A DNA stretch of 64,000 nt from assembly GCF_004010195.1 (NCBI RefSeq), contig NC_057718.1, positions 40,661,173-40,725,172 of the forward strand, written 5' to 3'. This document shows positions 1-64,000 of this stretch, in pieces. Each line of letters opens with the position of its first letter. Position 1 is the stretch's first letter. A model generated the notes under the pieces. That model made no database searches. It had not been told where the DNA came from and saw nothing but the letters and a program-made list of their open reading frames with translations. Made by a program: the position numbers and the translations under genes. Source of the stretch: Chiloscyllium plagiosum. Taxonomy: Eukaryota.

Positions 1-1372
1 TTTATTAGTCCTACCTTGTCCCTGCCTGCCCTGACTATTTGACTTGCTTCTGTTCTCAACTGTACCAGTCTCAGATTGATCTCTTTCCCCACTATCTCCC
101 TGGGTCCCACCCCTCCCCCCTCACCCCAACCTTACTAGTTTAAATCCTCTGAGCAGCTCTTGCCAATTTCCTTGTGAGTATATTAGTCCCCTTCCAATTT
201 AGGTGCAATCCATCCTTCTTGTACAGGTCACTTTTACCCCAGGAGAGATTCCAATGATCCAAAAATGTGAATCCTTCTCCCATACACCAGCTCCTCAGCC
301 ATGCATTCATCTGCTCTATCCTTCTATTCCTACATTCACTAGCTTGTAGCACCGGGAGTAATCCAGATATTACTACTCTCGAGGACTTCCTTTTCAAATT
401 CCTGCCTAACTCTCTGTAATCCCCCTTCAGAATCTCAACCTTTTTCCCATCCTATATCATTGGTTCCAATGTGGACAATGACCTCTTGCTGGCCCTTCTC
501 CCCCTTGAGAACATTCTGCACCCTCTCTGCAACATCCTTGATCCTGCCACCAGGGAAGCAACACACCATTCTGATTTTTCGCTGCTGGCCACAGAAACGT
601 CTGTCTGTACCTCAGGCTACAGAATCCCCTAACACAATTGATCTCTTGGAAGCCGACGTACCCCTCGTTGCATTAGAGCCAGTCTCAATACCAGAAACTT
701 GGCTGTTTGTGCTACTTTCCCCTGAGAATCCATCACCCCCTACATTTTCCAAAATGGCATACCTGTTTGAATTGGGTATATCCACAAAAGACTCCTGCAC
801 TAACTGCCTACCTCTCTTACCTTTCCTGGAGTTAACCCATCTATGTGACTGTATCTGAGACTTCCCCCCTTCCTATAACTGTCATCCATCACATACTGTT
901 GCTGTTGCAAATTCCTCATTGTTTCTAACTGTCTCGCCAATCGATCCACTCAATCTGATAAGATTCGCATCCAACAGCATTAATGGCAAATATAATCCGC
1001 AGTAACCCTTAAACTCTCTTTAAACTCCCACATCTGACAAGAAGCCCATATCAGTCTACTAACGGCCATTTTTGCTCCTTCACAATCTACAGACCAAGAA
1101 AATAACACTGTATTATTCCTCTACAAAACACTGCCCCAAGTTAAATTAATAGTTATGGCTTATATTTTAGGTTTAATCAAGAGACATATCTCCAAAAACA
1201 TATAATTAAGAAAGAACCCACCCTACTCACTACTGCAGCCTTTCTGTTGGACACACTTAAAACATTGATTAACGTATCTGATTCTGTGCTGTGAACTTCG
1301 CCCAAACAGCTCCTCCAACATTAGTTGTGAATTTCACTGTTTGTTTATTTTCCCAGGTGCACTCCGATGTCC
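1..1372 (-). mobile_element. CR1-clade LINE, 5' part (5' UTR, ORF1, start of inter-ORF region), running off the window start
   Basis: Reverse complement matches the ORF1 region of the CR1 copy starting near 54953. Esterase peptides appear in ORFs 140..397 and 612..800. The 5' end is approximate. Confidence 0.9.
140..1069 (-). pseudogene. CR1 ORF1p: N-terminal Cys motif and coiled coil, then SGNH/GDSL esterase domain; disrupted by stops
   Basis: ATG at 1069 gives MAVSRLIWASCQMWEF...ICH*CC, followed by SIVLGDS, FTFLDHW and KDGLHLNWKG, matching SGNH blocks I and V. Confidence 0.85.
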
Positions 1373-1782
1373 ATCTTCAACTTGAGTCAAAACGACAGAT
1401 AAATTGGAAATATTTGCATTATGTTTAAAATCTTTAACTTTTGCAATGATTCCTGGAGTAGCAAGGCTTGCTTTCCAGTGCACTATCCCATTGAAGCCTA
1501 GTAATACAGGCTTCCTGATTGTAACCGTCCCAAGTGGCAGACAGACTGTGTCCAAAACCCTGAACTGAGATCCGATGATGTCAATGACATACTGTACCAG
1601 GACACCCGACTGTCAGTGGTCCCTCGTGACTTGACTGTGGACTACTCTCCATAAACCTTCAGACATGGCCATTTGATCAATGCACATACAATGTGTTTGC
1701 AGTGTGGACTGCTGGCACATATTGTCAGTGTGAGACTAATATTACACACTGCAATTACACACTAATATTACAACAAATCCAC

Positions 1783-2093
1783 TGGGGTGACACGGTGGCT
1801 CACAGCGCCAGGGACCTGTGTTTGATTCCAGCCTTGGGCGACTATCTGCGTGGAGTTTGCACATTCTTCCCGTGTCTGCGTGTGTTTCCTTCCACAATCC
1901 AAAGATGTGCAAGTTAGGTGAATTGGCCATGCTAAATTGCCCATAATGTTCATGGATGTGTAGGTTAGGTGCATTAGTCTGGGGTGAATGTAGAGTAGGG
2001 GAATTGATCTGGACGGGTTACTTTTTGGACGGTCAGTGTGGACTTGTTGGGCCGAAGGGCCTGTTTCCACACTGTAGGGATTCTATGATTCTA
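1783..2093 (+). mobile_element. HE1-type tRNA-derived V-SINE
   Basis: tRNA-like head, V-domain (gtggagtttgcacattcttcccgtgtctgcgtg) and CR1-like tail gggccgaagggcctgtttcc ending in (attctatg)n. Confidence 0.9.
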
Positions 2094-2369
2094 TAAATTC
2101 TAAACCAAATTCTCCCTTAACTAATCAGTTCTGACAGCTATAAAAAGCTGCTTGGCTTTGTGTGAATGCAAAAAACTAGGCTGTAACAAAGTACTGGCTG
2201 GTCATATTACATATTGTCTCAGTCGTCTTGCAAACTCCACATTGTTCACACACTGGGAAGACTTCAAACTCACACACTGGTTAGTCTGCAAGAAGTTGAG
2301 GAGAGAGAGAGATAAAGGCAGTCAATTGTCATTACTCACTACACAGACTGAATGTGGGAACCCATGCTT

Positions 2370-2593
2370 CATAAGAATATAAGAATATAAGAAACATGAG
2401 CTGGAGTAGACCGTCTGGCCCATCAAACCTGCTCTGCTATTCAATAAGATCACGGCTGATCTTTTGGTGGACTCAGCTCCACTTACCTGCCTGCTGACCA
2501 TAACCCTTAATTCCTTTACTGTTCAAAAATCTACCTACCTTTGCCTTAAAAACATTCACCGAAGTAGCCTCAACTGTTTTACAATTCCACAGA
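2370..2593 (-). mobile_element. CR1-clade LINE 3' end fragment
   Basis: (ataagaat)n tail. Minus-strand peptide VEATSVNVFKAKVGRFLNSKGIKGYG is typical of the CR1 ORF2 C-terminus. Confidence 0.8.
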
Positions 2594-3415
2594 TCAATCC
2601 GAAGCTTTGATCGAAAAGACCAAGCAAGACAATATGGAAGCTCTGCCCACTTTTGGAAAATGTTCTCCAGAGCAGACCGCACGTTCAGAGTCAGTTTGGG
2701 GATTTCAAGTTGTTTAGCTGGAGAAGACAAAAAGAAACAAACAATCAGGAGGGACACAATAAAGTATCACGATGTAGGTGGATTTTCTTGCATTTTAAAA
2801 GTTAAATGGAGGATCCTTTCTGTATCTTAAGTTGCCCACTGAAATTGTGTTTATTCAGTTCCTTTATTACAGAAAAAGCCTGAAAACATAAAATCTTATT
2901 GTGTGACACTCACGGTCAGTTTATGTGGTGAACGCATAAAAAAGTTCTCTTTTTCTGCTTTTCACAGCAACAGCTGTTTTTGTTTTCCTTTCCAGATCTC
3001 TGTATCGGTCAAAAAAAATCAACTGAATTCCTTCTATGTCAAGGTGTGAAACCCATCATTTACTTTCAACAGAGCCATGGAGGCCAGTTGTGTCATTACC
3101 CACAAGTCAGATGAATACTTTTCTGTCAATTATTCAGTTAAGTCTGAATTGTCCAAAATCTCAAATTCTAACTCAGAATCAGAGATCTTTTCAGACACTA
3201 CTGGGAAGCAGGGGAATTTCCTGTAAGTTCAAACATTCAGGCAATTCCCACAGAGTTAGTGTGTTGGCCCTTCTGCAGGGTCCTGACTTGTAGCTCTGCT
3301 CATATTCCCTGGTCTCTGACTATTTGGAATATTACATTGTTCCTGGGATTGCCAACAAGTTGGATTGGGAACATAGTTGTGTGGGAGGCTAAATGTCAGA
3401 ATCACAATGGCAATG

Positions 3416-3663
3416 GCCTCAGGCGACTGATTGTGTGGAGTTTGCACATTCTCCCCGTGTCTGCGTGGGTTTCCTCCGGGTACTCCGGTTTCCTCCCACA
3501 GTCCAAAAATGTGCAGGTTAGGTGAATTGGCCATGCTAAATTGCCTGTAGTGTTAGGTAAGGGGTAAATGTAGGGGTCTGGGTGGGTGCGCTTTGGCAAG
3601 TCAGTGTGGACTTGTTGGGCTGAAGGGCCTGTTTCCACACTGTAAGTAATCTAATCTAATCTA
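3416..3663 (+). mobile_element. HE1-type V-SINE, 5'-truncated
   Basis: V-domain and (taatc)n tail. Confidence 0.9.
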
Positions 3664-3739
3664 AAAAAATTAAAGTCTCAGAACTTTAGAGGCAGGTCAA
3701 GGATCCCAACAGTGAGCATGAGGAAGCTCTTTTGCCCTG

Positions 3740-4368
3740 AGGAGTGTTGTTGAACAAACAGACCTAGGGATTCAGGTTCATAGTGCTTTAAAAGTTGTGT
3801 CATATGCAGACAGGGTGGTAAAGAAGACATTTGCACATTTGCCTTCATTGCTCAGACCATTGAGTATAGGAGTTGGGACACCATGTTGTGGTTGTACAGG
3901 ATGTTGGTATGCCCACTTTTGGAGTACTTTGTACGGTTCTGGTCACCCTGCTACAAGAAGGATGTTATTAACTCAGAGAGTGTGCAGAAAATATTTATGA
4001 GGATGTTATTGGGACTGGAGTGTTTGAGTTATAAGGAGATGCTTAAAAGGCTGGGACTCTTTTCACTGGAACTTTATAGGGGTTTACAAAATCATGAGGG
4101 GCATAGTTAAGGTGAATAGCCAAGATATTTTCCCTAGAGTAGGGGAATTCAAAATCAGATGGCATACTTTTAAGATGAGATGAGAAAGATTTAAAAGGGA
4201 CCTGAGGGGCAAGTTATTTGTATAGAGGGTGGTTTATTGGTGGAATGAACTGCCAGACAAAGTGGGAGATGCAGGTGCATTTACAATTTTTAAAAATACT
4301 TGGACAGTATGTGAATAGAAAAGAGGGATATGGGCTAAACACAGGCAAATGGGAGTAGTTTAGTTTGG
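3740..4368 (+). mobile_element. CR1 LINE ORF2 C-terminal fragment
   Basis: Peptide LYRMLVCPLLEYFVRFWSPCYKKD...LKRLGLFSLE. Confidence 0.85.
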
Positions 4369-5348
4369 GATGTCCCTGGTGAAGTTGTCATCTCGTGGGA
4401 GTTTGGAGTGAGCAGCTGTTGGCCTTTTTAAGGAACATTTATCTGAGCCACACAGTCATTGAGATCAGATTGTAGGGGTCAAAGTTGCATAGGGCTTGGA
4501 GGATGACTGGAACATAATGGGCACAGGGCAAGGAGACTAGTGCATGATATAAGCCTGTCTGGGGAATAACAGGGGAATGTCTAGAATGTAAATCATATAG
4601 CAGCAGGTGAAATGGATTTAATGGGCAGTGATGAATTGGGTATTGAACATAAAGAGTGGGGCAGCTGGTAGGATCCTGGGGATTAAGTTGAACATACAGG
4701 GAAGAAGCTGGACAAATGATGGTAGGGTGGGCATTTCAGAGTCAAAGCTGGGAAATGGCTGGTCTTGTGGTGGGGTGTATATAAAGGTGAAGAGTAGCTG
4801 GCTTTGATAATGGGAGGGCTAAGGGTTAGAGAAGGCCTAAGGCTGGTGGTGCTTATGGTCGCAGTGGGGATGAGGATTGTAGCAAGTGAGAGGGTTTACT
4901 GTTGTTCTCTAAGGTAACCTCATTTAATAATGAGCCAAGTGCAGGACAGCCATTCTTAGATGTCTTCTCTCTATGGAAAAGCTCACAGGGCAACACTTTT
5001 GCTCCATCAGTCAGGAGTCTGATGATATCAAGATTGCAGCAAGTTCAGGAGTGCAGTGAACTTTGCGATGAAGGATATCAGGGTGTGTCCAAGAAAGAGA
5101 TAGAGCGAGGCCTGTAAACAAAATGCTGAGTATCCCTCCCATTTATTTGCAATGATCATGTCCTGTCTGTATGAGAAAGTGACAGTGAACCCTACACCTT
5201 GAGCAGCCTTGAGCTGTTGCAAGAGCATGGGATCACTTTCTGTACATCCCTGTACATCTCCACATGGCAGGTGGCGGTGGGGGAGTGGTGGGTGGCCAAC
5301 TCTAATGTTCTTGCCTGACATTAAGTGAGCGCTTGTCTCTGTTGTATG

Positions 5349-5440
5349 AAGAAGGGCTTATGCCCAAAATGTCGATTCTCCTGCTCCTTGGATGCTGCTT
5401 GACCTGCTGCACTTTTCCAGCAACACATTTTTCAGCTCTG
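5349..5440 (+). mobile_element. Short PLE-terminus insertion (family A) starting inside a degenerate hammerhead motif
   Basis: aagaagggcttatgcccaaaatgtcgattctcctgctcc; 12-bp TSD ctctgttgtatg at 5337-5348 and 5436-5447. Confidence 0.8.
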
Positions 5441-5455
5441 TTGTATGGTGCCTGG

Positions 5456-5754
5456 ACATTTAATTGTGAGGGTCCCAGCATAGGAGTGTTCTTCCTATTT
5501 GTTTCCACGGAAAGGTTTGCCAAGCTTCTGGCGCATGCCTGTGCAATGAGTGGAATATCACATCATCACAGGAGAGAAGTCAACCTGGCTCTGACACTCA
5601 CTAGCACACTCAGAGAAAGAGATGGATTCCATAATGGAAGATCCAACCAGGGATCCACAGGCTGACAACTGTCAGGTTTCTGTCATTAATATAAAGCAAA
5701 AACATTGGAAATGTTCAGCAGGTTTGGCAGTATCTCTGGAGAGAGGGACTAAGT
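5456..5754 (+). repeat. Local direct duplication, copy 1
   Basis: Aligns by eye with 6764-7047; ORFs 5302..5523 and 6562..6831 share their N-terminal peptide. Confidence 0.9.
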
Positions 5755-5944
5755 TAACATTTCAGATTTTTCATCAGAACCAATTTGTGTCAATCTCAGG
5801 GTTTCAGAAGGCTCTTGTGCAGGTGATTAATGTCTTTTCTATGTATTCATCCCATCACAGTTCTCAAGTGCTAGTTCCATCAGGGCACTGGCGTGTTCAT
5901 CCACAGTGGATGGGTCCACACGGACAAAGTGCAAATCCCATATC

Positions 5945-6040
5945 ATAAGGGTTCACAGGACTCCAAATGTTAACTCTGTTTTCGCTCCAAAGATGCTACA
6001 TGACCTGCTGAGTTTCTTTTGGAATTTCTGTTTTTGTTCT
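5945..6040 (+). mobile_element. Degenerate PLE terminus (family C)
   Basis: aaatgttaactctg...gatgctacatgacctgctgagtttc...aatttctgtttttgt, similar to 60381-60452. Confidence 0.6.
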
Positions 6041-6154
6041 TTTCAAACAACCTTCATTGTGCACGCTACCGTTTGTACTTTGAACACTAAATGTAGTGGC
6101 TGGTTTAACCCAGACGTTTTGGTGTTTGATATCTGGTATGATAGCAAAGACGTT

Positions 6155-6701
6155 TTAGAGTTAGATTTAGGTTTTATAGTCATGTGTACTCAAGTACAGG
6201 AGAATAGGAATACAGTGAAAAGTGTAAAAGTTGCCATTCACTGGTGCCACCTTAGGTACAAAAACCCGAATTAATAAAAAAAAACCAAGTTACAAAAACT
6301 AGAATTTTTTTTAAAAAGCAGAAATACAAAAAAAAAGCCAAGAAAAAATGTGGAAGCATCCAGATCTAAAAGTCTTACCTTCACATTGTAGTCTTATCTT
6401 ATTAAGGTACCCAAAGCCTGGGGGTCTCAGTGCTGTCGCAGGCCCCTGGAACCTTGCTCCCAACTGCCCCGCCAGCCCTCAGGAGTCACTCCTCAATTCC
6501 GTTACTGCTGAATCCTGGAACATGCTATCCCTGACCTGTTACTGCAATTCTGCTCTTGCTCTCACCAATGCCCCACTGAAGATGCCGCAGAATGCAAAAA
6601 GAAAAGAAAAAGGAGTAAAAGAAAATAAAGGAAAACAAAAGGAAAAGTAGGCAGAAGCGGACAAGCCCAAACGCTGCCCTGCCACTCCACAGCCATCTTG
6701 G
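6155..6701 (-). mobile_element. Non-coding retroposon with 5' CCAAGATGGC and a cttttcactgta...gtaca(c)atgac-aataaa-like tail
   Basis: Same 5' and 3' blocks as 19078-19712 and 52690-53086; possible TSD aaaga(c/t)gt. Confidence 0.65.
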
Positions 6702-6763
6702 AAAAAGATGTGCTAATTATACTTCCTTGTGAGTTGCAAGATGTGATTTCAGAGTAAATAAAC

Positions 6764-7047
6764 ACATTTAATAGTGAGGGTCTCAGCAAAGGGGAGTTCT
6801 TCCTATTTGTTTCAACTGAAAGGTTTGCCAAGCTTCTGGTGCATGCCTATGCAATGAGTGGAGTATCACATCATCACAGGAGAGAAGTCAATCTGGCTCT
6901 GACACTCACTTGCACACTCAGAGAAAGAGGTAGACTCTGTAATGGAGGATACAACCAGGGAGCCGCAGGTTTCTGTCATTAATATAAAGCAAAAACACTG
7001 GAAATGTTCAACAGGCTTGCCAGTAGCTCTGGAGAGAGGGACTAAGT
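6764..7047 (+). repeat. Local direct duplication, copy 2
   Basis: Matches 5456-5754 apart from a 15-bp indel. Confidence 0.9.
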
Positions 7048-7119
7048 ACTCAGAAAAAAGGGATAAATATAAAACTGTTATAATCATTTTTATTATTCCC
7101 TCAAGGGTTCTGGGTGTCC

Positions 7120-7418
7120 CTAGGTAGGCCAGGATTTATTGCTTTTCCCTCATTATCCTTGAGAAGGTGGTGAGCTGCCTTCTTGTACTGCTGCCATCAA
7201 TATGATGGAGATGGACCCACAATGCAATGGAGATGGAGTTCGGGTTTTTGACTCAGTAACACTAAAGGAATGGTGATATATTCCAAGTCAGAGTGGCTTG
7301 GAGGGGAACTTGCAGGTAGCGGTGTTCCCAAGTATCTGCTGCCCTTGTCCTCCTAGATGGTTGTATTTGTGGGTTTAGGAGGTGTGATCTGAGGAGTCTT
7401 GATGAATTTCTGCAGTGC
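7120..7418 (-). mobile_element. Older CR1-clade LINE 3' region
   Basis: gagaaggtggtgagctgccttcttg...ggcttggaggggaacttgcagg, homologous to 37010-37320. Confidence 0.7.
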
Positions 7419-9739
7419 TCCAAGACCTGGAAGATTTCAATGTTTGAAATTAAAAATATTAATGACACCAAACCTGCAAAGTTGCCAGTTGAAGGTTGCA
7501 TCCCCATGTTGGTGAGAAGTGCCACAGTTTCAGCAGTGTGTTTGGTGGGGTGGGGCTTGTTGGTGGGGGATGGTGTTGGAAAGGCTGGGTCATATGATTA
7601 AAATGAAAGAGTGGAAACTAGTTCTTGTTTATTTTTTAGAGTTTATTTTTTATTTTTTAAATTTAAGTTGTTTACATTTTTAAACTAAATGGTGTATTGC
7701 TTCAGATGAATTAGCTTACCACATCCGATCGGTATCCTTGAACCAATGAAGTCTAGCATCCTTTGATTGTTACTGATAATCAACTCATACACTTAAAAGT
7801 ACAAGTCAGAAATTATGTAACCTTTATAATTTGGCAAACAATATATCCAGTTTATATTGAATCTTTTAAACCTTATACTGATCTTTCTGTATTACACAAG
7901 GCTTCCTGTGTTTTAGTCTGTTTTGATGACTGATTATCACCATTTTCACTCACAATTACGTCACATATTGAAAGCCATAATTAGAATTTTAAACATGAAC
8001 CAGAAACATTATGTTCAGTGCTCATGACCTCATGTTTACGGCTCATTTCCTACACTTGGAATTCCCTGATGTAACCTCCCCTGAGCCTTCTTCAAAGAGA
8101 CAGACTGTTAGGTCATACCAAATTATATCACACATCTCATCAAGGCACACAAGCAAATTCAGAAACACAGAGAGAGACACAAAAAAATCTTAAAGGAGTT
8201 TGCAGAATATCACCAAGGAAATCTGCTGCCTTCTGTTTATTTCATTGGAGTCCTTCATGGCAGTACAGGGACGTCTTGTAGAGTAGAAAGTAATGTCCCT
8301 ACCTCTGAGTAAGTAACTCCAGATTCAAGAATAAGTCCAGGACTTAATGGTAAGGAAAGTTGTATTTCTAACTCATTTTCCCACCTGGGAATCTTTCCAA
8401 TGTGCCTGTGGCAGACGGTAAAGACAGGAGAGAAGCTATGTTTGATGTGGATTAATACCCTTCAACCTATGGCCCCTGGCTTCAGGCTAAAGACCTGGTC
8501 TACAAAAAAGAAAATAAGCAGATGTGGTCATTAGACACGGGAAGTCTTCGAAACTGAAGTCTTACTGATATTGTGACAAAGGTTCTACTAGGCAAGCTGA
8601 TGACATAATTTACTATCCTGCCTAAGGAAAACATGGTTGAACTTATAAAGCAGAGACCAATACTACAAATGTAATCAGACTGGTAGCTTGGTAGCTAGGT
8701 ATAACATAAACATAGACATATACACTGGCTTTAAAACAAAATCATTTACAAATTAGAAGAATACGAACATTTTGGGATGATTTTTACTTTTGGTGGGAGC
8801 AAAGCAAGCTTGATGGATTGGCTGTCTGTATCATTCACCCTCTGAATGGTTTCAATCGGAAGATATGTTCAGTCAGTTGTGATGAGCAGATCCCTTGCTG
8901 TATATTTTCATTCACCGCTGCATAAAGCCAAAATCAGCCAGTCTATCATTTAGACTCCTGGGATCTTCAGAGAAATGACTGCTTCCCTGGATTGAGTAGT
9001 TTTGCTCTGTGCTTATATGTTAAAATCCTGAAAGAAGCATCAAGATTACAGTAGTAAATCTATTCCAACTTTACAGAAAGCGATCCATTATTCTGCACCA
9101 GCCTTAAACAAGTGAACACCTAGCGCTTAAAATGCTAAAGGTTTTGCTCCACCAAAAGAAATTCCAGACTGCAGAATTTCCACTCACCAAAAGCAGATCC
9201 TGGCCTAAGTTTGGGAATTAAGGCAATCTGCCTTCAAAGGAGCATCAGGAGCATCTCTGTCTCAGGAATCAGGAAAATTGGGACAGTGTGCTGTCATATC
9301 GCTCTGGCAGCAACAAAAGATTCAGCCAAGATCAAGCTTATGGCTGATTTCATTTCTTTTTCACCTATTGGAAGCAAATTGGTCAAAGTAACAGTCCCTA
9401 TTGACATTGATTGTCATTGCCTGTTTAGAGTTTGGGCGTATTCTTAGGACCTCCCCAGGACTCCTGGCAGTTTTTAGCTGATGATTATTCCTCTAACATT
9501 TATAAGGGTCTAATGATTCAAGTACTGGAGGAGCTTGGAGCTCATTTACATAAGCATCTGTCAATACCAATTCACCCTCATGTCCTCTGGCAGAATTTGG
9601 AAATCCTGGAAAACTGAGGGGAACCGGACTCTTTTCTAGGCTGGAGATGCAAGAGGATTCTGCATTGTTCTTGAGTGAATTTTAGCATTCAAGCAACTAG
9701 TTTGATATTACGTTATAACTTGTCATAATTTGGTAACAA

Positions 9740-10015
9740 TTTGCTTCAACAGCATCTTGCAAATCAATGATTCCTACCACATGGAAAGACAAGAGCAACA
9801 GATACATGGGAACATCGTCACCTATAAGTTCTCCTCCAAAGCATGCACCATCCTGATTTGGAATTACATTACCATTCCTTCTGGAACTCTCTTGTGAACA
9901 GTATAATGAGTGTAAGTCCACTAGATAGATTACAACAGTTCAAGGTAATGGCTTGTGGCACCTTCTCAAGGGCAAATAGACATAGGCAATAAATTCTGGC
10001 TTACATTCCATAAAC
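9740..10015 (+). mobile_element. Older CR1-clade LINE 3' region
   Basis: caacagttcaagg...caccttctcaagggc...caataaattctggc, homologous to 49200-49520. Confidence 0.65.
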
Positions 10016-10412
10016 GATTGTAAAAAAGACCACAGACAATATAACTTTGGCAATACAAGGGGAGTGATTATCAACTCTAAGATATAGTTAGCTAGCAATG
10101 GATAGTTCCTTATTGAATTAATGATACTTTTAATCTTCATCAAGTAGCAAAGAAAATTAATCTGAAGCCATACATTACTGAAGCGCTAAAGTCCTAAATA
10201 CTATAAAAGATAACTTTGCAGTTATTGGGTTCCTTAAGAATCTTTCAGCATGCTATTGTTTGGAGATCGTTTGTGAGGGTACCTGACATTCAAATCTCCT
10301 ATGAAATGACAGCATGAAGTTCCATGTGGTGATAAGAGGGTGATCAATAAAAATCAGCAAACAAATGAACACATGGACTTGTTTGGGAAATGGTATATAA
10401 CCAGTACACCAA

Positions 10413-10824
10413 CTATAGAGAGAGGCTGAATATGTTGGGACTGTTTTCTCTGGAGCATCGAAAGCTGAGGTTTATAAAATCATGAGGGGCATAGATAGGG
10501 TAAATAGACAAGGTCTCTTCCCTGGAGTGGGGTAGTCCATAGGTTTAAAGTGAGAGGGGAAAGATTTAAAAGGGACCTAAGGGGCAACTTTTTCACGCAG
10601 AGGCTGGTGCATGTATGGAATGAATTGCCAGATGAAGTGGTGGAGGCTAGTACAATTAGAACATTTAAAAGGCATCTGGTTGGGTATATGAATAGGAAGG
10701 GTTTAGAGGATATTGGCCAAATGCTGGCAAATGGGTCTAGGTTAGGATATCTGTTCGGCATGCACGAGTAGGACCGAAGGGTCTGTTTCTGCGCTGTACA
10801 TCTCTATGCCTCTATGACTCTATG
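10413..10824 (+). mobile_element. CR1 LINE 3' fragment
   Basis: Peptide RGERFKRDLRGNFFTQRLVHVWNELP; tail ctctatgcctctatgactctatg. Confidence 0.9.
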
Positions 10825-12724
10825 AAGGGTGAACACAGTGATCAACAGAGGATTTGGGTTTGGATCAAAGCCAGGACCTCTGAAGAAGAAGCTAACATTT
10901 ATGAAAAAAATTGCTTGTGGTCTCTTTGACAAAGGATTCAACAACTTGTTGAAACCACATCCCCCGAATCCACTTCTGATCTCACCACACTGCGCATTTC
11001 GTAGCTTGCCAATCCACCAAGTGGACTCTTTGCCTTGGATAAAAAGCCTGAAGCGGTAAATGATCCTTTGGTGATGCAGGTACCCTCCAATACTTTGATG
11101 TCTAGAGACGTTGCAGTCCTGAGTATGATAGCAGCATCCGGAACACAGAATTTGAGCTTATGCTTCTCTACACAGTGCTGAATTGCATCATATTTTGGAT
11201 GTTTAGAACTGTAACACCTTACAGAAAAAAAGCTTCGAGACCTAAACTGAGGTAAACAAATGATGGCAACTACCTCAACATGGAGAATATGGATGGCACT
11301 CACTTCTTTCCAAAGCTAGTCGAACTTAAATGATTTATGAAGCTTCTTTCTGAAACCAAATCAGGTCATTTCTTCCACTCTGCTCTACAAAATTATCCCA
11401 GCATACTGAAATTTTGCAAACTAAAATTCTGCCACCATTTATAAGAAGCAGGTTATTTATAAATCCATACTCTTCTCTGAGGACAAATCTATGAGAAACA
11501 AAAATAAGAAACAAAATTGCTTTCAGTTTGGATTCCAGGATCTTGGTGCCCATGATTGGTGTTTCTGAGTTAAATCTCGTTTTTGTGGATAAGTGAAAGA
11601 TCCACTTTTATCTGGATCTACAAGTCTTCCTTTGGTCAACAGAAATCATGTTTTACAGCGTTAAAGTTCGAGCTGCATTACAGGCGCTGAGCTTCTGGAA
11701 TCTGAATTAAGTGGCCAACGTAACTGCGGCTTGATAAAACACACCGATTTCCTATAAATGCAACAGAAATCTTCATTATTTCCAATAACTTTGTAAACTT
11801 ATGAAGTAAAGCTTCACTGCAAAGTTCTGCAAAGCTGCTAAGCTCATCTTTCAATGAAAAATGGGAAATTGCCTGTTTTTCTCCAACACTGATCTGTGAT
11901 TGGAATCACAGGAAAGCACAACTTACAGAGAGTGCAATTTAATTGGCAGTTAATTGCTATGATAAAACAGGCTCCTTCCTTCTTTTTGTCAAAGTAAAGT
12001 TTCACCCTGTATATAATTTTAATTTTTTTTGTAAGTAGTGTATGTGAAATGACAATAAATAAGAAATGCTAACATTTGAAAATTTTCAGATATAATGTTT
12101 TTAAGTTTCAGTAAAGTTTGTAAGACGTAGTGTTGGAAGTTAATGGCAAAGTATGGTTTTGATTACCGTGTAATTACAGATAAGCAGAACTGAACAGTAG
12201 TTCACTAACCACAAACTCAATCAATCAATTATAATCTACACGCAGCAGTAATAATTACTTCCTGGCATTTTCAAATGGTATAATAAAATGAGAAAACATC
12301 AGTGACTGTACATCAAGTTAGTCACAATTTTTATTGTCATATTTAGTCAAGGAAATACCATGTAATGTTTCATTTGTTACTGAAATCTAAAAACTTTAAA
12401 ATAATTCTAAATTAACCTCTTGACTCCTGAACATTCATTACTTCCTTAAACATTTTTATTTTAAGGGTTTACTATACATTTATTGTATCCCTTTTTGAAA
12501 TTTGCTCTTTTGAATGTCATAAGGTTTAATATTCTCTTTATGCTGAAGAATCCAAAACATGCAGTTGGAGCTGTTGAATGAGAGTAGAATTAAGTCCCAA
12601 AGAATCTGTATACATTCAGTATGAAGGCAATAAAGGCTTTGCAATGAAATCCTAGTGGTCAGTTAACCAGGAACCACTGCATGCTGAGGATGTAACGCTT
12701 CCATAAACAGAAAACAGGAGAAAT

Positions 12725-13120
12725 GATTTGCATTTATTTATCATCTTTCATGCTCTGAAGATGTCTCAATGTGCTTCACCAGTCAATTCAGTACTTCTTT
12801 TGAAATTAAGTTGTGCTATAGGAAAAATGGTAACCATTTTGTACACAAAGGGCAGATCATTTGTTGTTAGTGATATCGATTGAAGGATAAATGTTTAGAT
12901 ACTGGGAGAATTTGCATTGTTTTCTTTGAAATAGTGCCATGGGATATTTTATATCCACTGGAGAAAATAAAGAGAGCCCCAGTTTAATATCTCATCTGAA
13001 AGATAGTGTCTCTGACATTCTACCAACCCCTTAATTCTGCACTGAAGTGTCGGAGTAGCTTATGTATTCATGTCTTTGCAAAGGGGGCAATGGCCTAAAA
13101 CCTACTGTCTCAGAGTCGTC
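12725..13120 (-). mobile_element. Ancient Deu-domain SINE relic (SacSINE/AmnSINE-like)
   Basis: tagtgccatgggat...atccac...gtttaatatctcatctgaaagat...tctgac...ctgcactgaagtgtc resembles the Deu core in reverse orientation. Confidence 0.6.
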
Positions 13121-14184
13121 CCACCATGAAGCCAACTCATTATATTAAGTCATAACTGAGTGAGAAAAAACAAGTCAAAGCTAATGAAAAGTGATTTTTT
13201 TATATTAAAAAAAAAGAGTTAAAACACTTACTTTGGTATGGCTCTTCAGAAACAGGTGGCCTCTGAGATTTTGCCCAAGTGGTTATTATTGATTGAGAGA
13301 GAATGTTGGCAGACTATTCAAATAAATGGCATATCCAATGATGATTAACTTACTTTACACAGCTGACTGTTAAATATTTTCCTCACCTTAAAGTGAATAG
13401 TTGGTAATTATGTGGTTAAAGGGCTTTGTTTGCAATGAGGAAGTTCATGAATCAAATGCATTGATAAAAAAACAAATAAAATCAGAATGGCTTCCTGTTG
13501 CCAGTATCAGGCAAAAGAGGAGGTGTTGAAAACTGGGAGGGTGTCTGAGGCTCATTAGTTTGCTTCCACAGCTGGACAAAAGCAGTTGGGGCCCTGTTGG
13601 TGCTTGCTGAAACAGGAAACTATGGGTAACATCTCGTAAAATGAATCAAATACAAATAACAACAGAGTAGCTTTGTTCAGTTGCATGATAAGTGAAAACT
13701 CAGCTTGTTGTGGTTATGCCAGGCCTTACCACAGAATAACGAAAGTAACATCCTTGTTTTTGTAATATTTCCTTCACTCTATCATATCCAGTAAACTGGA
13801 TCTGAAATGAATGTACAAATAAACTGGCTATGCAACATCAAACTAAACAATGGTTATCACAGGAACCAAAGGCAATAAAGACTTGCATTTCTATAGAACA
13901 TTACATGACATCTGGACATCCCACAGCAACATACAACCTAAAAAATACCTTTGAGTCAGTGTTATAAGGCAACAATGTGTGATTTTGTTAAGAAATTGCT
14001 GCCAAGGTTTGGTGTTCAAATTTGGAAAGGTTGACAAAATGCTTTGTTGTGCCTTGAAAATGAATGAGCATAAATCATACACAGGAATATAAAGAATGGA
14101 ATACACTAATTCTGATAATTATTTCAAAATCAATAAGCAATTTAAAACAAGGGCGAGGATACAAAACAGTGAAAGATAACTTTG

Positions 14185-14502
14185 TGGGCGGCACGGTGGC
14201 ACAGTGGTTAGCACTGCTGCCTCACAGCGCCTGAGACCCGGGTTCAATTCCTGCCTCAGGTGACTGACTGTGTGGAGTTTGCAGATTCTCCCCGTGTCTG
14301 CGTGGGTTTTCTCCAGGTGCTCCGGTTTCCTCCCACAATCCAAAGATGTGCAGGTCAGGTGAATTGGCCATGCTAAATTGCCCATAGTGTTAGGTAATGA
14401 GTAAATGTAGGGGTGTGGGTGGGTTGCGCTTCGGCGGGTCGGTGTGGACTTGTTGGGCCGAAGGGCCTGTTTCCACACTGTAATGTAATCTAATGTAATC
14501 TA
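14185..14502 (+). mobile_element. Full-length HE1-type V-SINE
   Basis: gggcggcacggtggcacagtggttagc (A box), gggttcaattcc (B box), V-domain and (taatc/taatg)n tail. Confidence 0.95.
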
Positions 14503-16665
14503 AAAAAAAACTTCATGCCTGTTGTTAGGCAGTTATTCTTTGTGCAAAGAAGTGATTGTAGGAGGCATACATTCTGAAATTGCTTAACTGGACTTTGTGA
14601 TAGGAGGAATCGTAATGTACAATTGAATAAGAAGCTGGTCAAATCCTTCTTTATCTGCAAGCTTCAATGCAACAAAATATACTGATTGAGAATTATGAAT
14701 GTCTGTATAAAAACTCTTACATCTAAACATTTGTGAAATTGTTAAACAATTTTAAGAGTATAGAACTTCCAATAAAAAAAAAGCCACCAGATAATACTTT
14801 CTTGGTCACATAATGCAGTGGTAACTTTGGCAAGAGTTTTGCATTTTCTGCTGCTATTGGCTGTCCCTTCCATGAGTTTTATTTGCTTTAACATTGACTT
14901 CACCTTGGTTCATTAATGAATCAATCAATCACAAAATTCAATTATTCCTTAACACTTTGCACAATTAAGCATAAATCCTTTAATCATGTTAAACAAGGTT
15001 GAAGATTACCTACTTGGATAAATAAATTAAAAGAAAGGCCCTTCAATTATCATTGCCTATTTCTCCTTCTATATAACTTAAATAGCTACTTGCAGTTTTA
15101 TTCTAGCAGTTAAGGTTGGTGATCAAGTAAGGATTACAACTTTTAATAAATTCTCCAGTGATATCTCTCCATGATAAAAGGTCTAGATGCAAGATGAGTA
15201 AATCTCTTCTTAATTCAATAGTTCATTTTAAAAATAACTGAATCCTGGCACTCTGAAATATAAATGTATAGAGTTATATTGATGTTTTAGACCAATTATT
15301 CAAAATGCAATTTTCAGATGTTTTTCTTAATGTTTAAGGACAAACAAGGGATGTTTCATTCTCCATTCCAACCTGGCACCCACTCTGCTATAACAGTTCA
15401 CTAAATATACCTTACCTCTGTTTCTGATGTTGCTGGTTCACGTTTTCAATCCATCCCAATTTCAATCTTGTCAGTCCCAGTGCCACAAAGCGCATTGATA
15501 TCAATTTAAAATGCTTATTTTAAAAGTGAATGCATGCTCCTTCAATGAAATAATTGTGCTTTAATTAAACAGCGCAAATTTGTGTTCCGTCAAACCAACA
15601 AAGAGCCATGGTATTAGTTTATTGGAAAGGGCGATGCTTTACAACACAGCCTTTGTTATGCTGTAATCATTTAGTTAGCATGCGATCTTCTGTTGACAGG
15701 CAAATCAAGTGTTTCTGAAGTGTTGAGATTATAATAACAACCCCTCATCAATCATTTCTGCTACATTGCTGGTAGTAAAGCATACACAATTAGAAGGTCA
15801 GGCTTAACAAAAACAAAAAAATATACAAGTCAAGGCATAGTTGACTGCAAAATGTAATCATGAATATATGAAATGTTTATAACTATTACTACGTGCTGTA
15901 CTTCATACATTGGTTACTAGCTAAATGAATTGTGGCAGGCCTGGGCTCTTAAGAAAAAATCTCAATTTCATGCCCAAGAGTATTCTACTGAAATATCGAT
16001 GGAAAGGTCATTGTTCTGCTTAGCTCTATTTCTCTCCCTCTATAGATGCTGCCAGACACACAGAGTATTTCCAACATTTTCTAATTATGCTTTTGCCCCT
16101 CACAATGTTTTAATAATGGCGACAGGTGATGACTTTATGACTTCTGATATAATGCACAAAGCTGCCAAGTATTTCTAACTGTCGGGGTGTTGCAAATTAT
16201 TTAGCATTATCTAATTTATAATGTAACATAGCTCCCACAGTAATATCCCCTTGTGGCCTAAATTGGCTATTGTACAGCAAAAGGTATTTCACTTCATCAG
16301 TTTGTTTCAGATGTGAAATGTGTCCAGAACCTTCTTATTTGTAGGCATATACAACTGAAGAATACAAAAGATATATTGGTCATTATACTGGTTAGAATGC
16401 CCATTGGTCATCTTGGGTGCCTCTCTGAAATGGAATGGGACTCAACTTAATGTTACATCAAAAGTCATCACCTCTGACAATGCAGCACCCTCTCAGTATT
16501 GCACTTCTAATGAGAATATATTGTACTGACATAAAATCTGAACAAGCTGATACCAAGTTGATGGTTAATGACATAAATAAGCCCTTGGATTTGCCCCTCT
16601 TTCATTCTTCAATCATTTTTTGTGAAATGCAAAACAAATTCCAGATTGATATAGAAAAGTTGCAG

Positions 16666-17000
16666 ATAAAAACCCATTGTACTCTTTGCTACCTTCCCCC
16701 CACCCTCCTCTCTGACCTATCACCTCCATCCCCACCCCCCCCTCCCCATTCACCTACTGTACTCAATGCTTCGGTGAGCCCATGTTCACCTGGGCGGCAC
16801 GGTGGTAGTGGGCGGCACGGTGGCACAGTGGTTAGCACTGCTGCCTCACAGCGCCACACCCCCTCTCATTTATCTCTCCACTCTGCAGGCACCCTGCCTC
16901 TGTTCCTGATCAAGGGCTTTTGCCCGTAACGTCGATTTTCCTGCTCCTCGGATGCTGCCTGACCTGCTGTGCTTTTCCAGCACCACTCTAATCTAGATCC
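16666..17000 (+). mobile_element. PLE 3' fragment (family A) with a captured V-SINE head
   Basis: 15-bp TSD atagaaaagttgcag at 16651-16665 and 17001-17015; mutated hammerhead motif 16906-16933; SINE head 16791-16855. Confidence 0.8.
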
Positions 17001-17409
17001 ATAGAAAAGTTGCAGCAATTCTCTAACCAAATAAAATGTATCTAATATTTTCTATTTGGACAGCAATGTGCATTTTGAAATGTTCACTTTGTTTCCCTCT
17101 TACTTGGTGGAATTTTGTCAGTTTTGGGACCAAGAGTGCAGGCATAAAATCAGGAGGTGCTTCGCTTTGCAGGGGACAGATTTTCTCACCCTTAAAATCT
17201 TTTTAAGTTCATTTCAGATTGCATATGTATACATGAGTAATGCATCAAATGTTATGGACATGTGGGCAGGGAGTCTGATCCCCCTCCATCAACAAAGACC
17301 TTCAAGGGGAGTTAAACTTGTGAAGCTTACTTAAAAAGCACCAAGACTTCACTTTCTGCAAACCTCCACTCAGCATCTCACCCAGCCCTGGAGATGCCAG
17401 AGACCTGGG

Positions 17410-17633
17410 AAAAAGCCAGCACCATGGTTCAGTGACACCGTCTTAGGTGCTCACTTGACAGCTGTACAGTAAAGAAGGGAAGATCTTTTCCCTAACTATG
17501 GCAACAAATGTCAATCCTGACTGTGAAGGCAACCTGGACAGCGGTACATTTGGAGATCAATGTCCACGGATGTCTCAAAGGAACCTGGTTCCAGTGCTGC
17601 AAGTGGATGAATGTTCTGTTGTGTTCTGCCAGG
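17410..17633 (+). pseudogene. Harbinger Myb/SANT-like DNA-binding ORF, first coding segment (decayed)
   Basis: KKPAPWFSDTVLGAHLTAVQ*RREDLFP.../VKATWTAVHLEINVHGCLKGTWFQCCKWMNVLLCSAR followed by GT; fits the Myb/SANT-like trihelix pattern F-S...W..V...N......TW.QC.K. Confidence 0.7.
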
Positions 17634-18211
17634 GTTCATGGTCAGTCTACACTATGCTCCATGAGAATGTGTTAGCATTGTAAGATTGTGTCAGTGCAGA
17701 GGACTGTCACACATAGGGTTAGGAGCCAGGCATCTCCATCAGCTGCTTCATGTACATTGCATGCCTATCATTTAATTGCAGCTAGTAATTTAGCACTCCT
17801 GGCACTGCCCTGGTACTGTCTCTCACACATCTGCCAAACATAAAGGGTAGCTAAAGCATTCAGTAGCTGTCAGCTCACTGCTTTTTCTCATAACTAGGAG
17901 AACACATCCATCTGATAGATTTTCACCAAAATGTTGCATGGGAAAAGACGAAACTACCTTTGGGATGAACATTTCACGGGTATCTCAGGCACGTGCGTCA
18001 TATAATGATGTATTGCTTTTCAGCAACTGTAGCTTTTTGACTTCATACCTACCATTCAGAACTCTTTAACTCCTAACATCTGCTATTCCATATTCTTATT
18101 AGTAACACACATGGACAGTCACAGCCCTGGGATTTGCATATTTATCTGTATCTACCAATGGCAGCAAAGTGCTCATGTACTCACAGCAATGCTGTTCTCC
18201 ATCTCTCCATC

Positions 18212-18345
18212 TGCAGAAGGAGAAGGTATACAATAAGGATGAATGTGTCCAGACGTGGGGAAGCCTGATGTAAGATTCCTGAAAGCCTTCTGGGTGAAGG
18301 CCATTGAGCCAGCAGGAGAGCATGGGCAATGTGCCCATGCTCAGG
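18212..18345 (+). pseudogene. Harbinger Myb-like ORF, second segment (decayed)
   Basis: Pyrimidine tract plus CAG, then EKVYNKDECVQT/GKPDVRFLKAFWVKAIEPAG, resembling the TGGG-containing segment that follows the Myb domain. Confidence 0.5.
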
Positions 18346-19077
18346 TGAGGACTGGATATCTGCAGCCATCTCATGAGAAACCTTCCCACCTGCTATTCCC
18401 AGCTGCACGTGAAGCAGCAATGTCTTTGTGAAGCTTTAAGTAAGGTTTCCGTCTCACGACATGAACAAATCTACGCGTTTTTCTGTGCAACCACCAGACC
18501 CCACTCCAAAGGCTGAAGAAAAAGGAAGAGCCGCAGCTCCAAGCCCACCCCTCCCACCCCCTCAGATTCTCAAAGGATACAATTTTCTTTCCACTCTCTG
18601 CCAGCATAGAGATACTCACTTCAGTTGCTCACCTGGATAGAATAGGGTCAGGGTCACATTCTGGTGAGCACAGCTCTGATTTGGGCCTGAAACTAGAGGA
18701 GGAAAAAATGGTCATGGTCTCTGTCCCTTGGAGGACTGCTGAGCCTGGTATGGATGAGGAGCCTCTGGTCTTGGCTGTTAATGAGCTGACCAGGATGCAA
18801 AAGCAAGCATGGGAATGTCTGTCAGAGATCACACGCAGGCTAAAGTAAAGGATAGAGGAGCCTGCTCAAGATGTCATGGTTCTTGCATGCAAGAACATGG
18901 TTGCCTCCATGGCCAGCCACCACAAAAAGGAAGATCTAACTGAACAGTCAGTATCGGTGGGATACATTTGGGAGCTTGCAGTCCATTGTTTGAGCCACTC
19001 ATTTGCTGGATAGGTAAAGTGAGACCTAGGGACCTTGAACTCACTCTTACTGTTTCATCCAAGAGTCATCCTTTAAA

Positions 19078-19712
19078 TCCAAGATGGCAACAGAGTAGGA
19101 CACTTCAGCCGGGGCTCATCTGCTGCATCCATTTCTTTATCTTTCTTTCTCTTATTTTCTCTCTTTTGTTTTTCTTCCCCATCTTCTCTTTTCTTCCTTC
19201 TTTCATTTTTCCCAAAGACTCCTGGCCTCAGCGCAGACCCAGTGAGGTGTCGTCTTGGCCTGGTGTCGTGGCCTCCTGGCCCAGTGTGGCAGTCTCCAGC
19301 CTGATCTGGCGTAGCGGTTTCTTGGCTCGGTGTAACCTTAGCATGGACTTCCAGCCACAAGGTGAATCCAAAGTGGTCTCCTGGTCTAGATAGCCTCATG
19401 GTGAAGCCCGGTACAGTCTGGAGTGAAGGCCAAGTGGGGACTGGAGGCAAAAGGCCACCATGGACTGGATTAGAAGAACTGTTGTACTGAACTTTTTATT
19501 TCTCTACTTTTATAATTTATTCCTACAATCTGCAATGCTGGGCATTTTATTTCTTTATTTTTCTAATTTTTTTTCCCTCCGAGAACTTACACAGAAGAAT
19601 CTGTACCTAAGTATCTTTCCCTAAGATGGCACTGTAAGTGGCAGCTTGTTAACTTTTCACTGCGTTCATTTGAGTACATGTGACAGTAAAGCTCATTGAA
19701 TTCAATTCATTC
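19078..19712 (+). mobile_element. YY1-motif-headed non-coding retroposon inserted in the Harbinger remnant
   Basis: Starts tccaagatggc; ends cttttcactgcgttcatttgagtacatgtgacagtaaa plus (ttcaa)n; possible TSD tcctt(t/c)aa. Confidence 0.7.
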
Positions 19713-19898
19713 CTTCAAGGGGTGAGGGAAGTGTTATTGAATACAACAGACCGGGATTGCCTGGACACTCATAAAGATCTCTGCTGCATTAACCCTCCTC
19801 TATCAGGGACCTAAATGTCTCCATTAATTTAGGCTCAGGAGGTTAACCTATATCTGTGTAGGTGAGACCCAGACACTTGAAAACATACACTAAAGTCA

Positions 19899-20128
19899 TG
19901 ATTCGGAGATGGCGGTGTTGGACTGGGGTGTACAAAGTTAAAAATCACACAACACCAGGTTATAGTCCAACAGGTTTATTTGGAAGCACACTAGCTTTCG
20001 GAGCGACACTCCTTCATCAGGTGATTGACAATCAACTGATGAAGGAGCGTCGCTCCAAAAGCTAGTGTGCTTCCAATTAAATGTGTTGGACTATAACCCG
20101 GTGTTGTGTGATTTTTAACTTTGTACAC
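19899..20128. mobile_element. Fold-back (palindromic) PLE-terminus element, family B
   Basis: About 100-bp inverted arms; 13-bp TSD tacactaaagtca at 19886-19898 and 20124-20136. Confidence 0.85.
19989..20023 (-). ncRNA. Minimal type I hammerhead ribozyme motif, intact core (family B)
   Basis: Minus strand reads CAC-CUGAUGA-A-GGAGU-guc-GCUCC-GAAA-G-CUA-GUG: stem I CAC/GUG, stem II of 5 bp, palindromic AGCU in place of stem III. Confidence 0.7.
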
Positions 20129-20807
20129 TAAAGTCAATTACCACAAAACAGTCAGCAGGTTTCCTCAAGCTCAGGTGTAGCTACCAAGTTAACAGCCAGA
20201 TGCTGTGGTAGGAAAAGAAAGATTCAGCATTATTGAAGTCATGTTTGGTGCTTGGATGATAATACTATATGAAATCTGACAGTTTGCAAATATAACACTT
20301 TGTCCAGCAGTACTGTGGTTTTTTTTCAGGCTGTTAAGGATCCTGACTATTTATGTTTTCCTTGTGGATACCCTGATGTTCACCCTAGTCCCTCACAAGC
20401 CAACCTCGTTGGCAGTTCAAAAAGCACTGTGGATCTCATTCTCTGCTACCCTCTGGCTGGAATATAACCTCTAAAGCAGGGAGCTAACTTAATGTTGGAA
20501 GGTTAAAAGTCAATCAGTATATTTTAGCTCATTGACATCTCTATAGAAGATGAATTCCCCTGGAATCTGAGGATTGAGTCACTTAATTGCATCCCTTATG
20601 TAATCCAGTTTAACTCCATTCTGATGCTTGGCCAGAGACTAACATGAGATTATTGGTGCAGAAAGAACAAAGTCACTTATAATTAATAACAAACAAAGTA
20701 ACTTAAGGTTTTAAAATTACAAATAAAACACGCCCTTGAAGGCAGGAATGCCTCTGTGCCATAATTAGCTCACAGATCTGCTTGTTCACATATGTTAATG
20801 CAAAGTC

Positions 20808-21640
20808 ATTCAAACTGAAGTCTAACTGCTATCAGTTTATTGTGGGCTGGTCTGCCTCATCTCAGCATTAACCAGTATTCTTCAATATCCTCATCATTAA
20901 CGATAGCTCCCTCAGTATTTCCATCAGACTCCCCTTCTTCTCATCTGAGGGAACAGTAGCTGGTCCATTTCCCCCTCTTCTAGGTCTTACCCCACCATCG
21001 AACTAGATTAGCAGGGTCCAATCACAATTCTGGAGAGTTTGTGCAGCGAATATTGGAGTGCTCCTCCTGAGAGGTTCATGCAATGGAAATCTCCAGAGCT
21101 CAATTATCTGTTTAATGATGGTCTCAGAGAATGCGTAGGCTGCATTGTAACACTGTTTCACATCATTCTGCGAGGTTTGTTCTGGGATCATGAACCATGT
21201 CTTCTGAAATATCCCTTGTCACCCATAAATGAGCTGTGGAGTTGATGAAGGTAAGAAAACATTCAAGCAGCCTGGAAATTGTGCAGAATGTAAATGTCTT
21301 GCCTGCTCCCTGGGTAACAGGCACACACTTTCAGGAATCGTTGTCTGCAGTCACAACCAAGCTGCATTAAGGGCGTGAAATCCCTTCTTGTTTCAGGAAT
21401 TGAACTGGATGTTACCTTGGAGCTCTGAGCACCACAAGTGTACAATTGATGGCTCCTTTTGCCTGAGCGAACACAGCAATCTTTGGCTCCATGTTGAAAA
21501 AAGAAAACTTTATTGCTTTCCTTCCAAGGATATCAGTGAACTCATAGCTGCTTTTGTTGGCTGCCAATTTGGAGGTGCCACACATATCTCTCCACACTAG
21601 ATTTGCAAAGATGTCTCCAGCACTAGCTTTCACTGATCTG
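20808..21640 (-). pseudogene. PIF/Harbinger DDE transposase (HARBI1-like), decayed
   Basis: Frame-shifted motifs in the expected order: DMCGTSK, IAVFAQAKGAINCTLVVLRAP, QLGCDCRQRFLKVCACYPGSRQD, MGDKGY, WFMIP, YNAAYAFSETIIKQIIE, then an acidic tail and LIAVR. Confidence 0.85.
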
Positions 21641-24084
21641 CAGGCTGCTGTAACACCTTCAGTAGACCCTCTCTTAGTAAACTGCTCAACAGTACGGCAG
21701 AGCCTGGTTTGGGTACCACTTGCTTGTCCACGGTTACAGCCCTCTGACCCTTGTATTTCTGGTTCTGTTGTTCATGGGTATTCTGAATATTTTTAAACTC
21801 ACCAAAATTAGTACAATTGTTGGGTTAAGTTGGACAAACATCAGGCATGGAAGTACTCATCTGTGCAAAATTATCAGGAATGAGATGTTTGTTCTCCATT
21901 TGAGACCTTGATGTAGTCAAACTGTGCTTTTGGCTCTTGTCAGACTGCTGATGTGTGGGGTGCTATGTTGCAGACCAGCTACCTCTGCATGGTAAGGGCA
22001 TCCTCCATGATCCATGACTGGTTCTCATCTTCATTCTGCCATATCCCTTGATCTTGACATTGCTTTCCATGCGTGTGACAGTTAGCTCAATCTGACTCAT
22101 GGTGGCCTCTGAAATAGACCCCTACATGAAATATAGCTGATTCATCCCCATATCCTTAACTTGCATAGCTACTTTCTTTTGTGACCCAGTTCAAGAGAAA
22201 GATGGTACTTGTTAAGTTTTTATTCAAAGTCTTCATCCTGTACCTTCTCCCTCTAGACTACCCTTTCCTCCATCATTGCAGATGCCTGTCTCGTTCTCTC
22301 TGGCATCTCCTCTGCCCTGTGTCAATCTCCCCTGTGTTTATCAGCCCTTTCAGTACAATCCTTCACATTCCTGCTCTTCCCTCCTTGATCCCATCCCAAT
22401 CCATATATTGACAATATCCATATAGCTACATCTCAGGCCTACATCATCCCTTATACAATTCCCTTGCTGTTTCTCTCTCCCCAATATACATAACCCACCC
22501 ATCCTGAATACCGAGCTCCAACCCTCCCTGTTACCCTTGCCCATATCATGTGACTGTCCCCTCTGAGCCACAGTGTCCTCCCTCCATTCAATGGGCCCCT
22601 TCCGGTGCCCCTAACAACCATTCTCTTTAAGTCTATTTCCTACTATTACTTCTAACTCATCTGGATCTGAGATTTTTCCTTTCAGCCCTCTTTTGACTTC
22701 AGCCTTGCTAACCGGCCCCAGCCAGGGTTGCCTTCCGTCAGCCCGTGTGGCTGTCTAGCTTATCCAGTCTCGTTGGCTTTGACGGACTTCACTTGTTACA
22801 TTGAAGGGTTTAACAACAACACCAAGCAAGACCTCAAATCACTGAGAGTCTCACGAGCTGGTTGACTCAGTCAGGCTTCACCTCTTGCATTGTCAATGCT
22901 GTGCAAAGAACCACCTTCATTCTGAAAAAGACAAGCTAGTGAGCAAGTTTGGACTTGTTGGAGCTTGGGGGAAGAGATCAGCCTTGTCAGGCACAAACCG
23001 CATTCACATAGTTGAATTTGTAAACACGCACGTTTGCCAAACAGGATTGAGACCTTGGACACAATTGTAGTGGGCTGGGATGTTAATAAGTTTCATATCA
23101 TGGTAATAGATGCAAAAGAGATCCCTGACCAGCAAGGTGAGGCACGCTAACCTGTCTGCAAGAGTCTGAGACTTTACAACTCACTGTTGGGAAGCTGAAT
23201 TTCTGCCTCTTGTCCAAGTAAGTACCGCTGCAACCTGGAAATTTCTATCCACTGCTTTGTTAATATTCAATACACTACAATGAGGGATACTTGTGCTGTA
23301 AAATAGAGCAATGGGCAGAACCCTCTGGGCATGTATGAAGCACGGAAGCAGGGGGGAGGCATGGAAAATGAGATATTGTCATGGCAATTAGTACTCTATG
23401 TATTTCTAAATTCTCCAATGTAAATTCCAGGCAAGCAGGCTGAAGGGCACCCAGTTTCCATCACCTCCATGTAGCACCCCACCAAGGGACCGAGTAACAA
23501 TCAATTAAAGACCAAGTAATGGCTGATTGCCAGCTGGGTTTTGATTATCTCAAAGTAAGAGTTAGCCACACAGATAATGCTAGTTAATGGTGAATTTGTG
23601 CATGTTCAAGGGACTGAACATGTGGAAGAGGAATGGCTATTGAATGCCAATGTATCCTTCCTTCTGGCCTCCTCCCATAATTTCTGCTCGCAACTCCCAA
23701 CTGCAGAAGCCACGAGCCCCAAAAAACATCTGTCTTTCAGCTTGGTCTTTGCAATTTTGGGCGTCAATCTGACAACAGCCACAGATTTCTTGGTAGCCAT
23801 GCTGAGTGAAAGAGTGTGATCGGCTGGCAACTCTCCCTGGGCAGAACCTCTTTGTAAGGGTCTTGACTTTAGAGCAAATCCTGATGCTGACCTCCAAACT
23901 ACTTGATTGGATGAAGATATGGCAGGTTTTCCTTTGAAGAGTCAGCTAGGTCTTATGCATCAACAAGCAAGTATTGTCTGGGTAACTTTCACATTATATA
24001 CAGACTCAATCTTTCTATGTTGCATCTCTGTTCCAGCTTGAAAAGAATCCATAATATAAAATGAATGACGTTTCTCTTTCTTGC

Positions 24085-24326
24085 TAAGAGAAAGTGAGGA
24101 CTGCAGATACTGGAGATCAGAGTCGAGAGTGTGGTGCTGGAAAAACACAGCAGGTTAGGCAGCATCCAAGGAGCAGGAGAATTGACATTTTGGGCATAAG
24201 CCCTTTATCATGAGTGAGGCTTCTCAGCCTCATTCTTGATGAAGGGCTTATACCTGAAACGTGGACTCTCCTGCTCCTCGGATGCTGCCTGACTTGCTGT
24301 GCTTTTCCAACACCACACTCTCGACA
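24085..24326. mobile_element. Fold-back PLE-terminus element, family A
   Basis: Inverted arms, each with a degenerate hammerhead; 14-bp TSD tttctctttcttgc at 24071-24084 and 24327-24340. Confidence 0.85.
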
Positions 24327-25589
24327 TTTCTCTTTCTTGCGCCTACTATTCTTTGAGAAAGAATCTCAGTATTTTAGGGGCAACTTGCTGTTTGTTATAG
24401 GGAGCTGATCTATAAGTCTTGTGAAGAAACAAATGATAGGAATTATGTAATCTTTTCAGAGTATTCCAGAACGGCATTGTGTCCCATCATCAAAAGTCAT
24501 TAGTCCTTTAAGAACCACTGTATGTCAATATGCCTTTAAAAGACACACTCATGATATTATCACTGCATGTGACCTGATGGTAGAAAAGTCTCAGACTCCA
24601 TCCTAACACGGGTCACTTGAAGCCTGACATGCTGATAGAGGCATGCCACTGATTGTAACTGCAAAGGTTAATGTTAGTCAAGGCACTGATGTGCCTGTGA
24701 ATATAATACTTGAATATGTTAAATATGAAAAATGTCTTTTGATTTTTCAATATGATGTTACCCACATCCATGTTTCCATGTTATAAGGATAACATAAGCA
24801 TTGCCGCATCAGGTAATGATATCCTGCTGGAGGCAAAGCACAAAGCACATTGTGTTGCAAACCATAACGTGAAACATATACACCTGTAGATGCCACAAAT
24901 TTCCAATTGATCAAAAGTGGTAAAGTGGTAATATACTTTGAAGTCGAAATACAAACGACATAATGCAGAACAGTGTGCAAGAAGGGGTGCAATAGTAATA
25001 TAACTTCACTTCAGTGGTACCTGCTTATGCGACTTATAAACTAAATCAACCACTGTGTAATGTAAATAATGCATATGATAGAAAGAACAATGCAAGAGAA
25101 CAAGTAGGGTTAATACATTTATGCTGTAAGATTTTAAGGAGTTGCAGAGCTCACTGAATTTTACACCATTCCTGTAAGATTTTTTAAAGTGCAGGGATAG
25201 TTTATAGTGTTTTTCCTGCTTCTAAAGCTAAGACTTTACCTCATTAATGACTATTTCAGACAGAAAGTGTTAACTGGAAACATTAACAGATGTTACACTC
25301 AATTGTTGACAGATACCAATAAAAACAGAACATTTCAAAAATGCAAGTTGTTTCTTTGTAAGGAAATGGTAGTGATTAGAATGCAAACAGTGCATTTTAT
25401 CAAAAGAAGAGAAAACTTGCATTGCTATGGCATCATTTCTGTGCACAGACTGCCCCAAAGCAAGTTTACTGGTAATGAGGAATTATATTTGAAATGTAGT
25501 AAAGTTTTAAAGTGTGAAACAAGGCAGCTACAGCAAGTTTCTTTCAATGATCAGATAATCTTCCTGTGAGATGTTGGTTGACGAATAAG

Positions 25590-25785
25590 GTAACATCACC
25601 ATAGTCTTATCAGATCATAGAACTCTCTTGCATTAGAGAGGGACAACTGATAGCAGTTTAACCTGAGGTTAAGGGGACAAGTTGAGAAGGACGGTCCTTC
25701 ATGGTAACCTCAGCACATGTATGAATTGAGGTCATGCTGTTGGATCACTCTGCATCTCAAGCTAGTCATCTAGCCAATTGAGCAA
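25590..25785 (-). mobile_element. tRNA-derived SINE (same family as 38990-39205)
   Basis: Reverse complement shares gttaccatgaagga...ctctctaatg...ctatggt blocks with 38990-39205. Confidence 0.6.
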
Positions 25786-26170
25786 ATTGAGAGATCAATA
25801 TTATTGGGATTGTCTCCTCCTCCTCATATTTTACAACAAAATCCTGTCATTGGGTATTTTATTGCCACCTGAGAAGTCAGACAGGTGGAGTTTTGCAGCA
25901 CTCCCATTGGACTGCACTGTGATGTGGACTGGACACTCTGAGAGAGGTCCACTTACTGACAAAGGCTGCATCCATAGTGCTAATGCTGTCTCTGGAGGAG
26001 ATTCCCTTGCAGTTGTTGGGATCTGCCTGCTTGTCTCTGTCATTGGAGCAATGTTTGTACTTCTGCTGCGAGGGTGACCTCGGAATGGTTACCTCTCTCA
26101 GCGACCCTGCAGAGTTGCTGCCTCTCTGGGTCAGAACCATGGAGATCTAGCCTGTTCTCTTAATAGCATA

Positions 26171-26300
26171 GGTAAAAACAATGACTGTAGATGCTGGAAA
26201 CCAGATTCTGGATTAGTGGTGCTGGAAAAACACAGCAGTTCAGGCAGCATCCGAGGAGCAGTAAAATCGACTTTTCAGGCAAAAGCCCTTCATCAGGAAA
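26171..26300 (-). mobile_element. Short PLE-terminus insertion (family A) with near-intact hammerhead
   Basis: Minus strand CUGAUGA-A-GGGC-uuuu-GCCU-GAAA-A-GUC (26269-26296); 12-bp TSD cttaat(a/t)gcata at 26159-26170 and 26301-26312. Confidence 0.8.
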
Positions 26301-26689
26301 CTTAATTGCATAACAAGCTGGACAGTAGCCAGTGAAGAGGCTGTTGCTGGGAAGATTGCTGCTGTGGTACTGCAGTATGCAAGGGCAGGCTAGGAATTGG
26401 CACGTGGTCCTCAGATGAAGACTCACCCTGGGCAAGAAAAATCTCTGTCATCTCCATTATAATTGTATCTGGAACTATAGCCCATCTTTTCAAAATTGAC
26501 TTTGACCTGTTCCAGGGCACAAAATTTGATAATGTATCAGAAGTGTGCAGCGGTAATCTGAGTCTTGTCTGAAATTGGACCTTGGGCTGATTCAATTTTA
26601 TAAACAAATTGCTAGCCACTGCGGACCGTGTGCCTCACCAGTGAAATTCAGTTAAGTCCAGCTCAGGGAAGTGAACTTGATCCTTAATC

Positions 26690-26925
26690 ACCCAGAGAGC
26701 AGTTAAGAATGAACGCATTGGTGTGGGTTTGGTGTCAGATGAAGGCCAGACCAGCAGTTTCCTTCCCTAAAGGATAGGTTTTACAGTTGACATTATGTTT
26801 TTTTTTAGATTGCATTGGAATTCCACTATCTGCCATGGAAGGATTTGTACCTTGATCCCCAGTGTACATTACCAGGGTCTCTGGATTGATAATCTATGGC
26901 AATAAAACCATGAGGTCATCACCTC
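26690..26925 (-). mobile_element. Degenerate tRNA-derived SINE
   Basis: Reverse complement begins ggaggtgatgacctcatggttttattgcc...tccagagaccctgg...ttccatggcagatagtggaattcc. Confidence 0.5.
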
Positions 26926-27069
26926 CCCATTCTATTCTGTGCTGCTATTTTTATTTCAGTGATCCATCTTCCACTATACTTCATCTAACCCTCTCAAGGT
27001 ATGTTTTATTCTTGTGCCTTTATTTCCTTCACCCAAAATCAAATACATTTATCTTATTCACCTCACCTA

Positions 27070-27320
27070 CTCCATGTAAAAATTAGTTCCACGTTCTAAC
27101 TACTCTGGCCAAAGAAGTTTCTCCTGAATTCCTTCCTAGATTTATTCGTGACTATCTTATATTTATTACTGCTAGGTTTGGACTTGCCACAGTTGGAAAC
27201 ACCTCTAAATCCACAACCCCTTCATAATTTTAAAGACCTCTATTAGGTCACTCTCACCCTGCACTTTTCTGGAGAAAGCATGCAATCCAGTTCAAACTTC
27301 GCAGTTAATTATAACTTCTC
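27070..27320 (-). mobile_element. Degenerate CR1 ORF2 3' fragment
   Basis: cttcataattttaaagacctctattaggtcac...cttttctggagaaa, the antisense of the RGDLIEV.KIM region. Confidence 0.6.
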
Positions 27321-28899
27321 AGTAAATATTTTTCTTTACCTTCTCAAAAGAACAGTGTAATTATGGAAAATAAAATGAGTGCAGACCTAAGTGTGGAAAG
27401 CTGGTCCATTTCTGGCATGTGTTTGTCAACTCTGCATCTATGAAAGGTTGAATTGAAAACTGGCTGCTTGCATAGCCAGCTACCTTCATTTCAAAACCAA
27501 CAGCACAGTTAATTGTGAAGACCCTGTTGGGAATCACAAACTTGTCTACCCCTATAACAAGAAAAGATAACAACTTTTTAATATGTTTTTCCTGATTGGT
27601 TAGTTTATGTTGTACACACTTACAAACTATGATTCTTTAATATAGAAGGATCCTCAGATTTTACCTTTTTTTAAAATACTATTCATTGTTACATTAACAA
27701 AATGGCTGCATTCACTTCCATCTTTGTACTTTGTAAAGCAGAAGATCAATGATGTCAGAAGAGGGGATTCAGACCAGCTGTATAATGAAATCTTAAACAC
27801 CACATTTGTTTTCAAATTTGAGCAGCTAGGGAATGGTAAAAGTAGAAATAATAGAATCCTGTTGAAATGTTATCTTGACATTGACTCAGCTGACTTGAAT
27901 GAATAGTTCTGTTTCTGTACACTCATAGCTTAAGACATTATGAAATGATTGTGAGCCATTAATCTTAAGAAAACTTTAATAATAATGGTGAAAAAACATT
28001 TAATAAAGGTTTATCTATTAGAATTTTGTAATTTATTTTGTAAAGATTACAGTTTTGTGTAAGGTAGAAATGTTTTGAAATTACTTCATTCTCAAGTGCT
28101 GATTGATTTTGACTTAGAATATAAATAATGATTATTACAGATTTTGCATTTCAAAGTTTTTGTAAATCATTGGTTTAGGTTTGGTAAACTACTGGAGTAT
28201 GACTGGAGTTGAGTGTTTCATTGGATTTTATTTTAACAATAAAAATAAATTTAATTTAATATGACCTTTGACTTATCAAATCAAGCAACTCAAAAGGATG
28301 CCATTCCATCATCCTGTCTATTGAAAAATCTATCCAATAGATTCTACTCCACCTTTCATAAAATTGTAAAAGACAAGGAGACAACAAAATGAGTAAAATA
28401 AAGACCTGGGAGAGAAAATTAACGAATGTGTGTCAATATTTCCATTCTACAATAACCAGCACAATTTTCTGAAATAAATTATAGGCTGCATGACCAGGTA
28501 GCTAGATGTAAATTTTAAAACGTTTTAAACCATCACGGCATTTATTTGACTTCAGGAACATCTTGTGGTTTTGAGACCTTTGACTTTGCTGTGTTAGGGT
28601 TTGCAAGTCTCGGACAGAGTATTTGATTACTCGCTTGTGGGGTGTGTGCGTGCTGTGGTGACAGTTTGGGAATACTGACCGACAGAAAGAAATGGAAACT
28701 TCTGCCCATGGAACCAAACATGGACCTTGGATGAAGGTCGCTGAGAGATGTCTTCAAGCTATGGTTGGATGCCAGGTGGTGACCAATCTACCAGTGGAGA
28801 AAACTACTTTTAAAAGGAACACGATTCTATTTCAAGCAAGTCAGTAAAATGCAATGGCAAAATTGTTGGATAATACATGCAGTTTTTGATAACTTGAGT

Positions 28900-29338
28900 T
28901 TATTTTTAATTCATTTTGGGGATGTGCCTAGGAGGTGGGGAGCTGACTTCTTCAAATATTGCAGGCCATGGCAGGAGGTAAATTGGGTGCTCCTTGATTT
29001 TGACCCAGGGACAGTGAAGTTCCAAGTCAGGATGATGTATGGCTTAGAGTGGAATTTGGAGCGAGTGGTGTTTCTTTGCATTTGCTGCTCTTTGTCCTTA
29101 CAGGACCCAAAGGCTATGGGTTTGGAACGTACTGTCTAAGGAATTTTGGTGTAATATTGCAGGGCTCCTTTCGATGGTAAAAAATGCTGCCACTGTGCAT
29201 TCATGTTGGAGGGAGTGAATGTTTAAGGTAGCCGATGGATAGACAATCAAGTGGTTTGCTTTTTCCTAGATTGTGTTGAACTTATTGAGTGTCATTACAG
29301 TGGCACTTAACCAGGCAAGCAGGAAGTCCTCCATCACC
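28900..29338 (-). mobile_element. Older CR1-clade LINE 3' region
   Basis: Homologous to 37010-37480. Confidence 0.6.
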
Positions 29339-31065
29339 TGAGAACAGAAATCGCTGGTGAAAATCAGCAGGTCTGGCAGCACCTGTGGGGAGAAAGCAAA
29401 GTCAGCACAGAGAATAAGTCAGCAGCTCTGAGATGTAGCCTGGTCTAATCTGTGTGCTTTGCTCCTGCGTGCATTGTGTCCCTGCTGCAGACTTTCACTG
29501 CTGTTAGCAGTGTGCATTTTCTGTACTTCCTAAATAGCGTGTAAGTGGATCAGAGAGATAGTGGTGAGGGATTGGCAAATGCCTGATTCCAATCTCTCTG
29601 GATGAGGGGTGCTTCTGGCTGGATTCTGAGGAGTGTGCCCTGCGGTGCATTTTGGTTGTTAGTAACAGGAAAGCTCTTCACAGCCAGCAGCAAGAAGTTG
29701 CCAGGCCTCTGCTCTGACTTCCCTGTCAAGATTTTTAAATGTCTATCCTGTTTAGTGCATTTGGTAAGATAGGGAGCTGCAAATTAATCAGGGGCAAGTT
29801 GGGCTATTACTTAGGTGTTTGACAATCGATAATCCTCCTTAACAGGCAATGTGCTGCTGCCTTGTGAGAAACTTGCCTTGCTGTTTAGCCAACCCATAAA
29901 ACATAGAGCGAGATTTTCTTGATGTCTTGCCCAAATCTGTCATAAATATCACCAGAGCCCACGGCACTCAGACTCCTGCCAGATTCCATGCCACAATTCT
30001 TAAGGTAATTGATGAAAATGCAATTTTTTTTTTCAAAGTTGTTGAACTTTCTCAATATTTAATATTATTGTATATGGAAAACATAATGATGTACTGGATT
30101 CCACAACTTTAACAATCTGAACTGAGTATCTTTGAGATTAATATTTAGCAAACGTAGCTGGTTAAATAATTGACAAAGGGTTATGTTAGCCTACCTTTCT
30201 CATAGCACCATTTCAGCAGAAGTAATATGAACAGATAACAGAATCAGGAAGTGTAATGTACATGCCAGCTTTTATTAAAAGTGAGTGTTCTGGTCCCTGC
30301 AGCTATAATGTGTGTTCGACCATTAGTCAGGTGTATGGTTTCCCAAAAGGGTAGGCACAGTGAGGCCTTTGTCAAAGCCTGATGTTAGCAGAACAATCCA
30401 GCTACTGTGCACAGATCAACACTCATCTCAGAATTATTGAGCATTTCCATCTCCTGGGACAATGTACTTGTGACTGCTTGTAAGATTGCGGAAAATACTA
30501 ATGAAATCTGTCACGACAGTCAGTCTATATTTTAAATAGTGTCATTAAATCCAACAGATGCTGAATGCTTAGTCTTCCATGCCTGTCAAGAAAACACATT
30601 GATAATCCCATGTTCTGTCATTAAAAAGATACTTTTACCTGAACTTTTCAAAGTTCTTGCATGATTCCTTTGAAACGCAGTTCACCTCATATTTTTGATA
30701 TGTAAATCAATGAATGATTGTAGCTTTAGCCTCTTTAACTTCGCCTTAAAGCTTCATTTTTTTTTGCTGTCAGAATTTATGTTTAGTATGTAATCATTTT
30801 ATATTCATTACTTTACATATGCCAGAGAAATATGTGTTAAAAGTCCAGGTCAGGAGGAAGCTTGGTTCCTTTGATTATTTCTCCCTGGTGTTTTAAGCTT
30901 CAACTTGCAGAGTTCACGGACATAACAAATCACCGAAAGTAAATCACATCAATGCCTCTGCTATGAGCAGCTGGTTAACCGCTTACTCCTCTACGCTATT
31001 TAAAAATCTTTCAACTTACAAGTTCATATAGAACATAGGTTTACTACATTTCTCAAATAATATTG

Positions 31066-31328
31066 AAAATCACACAACACATTTGGAGATGCTGGTGTTG
31101 GACTGGGGTGTACAAAGTTAAAAATCACACAACACCAGGATATAGTCCAACAGGTTTAATTGGAAGCGCTAGATTTCAGAACGATGCTCCTTCATCATTG
31201 TGTACAACTTGATGAAGGAGCAGTGCTCCGAAAGCTAGTGCTTCCAATTAACGCTGTTGGACGATACCCTGGTGTTGTGTGATTTTTAACTTTGTACACC
31301 CCAGTCCAACACCAGCATCTCCAAATCG
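31066..31328. mobile_element. Fold-back PLE-terminus element, family B
   Basis: About 118-bp inverted arms (atttggagatgctggtgttgg ... ccaacaccagcatctccaaat); hammerhead motif at about 31209-31240; TSD caaataa(t/a)attg at 31054-31065 and 31329-31340. Confidence 0.85.
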
Positions 31329-31718
31329 CAAATAAAATTGCTTTGTCTTGGCACTCATGATTGCACTCAGTGTTTTAATCATTCACTGAAATTCTGCAAT
31401 ATCTTTAAATATTGCCTTGTGTTTTTTTTCAAAGAACATGCATTTTTCTATTAGCGCTTTTGTTAGGGTATGACATGGATATGCCTATTCTGCTCAAAGC
31501 GAGGTCCTTGGTTTGCTGCTTATTCTAAGTGACTTTTGTCAGTGTCGTTTCTCATTACCTCCAAACCCTCACAGGTAGGGTGACAAATTTGGTCCCAGTA
31601 AAGGATATTCACATAGTCACATACTTTCACATAGTCAATTTACTTCAGCCAGAATGGCAATTAGACACATGCTGCTGGTTTTATTCTGAACTACGTGCTA
31701 GTTATTTAATTTAATCAG

Positions 31719-31915
31719 GAGAAAGTGAGGACTGCAGATACTGGAGATCAGAGCTGAAAAATGTGTTGCTGGAAAAGTGCAGCAGGTCAGGCAGCATCCA
31801 AGGAGCAGGAGAATCGAAGTTTTGGGCATAAGCCCTTCTTCTGAAACGTCAATTCTCCTGCTCCTTGGATGCTGCCTGACCTGCTGCGCTTTTCCAGCAA
31901 CACATTTTTCAGATC
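31719..31915. mobile_element. Fold-back PLE-terminus element, family A
   Basis: Inverted arms joined inside the hammerhead motif (about 31840); TSD taatttaa(t/c)cag at 31707-31718 and 31916-31927. Confidence 0.85.
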
Positions 31916-33129
31916 TAATTTAACCAGCCTCCCTTGGTTAACAACCAATATGCAATTCATTATGTGAAAAGGGCTTGTTCTTAGACACTACCAGATCTAA
32001 AGCATCGCAAAAAAAAGGCCTTAATTGACATATTTTCCCATTGTTCCTTTCAATTTAAAAAGCACCTTGTCACTGTTGGGGATGTCATCAGCAGGGCTCG
32101 TGAGGTAGCGAGCTCACCGTCTGGGTGACAGCACGTGATGCCTTGTCTTATCAAACCGGTAGCAAAATATGTTAGTGCAGTTACTACAGACTCACTTTCC
32201 TTTAAATTTGCCATCACTCGCCCACTTCTCAAAACCTTTCACCCTAAGGAGCTACCTTTGATCCCCTTCTATTACTCGTCAAGCAATTGCCCCATCTTTA
32301 TCATCTGAAAGCGCAATGTTACTTTGCATGCATCTACCGCCACTTCTCCAAATGTCTTTTTTTAGACAATACAGCATAAAAAATTAATAATCTTTTAATG
32401 AATCTCAAAGTTCAGCCAGAGTTTAAACTAGGGATCATTCTTGAACTTTCTCTTTACAGCAGCATATGAAATATCCTTTTAAAATGGTGATGACCAGAAT
32501 TGCACATTGTGTTCCATGTCTAGCCTGACAAGTGTAATGTAAATTCTCTGTAGACTAATACTCTATTTCACTGGTTACATATTCGAAAAAGTTATTTTTC
32601 TTCTTAAATTACTTCTCCATATTATCTTGAGATTGCAGGGAAGCTACTGTGGTTTCAATTTCTCCTTGTGCTAATTCTATTCCCTTTATTGAATCCCTGC
32701 ACTATGTAATAATTGCATGTTCCAAAGTTACATTTAATTTTCCATTAGGCTGTCCAGCTGTAGAATGGGTTTAAAACTTTTTGTTTTTATAGTTATCAAG
32801 TTGACATTAATTAATCAATAAAGCATTAGATTGTGCCTCCTCCATTCCCAACCTTAAGATCAAATGCAAAACTTATAATTATGTTGCTTAGTGAATTTTT
32901 TTCAGACATTTCACCTAATGTTTCTGCTAATGTACTAAACTGATTCTCCTGTCTCCCCACCAATTAGATAAGCAAACAAAATTGTGATCCATGATGTGAA
33001 TTGGCCTCCAACAGGATGTTTTACCTGATGTAGCAATATTTGTGTTATCTCCTGTAACATAAGAAACTGAGTGTGGATATCATGATATTGAAGAATCTAA
33101 TATACATTTGTGACAACTAACTAAAATGA

Positions 33130-33780
33130 ACAAAGTTAAAAATCACACAACACCAGGTTATATTCCAACAGGTTTATTTGGAAGCACTAGCTTTCAGAGC
33201 GCTGCTCCTTCATCAGGTGGTTGGGAGTGTAAAATCATAAGACACAGCATTTATAACAAAATTTTACAGTGTGATGCAACTGAAATTGTATTGGAGAGAT
33301 ATGGGCCGGGTGCTGGCAGGTGGGACAAGATTGGGTTGGGATATCTGGTCGGCATGGACAGGTTGGACCGAAGGGTCTGTTTCCGTGCTGTACATCTCTA
33401 TGACTCTATGACTCTATGACCTAGATTATTTGTTAAGTTTCTCATCTTTTAGAATTACCATGTTGGTTTTAGTTCTTTCATATGTAAATCCCAGAACCTT
33501 TTTTTAAAGTTGCATTCTCAAGTGAAATAGATGCCATGTGGGCTCAGATAATGCATTGAAGGTGCGAGGTGCCCTGTATGAGGCTATATTTCAGTTGCAT
33601 CACACTGTAAACTTTTGCTATAAATCCTATGTCTTACGATCTTATACTCCACAACCACCTGATGAAGGAACAGTGCTCCAAAAGCTAGTGCTTCCAAATA
33701 AACCAGTTGGACTATAATCTGTTGTTGTGTGATTTTTAACTTTGTACAGCCCAGTCCAACACCGACACCTCCAAATCACA
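33130..33780. mobile_element. Longer fold-back family B PLE element with a nested CR1 tail
   Basis: About 160-bp inverted arms; hammerhead motifs at 33185-33219 (-) and 33656-33690 (+); CR1 3' tail inserted at about 33295-33420. Confidence 0.8.
33185..33219 (-). ncRNA. Minimal hammerhead ribozyme motif (family B), core intact
   Basis: CAC-CUGAUGA-A-GGAGC-agc-GCUCU-GAAA-G-CUA-GUG. Confidence 0.6.
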
Positions 33781-34275
33781 TAATAGCAAACATTAGATTC
33801 CCAAGGCACAGAAGTATCCTGGCTAATATTAAGCTACTAATGTACACTTCAGCAGGATACACTCAGCAGAGTGTCATGCTTCAAGTGATTTGAGTTAAGA
33901 TGGGGTATGAGATCTTTATATCCTCAGGTCATTTGCAATGGTGGTATCAAGTCCTACCAGATCCAAAGGTGTAGAATACCATCTCAGAACAGGTTGCTTC
34001 GAAAATATGATACTGATATATTCACTATGAGAATGAAACAACGTCCCTTTTCTTCCAAAGACAAAAGCTCATCTCAAGCAAATAAACATGATTGGATGTA
34101 GGCACTTGTCAAGTTGATAATGATAGAAACAGATAAGGTGGACTTGGCACACTCCAAATTTATGGTCTGGACCAGTTGCATATTCCAGAAACCTTTGCTG
34201 GTATCCAAACATTTTTATTTGTATTTCTAACTTTGAATCTCTGGCCCAGCATGCAGCTTACTCATTGCCTATCTC

Positions 34276-36826
34276 ATAGAGTCATAGAGATGTGCAGCAT
34301 GGAAACAGACCCTTCGGTCCAACCCATCCATGCTGACCAGATATCCCAACCCAATCTAATCCGACCTGCCAGCACTCGGCCCATATCCCTCCAAACCCTT
34401 CCTATTCATATACCCATCCAAATGCCTCTTAAATGTTGCAATTGTACCAGTCTCCATCACATCCTCTGGTAGCTCATTCCATACATGCACCACCCTCTGC
34501 ATGAAAAAGTTGCCCCTTAGGTCTCTTTTATATCATTCCCCTCTCACCCTAAACCCATGCCCTCTAGTTCTGGACTCCGCATTCCCAGGGAAAAGACTTT
34601 GTCTATTTATCCTATCCATGCTCCTCATAATTTTGTAAACCTCTATAAGGTCACCCCTCAGCCTCCGACGCTCTAGGGAAAACAGCCCCAGCCTGTTCAG
34701 CCCCTCCCCATAGCTCAAATCCTCCAACCCTGGCAACATGAATGGAAATCTTTTCTGAACCCTTTCAAGTTTCACAAAATCTTTTCGATAGGAAGGAGAC
34801 CAGAATTGCATGCAATATTCCAACAGTGACCTAACCAATGTCCTGTACAGCCATAACATGACCTCCCAATTCCTGTACTCAATACTCTGACCAATAAAAG
34901 AAAGCATATCAAATGCCTTCTTCACTATCCTACCTACCTGTGACTCCATTTTCAAGAAGCTATGAACTTGCACTTCAAGGTCTCTTTGTTCAGCAACACT
35001 CTCTAGGACCTTACCATTAAGTGTATAAGTCCTGCTAAGATTTGCTTTCCCAAAATGCAGCACCTCGCATTTATCTGAATTAAACTCCATCTGCCCATTG
35101 GCCCACCTGGTCAAGATCCTGTTGTAATCTGAGGTAACCTTCTCCACTACACCTCCAATTTTGGTGTCATCTGCAAACATACTAACCATACCTCTTATGC
35201 TCGCGTTCAAATCATTCATATAAATGACAAAAAGCAGAGGACCCAGCACCGATCCTTGTGGTACTCCACTGGTCACAGGCCTTCAGTCCGAAAAACAACC
35301 CTCCACCACCTCCCTCTGTCTTCTACCTTTGAGCCAGTTCTGTATCCAAATGGCTAGTTCTCCCTGTATTCCATGAAATCTAACCTTGCTAACCAGTCTC
35401 CCATGGGGAACCTTGTCAAACGCCTTACTGAAGTCAATATAAATCACATCTACCTCTCTGCCCTCATCAATCCTCTTTGTTACTTCTTCAAAAAACTCAA
35501 TCAAGTTTGTGAGACATGATTTCCCACGCACAAAGCCATGTTGACTGTCCCTAATCAGTCCTTGCCTTTCCAAATACATGTACATCCTGTCCCTCAGGAT
35601 TCCCTCCAACAACTTGCCCGCCACAGACATCAGGCTCACTGGTCTATAGTTCCCTAGCTTGTCCTTACTACCCTTTTTCAACAGTGGCACCAGGTTAGGT
35701 GTCTTCTGGCACCTCACCTGTGACTATCGATGATACAGATATCTCAGCAAAAGGCCCAGCAATCACTTCCCTAGCTTTCCACAGAGTTCTAGGGTACACC
35801 TGATCACGTCCTGGGGATTTATCCACCTTTATGCGTTTCAGGACATCCAGCAGTTCCTCCTCTGTAATATGGACATTTTGCAAGATGTTGCCATCTATTT
35901 TGCTACTTTCTATATCTTCCATATCCTTTTCCACAGTAAATACCAATGCAAAATACTCATTTTGTATTTCCCCCATTTTTTCTGGCTCCACACAAAGTCT
36001 GCCTTGCTGATTTGGAGGGCCCCTATTCTCTCCCCAGTTATCCTTTTGTCCTTAATGTATTTGTAAAAATCCTTTGGATTCTCCTTAATTCTATTTGCCA
36101 AGGCTATTTCATGCCCCCTTTTTGCCCTCCTGATTTCCCTCTTAAGGAAACTCCTACTGCCTTTATACTCTTCTAAGGATTCACTCAATCTATCCTGTCT
36201 ATACATTACATATACTTCCTTCTTTTTCTTAACCAAACCCTCAATTTATTTAGTCATCTAGCATTCTCTATACCTACCAGTCTTTCCTTTCACCCTGACA
36301 GGAATATACTTTCTCTGGATTCTTGTTATCTCATTTCTGAAGGCTTCCCATTTTCCAGCTGTCCCTTTACCTGCCAACATCTGTCCCCAATCAGCTTTCA
36401 AAAGTTGTTGCCTAATACCATCAAAATTGTCCTTTCTCCAATTTAGAACTTCAACTTTTAGGTCTGGTCTACCCTTTTCCATCACTATTTTAAATCTAAT
36501 AGAATTATGGTCACTGGCCCCAAAATGCTCCCCCACTGACACCTCAGTCACCTGCCCTGCCTTATTTCCCAAGAGTAGGTCAGGTTTTGCACCTTCTCTA
36601 GTAGGTACATCCACATACTGAATCAGAAAATTTTCTTGTACACACTTAAGAAATTCCTCTCCATCTAAACCCTTAACACTTCGGCAGTCGCAGTCTATGT
36701 TTGGAAAGTTAAAATCCCCTATTCTTACAGATAGCTGAGATCGCCTTACAAGTTTGTTTCTCAATTTCCCGCTGCGTATTAGGGTTGTCTATAATACAAT
36801 CTCAATAAGGTGATCATCCCTTTCTT
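34276..36826 (-). mobile_element. CR1 LINE, 5'-truncated, ORF2 (APE endonuclease C-half plus RT) with frameshifts
   Basis: GDFNFPNID, SDHNSI, NYRPVSL, QHGF..GKSCLTNL, DFSKAFDKVPH, GVPQGSVLGPLLF, FADDTK; (catagagt)n tail. Confidence 0.95.
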
Positions 36827-36989
36827 CACACTCACCATGTGTCTCTTATGTTCCACTCTGACTTTGGAGAAGAATATCCTGCAACATTTCCATTTGCCTT
36901 CAAGCATGAGTTGTGCTGGGGGTGGTATTCCTTTCTCGATTGCTATTGCATGAACTGTAGCAATGCAAAGTGTAAATTTTTTTTTCATT

Positions 36990-38495
36990 TGTAGTTCATG
37001 AGTGCTGCTGGCTGGCCAGCTTTTATTGCTGTCCCTAACTGCCCTTGAGAAAGTGATGGTGAGCTGTCTTGAACTAATGTAGCCCATATACTGCTGTGGG
37101 TTGATCCACACTGTTGTTAGGAAAAGGATTCCAGGATTTTGACTTAGTGACAGTGAAAGAACTGCAATGCATTTCCATGTCAGGATGGTGAGTGGCTTGG
37201 AGAGGAACTTGCAGGTGCTGGTGATCTCATGCATTGGTTGCCCTTGTCCATCTAGATGATAGTGTCATGGGTTTGGAAGGTGTTGTCTAAGTATCCTTGG
37301 TGAATTTCTGCAGTGCATCTTGTAGTTAGTACACACTACTGCTACTGAGCATCAGTGGTGGATGGAGTGGAAGCTTTTGGATGTGGTGCCAATCAGGCGG
37401 TCTGCTTTCTCCTGTATGGTGTTAAGCTTCTTGAATGTCGTTGAAGCTGCACTCATCCAGGCAAGTTGGGATCCCTTTACACTCCTTACTTATGTCTTAT
37501 AGATGGTGGACAGACATTTGGGAGTCAGAAGGTGAGTTACTCACCTTCCTAATGGTCCTAGCAACTGACTAGCTCTTGTAGACACTCTGTTTACAGTCAC
37601 ATGTCCAGTTGAATTTCTGGTGAATGGTAACCCCAAGGATTCAATACTCATGGATTCAGTGATGATAGAGTCATAGAGATGCACAGCATGGAAACAGACC
37701 CTTCGGTCCAACTTGTCCATGCTGACCAGATATCCCAATCCAATCTAGTCCCACCTGCTAGCACCCGGCTCATATCCCTCCAAACCCTTCCTATTCATAT
37801 ACCCATCCAGATGCCTTTTAAATGTTGCAATTGTACTAGTCTCCACCATTTCCTCTGGCAGCTCATTCCATAGACATACAAACCTCTGCATGAAAAAGTT
37901 GCCCCTTAGGTCTCTTTTATATCTGAACCCCTCTCACTCTAAACCAATGCCCTCTCGTTCTGGACTCCCCCACCTCAGCAAAGAGATTTTGCCTATTTAT
38001 CCTATTCATGCCCCTCATGATTTTATAAACCTTTTTAAATGTCAAGGGGTCATGTTTAAATTGTGTCTTATTGGAGATTGTCATTACCTGGCATCTGTGT
38101 GGTGCAAATGTTACTTGCCACTTGTCAGCCCAAGCCTGGATATTGTCCAGATCATGTTGCATTCGAAAAGGGATTGCTTTAGTACCTGAGGAGTCGTAAA
38201 TGGTGCTGAACATTGTGCAATTGTCGGTGAACATCCCCACTTCTGACCTTATGATGGAGGGAAAGTCATTAATGAAGCAGCTGATGATGGTTGGGCCTAG
38301 GACATGACCCTGAGGAACTCCGGCAGAGATATCCTGGAGCTGAGATGATTGACCTCCGACAATCAGAAATACCTTCTGATGTGCCAGGTATGTCTCCAAC
38401 CAGATTTCAGATTTGCTAAGGCTCCTTGATGCCACACTTGATTGAATGCAGCCTTGATGTCAAACGCTGTCACTCTTACCTCACCTCTGGAATTT
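36990..38495 (-). mobile_element. Older CR1-clade LINE (RT to 3' end) interrupted by a young CR1 tail
   Basis: ORF 37917..38435 contains GVPQGHVLGPTIISCFINDFPSIIRSEVGMFTDN. Confidence 0.85.
37666..38031 (-). mobile_element. Young CR1 3' fragment nested in an older LINE
   Basis: Near-identical to 34276-34640. Confidence 0.9.
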
Positions 38496-38989
38496 GTTGC
38501 TTGGCACTTAATGGAATTGTTTTCATAGTACATAGCTTATATTCTGCTATGCCATTTGAACATGGATAAATGGGTGACAATGTAATATGGATCACCCTCC
38601 ATTTTATACACATGCCTATAAAATGGTGTGCCAGTGTATTGCTGTCGAATGTCAGACATCATCTGATCTAGGACTCTGAATGAATGGAAATAGCACTCAT
38701 TATGTCAACAAAGGTTTTGCTTGTTGTGTTGCTTTGTTGCAAATCAATGGGAAATTTCGAGAAGTAATCCATCACAAGGATCCTCTCCATATATGAATAG
38801 GTCTATTGCTAATTTTGTTTCAGGAGAGAATGAAATGTTGTGTAGATGAAGTAGCTCCCTCCAATGCTGCAGTTGATATATCCGGCAAGTTTCTCATGCA
38901 TTCATAAATAATTATATGTCCTGATTCATCCCTAGACAGTACACAGACTCATGCAAGCTGTCTTGTGCATTCAATACCCATGTGTCCCT

Positions 38990-39205
38990 GATGTATCAGT
39001 TAGTTCAGTTGGCTGGATGGCTGGTGAGTGATGCTAACTTCATGGGTTCAGTTCTTGCACTGACTGAGATTACCATGAAGAATTCCTTTCTCAATCTTTC
39101 TCCTTTGCCTGAGATGTGATGACAGTCAGCTTAAGCCACCACCCATCATCTCTATCTAATGAGAGAGCAGTCTTATGGTCTATAGCAGGACTATCACAAC
39201 TTTGC
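38990..39205 (+). mobile_element. tRNA-derived SINE
   Basis: A-box-like tagttcagttgg and B-box-like gggttcagttc; body shared with 25590-25785. Confidence 0.6.
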
Positions 39206-39569
39206 CCTTGCTTGGTCTTTATGAGTTGAGCGATCCATTTAGCATGTCAGACATAATGGACCTCGTATAAAAACTGACAATGCTGGAGAGACTCAGCCCC
39301 TGTGTAGAGAAAAAATGTATTGCTTTGAGTCAGAAATGAATTTTTTTTCAATCTGAAAGGAATCTGACAATGATATTTTTAATTGTTGACGGGGGAGGGG
39401 AGACATGTGTAGAACTGATGGTGAGTGTGGCAAGCACAAAAGACAAATGGAATCCTAATATTAGTAAAGGAGAAATAGAGACGTAAAATGGGTAAAAATG
39501 ATCGGTGTGAAGAAGAGTAACCAGGTCCACTCTGCTGAGAACAAAAGCTGACTGGGCATAAATAAAAGA

Positions 39570-39850
39570 TTAGATTACAGGCCCTTTAGCTCAACAAATC
39601 CACATTGACCCTCCAAAGAGCAACCCACCCAGACCCATTCCCCTACATCTATCACTATGGGCAAATTAGCATGGCCAATTCACCTAACCTGCACATCTTT
39701 GGACTGTGGGAGGAAACCAGAGCACCCAGAGGAAACGCACACAGATACAGGGAGAATGTGCAAACTCCACACAGATAATTGCCTGAGGCGGGAATTGAAC
39801 CCAGGTCTCTGTCGCTGTGAGGCAGCAGTGCTAACCACTGTGCCACCATG
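39570..39850 (-). mobile_element. HE1-type V-SINE nested in the PLE
   Basis: Reverse complement of the 14185-14502 family. Confidence 0.9.
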
Positions 39851-40110
39851 GCTGGGTAGGTGGAAGGGGAAGGTGTTGTAATCAAAGTGGAGGACTGAGG
39901 ACATGCTCAGCAGTTGTTGAACTTAATATGTTGAGTCTTTGAGGCTGTAAGGAGCCTAAGGAGAAAATTAGGTTTAGTTCCTCCAACTTGGGTTGAGCTT
40001 TGTTGGCACATTGTAGCAGGCTCGAAATGAAAATGTCAGGATGGGATCAAGATTGAAAGATCAACTGGAAGGTTGGAGTCATTCTTGTGGACAAATTGGA
40101 GGTGCTCCAC

Positions 40111-40348
40111 AAGGCAGTCACCAAGTCTGCATTTGGTGTCACCAATATAAAAGCAGTCACTCAGTCTGCGTTTGGTCTCGCCAATGTGAAAGCAGTCACT
40201 CAGTCTGCCTTTGATCTTGCCAATGTGAAAGCAGTCACTCAGTCTGCGTTTGGTCTCGCCAATGTGAAAGCAGTCACTCAGTCTGCCTTTGATCTTGCCA
40301 ATGTGAAAGCAGTCACTCAGTCTGCCTTTGGTTTTGCCAATGTGAAAG
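40111..40348. repeat. 39-bp tandem repeat, 6 units, inside the GIY-YIG coding region
   Basis: Unit aaagcagtcactcagtctgc(g/c)tttg(g/a)tct(c/t)gccaatgtg; units 2 and 4 are identical, as are units 3 and 5. Confidence 0.95.
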
Positions 40349-40520
40349 AGGCCACTTTGTGAACAGCCAATGAAGTAGACTAGATTGACAGAGGTATAAG
40401 TAAAATGCTAATACACCTGGAAGGTGTGTTTGGGGTCTTGGACAGAAAAAAATGTCAATGAAGGGTGAGGAAGTGCTTGAAGTTGTGGAGGAGTGGATCA
40501 GGATGTCACAAAGGGAACAG

Positions 40521-40622
40521 GTCAGGCAGCATCAAAGGAACAGGAGAATCGACGTTTCGGGCTTATGCCAGCAACACACTTTTAACTCTGATCTCCAGCA
40601 TCTGCAGTCCTCACTTTCTCCT
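40521..40622. mobile_element. Short family A PLE insertion with an internal inversion
   Basis: 13-bp TSD acaaagggaacag at 40508-40520 and 40623-40635; orientation switches within the gggcttatgcc hairpin. Confidence 0.8.
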
Positions 40623-40894
40623 ACAAAGGGAACAGTACCTCTGGAACTCTGACAGGAAAGGGAAGGGAAAATTTGTATGGTGGTGATATCCTGTTGGAGG
40701 TGTGGAAATGACAGAGACTGAACCTTTGCCTGCAGAGACAGACTATGATAACCTTTTGAATCATGCGCTACCATGACAGAAACTCTGGAGGGAAATGCTT
40801 TCCTGTACCTTCACCACCCTTACCTATGGTTATAGATTTATGCACTAACAAACCAACAGAGACTGAAGAAGCCCGAGATAACATTCTGATTTAG

Positions 40895-41232
40895 CTTGTT
40901 AAGTGGTAAGTACGTGTCATCACACAAGTTCCAGGCAGTGGCCATTTCTAACAACAGTAAATCTAACCATCTTCTATTGATAATCAATGTCATTGCTGTT
41001 GCTGAATCTCCTCCCATCAGCATTTTGGGGCTGACCATCAACCTGAAGCTGAATAAGACCAGCCACATAAATATTGTGGCTACAACAGCAGGTCAGAAGC
41101 TGAGAATTCTGTGGCAAGTGCCTCACCTATTGACTCATCAAAGCATCTACCAAGGAAATGTCGAGTGTATTATGAAATACTCCCCAGCTGCCTGGATGAC
41201 TGCAGCTCCAATAACACTCAAAGCTCGACACC
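40895..41232 (+). mobile_element. Older CR1-clade LINE fragment
   Basis: Peptide ILGLTINLKLNKTSHINIVATTAGQKLRIL...MKYSPAAWMTA. Confidence 0.7.
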
Positions 41233-43526
41233 ACTTTCTGTTGGAAAATACATGTGAGCGTGAGTGTACATTGAGTGTCAACAGATTTGAAGTCCATTGT
41301 TCTTAGATATCCTGCTGATACTCAATATCTGGGTCCACACTGGAGCAATTACATGGTCAAATTACCACAAGGCACATAATGCACGTGTAAAACTACACCT
41401 CAGCAGGAGTCCGTGCCCCCAAGAGAGAGGAAACAACAGGATCAGCTTCGGGGAACAACATGCCTGAAAATATCCACCAACACATCATCTGTAAAAGTTG
41501 CTGTCCCTTTTGAGGTGACAAGTCTCCTCCAATTTAAATCATGAATGACAGATATTTCCTGAAGTAGTTATGCAACTTCAACATTCAATTCTAGATGCCT
41601 GGATGCAGAGCCCTGCAATAAAATACAATATATGGTGTTTTTCACTCTTTAATGTATTGCTGAGAAATGAAAAGCACAGACACATTCTCTGTATATTTTT
41701 ACACGGTGAATGAACTGATGTATGCAATTAATAGAGTGACCTTGTTGACATCAATTTTGATTTTTAGCTGTCCATTTGTTTAACATTTTAGGTTGTTTAA
41801 TTAGCAGTCACAATGGCTACAAGAGCGCGGTTAAACTGAAATCTAAATAATGACTTGTCATCATTCTTTCAGCCTTGTAGCATTCTATCATCCCAAACAG
41901 AATAAATGAAGTTCATCAGGATTTTGTTACACACTTCCTTTCATGCCTTCATTAGATTGAGCAGAGATTGCTTACAGATTGCCTTGAAGTGTATAGTAGG
42001 AACATTACTGGGAGTTAGTCTAATAACTCAAAACAGCAAGCAGAACTTCACAGCATTTACCAATCACTGTTTGGATGAAGCTGTAACCTTTCTGTCACTT
42101 ATGATAAATCAGACTGGTATAGTTTCTGATGAAGTAATTAGCAGTTGAACTTCAAAACAAACTTGTTCCAGATCAAATCCCTTTGAATGAGAGGCACCAT
42201 CAAATGGATTATGCCTTAAGGGCAATACTGAAATAAATTTTGAGTCTGTTGATTTTAATACAGCTCCACAGAGATTGTAATGATTTCTGCTTGGGACATT
42301 TCAGCACTCTGTGTATGTCGGTAAGTGTATATATTCCAGATAAATCTATAAACCAGGAGAACCTTCATTTTCAGTTGAATTTATGGTTGTCTATGGCTTG
42401 TCTATGGAACTATAACATTTCCCTTGACCATTGTTAATTATACAATTTGAGCTTACACCTTCTGACACAGGGACTGTATTTATCTTTTATATTCAATCTC
42501 CTCCTATCTCTATTCTTTGGTAATCCTGCATGGCACTAATCTCTGGTCCAACAAATTTGCAGTTATGTTGTCTCATAATTTCTTAGATGTTTGCATGGTG
42601 CTTCATATCTAGTCTGCACTGACCCTGTGAAGGCAGAACACAAATAAATACATTTTAAAAAACAAGTTGGCCAGGTGATGAATTTGATAGCTTTTATTTG
42701 CTGAGTGGACAAGTTAATGATGAGATGATTCTTCCAAACGAATCAACCAAAGTACCTTTCTTGCTGACATCTTTCCCATCGGGCATGTGGCTGGGTGTGG
42801 ACAGCAGAATTGGAATGGAAAAACAGTCAAGGTAAAAGGTATTAACAAACATCCAGGGCCATTTTGTTAAATGCTGGAGAGAGAGACTCCACAGTGTATA
42901 GGACCTTTTATGTGCCTTCCTGATGGAGTGCCATGTCAGGTCCATAAATCGTTCTATTATCGGGGTCCTTTACAATATTGATTTCTGGCTGTAAGTAGCT
43001 AGAATGAGATTAGTTCATAACAACATTATAAATCCAGCAAATTCACAAGTGTCATTAACTACAACCGATGAGAATGGACTTCTCCCAGTTTTGGTGAGGT
43101 TAATGGCAGAGCAGCACAAATTACTCAACAATTTATGGTGGAGTGCAACTTGTGTTATTTTTCTTTAATACTCTCCAAATTGCTTTTTTCATGTATTCCT
43201 AATAACATGCAACAAAATATGACATTCTAATAATAAGAACTCTCAGCAAATTTTGGCTTGTTTCTTTCTTGTTTGGTTTTGACTTTACCCATCCTCCAAA
43301 GTCAGGTTTTATTGTGGGTTCTGTTGAGGCAGATCCTTTGGTGTTTTGTTGCAGGTGGAGTTTGTTGTGGGTCAATGGTGAGGGAATGATAGATACAAGA
43401 CAAATGAATTTAAATGGAGAGGTGTTACCACTACCTGGGCAGCAGGATATTTTTTATTTCATAAAATAGATTTTACACAGAGATGTACAATGATAAAATA
43501 ATGATGGCACACTTGCAATCTATTTG

Positions 43527-43717
43527 CACAAAGTTAAAAATCACACACCAGGCTCGAGTCCAACGGGTTTATTTGAAAACACGAGCTATCGGAGCGCTGC
43601 TCCTTCATCAGCAGCACTCCAAATGCTAGTGCTTCCAAAAAAACCTGTTGGACTATAACCTGGTGTTGTGTGATTTTTAACTTTGTACACCCCAGTCCAA
43701 CACCGCACCTCCAAATC
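43527..43717. mobile_element. Fold-back PLE-terminus element, family B
   Basis: 11-bp TSD caatctatttg at 43516-43526 and 43717-43727; the arms meet at the hammerhead. Confidence 0.85.
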
Positions 43718-44933
43718 AATCTATTTGTTGGACAATATTGTAGATTTTCTTAATACAAACGTTAAAGTAAAATGGATGACTGTTGTTACTTTAAAAGCAA
43801 AGTTTAAAGACTTTAAGTTTTAACACATCATGAATGTTGCCTGAAGAATTACATTTTTGAGACTAAATTTGGCAATGACGATGGACTTAGAACAATTCTG
43901 TTAGTGAACATAGGCCCATCTGCAATAACAAATGCTTCCAAGTATACTCTAATGATGATAAAAGTTAGTGATGGTTCCAAATTATAATAGCTTCCCTTAT
44001 CAGTATTTTCACAGTCTACTTCTCAAGTATTTGCATTTTCCAATACGCACTTCCTATGTGCCTTTATCTTTGCACCTATTTACTTCCTGTAGTGATGTAA
44101 TTTTATAAAATAGTTTACTGGACTAAGGCATGCCTGTGAGGTGTGATTTCAGAATCTTCTACCACATCTTCATTCTTACACTTCAAAAAGATATTAACTG
44201 CACCAGATGCAAACAGAAACTACCTTTAATAGTAACTTATTTTGCTCAGGGAATCATTTCTGATGTGTAGCTGCAAATTAACAAAACACATTTCACTATA
44301 AAGTGAATCAAAGATATGTCAGGTAAGAGACAGTTTTGCTTCGGTAAACATAGAAAATGCTAGGAAATATTCATTTAGTTGGGCTATATTTGTGGTGAGA
44401 GAAACAAAGTCAATGTGTAGAATGTATTGGCTATATTGAGGATGGGGCATCCACTGGCTGAAAACAGGTGGCAATCCCACCATGCTTACTGTAGAAGAGA
44501 GGCTTGAGGGGTTTATGTCCCAATCAGGAATCGTCTCAGATTTCCAGTATTGTGTAAGGTGAAACCAACCAGAAATCAGAATGCAGGGAAACATGTGACC
44601 CTCAGGAACTGCCAACTCTCGTGTACTGGCAGTTGTCACAGATAGGACTGGAGACATAGGAATAAAAATTAGTTGGAATGTTTTCACTGGGGCCATACTG
44701 GAGGGCTCTGTTAAAGTGGGGGAGGGGTTTGATTTTAAGGCACAGAGATGTCTTCATCCAGGTTCCACTAATTCCAACAATACACATCTCTGTTGGATGC
44801 TGAGAGCCTGGCAAGAAGGGAATCAACCAATCATGTCTCTGACTTGTGGACTGCTATTGGGGAAGGCAGCCATCCTTCACTGTGACAACTGGACACCTTT
44901 GACCCTGCTTTCAGATGCAATGTTGTCACCACT

Positions 44934-45060
44934 TCCTGAAGAAGGGCTTATGCCCGAAACGTCGATTCTCCTGTTCCTTGGATGCTGCCTGACCTGCTGC
45001 GCTTTTCCAGCAACACATTTTCAGCTCTGATCTCCAGCATCTCCAGTCCTCACTTTCACC
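44934..45060 (+). mobile_element. Short PLE-terminus insertion (family A) beginning at a hammerhead
   Basis: 8-bp TSD tcaccact at 44926-44933 and 45056-45063. Confidence 0.8.
44936..44963 (+). ncRNA. Minimal hammerhead ribozyme motif, intact core (family A)
   Basis: CUGAAGA-A-GGGC-uuau-GCCC-GAAA-C-GUC; palindromic ACGU replaces stem III; stem I is only about 2 bp. Confidence 0.7.
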
Positions 45061-45111
45061 ACTAAATCCAGCCCAGTTTCTAGGTCATAATCCTGAATGG
45101 TCCACTAAGAT

Positions 45112-45700
45112 ACATGAGAAATAGGAGCAGGAGTAGTTCATTCAGCTCATCCATTGCTCAGTACGATCATGGCTAACCTGACTGTGGCTAGAACTCTACT
45201 TTCTTACCTCGCCCCAACAAACTCTGTAGATCAGATTCTGTGTAACGCAAGCCCGTGAATGTTTTCATTTACTCATTCAGCTTCCAATGTTCTCCGTAAA
45301 AGAGAATTTCAAAAACATGAGAGGAGACATTCCTCATCAACTCTGTCTGGGAGACCCTTCATTCTGAAACCCATTTCTAGGTTCCCCTAAAAGGCAAAAC
45401 ATCCTCTTAGCATCTACCCTGTTAAGCGCCCTCAGAATCTTAAGTATCAATCAGATCATCTTCGAAATCCCAGTGACTATAAGTCAAGTCTGCTCAATTT
45501 TTCTTCAGAAGAAAGCCCCGTAACTTTCCCAGAACTGCTTCCAAAGCAAATATATCACTCATTTATTAAGATGACTAAAACAGTACTCAAAAGACTGAAT
45601 GTGGTCTCACCAATGCAACAAGACTTGATTATTTTTGTACTTTATCAGCCTTGAAGTAAAGGTCATCATTCCATTTGGCATCCCAATATCTTAGTTGTAC
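45112..45700 (-). mobile_element. Degenerate CR1-clade 3' fragment
   Basis: Tail agaaataggagcaggagtag, similar to 2370-2593. Confidence 0.6.
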
Positions 45701-46525
45701 CTAATATTTTTATGACAATAAACATATATGTGAGGCAGCTGATTGCCCAGGCCAAGAACAGGCCACATGTGGACCAGCAGCAACCCAGATATTTTTGTTG
45801 AGCCAGGAGGAGAACAAATCTGCACCAATCTTGGATTGTGTTGAAGACTTAACAGAACAGTTTTCCCAAATGGGGACAGGTGGTTGAAACATTGCTTCTA
45901 CATGCGGCTTGTCTGATTGATGCTGTTTCCGGTGGTGACATGGCTCTCATTGTTGGTCAACTCTGCAGCAATGTCCAAGTCAGCAGTATTGAGTCAGTTC
46001 TGAAGAGATAACTCTTGTCACCGGTAACCAGTCTGCAATCTGAATATAAACAAGATAATAAACCTGCACACGATGGATGAACATACTGCTGCTCGGAAAT
46101 CTGGCAGCAATCTAGACGATGTGCAGCCTGAGATGCAAACAAATTGCATGTCGAGGAAGTGATAAGTATTTTTATTAAGAAACCCTGGTGATGGTGATTT
46201 ACCAAAGCAATATGGATGCAGTCTTTGGCACTTTGTATCTTGGGGAAACTTCCAACGTGAAGGAAGCCTAAAGTACCCTCATCCTGATTTGTTTTGTCCT
46301 TTGTCCTTTGTGAAAGTAATATAGTTGTCAATCCTGGTATGAAGAGCCTTGGTCATCAGTCTAGCACAATAATGAACAACAAATTGGGAGATGTCACCTC
46401 CCTGCAGTATGGAGCAACCTGTAAGCAAAAATGTTCAGGGGATTGCTGATCTTGAGAATCACATAAAGCTCTGTCCTTGCTCTGGTTTGAGGGTCAGTGA
46501 TTGCAGTGATCTAACTTGGAGATGC

Positions 46526-47410
46526 ATAGAATCATAGAAAACGGGGAGGGGGTGTGGGGTGTGAATAGTCCATTTAGCCCTTTATTCTGCTACACCTTCA
46601 AAATAATCATGGCTACTCATCCAACTCAGTACACTGCTCCCATTTTCTCCCCATACCCTTTGATCCCTTAAGCCTTAAGAACTATATCTAACTCCTTCTT
46701 GAAAACATGCAATATTTTATCCTCTACCATTTCCTGTGGCAGAAACTTCCACAGGCTCACCACACTCCAGCAGAAGGCCTTTCTCCTCATCCCTGTCCTA
46801 AATGGTGTACTCCATGCCTTCGACCTTGGGTTTTCGAATACCCTGTCATTGAGAACATGCTTTGTGCATTTACCCTGTCTAAACCTGTGAGAATTTTGTA
46901 GCTTTTTATGAAATCTTCCTTCGTTCTTCTAAACTCCAGTGAATACAGTCCTAATCGATCCCGTCTCTATTCATATGTCAATCCTGCCATCCCAGGAATC
47001 AGGCTGGGAAACCTTTCTTGTAGTCTCTCCATAACCAGAACATCCTTCCTCAGCTAAGGAAGCCATAACTTCGTACAAAACTCCTCAAGGCCATGTACAC
47101 TTCCAGCAAGACATCCCTGCCCCTGTTCTTGAATCCTTTCACTAAGAAAGCCAATGTATCATTTACTACTTCACCTTCTGCTGCAGCTGCATGCTTACCT
47201 TCAGTGTCTGGTGTATGAGGACACCCAGGTCTCATTGCACCTCCCAATGTTCTAATCTGTCATCATTCAGATAATAATCAGTCTGCCTAATTTTGCTACC
47301 AAAGTGGATAATGCACGTTATACTTCATCTGTCCATTATCTCAACTTGTGCAAGCCACACTGAAACATTTATGCATTCTTCTCAGACTTCTTCTTCCCAC
47401 CCAGCTTTGT
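46526..47410 (-). mobile_element. CR1-clade LINE 3' fragment
   Basis: catagaatcatagaa tail; peptide LAFLVKGFKNRGRDVLLEVYMAL. Confidence 0.7.
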
Positions 47411-48834
47411 GTCTGGGCTACATTATTTCCCACTGAAGTTAAGCTGCTGAATTGCTCCTTAGTGACTTCCCGTCTAAATTCTTAGTTTCTCCCTCCTCCC
47501 AGCTGTTCCTGCTCTCACCTGTCTTTTTGGATGATCCCCACATTCTGAAGTCCCAGACATAGATATACTAGACCACACATTACAGCGCTGAAATGCTTTC
47601 GCATGCAGATAAAATCAATGCACCACTAGGAAAACATTATCACAAGGGATCTGTAACCAGTTGAGAAATTAGGCAAGAACATACACAGATTATATCTAGC
47701 AGGTTAACAGAACAACAGCAGTAAGCCTGAATGAAACAAATGTGGTCAAGTAGTGTTGTTGAAATGTCCTTCCATTTGTTCACACCATGAGATGTGAATG
47801 AGTTTATTGAAGCTGAGACAAGTTCTGGGGTAGCACAATAACATGAAGATGTCCTGTGAAAAGCCAGTAATACTGGAAAATGAGAGGTACAGGTCTGGCT
47901 AATTTTGTACACTTCAAGAACACTCATTTCGCAGTATTAGTAATTTTTTAAACTTCCTCTTTTCTCTCTGAGCTACCAATGAAAGAACATTATTTAGATA
48001 TTTAAAGAGTTGTTCAATACTGTTGGTAGTTGTCTAAGTCAGTCTATGGAAGGACACAATCCAATATATACTTACCAGTGTGGAATGAGTTCTTACACTC
48101 TGTCTATCATTATGGAATTTCAGATAAGGTAAATGTATTTCACAATGGATTTCTACAGCCAGATCAACTTAACTGTTTTAATTTATTGTACTTTAACACA
48201 TCCCATGGTTTATAATCCCACAGTGTTACCATTTGCATTTTATGCTTGGTTTGAACAACATAAGTTATACATGTGTTAAAGCAATCCTGCAGTTCAGTGT
48301 GCTTACAAACCTTTTAAACTTTTCTTGCTTGGGGATCTCTGGCACTATCGTCAGTGCAATTTGAAATTTGCTACATTGCTTTATCTTACATTTCTATTTT
48401 TGCATTTATACTGGATTTTGAATGCAAAGTATTTAGGTTTTTACCTTGTACACTCAAACTCATAATTCCACACTAACCAAACTTTAAAATTATTTAAGAC
48501 TTAATTAGCAAAACAGGCCCTTGAATGTATGAAAGGAATTTACACACAAATTAATGTCCAGATACAACAACAGTGACAGGATATCTGTTAATTTTTCCAC
48601 AGAGGCTTGTTATCTGTTGAAGAAAAATATCTTACTTTAAAGATCTGACTGATATGAAAGAGAATTTTAGGCAGATGAAAAAGACTGTGGTTTGCTGACT
48701 AGACATTGTTTTTCCCTCCTCTTCAGCAGCTTGCTTTATTTTGATATTTATGATTCAAAACGTTGAGCCAAGAATACATCTACTTCATGTCATGTAAATG
48801 CCAGTCTATGACCATTTCAATAAGAGAAATAATG

Positions 48835-49520
48835 ACATTCAATAGCATCATCACTGGATCCTCCATCAATCAGAAATATTAACCAGCCAGCCATATAAAA
48901 ATTGTGGTTACAAGAGCAGGTCAGAGGCTAGGAATTTTGCGAAAGAAGGGTTATACTTGAAATGTTGACTTCTTCACCTCCTGATGCTGCATGACTTGCT
49001 GTGTTCTTCCACCATCCTGCTAGTTTATCTAATGTGAATATTCTCTATTTGCCTGGCTGAATGCAGCTCCAACAACACTTAAGAAACTATACATCATCCA
49101 GGATATCCCATTTCATCAGCACTCTATCTGCCACCTTGAGTATTAATTCGCTCTACTACTAAATACAGCAGCAGCACTGCGTACCATTTATGAGATGATC
49201 TACTACAATTTACAAGCATCCGTTAACAACACCATCCAAACCTCCGATCTGAACCATCTGAAAGAACAAGGACAGCAGATGCATGGGAATACCATTGTCT
49301 GCAACTTCCCCTCCAACTCACGTACCATCCTGATTCGGAACTCTGTCACCATTCCTGCACTATGGCTGGATCATAATGCTGGAACTCACTGTAGTATTAC
49401 TGTGCGTGTAGCTACACCTCATGTACAGCAACAGTTCAAGAAGGCAGCTCACACCCACCTTCTCAAGGGCACTTTGGAATAGCCAGCAAAGATTGACCTC
49501 ATATCCCAACAATAAATGAA
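48835..49520 (+). mobile_element. Older CR1-clade LINE 3' part with a small degenerate PLE terminus at about 48941-49025
   Basis: Homologous to 40895-41232 and 9740-10015. Confidence 0.65.
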
Positions 49521-51171
49521 AAAAGGCTTCTCTAATTTTACATTCAAAAAATTGCTTGGACACTTGCTAAAAAGAATTTGGCAGTGAACTGATTCTTTGT
49601 ACACATTGTTACATTTAATGGAGATGTTTTCAGTCCTTTGTCCATAAGACCTTGAACTCAGATCGTCAAATTAACTCCTATGCTTTATTGCCAACTTTGC
49701 ATTTCAGCAAAGCAGCAATTGTTCCACATTAATTTGAAAATAATGACAGAGTGGCAGTCTTACTTGAAAAGGGAAATTGATTTAAATTGGACTGCAAGTG
49801 CAAACTAAACCACCAGATGCCACACTTTGACAAGCTGAGCAGGGTAGTTAAAAAAAAATCTACTTATCATTGTTCTTAATTAGATTCTCTCAGTAACACC
49901 TGTAACACATCCAAACATTGAACACTGTTCAGGAAATTGCAATCTTAAGTAGTATGTGGTATTATATATTAAGAGAGTGCTGTTTGAATTGCATCAAAAC
50001 CATATAATTCTTTCTATCCCATGACTGCACGTATTTGTTTCTTTGTTGTGAAAGCACATTCCATGGGACGTAAAAGGCCATACTAATGAATGTATCCAAG
50101 AGCATCTCAGTCACAATATATGCTTTCTCCTCCTTGTCTTTAGTCCGGCATTCCAATGCAAAGTCTTGCTATTGGTTACATTGAGCAAAGTGCCGAAGTT
50201 AACAATATTGAAAACTTCTAGGGATATAGCAAAGCTACTTTTGTGTGGCCCGAATACAAAAACATTGCCTGAGCACTCCAAATGTTAACTGGAAGAGCAC
50301 CATCATCTGGCACAGATGTCTTTATGCATGCACAGTTTCAATATAAAACTGGAATTTGAATAAATCAGCATAGTTCTGAACTTTTGAATGTGAACAAGCA
50401 TGGTTTTGAGTTGGCTCATGTGAGGATGCACATTTTTCTGTTCAAGAACAAGGATTATTAGGAGGCACACGAATTTACCTATAGTTACCTGGAAGTCTGA
50501 GGCTTAGTGCATTGGTCCTCAATTAATTCTAAGAACTTATTTCTCATGTGACTTATTGGTTGTGTTACCATTGTAATGGGAGGAAGTTGCGGGCGATCAA
50601 GTTCCACAATTCCATACTCTTATAAATGTTGTGATTCAATCACCAAAACGGTCAATTGTTTCCCTTTTGCTGTCCAGAGTAAAAGACACTTTTGTCAGGC
50701 TTCTTTAATCCCTTTACCACATGACATACCTCATTCTTAAATCAAATGGCAAAACTGGGTTATATCTGAAATTAGAACGAAGACACACACAAGTTAACAA
50801 AGACATTGCAGAGGCGATATTCCAAAAAGTGTAAAAAGAAAACACATGAATCATCCAATGGTTTGAAAACTATAAGGTACAACTTGATGAATTCTCATAG
50901 TCCACTAGGATTCTCTTCATGAAACTGAATTGTTGAGAGCCATAACTTTAGAACATCTTCCAATCAAGGCTTCGGTTTGGATGGAAATCAGGCTGAATCT
51001 AAATTTTTGGTTGGTTACCATAGTTCAGCTTTCCATGGTTTACAAGGTAATCAAGTTACCAAGATGTGGAAACTCCCTCAGATTCCCAAGGAAGAAAGGG
51101 AATTATAGCCTTATAGCAGTTTTGAAGATTTTCTTCTGTTTGACCATATATTTAAAACTGTTTAATTTATT

Positions 51172-52065
51172 TGTTATATATTAATACCAATTTTGGAATT
51201 TTGATTTTAATATTAAGTCATATGGGTGATAGTTACTTTTGTGAAAAGTGTTCTTTAAAGGAAAAACTCAGTGTCCTTCTGAAACAGTGACCAAATTAAG
51301 TACGTGTCAGAGAACAGGTGACTGTTAGGAGAGGCCTTGAAGTGTTAACAGAAATTGTTTATATTGTAGTAATTTACAACATGGGAGGGTAAACATTGAA
51401 GGTTGTTAGCTTGTTTTTCATTCAGAACAATCAATTAATCATTCATAACAATGATTTTTGTTTAGAAAACCGAGAAATTGAAAGTTTTGAAGCAAGTTTG
51501 GAAGAGGCTTGACTGGGATCAGAAACAATTATAATTTTCTCTCATTAAAGAATTAGAGGATGGTTGAGGGAAAACACAGTCACCTCAGTACAAAACCTTC
51601 ATTTTTGCAGTGACCAAACACAGGGTTTGGTTAGAAAGCTGCAGGTTATTAGAAGCTGGGAAAATCTAAGCTCTCAGATTGTGCATACTTTTGGAAGAAT
51701 ATGCCACAGCTCACAGCAAACAAACTGGGTGAATCAGTTGCATAACATTTAGCATGTTAACAGAGAGGTGTAATTTCTCTTTTTTTAAATCCCTGAAATG
51801 GAGTGCAGGGTAATAGGTTGAAACTTGGTTTTAGTGTATGCTTAAGATATTTCAGTGTTCAATATTTTGATAACTTGGTTTTTACTTATTTTATGTTGTG
51901 TAATAAACATTTTTTTTGTGTTGTTGGAAAAATTCTGTGGTCTTGTGTGACTCTGTTTCTGTGACTGTCCACCACTACAAATAAACTAATTTTAAAAAAC
52001 ACATGATATATCAAGCCTGATTTCATTCAGGAAATTGACCTGTTCAGTAGTCCAGCTGGTATCCA
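51172..52065 (+). mobile_element. Possible solo LTR
   Basis: Begins TGT; AATAAA at about 51902 is followed by a U5-like stretch. The end and TSD were not verified. Confidence 0.3.
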
Positions 52066-52689
52066 AGGTGTATGAAACAGAAATCAAATCCAAAAAGGTA
52101 GCTAGGCAACCATCAGTACAGGGATCCCCTAGTTTCTTCCAAAGCTAGCTTTTCCAGTTAGTAAGGACAATAAATCACATTTCTTATGTCCCTGAAAGCT
52201 TTGCTGGGCTATTTTTCCAAAGTCACTTGACTGTAATTAGCAGCTGAATCAAATTCATATTAAATTGTTGATCTCATTTCAAAGACTATTTCATGGCTTC
52301 CCTTCAAACTTTGGTAGAAATGCTATTTAATTCAGGAAGTGTCAAAATATTTCAATAGTTTCCAGTTTTTTATATAGTTCACAAGTATTCCCAACAGAAG
52401 TTGGATTCCATTTCTTTCCTCAAATCCACTGTTATCTGTTTTCACGTTGTCTATCTGCTATCATCATTTGGTCATCAACAACATCATAGGTGTCAATTGT
52501 TACTGCACCCACATAGCTGCTACCATATTGGAAAGTGTAAATGCCAACTCACAAAATCTTCAGCTACACCAAGGAAACAATGTTGCTACCCAAAATTTGG
52601 TTATACTCCCCAAACTGAAATGAGGATCATAACCTTTAATTGTCTACTGTCTTAAAAAAATGCTTACACAATGAAGACGAGCTCAGCTA

Positions 52690-53086
52690 TTCAAGATGGC
52701 AGCACCGGCACTGTATACCTGTCCGGTCCAGGCTAGACATACTCATTATCTCTCCTTTTGTCTTTTAAGCTTTTCTTCTGCTTTTATTCAATTTCCTGAT
52801 ATTACGGGGAGGCTGGAGCAGAGGTGGTTTTGACTGGAATGGGGACTCATTGCTCCGAAAGTCCGATGTATGACCTTCTGGGTTTGGCGAAGAGATGTTG
52901 GCTGCAGCAATGGCAGACCATGGCTCTGGGCGGTCTAGAGCAGAGACTTACAGAGACCTTGCATAGGTCCTGGAGCTATGTTTGGGACCTGGCTGATTCT
53001 TCTGTACTTCAAAATGGCGCCAGATTATGGTGATAGAACACTTTTCACTGTATCTCCCGAGAATTATGTGACAATAAATCATTCAA
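52690..53086 (+). mobile_element. YY1-motif-headed non-coding retroposon
   Basis: ttcaagatggc start; caaaatggcgcc...cttttcactgtatc...atgtgacaataaatcattc end. Confidence 0.65.
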
Positions 53087-53386
53087 GCAAGTACTTGATT
53101 TACAAAATCATATTTTATAAGGAGAATTAATCTTCATTTGACACATAATGAGATTCAATGCCTGCCTTTTGACCATAGTAAAGTTAAAGGGTTTGAATGA
53201 ACGGTGAATGGACTGTTCAAAGATGATCAGTCATGAGTAACAAATAATATTACTTGTTAAAGAGCAGACTTTCTGCCAGATGCTATCTGTGTACAATACA
53301 TTGTTGAAGTAGACATTAAGAAATTATTCAGCCATTGGATATATAGCAGTACTTATGTTTCCTCTATATACATATTGGGGTGGTCC

Positions 53387-53420
53387 TATATATATATATT
53401 ATATATACATGTGTGTGTAT
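53387..53420. repeat. (TA)n/(TG)n microsatellite
   Basis: Read directly from the sequence. Confidence 0.8.
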
Positions 53421-54284
53421 AAATATATTTGACATGAGCACATATGACCCCATACCAGATGCTGGCACTGGGCCGGTGCTCAGTCTTCCAGTCTTCTTGG
53501 TTTTTCTTCATTTTCTGCCAACTTGTGGATGTGCAATGTGACAGGTCTGCAATGGAAAGGCTGTACAGTTTTAAGGTCCCAACTGTTCCCACAAAAGCAT
53601 GTTTGACAAGCTCAGTCCAGATGCACACAAGCAAGTTAATAAATCCTCAGGGTTTAGGATTCTCACAGCTTTGGCCATTAACAATCTCAACACTTTCCAA
53701 GCCAGAGGAAACCAGCAGTAGGTGAGAATAATAGTCTTCATAGAAATTGGGAACAATATCATGCTTGGAGTTTCTTTAACTGTGCTCTCTGTTTACTGAC
53801 ATCCAATCACTGAAAGTACAAAAACACTGCCTGCAACAGGGCAGGGAGATTCTCAGCCTATGACTCCTCACAAATTTACTCACTTCACCTTTTTAGTAAT
53901 CACTTCCACCATGAGCAAAATATGGACCTATGAGAGACACTTAAATGCATCACTCCTTGTAGATATTAAAAGGTTAACTGCTGTTAAGAGTACATCTCAG
54001 AAGACATTACTAGGTGAAATTAAAAAAGTACATCAGTGGCAACTTTAGAAATCAGTTACATAGTATTTCAGATGTTATCTCAGATCCAGCTTTAAGGAGC
54101 TTAAGTGCCAGTCAAGAGATTAGAATATGGAGCCAGAGGATTTGCTAAGATCTCTGTGCCATTCAGTTTAAAGGTGATTATGGAAATTTGCTTCAAAGGC
54201 AATGCTGTCTGATTGTCTAGGAACTCGGTGTAGATGGTCTTGGGAAATCCACAGAGTAATTAAAAAAGTGAAAAGCAATTTCAC

Positions 54285-54690
54285 ATGCTGGAAATCTGAA
54301 ATAAAAGCAGAAAATGATGGAAAACCTTTGCAGGCCGGACACTATTTGTGGAGGGAGACACAGAGTTCAGGTCAGTGAGCTTTCATCAGAATTAAGGCAA
54401 GTTAGAGTCGTGTTTGGCTTTAAGCGAATGAAGGGGGAATGATGAAGAAAAATGCTAAAGGGGAGATTGTGATAACAGGAAGTGCAGGAGCAGTGACAAA
54501 AGAGTTGGTGGTGCAACACCAAAGGGATTGTTAAATGGGCAAGGAATAAGTGACGTTTCTAGAGGAGCAAATTAGTGTAGATGCTGGAATCTGTACGAAA
54601 ACAAAAATGCTGGAAATCACAGCAGATTAGGCAGCATCCGTGGATTGAGAGCAAGCTAATGTTTCAAGTTGAGATAACTCCTCATCCTAC
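54285..54690 (-). mobile_element. Two degenerate PLE 3' termini
   Basis: atgctggaaatctgaaataaaagcagaaaatg...ctttcatcaga and gatgctggaatctg...ggcagcatccgtgga blocks, each with a decayed CUGANGA...GAA motif on the minus strand. Confidence 0.55.
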
Positions 54691-56211
54691 TTCTCGAGAG
54701 GAGTGTGAATGGCAAAATGGTGGATAGCTGCTCTCCAAAAGAGAAAACAGAAACAAGAGAACAACCAAAACCAAAAACGAAGACAACATGGCAAGAGAGG
54801 TTATGTGTGATATAGTTGAATGCTGTGTTGAGTTCAGAAGAGCACCTCGTCAAAGTAATTTACCTGCTGCATAAGAATGGAACAGAAATACAATTTCATT
54901 TAATTACTGGAGAGTGAATTACAATAAGTACATTGAATTAGAATTTTCTTTACGATTTCAAACAAGTATGCTGTTTTGAAAAATGTAGGGGGTGATGGAT
55001 TCTCAGTGGAACATAACACGAACAGCCAACTTTCTGGTATTGAGACTGGCTCTAAAGCAATGAGGGATACCTCAGGTTCCAAGAGATCAATTGTGTTAGG
55101 GGATTCTCTAGCCAGAGGTACAGACAGATGTTTCTGTGGCCAGCAGCAAAAAAACAGAATGGTGTGTTGCTTCCCTGGTGCCAGGATCAAGGATGTCTCA
55201 GAGAGGGTGCAGAATGTTCTCAAGGGGGAGAGGGGTCAGCAGGAAGTCATTGTCCACATTGGGACCAATGATATAGAAGGGAAAAAGGTTGAGATTCTGA
55301 AGGGAGAGTACAGAGAGTTAGGCAGGAATTTAAAAAGGAGGTCCTTGAGAATAGTAACATCTGGATTACCCCCAGTGCTATGAGCTAGTGAGGACAGGAA
55401 TAGGAGGATACAGCAGATGAATTCATGGTTGAGGAGCTGGGTGTGTGGGAGAAGGATTCACATTTTTGGATCATTGGAAGCACTTTGGATAGAAGTGACC
55501 TGTACAAGAAGGATGGTTGCACTTAAATTGGAAAGGAACTAATATACAGGCAGGGAAATTTGCTCGAGCTGCTCGAGAGGGTTTAGATTAGTAAGGCGGG
55601 TATGGCGGCCCAGAGAGATAGTGAGGGAAGCGATCAATCTGAAACTGGTGCAGTTGAGAACAAAGGTGAGTCAAACAATCAGGGCAGGCAGGAACAAAGC
55701 AGAGAACAAGGTTGGACTGATAAATTAAATTGCCTTTATTTCAATGTAAAAGGCCTAATAGGGAAGGCAGATGAACTCAGGGCATGGTTAAATACATGGG
55801 ACAGGAATATCATAGCAATTACAGAAACATGGCTCAGGGATGGACAGGACTGGCAGCTTAATGTTCCAGGTTCCAAAGCTACAGGAAGAACAGAAAGGGA
55901 GGCAAGAGAGGAGGGGGAGTGGCATTTTTGATAAGGGATAGCATTACAGCTGTGCTGGGGGAGGATATTCCCGGAAATATATTCAGGGAAGTTATTTGGA
56001 TGGAACTGAGAAATAAGAAAGAGATGATTACCTTATTGGGATTGTAGTATAGACCCCCTAATAGTCAGAGGGAAATTGAGAAACAAATTTGCAAGGAGAT
56101 CTCAGTTATCTGTAACAATAATTGGGTGGTTATGGTAGGGGATTTTAACTTTCCAAACCTAGACTGGGACTGCCATAGTGTTAAGGATTTAGATGGAGAG
56201 GAATTTGTTAA

Positions 56212-56528
56212 GATTAGATTAGATTTGTCTACTTATAGTGTGGAAACAGACCCTTCGGTCCAACAAGTCCACACCGACCCTCTGAAGAGCAACCCACCCA
56301 GTCCCATTCTCCTATGTTTACCCCTGACTAATGTACCTAACACTATGGGCAATTTAGCATGGCCAATTCACCTACACTGCACATCTTTGGACTGTGGGAA
56401 GAAACCAGAGTACCCAGAGGAAACATACGCAGACACGGGGAGAACGTGCAAACTCCACACACACAGTTGCCCGAGGTGGGAATTGAACCCGGATCTCTGG
56501 CACTGTGAGGCAGCAGTGCTAACCACTG
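56212..56528 (-). mobile_element. HE1-type V-SINE nested in CR1 ORF2
   Basis: (gatta)n tail and V-domain; the flanks rejoin as ttaag-tgtgtacaag, as in the uninterrupted copy near 36640. Confidence 0.9.
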
Positions 56529-58122
56529 TGTACAAGAAAAATTTCTGATTCAGTATGTGGATGTACCGACTAGAGACGGTGCAAAACTTGACCTACTCTT
56601 GAGAAATAAGGCAGGGCATTTGTCTGAGGTATCAGTGGGGGAGCACTTTGGGGCCCGCGACCATAATTCTATTAGTTTTTAAATAGTGATGGAAAGAGAT
56701 AGACCAGATCTAAAAGTTGAAGTTCTAATTTGGAGAAAGGCTAATTTAGATGATAATAGGCAAGAACTTTCAAAAGCTGAATGGGGGAAGATGTTCGCAG
56801 GTAAGGGAATGGCTGAAAACTGGGAAGCCTTCAGAAATGAGATAACGAGAATCCAGAGACAGTATATTCCTGTTAGGATGAAAGGAAAGGCTGGTAGGTA
56901 TAGAGAATGCTGGATGACTAAAGAAATTGAGGGTTTGGTTAAGAAAAAGAAGGAAGCATATGTAATGTATAGACAGGATAGATTGAGTGAATCCTTAGAA
57001 GAGTATAAAGACAGTAGGAATATACTTAAGAGGGAAATCAGGAGGGCAAAAAAGGGGACATGAGATAACTTTGGCAAATAGAATTAAGGAGAATTCAAAG
57101 GGATTTTACAAATAGATTAAGGACAAAAGTGTAACTAGGGAGAGAATAGGGCCCCTCAAAGATCAGCAAGACGGCCTTTGTGTGGAGCCACAGGAAATGG
57201 GTGAGATACTAAATGAATATTTTGCATCAGTATTTACTGTGGAAAAGGACATGGAAGATATAGAATGTATGGAAATAGATGGTGACATCTTGAAAATTGT
57301 CCATATTACAGAGGAGGAAGTGTTGGATGTCTTGAAATGCATAAAAGTGGATAAATCCCCAGGAACCAAACAGGTGTACCCTAGAACTCTATTGGAAGCT
57401 AGGGAGTGATTGCTGGGGCTTCTTACTGAGATATATATATATCATCGATAGTCACAGGTGAGATGCCGGAAGACTGGAGGTTTGCTAACATGGTGCCACT
57501 GTTTAGGAAAGGTGGTAAATGAGCTTGATATCGGTGGTGCATAAGTTGTTGGAGGGAATCTTGAGGGACAGGATGTACATGTATTTGGAAAGGCAAGGAC
57601 TGATTAGGGATAGTCATCATGGCTTTGTGCATGGGAAGTCATGTCTCACAAACTTGATTGAGTTTTTTGAAGAAGTAGCAAAGAGGATTGATGAGTGGCA
57701 GTATGGACTTCAGTAAGGCGTTTGACAAGGTTCCCCATGGGAGACTGGTTAGCAAGGTTAGATCTCATGGAATACAGGAAGAACTAGCCATTTGGATACA
57801 GAACTGGCTCAAAGATAGAAGACAGAGGATGGTGGTGGAGGGTTGGTTTTCAGACTGAAAGCCTGTGACCAGAAGGATCAGTGCTGGGTCCACTATTTGT
57901 CATCATTTATATAAATGATTTGGATGTGAGCACAAGAGGTATAGTTAGTAAGTTTGCAGATGACACCAAAATTGGAGGTGTAGTGGACAGCGAAGAAAGT
58001 TACCTCAGATTACAATGGGATCTTGGTCAAATGGGTCAATGGGCTAAGAAGTGGCAGATGGAGTTTAATTTAGATAAATGTGAGGCGCTGCATTTTGGGA
58101 AAGCAAATTTTAGCAGGACTTA

Positions 58123-58256
58123 NNNNNNNNNNNNNNNNNNNNNNNNNNNNNNNNNNNNNNNNNNNNNNNNNNNNNNNNNNNNNNNNNNNNNNNNNNNNNN
58201 NNNNNNNNNNNNNNNNNNNNNNNNNNNNNNNNNNNNNNNNNNNNNNNNNNNNNNNN
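58123..58256. other. Assembly gap (N run)
   Basis: 134 N bases. Confidence 1.
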
Positions 58257-58907
58257 AAGATGTTGACAGGGTTGGAGGATTTGAGCTACAGGGAGAGGCT
58301 GAACAGGCTGGGGCTGTTTTCCCTGGAGCATCGGAGGCTGAGGGGTGACCTTATAGATGTTTATAAAATCATGAGGGGCATGGATAGGATAAATAGACAA
58401 AGTCTTTTCCCTGGGGTGCGGGTGTCCAGAGCTAGAGTGCATAGGTTTAGGGTGAGAGGGAAAAAGATATAAAAGGAACCTAAGGGACAACATTTTCATG
58501 CAGAGGGTGATACGGGTATGGAATGAACTGCCAGAGGAAGTGGTGGAAGTTGGTACAATTGCAACATTTAAAAGGCATCTGGATGGGTATATAAATAGGA
58601 AGGGTTTGGAGGGATATGGGCTGGGTGCTGGCAGGTGGGACTAGATTGGGTTGGGATATCTGGTCGGCATGGACAAGTTGGACCGAAGGGTCTGTTTCTG
58701 TGCTGTACATCTCTATGACTCTATGACTCTATATCTTCACTTTCTTGAACTGTCATGGATCACCAGTAAATCGAAGAGATTTCCCTCACTAAATGATTGA
58801 AGTAATTTCCAGGCTTGCTGTAATTTTGTTCTCTCATTTAGAAGTTGAAGCAGAGGTCAAATGCTCTCAATAGATGGGTACATGAGCCTCAGTTATAGGC
58901 ATAAGAT

Positions 58908-59008
58908 ATACACAGAGGAGCCTCGATTATCCAGCATTTGATTAACCAGATTTTGGATTATCTGAACAAGATCGTGAGGCCCTGATGCTTGGCTAACTAT
59001 GTTATCCA
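58908..59008 (+). mobile_element. Possible Tigger/pogo-like DNA transposon end
   Basis: TA-cacagaggagcctcgattatcc with repeated gattatcc/gattaacc subterminal motifs; no partner terminal inverted repeat (TIR) found. Confidence 0.4.
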
Positions 59009-59009
59009 T

Positions 59010-59515
59010 GGAGAAAGTGAGGACTGCAGCTGCTGGAGATCAGAGTCGAGAATGTGGTGCTGGAAACGCACAGCCATTCAGGCAGCATCCGAGGAGCGGG
59101 AGAGTTGACGTTTCGGGCATAAGCTGTTCATCACAAATGAGGCTTGTGGGTGGGGGCTGAGAGATAAGTGGGAGGGGGTGGGGTTGGGGGGAAGGTAGCT
59201 GGTATGAAANNNNNNNGGGTTGGGGGGAAGATAGCTGGTATGAAAGTGAGGGAGAGGGTGACAGGTCAGAGGGGGCAGTCATGGATGGGTCTGGAGGGTG
59301 GTGCCGAGTTGGAGGCTTGGGATTGTGGGGGGGGGGGAGGGAAAAGCTGCTGAAATCCATATTCCTCCTGTGTGGTTACAGGGTCCCAAGACGGAATATA
59401 AGGCCTTCCACCTTCAGGCATCGAGTGGTAACGGTTTGGCTGTGGAGGAGGCCCAGGACCTCCCCCCACATTATCCCAACCTCAAGCCTCCAACTCAGCA
59501 CCACCCTCCAGACAC
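59010..59515 (-). mobile_element. PLE 3' fragment (family A) with GIY-YIG C-terminus and a short inverted 5' piece
   Basis: Minus strand VLGLLHSQTVTTRCLKVEGLIFRLGTL; hammerhead motif at about 59105-59133; 59461-59515 is an inverted copy of about 59285-59335. Confidence 0.8.
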
Positions 59516-59854
59516 AGGTTCCTTTTTATACTTTTAACAGAGGCAGAGGAGAAGCAATAGGGCGGACAGCATAGAGACCCTGTGCAAACGACATAGGGGT
59601 TGTTAATAGTGGAGAAAGAAAACAAACATAAAAGGGGTGGGGCAGGGGTAAATTAAGGTGTGAAAGAGAGAGATTTGGCCCTTGCTTCTGAGCACAAAGT
59701 AAGCAAGATACAAACATGAGATAGGTGGGGGGCAAGTGGGGCTGGGGGCTAGGAGAAATGAAGGGCATAAATAGTGGTCACGTTTAGAAGTTGTTAAATT
59801 CAAAGTTGACACCTCCAGGCTGTAGAGTCCTTCAACTGGAAATTGTTAAATCTC

Positions 59855-60119
59855 GACAGTGCAGGAAGCAGCCATTTGTCCATTGAGTCTGCACTGAACC
59901 TCTGTAGAGCATTCCACCCTTCCCACTCTAGCCCCGTATCCCCGTTTTTACTATGGCCAATCGACCTAACCTGCACATCTTTGGACAGTGGGAGGAAAGC
60001 GAAATACCCAGCAGAACGAAAACAGGGAGAACGTGCAAGCTCCACACAGTCACCCAAGGCTGGGATCGCACCCATGTCACTGGTGCTGTGAGGCAGCAGT
60101 GCTAATCACTGTACCACCC
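59855..60119 (-). mobile_element. Diverged V-SINE
   Basis: V-domain and tRNA head in reverse orientation. Confidence 0.8.
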
Positions 60120-60337
60120 TGTGAAAATGTAGTATTGGCCCTTGTGTTTGAGTTGTGCTTTGTTGGAAAATTACAAGCTCTCATGCAAACACTTCTGTCT
60201 TGGGCATGTCCTGAGAGCTTTGGAATAAATAAACCAACACTAACAGAGGCTTTGCTGAAGATAACAGAAGCAGCAGCGGAACTGAAGCAGGAGCCATGGA
60301 GTTAAGGAGGTAGAAGTGAACATTTCAGTAATGGTGC

Positions 60338-60452
60338 GAAAACAGAAATTGTTGGACAAACGCAGCAGGTCTGGCAGCACCTGAAGAAGGATCTTTGGAC
60401 CTGAAATGTTAACTCTGCTTCTCTCTCCACAGATGCTGTCAAATCTGCTGAG
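60338..60452. mobile_element. Fold-back PLE terminus, family C, with hammerhead-like motif
   Basis: CUGAAGA-AGGAUC-uuug-GACCU-GAAA-U-GUU at 60381-60410, preceded by an inverted copy of the downstream tail. Confidence 0.6.
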
Positions 60453-61274
60453 GAAGTAAGCACAGAAATTGCTGGAGAGTGCATTTGGGACTGGAAGCTC
60501 ATCTCAGGATCCAGTGCAACACCATGGTGGTGCACTGAAGTGAGAGTGAAACAATGCTGTACTGTGATCATAGCAATTATGCGAGGAGCCTCCACTGCTA
60601 ACCCTGCTTCATTTTACGAGGTTGGAACATGGTTCTTGTGTTCAATTAGGACGCTGGTCACCTGCTCCACCATTGGCACAATTTGGATCTCAACTTGATT
60701 TAAAATTCTAGAATCCCTGGAGTAAGCTGTTGTGTTGGTTCTCCCGAGAAAGAATCTTTGTAATGAACCATTGACAAATCGGAAGGGGTCCAGATTGTAA
60801 CTTGGCTTAATTCCTCAGTTACATCCCAAACATGTATCTCATCGCACTCACCAAACAGGCTACTAAGCTGCCATTTGCGAATTAAGAAATTGAGGATGTT
60901 GGTACTGTCAGCATAAGGTTTGGTTTCACCTTAAATCCTCTAAAGCTATGGATCTTTAAGGGATAAGCAGATAATCCAGTATTGGTAAAGTCTATTAAAT
61001 CACCAAACCTATGCCAAAATGTGATGTTTCTTGATTCTGGTCTGTTTCCCAGCCACTCTGTTACATTCCAGTTGGAGATGCAAATGGTTTGTGCTGGAAT
61101 GGCCAGGAATTTGGGAAACAGTCTAATTTTGTTGAGGAATAATCCTTGAACCCAGAAGCAGCCATTTTTGTTTAAAGATAGCATGAAGCAGGATGGCCAA
61201 GTCTGTACCTTTGGATATGTGCTGCTCCTCTTTCACTTGTTGTCATGACCATTTCCAATGTAGAAATTTTCTTA

Positions 61275-62975
61275 TAGAGTCATAGAGATCTACAATACAG
61301 CAAAGGCTCTTCAGTCCACTGCACTGGTGGAAAACAACCAGCTAAATATTTTCATCTCATTTCCAACACTTGGCCCATCACCTTGTATGCTTTGGTGTCA
61401 CATGTATACATCTAAATACTTCTTAAATGTCATGAATTTAAAATTTCTACCTCCATCATCCGTACAGGCAGTGAGTTCCAGATTCGCAGCACCATCTGTT
61501 TGAAAAAGTTTTCTCACATACCCAGTCAGCCTTCTGTCAGTTCCCTTATATCCATGTGCCCGGTCATTGACCCTCCTCCAAGGGGAAAGGTTACTTCTTG
61601 TTTCCTCTATCTAGTCCTGTCATAATTTTGCACAGACTTTGATATTGGTTAGAGGCAGTGGTGAGGCCCAATGGTGAATGCTGGCACTTGAGGATGGACT
61701 ACTTCAACGTTGGTTGTGTCTGACTGCGAGGCAGTGGAGGATGGATGGCGGTGCAGGCCCCACCGATGTTGATGATCTGGCTCAGGACTGATGGACTGTC
61801 TTTAGGCTAATCTTTCCTTTTTTCCCTCACCCTCAAATTGTTCAAAATGGTGTTGAACTGTGGTAACAAATGAGAGCTTTTTGTTGAATTTTATTCTATT
61901 CTTATCAAAACATACATGTGATATTCAATCATTCATTGGCTAATTGAGGCAAGAATTCCATATGATTTCTTAACCACTTTATCTCCCTGTCCTGAGGGAC
62001 CTGTGGATATGTAGCCCAAGGTCCCTTTGATCCTCTGTGCTTCCCAGGGTCCTATTGTTCATCATGTATTGCCTTGTTTGTCTTGCACAAATGCATCACC
62101 TCACATTTATCTGGTTGAACTCCATTTGCCACTGATCAGCCTGTTTGACCAGCCCCACATTCTCCCCGTGTCTGCGTAGGTTTCCTTCGGGTGCTCCAGT
62201 TTCCTCCCACAGTCCAAAGAATGTGCAGGTTAGGTGAATTGGCCATGCTAAATTGCCCGTAGTGTTAAGTGAAGGGGTAAATGTAGGGGAATAGTTCTGG
62301 GTGGGTTGCTCTTCAGAGGGTCGGTGTGAACTTGTTGGGCTAATGGGCCTGTTTCCACACTGTAAATAATCTAATCTAATATAATCTAATGTAACCTAAT
62401 CTCTTGTCATTCCAGCCTACCCTCCTTACTATTTACCACTCCACCAATACTTGAATCATCCGCGAATTTAGTGATCAACCCCCCCTATGTTTGAGTTTCA
62501 ACCATTTATATAGACCACACAAAGCCCCCAACACTGATCCCCATGGAACTCCAGCAGGCACAGGCTCCAGTCACAAAAGCACCTATCAACCATCACCTTC
62601 TGCTTCCTGCCACCCAGCCAGTTCTGGATCCAATTAGCCAAATCTTGCATCAAATGGCTCATACCTTCACCATCAGTCTCCCGTGAAGGGCCTTATCAAA
62701 AGCCTAGCTGAAGTCAAAGTTGACCACATCAAATGCATTGCCATTATCTACATATTTGGTTACCTCTTTGAAAAATCCAATCAAGTTGGTCAGATATGAC
62801 TTCCCCTTAACAAAACCTTGCTCACTGTTCTTGATTAATCACTGCCTCTCCGAGTGAAGAATAATTCTGTCCCTCAGAATTGCTTCCAATAGTTGCCCCA
62901 CTCCCAAGGTTAGACTGACTGGCCTATAGATTCCGGGTTTATCCCTTGATCCCTTCTTGAACAATGGTACCAGCC
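61275..62975 (-). mobile_element. Diverged CR1 LINE (RT to 3' end) with nested insertions
   Basis: tagagtcatagaga tail and antisense RT blocks; nested retroposon at about 61640-61936 and V-SINE at 62156-62400. Confidence 0.75.
62156..62400 (+). mobile_element. HE1-type V-SINE, 5'-truncated
   Basis: V-domain and (taatc)n tail. Confidence 0.9.
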
Positions 62976-63765
62976 TTGCTGTTCACAATCCTCTTCCTAA
63001 ACAGCAATGTGTGTCATTAAGTATGAGCCTTAGACTGAAAGATATGACTGGGGTAATCTGTAAATTAATACCTAATACCCTTCTTGCTCAGCTAAATGCT
63101 TAAAATGGGACTGCTGCAACATTCCCTAGTCCTTCTGCTCTTCTTGTTTAAGAATAGAAGCAACAGAAATAAAAATAGAAGTCTTAATCCAAGGGCTGAG
63201 CAGTATTTTGCGAGTGAACTGTGTGTGTATAGGGGAAAGGGAGCTTCATGTGGAAGGAAGCAGAAGGTAATCATTGGTGTCCATGACATCGGTTGTGTTT
63301 ACTTTGCTGCCTTTACTTACACCAGTACTTTAGAGTCATTTAGTAATCACTGGGTCAAACACCGAAACTCCCTTCCTAACACTGTGGGTGTATCTACATC
63401 AAAATAGACTGCAGGGGTTCAAGAAGTTTTCTAACCACCTCCTTAATTAGGGATGGGCAACAAATGTTGGCTTTGTCACAGATGCTCATCTCCCATTGAA
63501 TAAGCAAAATTGATATAATTGCCCCTGAATCTACCCCAGTGATCTATGAGAATTCACAATGTATTACTATCTGGCACACCAATAGATTAATAATGCTATT
63601 TGTCATGTTGCAATTTTGGTGCAACTCCTGTTTTTTTTATCACAATCAAATGTCAATCCTTTTGCTGCTTTGAAAAGCAGCGTTATAGGTCTGTGCTGTT
63701 TGATGGAAGTGGCTGGAATAAGTTCAAGGGACGGAGCCTTATGATTTTTTTTGGCTGAGTCTGAG

Positions 63766-64000
63766 CTATGTCAAGTTTTTTTTTGTGAGGCCTTAGTGAG
63801 TTCTGTATCTGACCAAACCCACCTCTTTAAGTATTTACCCCACCCCTATAGCTTTTCCCACATCCAATTCCAGCTTCACTGTTCTACACAGCATATCCAG
63901 AATAGCTCTCCACTCACCTATGTCAAGTTTTTTTTTGTGAGGCCTTATTGAGTTCTGTATCTGACCAAACCCACCTCTTTAAGTACTTACCCCACCCCTA
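63766..64000. repeat. About 152-bp tandem repeat running off the window end
   Basis: ctatgtcaagttttt...gtgaggcctta(g/t)tgagttctgtatctgaccaaacccacc starts at both 63766 and 63918. Confidence 0.9.

Follow-up and report, generated by a model that had tools for sequence, protein, structure and literature searches.

Short hammerhead-bearing insertions in a shark genomic window as likely end pieces of Penelope-like elements

Described hammerhead elements and the copies in the window

Minimal hammerhead ribozymes (min-HHRs) are known from the pseudo-LTRs (pLTRs) of metazoan Penelope-like elements (PLEs) and number thousands in coelacanth and Xenopus (Cervera and De la Peña 2014, PMC4209133). The passages of that paper on these motifs describe type I cores without helix III, with an extra base after A9, a G10.1-C11.1 pair and a palindromic 15.2-16.2, which occur in several families per genome, mostly as single motifs attributed to truncated PLEs and in some cases as opposite-strand pairs. 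The same features are found in the window, by which we mean the whole stretch of 64,000 nucleotides of Chiloscyllium plagiosum that was analysed. An initial annotation of this DNA had recognised mobile PLE-type minimal type I hammerhead motifs, and they fit that description, including the extra base between 9 and 10.1. That annotation also held an extra A after A9 to be tolerated in the CChMVd viroid hammerhead, and an unpaired base is mentioned in PMC4209133. Stem II has 4-5 bp here against 7-8 bp in the Schistosoma min-HHR and stem I just 2-3 bp, and the opposite-strand pairs abut at the ribozyme, unlike those of PMC4209133, in whose passages sharks are not named.

Insertions of endonuclease-bearing (EN+) PLEs consist of a pLTR, an adjacent inverted 5′-truncated pLTR, an optional tail of 30-40 bp and a target-site duplication (TSD), as given in the relevant parts of PMC3846280 and PMC8557442. 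The window shares with them the head-to-head inversion, the tail on one arm and the TSD around the whole insert; however, most of its inserts are ORF-free and only 90-260 bp long, and their TSDs measure 11-18 bp as compared with 8-10 bp in Adineta. In PAc (Poseidon of Anolis), two 3′ end classes bound the tail about 110-145 nt beyond the ribozyme region, as in the window, the substrate is uncleaved RNA, as inferred for the window, and the ribozyme is inactive alone and cleaves once the PLE protein is added, according to the passages on it in PMC11167929. These passages describe no poly(A) site, in contrast to our family B, and the protein remnants of the window match only unnamed RT plus GIY-YIG proteins, one of them labelled Pocillopora. 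Non-LTR retrozymes are likewise short, non-coding, PLE-related and built on a type I hammerhead, but in the sections of PMC7229834 and bioRxiv 10.64898/2026.07.22.740005 that treat them they form head-to-tail tandems with canonical active ribozymes and circular RNA.

The units of the window likely belong to this known kind, as PLE end pieces, and as a catalogue entry they are ordinary, PLE hammerheads in thousands of copies being already described in other vertebrates. Their value beyond that is modest and comes from two points, the recorded ends of the reverse-transcribed segment and the poly(A) site of family B. The census gave 19 arms of families A and B at 13 loci plus about six decayed C-like remnants. 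The features are as follows.

5349..5435 (+): tailless family A stub; damaged core (C3 lost, G12A); perfect 12-bp TSD
16666..17000 (+): longer family A copy with 240 nt upstream of the damaged core 16906-16933 and a SINE-head fragment inside; perfect 15-bp TSD 16651-16665 / 17001-17015
19899..20123 (-): family B head-to-head pair; cores 19992-20020 (-, intact, tailed arm) and 20036-20064 (+, G12A, tailless arm); 13-bp TSD 19886-19898 / 20124-20136; apparently absent in organism B
19960..19980 (-): family B poly(A) signal; AAUAAA 19980-19975, homologous poly(A) addition position 19960, GU-rich tract downstream
24085..24322 (no single strand): family A head-to-head pair in which just the minus arm is tailed; damaged core in either arm; 18-bp TSD with 1 mismatch
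26171..26300 (-): tailed family A stub; all core bases kept in 26269-26296, palindrome broken; 12-bp TSD with 1 mismatch
31066..31328 (no single strand): family B head-to-head pair, both arms tailed; cores 31170-31198 (-) and 31209-31237 (+), a single substitution in each; 12-bp TSD with 1 mismatch
31719..31915 (no single strand): head-to-head pair of family A whose minus arm alone has a tail; 12-bp TSD with 1 mismatch
33127..33286 (-): longer family B copy without tail; 70 nt upstream, with TATAAAT; all core bases retained in 33188-33216; no TSD found
33158..33178 (-): family B poly(A) signal; AAUAAA 33178-33173, homologous poly(A) addition position 33158
33588..33785 (+): longer family B copy, tailed; TATAAAT 33619-33625; core 33659-33687 (G12A); no TSD found
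39930..40440 (-): broken PLE GIY-YIG endonuclease remnant (profile iE 1.1e-6) with a 39-bp tandem array inside and no hammerhead unit attached
40521..40622 (no single strand): inverted-and-deleted family A copy without complete core; perfect 13-bp TSD
43527..43716 (no single strand): family B head-to-head pair, junction within the ribozyme; perfect 11-bp TSD
44934..45055 (+): tailed family A stub in which 2 nt of element precede C3; intact core 44936-44963; 2-bp stem I; perfect but weak 8-bp TSD 44926-44933 / 45056-45063 (null 8%)
59009..59516 (-): long, tailed family A copy that contains an inverted piece of 40 nt, a PLE endonuclease C-terminus in broken form (59447-59346), a pyrimidine-rich stretch and a damaged core beginning at 59134
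60345..60452 (+): decayed family C copy; short inverted arm, core 60381-60410

Core integrity, stem II pairing and decay

Both strands of the window were scanned for CUGANGAA-stem II-GAAANNUH, requiring 4 or more stem pairs in a row, and 12 Markov-1 sequences served as the null. The scan gave 4 exact cores and 4, 4 and 6 with one, two and three substitutions; the null means at 0, 1, 2 and 3 substitutions were 0, 0, 0.5 and 5.4. Thus 12 cores with at most two substitutions were observed against 0.5 expected in this null, and 11 of the 12 belong to family A or B. The three cores singled out by the initial annotation do exist, far above chance, at 44936-44963 (+), 19992-20020 (-) and 33188-33216 (-); the spans 19989-20023 and 33185-33219 that it gave for the last two add a 3-bp stem I. 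No match reached the gathering score in an Rfam scan.

Core bases and pairs were counted in 15 correctly registered arms, leaving out the row A59135. All 12 core bases (CUGANGA / GAAA / UH, around helix II) were retained in 5 of the 15, and 3 of those 5 are fully intact, with stem II paired throughout and the Watson-Crick palindrome also kept. The "more than a dozen copies" reported earlier are to be taken as decayed homologues and not as intact cores, and most copies have a damaged motif that is likely inactive. Three families had also been proposed: A and B are recurrent, while C is based on the single decayed core 60381-60410 (stem II with 4/5 pairs, AUGU palindrome, no stem I). A 15-nt repeat flanking 60381 was considered as a TSD and rejected, since it is element sequence.

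Pairs of the A and B cores were compared by structural register, MAFFT having misregistered the two families against each other. The families differ at stem II pair 3, G-C in A and A-U in B, and at pair 4, C-G in A, G-C in B and U-A in C, so the claim that stem II changes sequence but keeps pairing holds between families; within a family each change turns G-C into G.U or breaks the pair; covariation of stem II was seen between families alone. All 15 registered arms have G-C or G.U at pair 1 (G10.1-C11.1), and 12 of them keep the palindrome 15.2-16.2. Helix I, expected to have 4-5 bp, showed 0-3 contiguous pairs; the stubs often lack its 5′ strand, and an extension interrupted by mismatches is possible.

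The catalytic core decays neutrally, as fast as its flanks. Non-CpG changes were found at 9/157 core positions and 84/1216 other positions (p 0.74), in a small test whose paired arms are not independent. Among CpG positions, G12 or its partner-strand equivalent was changed in 6 cases out of 18, against 16/73 elsewhere.

Insertion ends and relation to Penelope-like elements

Clear TSDs of 11-18 bp were found at 9 of the 13 A/B loci, one of them by eye and 8 at a score of at least 9, which was reached at 2.3% of 300 random sites; none was found at 59009-59516 or at either long B copy. The two long B copies (33127-33286 and 33588-33785) were considered as one interrupted insertion, and no shared TSD was found. 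Head-to-head inverted pairs make up 6 of the 13 loci, with a different inversion junction at every locus. The 3′ ends fall into two groups, +86 to +95 or +116 to +125 from C3, 30-35 nt apart (the PLE "tail"), and in 4 of the 6 pairs the two arms end differently, one near +88 and its partner between +118 and +125. The 5′ starts lie between -11 and +3 in 11 of the 19 arms. The templates were presumably uncleaved, because no arm starts at the cut site (+28/+29). The initial annotation mentions neither the inverted pairs, TSDs and tails nor the longer copies and the remnant of PLE protein.

In a related organism (organism B), a contig of 4211 letters comprises 3981 aligned to 24108-20124 and 230 matching 19885-19656, with one TSD copy left. 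To judge from these lengths rather than from the joint sequence, the 19899-20123 insertion would be absent there, the site being empty.

Within the long family A copy, a sequence matching a PLE endonuclease C-terminus precedes the 59134 core by 210 nt and shares its strand. The match (59447-59346) covers 34-38 residues, 16/38 identical, with one stop and a pairwise E of 1e-5, and at 14.4 bits it is the best in the window (controls at most 5.9); neither a second homologue nor a direct database search with the 43-aa piece gave a match. In the representative protein search 4 of 5 matches were discarded as repeat-driven noise, and GIY-YIG was represented only by P0007. No PLE RT remnant was found in the window, and no protein link for families B and C, whose assignment to PLEs is a probable one based on architecture. 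A full-length PLE was not found, and pattern scans of metagenome contigs and of viral contigs gave no match.

The units had been proposed as three stand-alone, non-autonomous families. Since 4 of the 19 arms extend upstream, one of them into the PLE endonuclease C-terminus, the simplest reading is that of short PLE insertion products, although for family B a mini-element is conceivable. Taking together the TSDs, the head-to-head inversion, the two 3′ end classes, the A copy contiguous with a PLE endonuclease and the neutral core decay, we consider it very probable that the units are short insertion products of endonuclease-bearing PLEs, made up of a hammerhead-bearing pseudo-LTR end with or without a 30-35 nt tail and sitting as inactive fossils. 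By analogy with the passages on PAc (PMC11167929), the PLE protein would nick the target and prime reverse transcription at internal sites about 90 or 120-125 nt past C3 on uncleaved RNA, and the mirror arm would be built at insertion by a second priming event. It is slightly more likely than not that reverse transcription of the short copies, which are the majority, begins at the site near the RNA 5′ end and runs off at the transcription start, some 8-11 nt upstream of C3, and that the longer copies derive from a long transcript copied from its downstream repeat. With both ends of the reverse-transcribed segment preserved in the stubs, the formation of PLE tails and inverted repeats can be tested from genome data.

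It is unlikely that the stubs are instead a dedicated class of non-autonomous mini-elements, partnering PLEs in the manner of SINEs and undergoing transcription and copying as independent units. The size of 15 of the 19 arms (at most 130 nt) and their clustered 5′ ends would agree with this, non-autonomous PLE derivatives are described in parts of PMC8557442 and bioRxiv 10.64898/2026.07.22.740005, and pLTR sequences suffice in trans according to a passage of PMC3846280. Against it stand the upstream extensions just mentioned, the lack in the stubs of a TATA-like box, which lies 5′ of their edge, and the inversion junctions, whose variation from locus to locus implies that the palindromes were not copied as a unit.

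A size of 100-260 bp and a type I hammerhead would also suit non-LTR retrozymes, that is, tandem hammerhead repeats making circular RNAs, which a passage of bioRxiv 10.64898/2026.07.22.740005 reports for one chondrichthyan species. This identity is highly improbable and for the window largely refuted by the absence of head-to-tail tandems (0/13 loci); moreover, the cores belong to the minimal PLE type and not to the canonical one, and the copies carry sequence to either side of the cut site and are not circularly permuted. Five tandem arrays were found in the window, none with a hammerhead.

Family B transcripts and cleavage of host RNAs

In family B the ribozyme is preceded by a TATA-like box and followed by a poly(A) signal. 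TATAAAT lies about 40 nt upstream of C3 in both long B copies. The start predicted from it falls near -8 to -10, and the arms of 19899-20123 begin there. In 2% of one run of a poly(A) single-cell library, one family B site is the stopping point of about 600 poly(T)-ended reads; the loosely matched poly-T reads number 343 at 19960..19980 (mostly from other loci) and 274 at 33158..33178. In these poly(A)-tailed RNAs the hammerhead is uncut and lies 30-32 nt upstream of the tail. Titles, abstracts and matched passages of the literature outside subscription papers, and a term search of PMC2377424, gave no PLE poly(A) signal.

We suggest tentatively, with more doubt than confidence, that the family B pseudo-LTR is LTR-like, with TATA (-40), start (about -8), hammerhead (0 to +28), AAUAAA (+38), poly(A) (about +59) and RT starts (+88, +125). 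Its dispersed copies would supply working poly(A) sites to cellular RNAs, and the PLE protein or a second copy could cut the tails off and thereby silence these RNAs. Because genomic copies continue beyond the point of poly(A) addition, the transposition template would have to be read-through RNA that has escaped processing. If confirmed, this site between the ribozyme and the insertion end would mark the template as unprocessed RNA and offer a direct route to detecting any ribozyme-dependent tail removal in vivo.

Latent cleavage sites in host RNAs had been proposed as well. Neutral decay, the short stem I (0-3 bp), the folding of inverted pairs into hairpins, the lack of a same-strand tandem pair for dimer cleavage and the zero RNA depth on unique DNA over 14600-33900 (about 19 kb, in the same 2% of one run) make this reading weak; in its favour, polyadenylated RNAs of other loci have family B sequence at their 3′ ends. 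No RNA was listed as covering 38100-47900, which speaks neither for nor against transcription there. That some copies are active ribozymes cutting host RNAs, as dimers or aided by protein, and affecting host expression, is quite improbable. It would be consistent with the three fully intact cores, with the family B transcripts and with the cleavage of a PLE hammerhead once the PLE protein is added (passages of PMC11167929), and RNAs left tailless by cleavage would escape a poly(A) library. However, about 300 reads cross the cut site, and the read ends listed show no pile-up. Published min-HHRs show no monomer cleavage in the relevant passages of PMC4209133, and in computed folding the first pair of stem I has a probability of 0.01-0.05, the palindrome duplex is worth only -1.7 to -2.5 kcal/mol and cofolding yields no dimer. 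The 19992 core is buried in a hairpin of -169 kcal/mol, also computed, and the closest same-strand intact cores are 13 kb apart. Among 366 N-free stop-to-stop frames, Pfam revealed no host exons in the 150 that reach 70 aa, where short exons would escape; the same search returned matches to LINE-type RT and esterase-like ORF1 and otherwise weak noise.

Hammerhead cores and unit anatomy

The three intact cores cited in the initial annotation were all found in the window sequence:

44936-44963 (+), hammerhead core of family A
19989-20023 (-), hammerhead core of family B
33185-33219 (-), hammerhead core of family B

With 3 or more pairs required in stem II, a relaxed scan gave 6 motifs (1.0 for 50 null sequences). 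A stricter core scan gave 4 exact matches, 4 with one substitution and 4 with two; the corresponding values for 12 null sequences were 0, 0 and 0.5. Of the 12 window matches, 11 belong to family A or B. By homology, family A counted 11 arms (copies of the unit) at 8 loci and family B 8 arms at 5 loci, beside about 6 decayed C-like remnants; the 13 A and B loci covered 2757 bases, 4.3% of the window. Counted in structural register, with one arm left out because its row was shifted by one position, all 12 core bases were kept in 5 of 15 arms, 3 of which also kept stem II and a Watson-Crick palindrome. The motif described initially in more than a dozen copies is therefore real, but the majority of the copies counted are broken. 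The stem II covariation claimed with it holds as compensatory differences between families and not within a family, and a single decayed core supports the proposed family C. Two old remnants, 48943-49014 (+) and 54590-54700 (-), differ in their stem II regions but share a downstream block with families A and C; they are possibly further families.

Each unit began at or near the ribozyme and extended 90-125 nt downstream, with an upstream extension in 4 of 19 arms. The 3' ends clustered at +86 to +95 or +116 to +125 from C3, the core reference base. Head-to-head inverted pairs occurred at 6 of the 13 loci, the apex lying at or within the ribozyme at a point different in each. The extra 30-35 nt was carried by one arm only in 4 of these pairs and by both arms in 1; in the remaining pair the inverted arm was further truncated. 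Direct repeats of 11-18 bp surrounded 9 of the 13 loci, 8 detected by script (score of at least 9, attained by 2.3% of 300 random sites) and 1 by eye. The repeat flanking 44934-45055 was weak, with only 8 bp, and none was found at 3 of the 13 loci. The long family A copy at 16666-17000 also contains, at 16808-16856, a SINE-like repeat of which only the head remains; this fragment has a short internal duplication.

Relation to Penelope-like elements

The units are very probably short insertion products of Penelope-like elements (PLEs), now decaying. According to PMC3846280 and PMC8557442, insertions of endonuclease-bearing (EN+) PLEs consist of a pseudo-LTR (pLTR), an inverted pLTR, an optional tail and a target-site duplication (TSD), a layout shared by the units. 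The two 3' end classes agree with the two internal reverse-transcription starts demonstrated in vitro for a PLE (PMC11167929). The units work like EN+ PLE insertions with a minimal hammerhead and have their tested architectural features; the ORF feature is at most partly present, and in family A only. They lack the tandem arrangement of retrozymes.

The family A copy ending at 59009 continues upstream, via a pyrimidine-rich stretch, to a broken frame at 59447-59346. A profile built from the C-termini of 17 RT plus GIY-YIG proteins had its top window match in this frame, at 14.4 bits; no control, reversed or any of 5 shuffled, scored above 5.9 bits. The frame was identical with P0030 at 16 of 38 positions and had no match to P0031, and a direct homologue search was without result. 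For families B and C no link to a PLE protein was found within the window. Elsewhere, at 40440-39930, there is a further GIY-YIG remnant. Six 39-bp tandem copies at 40114-40348, in a broken PLE GIY-YIG frame, are in-frame repeats of the motif's second half; P0007, an unrelated match, has a tandem repeat over the same region. A weak PLE-like C-terminus at 59831-59780 (-), just upstream of the long family A copy that ends at 59009, scored 2.0 bits and did not exceed the controls.

Ribozyme activity and formation of the units

Catalytic positions changed at the same rate as the remaining ones: 9/157 versus 84/1216 for non-CpG changes (p 0.74) and 6/18 versus 16/73 at CpG positions, G12 itself being at a CpG, in a small sample of non-independent arms. 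Stem II was predicted to form in 2 of the 3 intact cores, but the first pair of stem I had a predicted probability of 0.01-0.05. The palindrome duplex was predicted at -1.7 to -2.5 kcal/mol, and cofolding gave no dimer. The inverted pair 19886-20136 has a predicted hairpin of -169 kcal/mol (z -21.9), and its two ribozymes are on opposite strands, so that a dimer within one transcript is impossible. These signs of inactivity agree with published tests: minimal PLE hammerheads were uncleaved as monomers and cleaved at a low level as dimers (PMC4209133), and a PLE hammerhead cleaved only with protein present, cleavage being dispensable for insertion (PMC11167929).

None of the 19 arms began at the cut site (+28/+29) and 11 began between -11 and +3, which argues that the templates were uncleaved RNA. 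Both long family B copies have TATAAAT some 40 nt before C3, at 33619-33625 (+) and at the homologous place in 33127-33286 (-), and share a start at about -71. The position of this box places the predicted transcription start at about -8 to -10, and the arms of 19899-20123 begin there. Reverse transcription would start from an internal site near the RNA 5' end and then run off, a route to the short units that we hold with modest confidence. Alternatively, the 5' edges could reflect stalling of reverse transcription at stem II, which fits the 3 arms starting at +8 to +19. Polyadenylated RNA would not serve as template for family B, since its genomic copies run 30-65 nt past the poly(A) site.

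Transcripts, age and window setting

Roughly 2% of a poly(A) single-cell RNA run was compared with 14600-33900; such a library would miss cleaved RNAs, and the figures are reads, not molecules. Depth was zero in 14 of 30 bins and elsewhere tracked repeats, and no host transcript was seen over this region in that sample. Most reads were 90-95% alike to the window and therefore come from other loci. Reads on family B favoured the sense strand (98:31 and 74:20), and those on family A had little or no strand bias.

Loose poly-T was carried by 343 reads at 19960 and 274 at 33158 (- strand), a homologous position in two family B copies. This lies 15 nt past AAUAAA and ahead of a GU-rich tract in which 1 of 20 nt is an A, so internal priming there is unlikely; the poly-T of these reads might still stem from an A-tract in the genomic DNA of a locus they come from. 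The signal was kept as AAUAAA or AUUAAA in 6 of 8 family B arms. It is located 9-11 nt beyond the ribozyme cut site. At 20025, upstream of the core, 300 reads depart from the reference with an agreement of 0.91, which suggests few source loci; the copy behind these reads may have a broken core. Judged by lengths, segments of 68 loose, 66 laid and 18 loose letters would be single 150-nt reads passing the cut site from the tail. The family B poly(A) layout is the sole lead that merits pursuit, though a doubtful one. At some other locus, the 3' end of a LINE (33291-33424) is joined to the start of a long family B copy (33588) on opposite strands, as found in 24 RNA reads (19 starts) and in contigs of all three DNA runs.

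DNA of organism B was about 3% diverged from the window (130 differences in 3981 letters). Its contigs stop within units at 16906, 24211, 26296 and 31843, hence these four insertions are common to both organisms. One contig of 4211 letters aligned to 24108-20124 with 230 letters over; a second, of equal depth, spans 19857 and ends at 19656, and 19885-19656 is exactly 230 letters. From these lengths, organism B would lack the 19899-20123 insertion and have a single TSD copy at the empty site; the unit is present in a second sample of organism A.

The window has a GC content of about 41% and no long intact reading frame. It holds fragments of LINE-type RT and ORF1, with broken copies (esterase-like ORF1 and RT fragments) at 35026-36826 and 54957-58732, and one SINE-like repeat occurs in about 8 pieces. 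The types of repeat present would fit a cartilaginous fish. N gaps are located at 58123-58256 and 59210-59216. A local duplication of about 290 bp (5456-5754 and 6764-7047, 86% identity) partly covers a decayed copy of family C, and an 83-bp duplication with 97.6% identity is found at the window edge (63766-63848 and 63918-64000).
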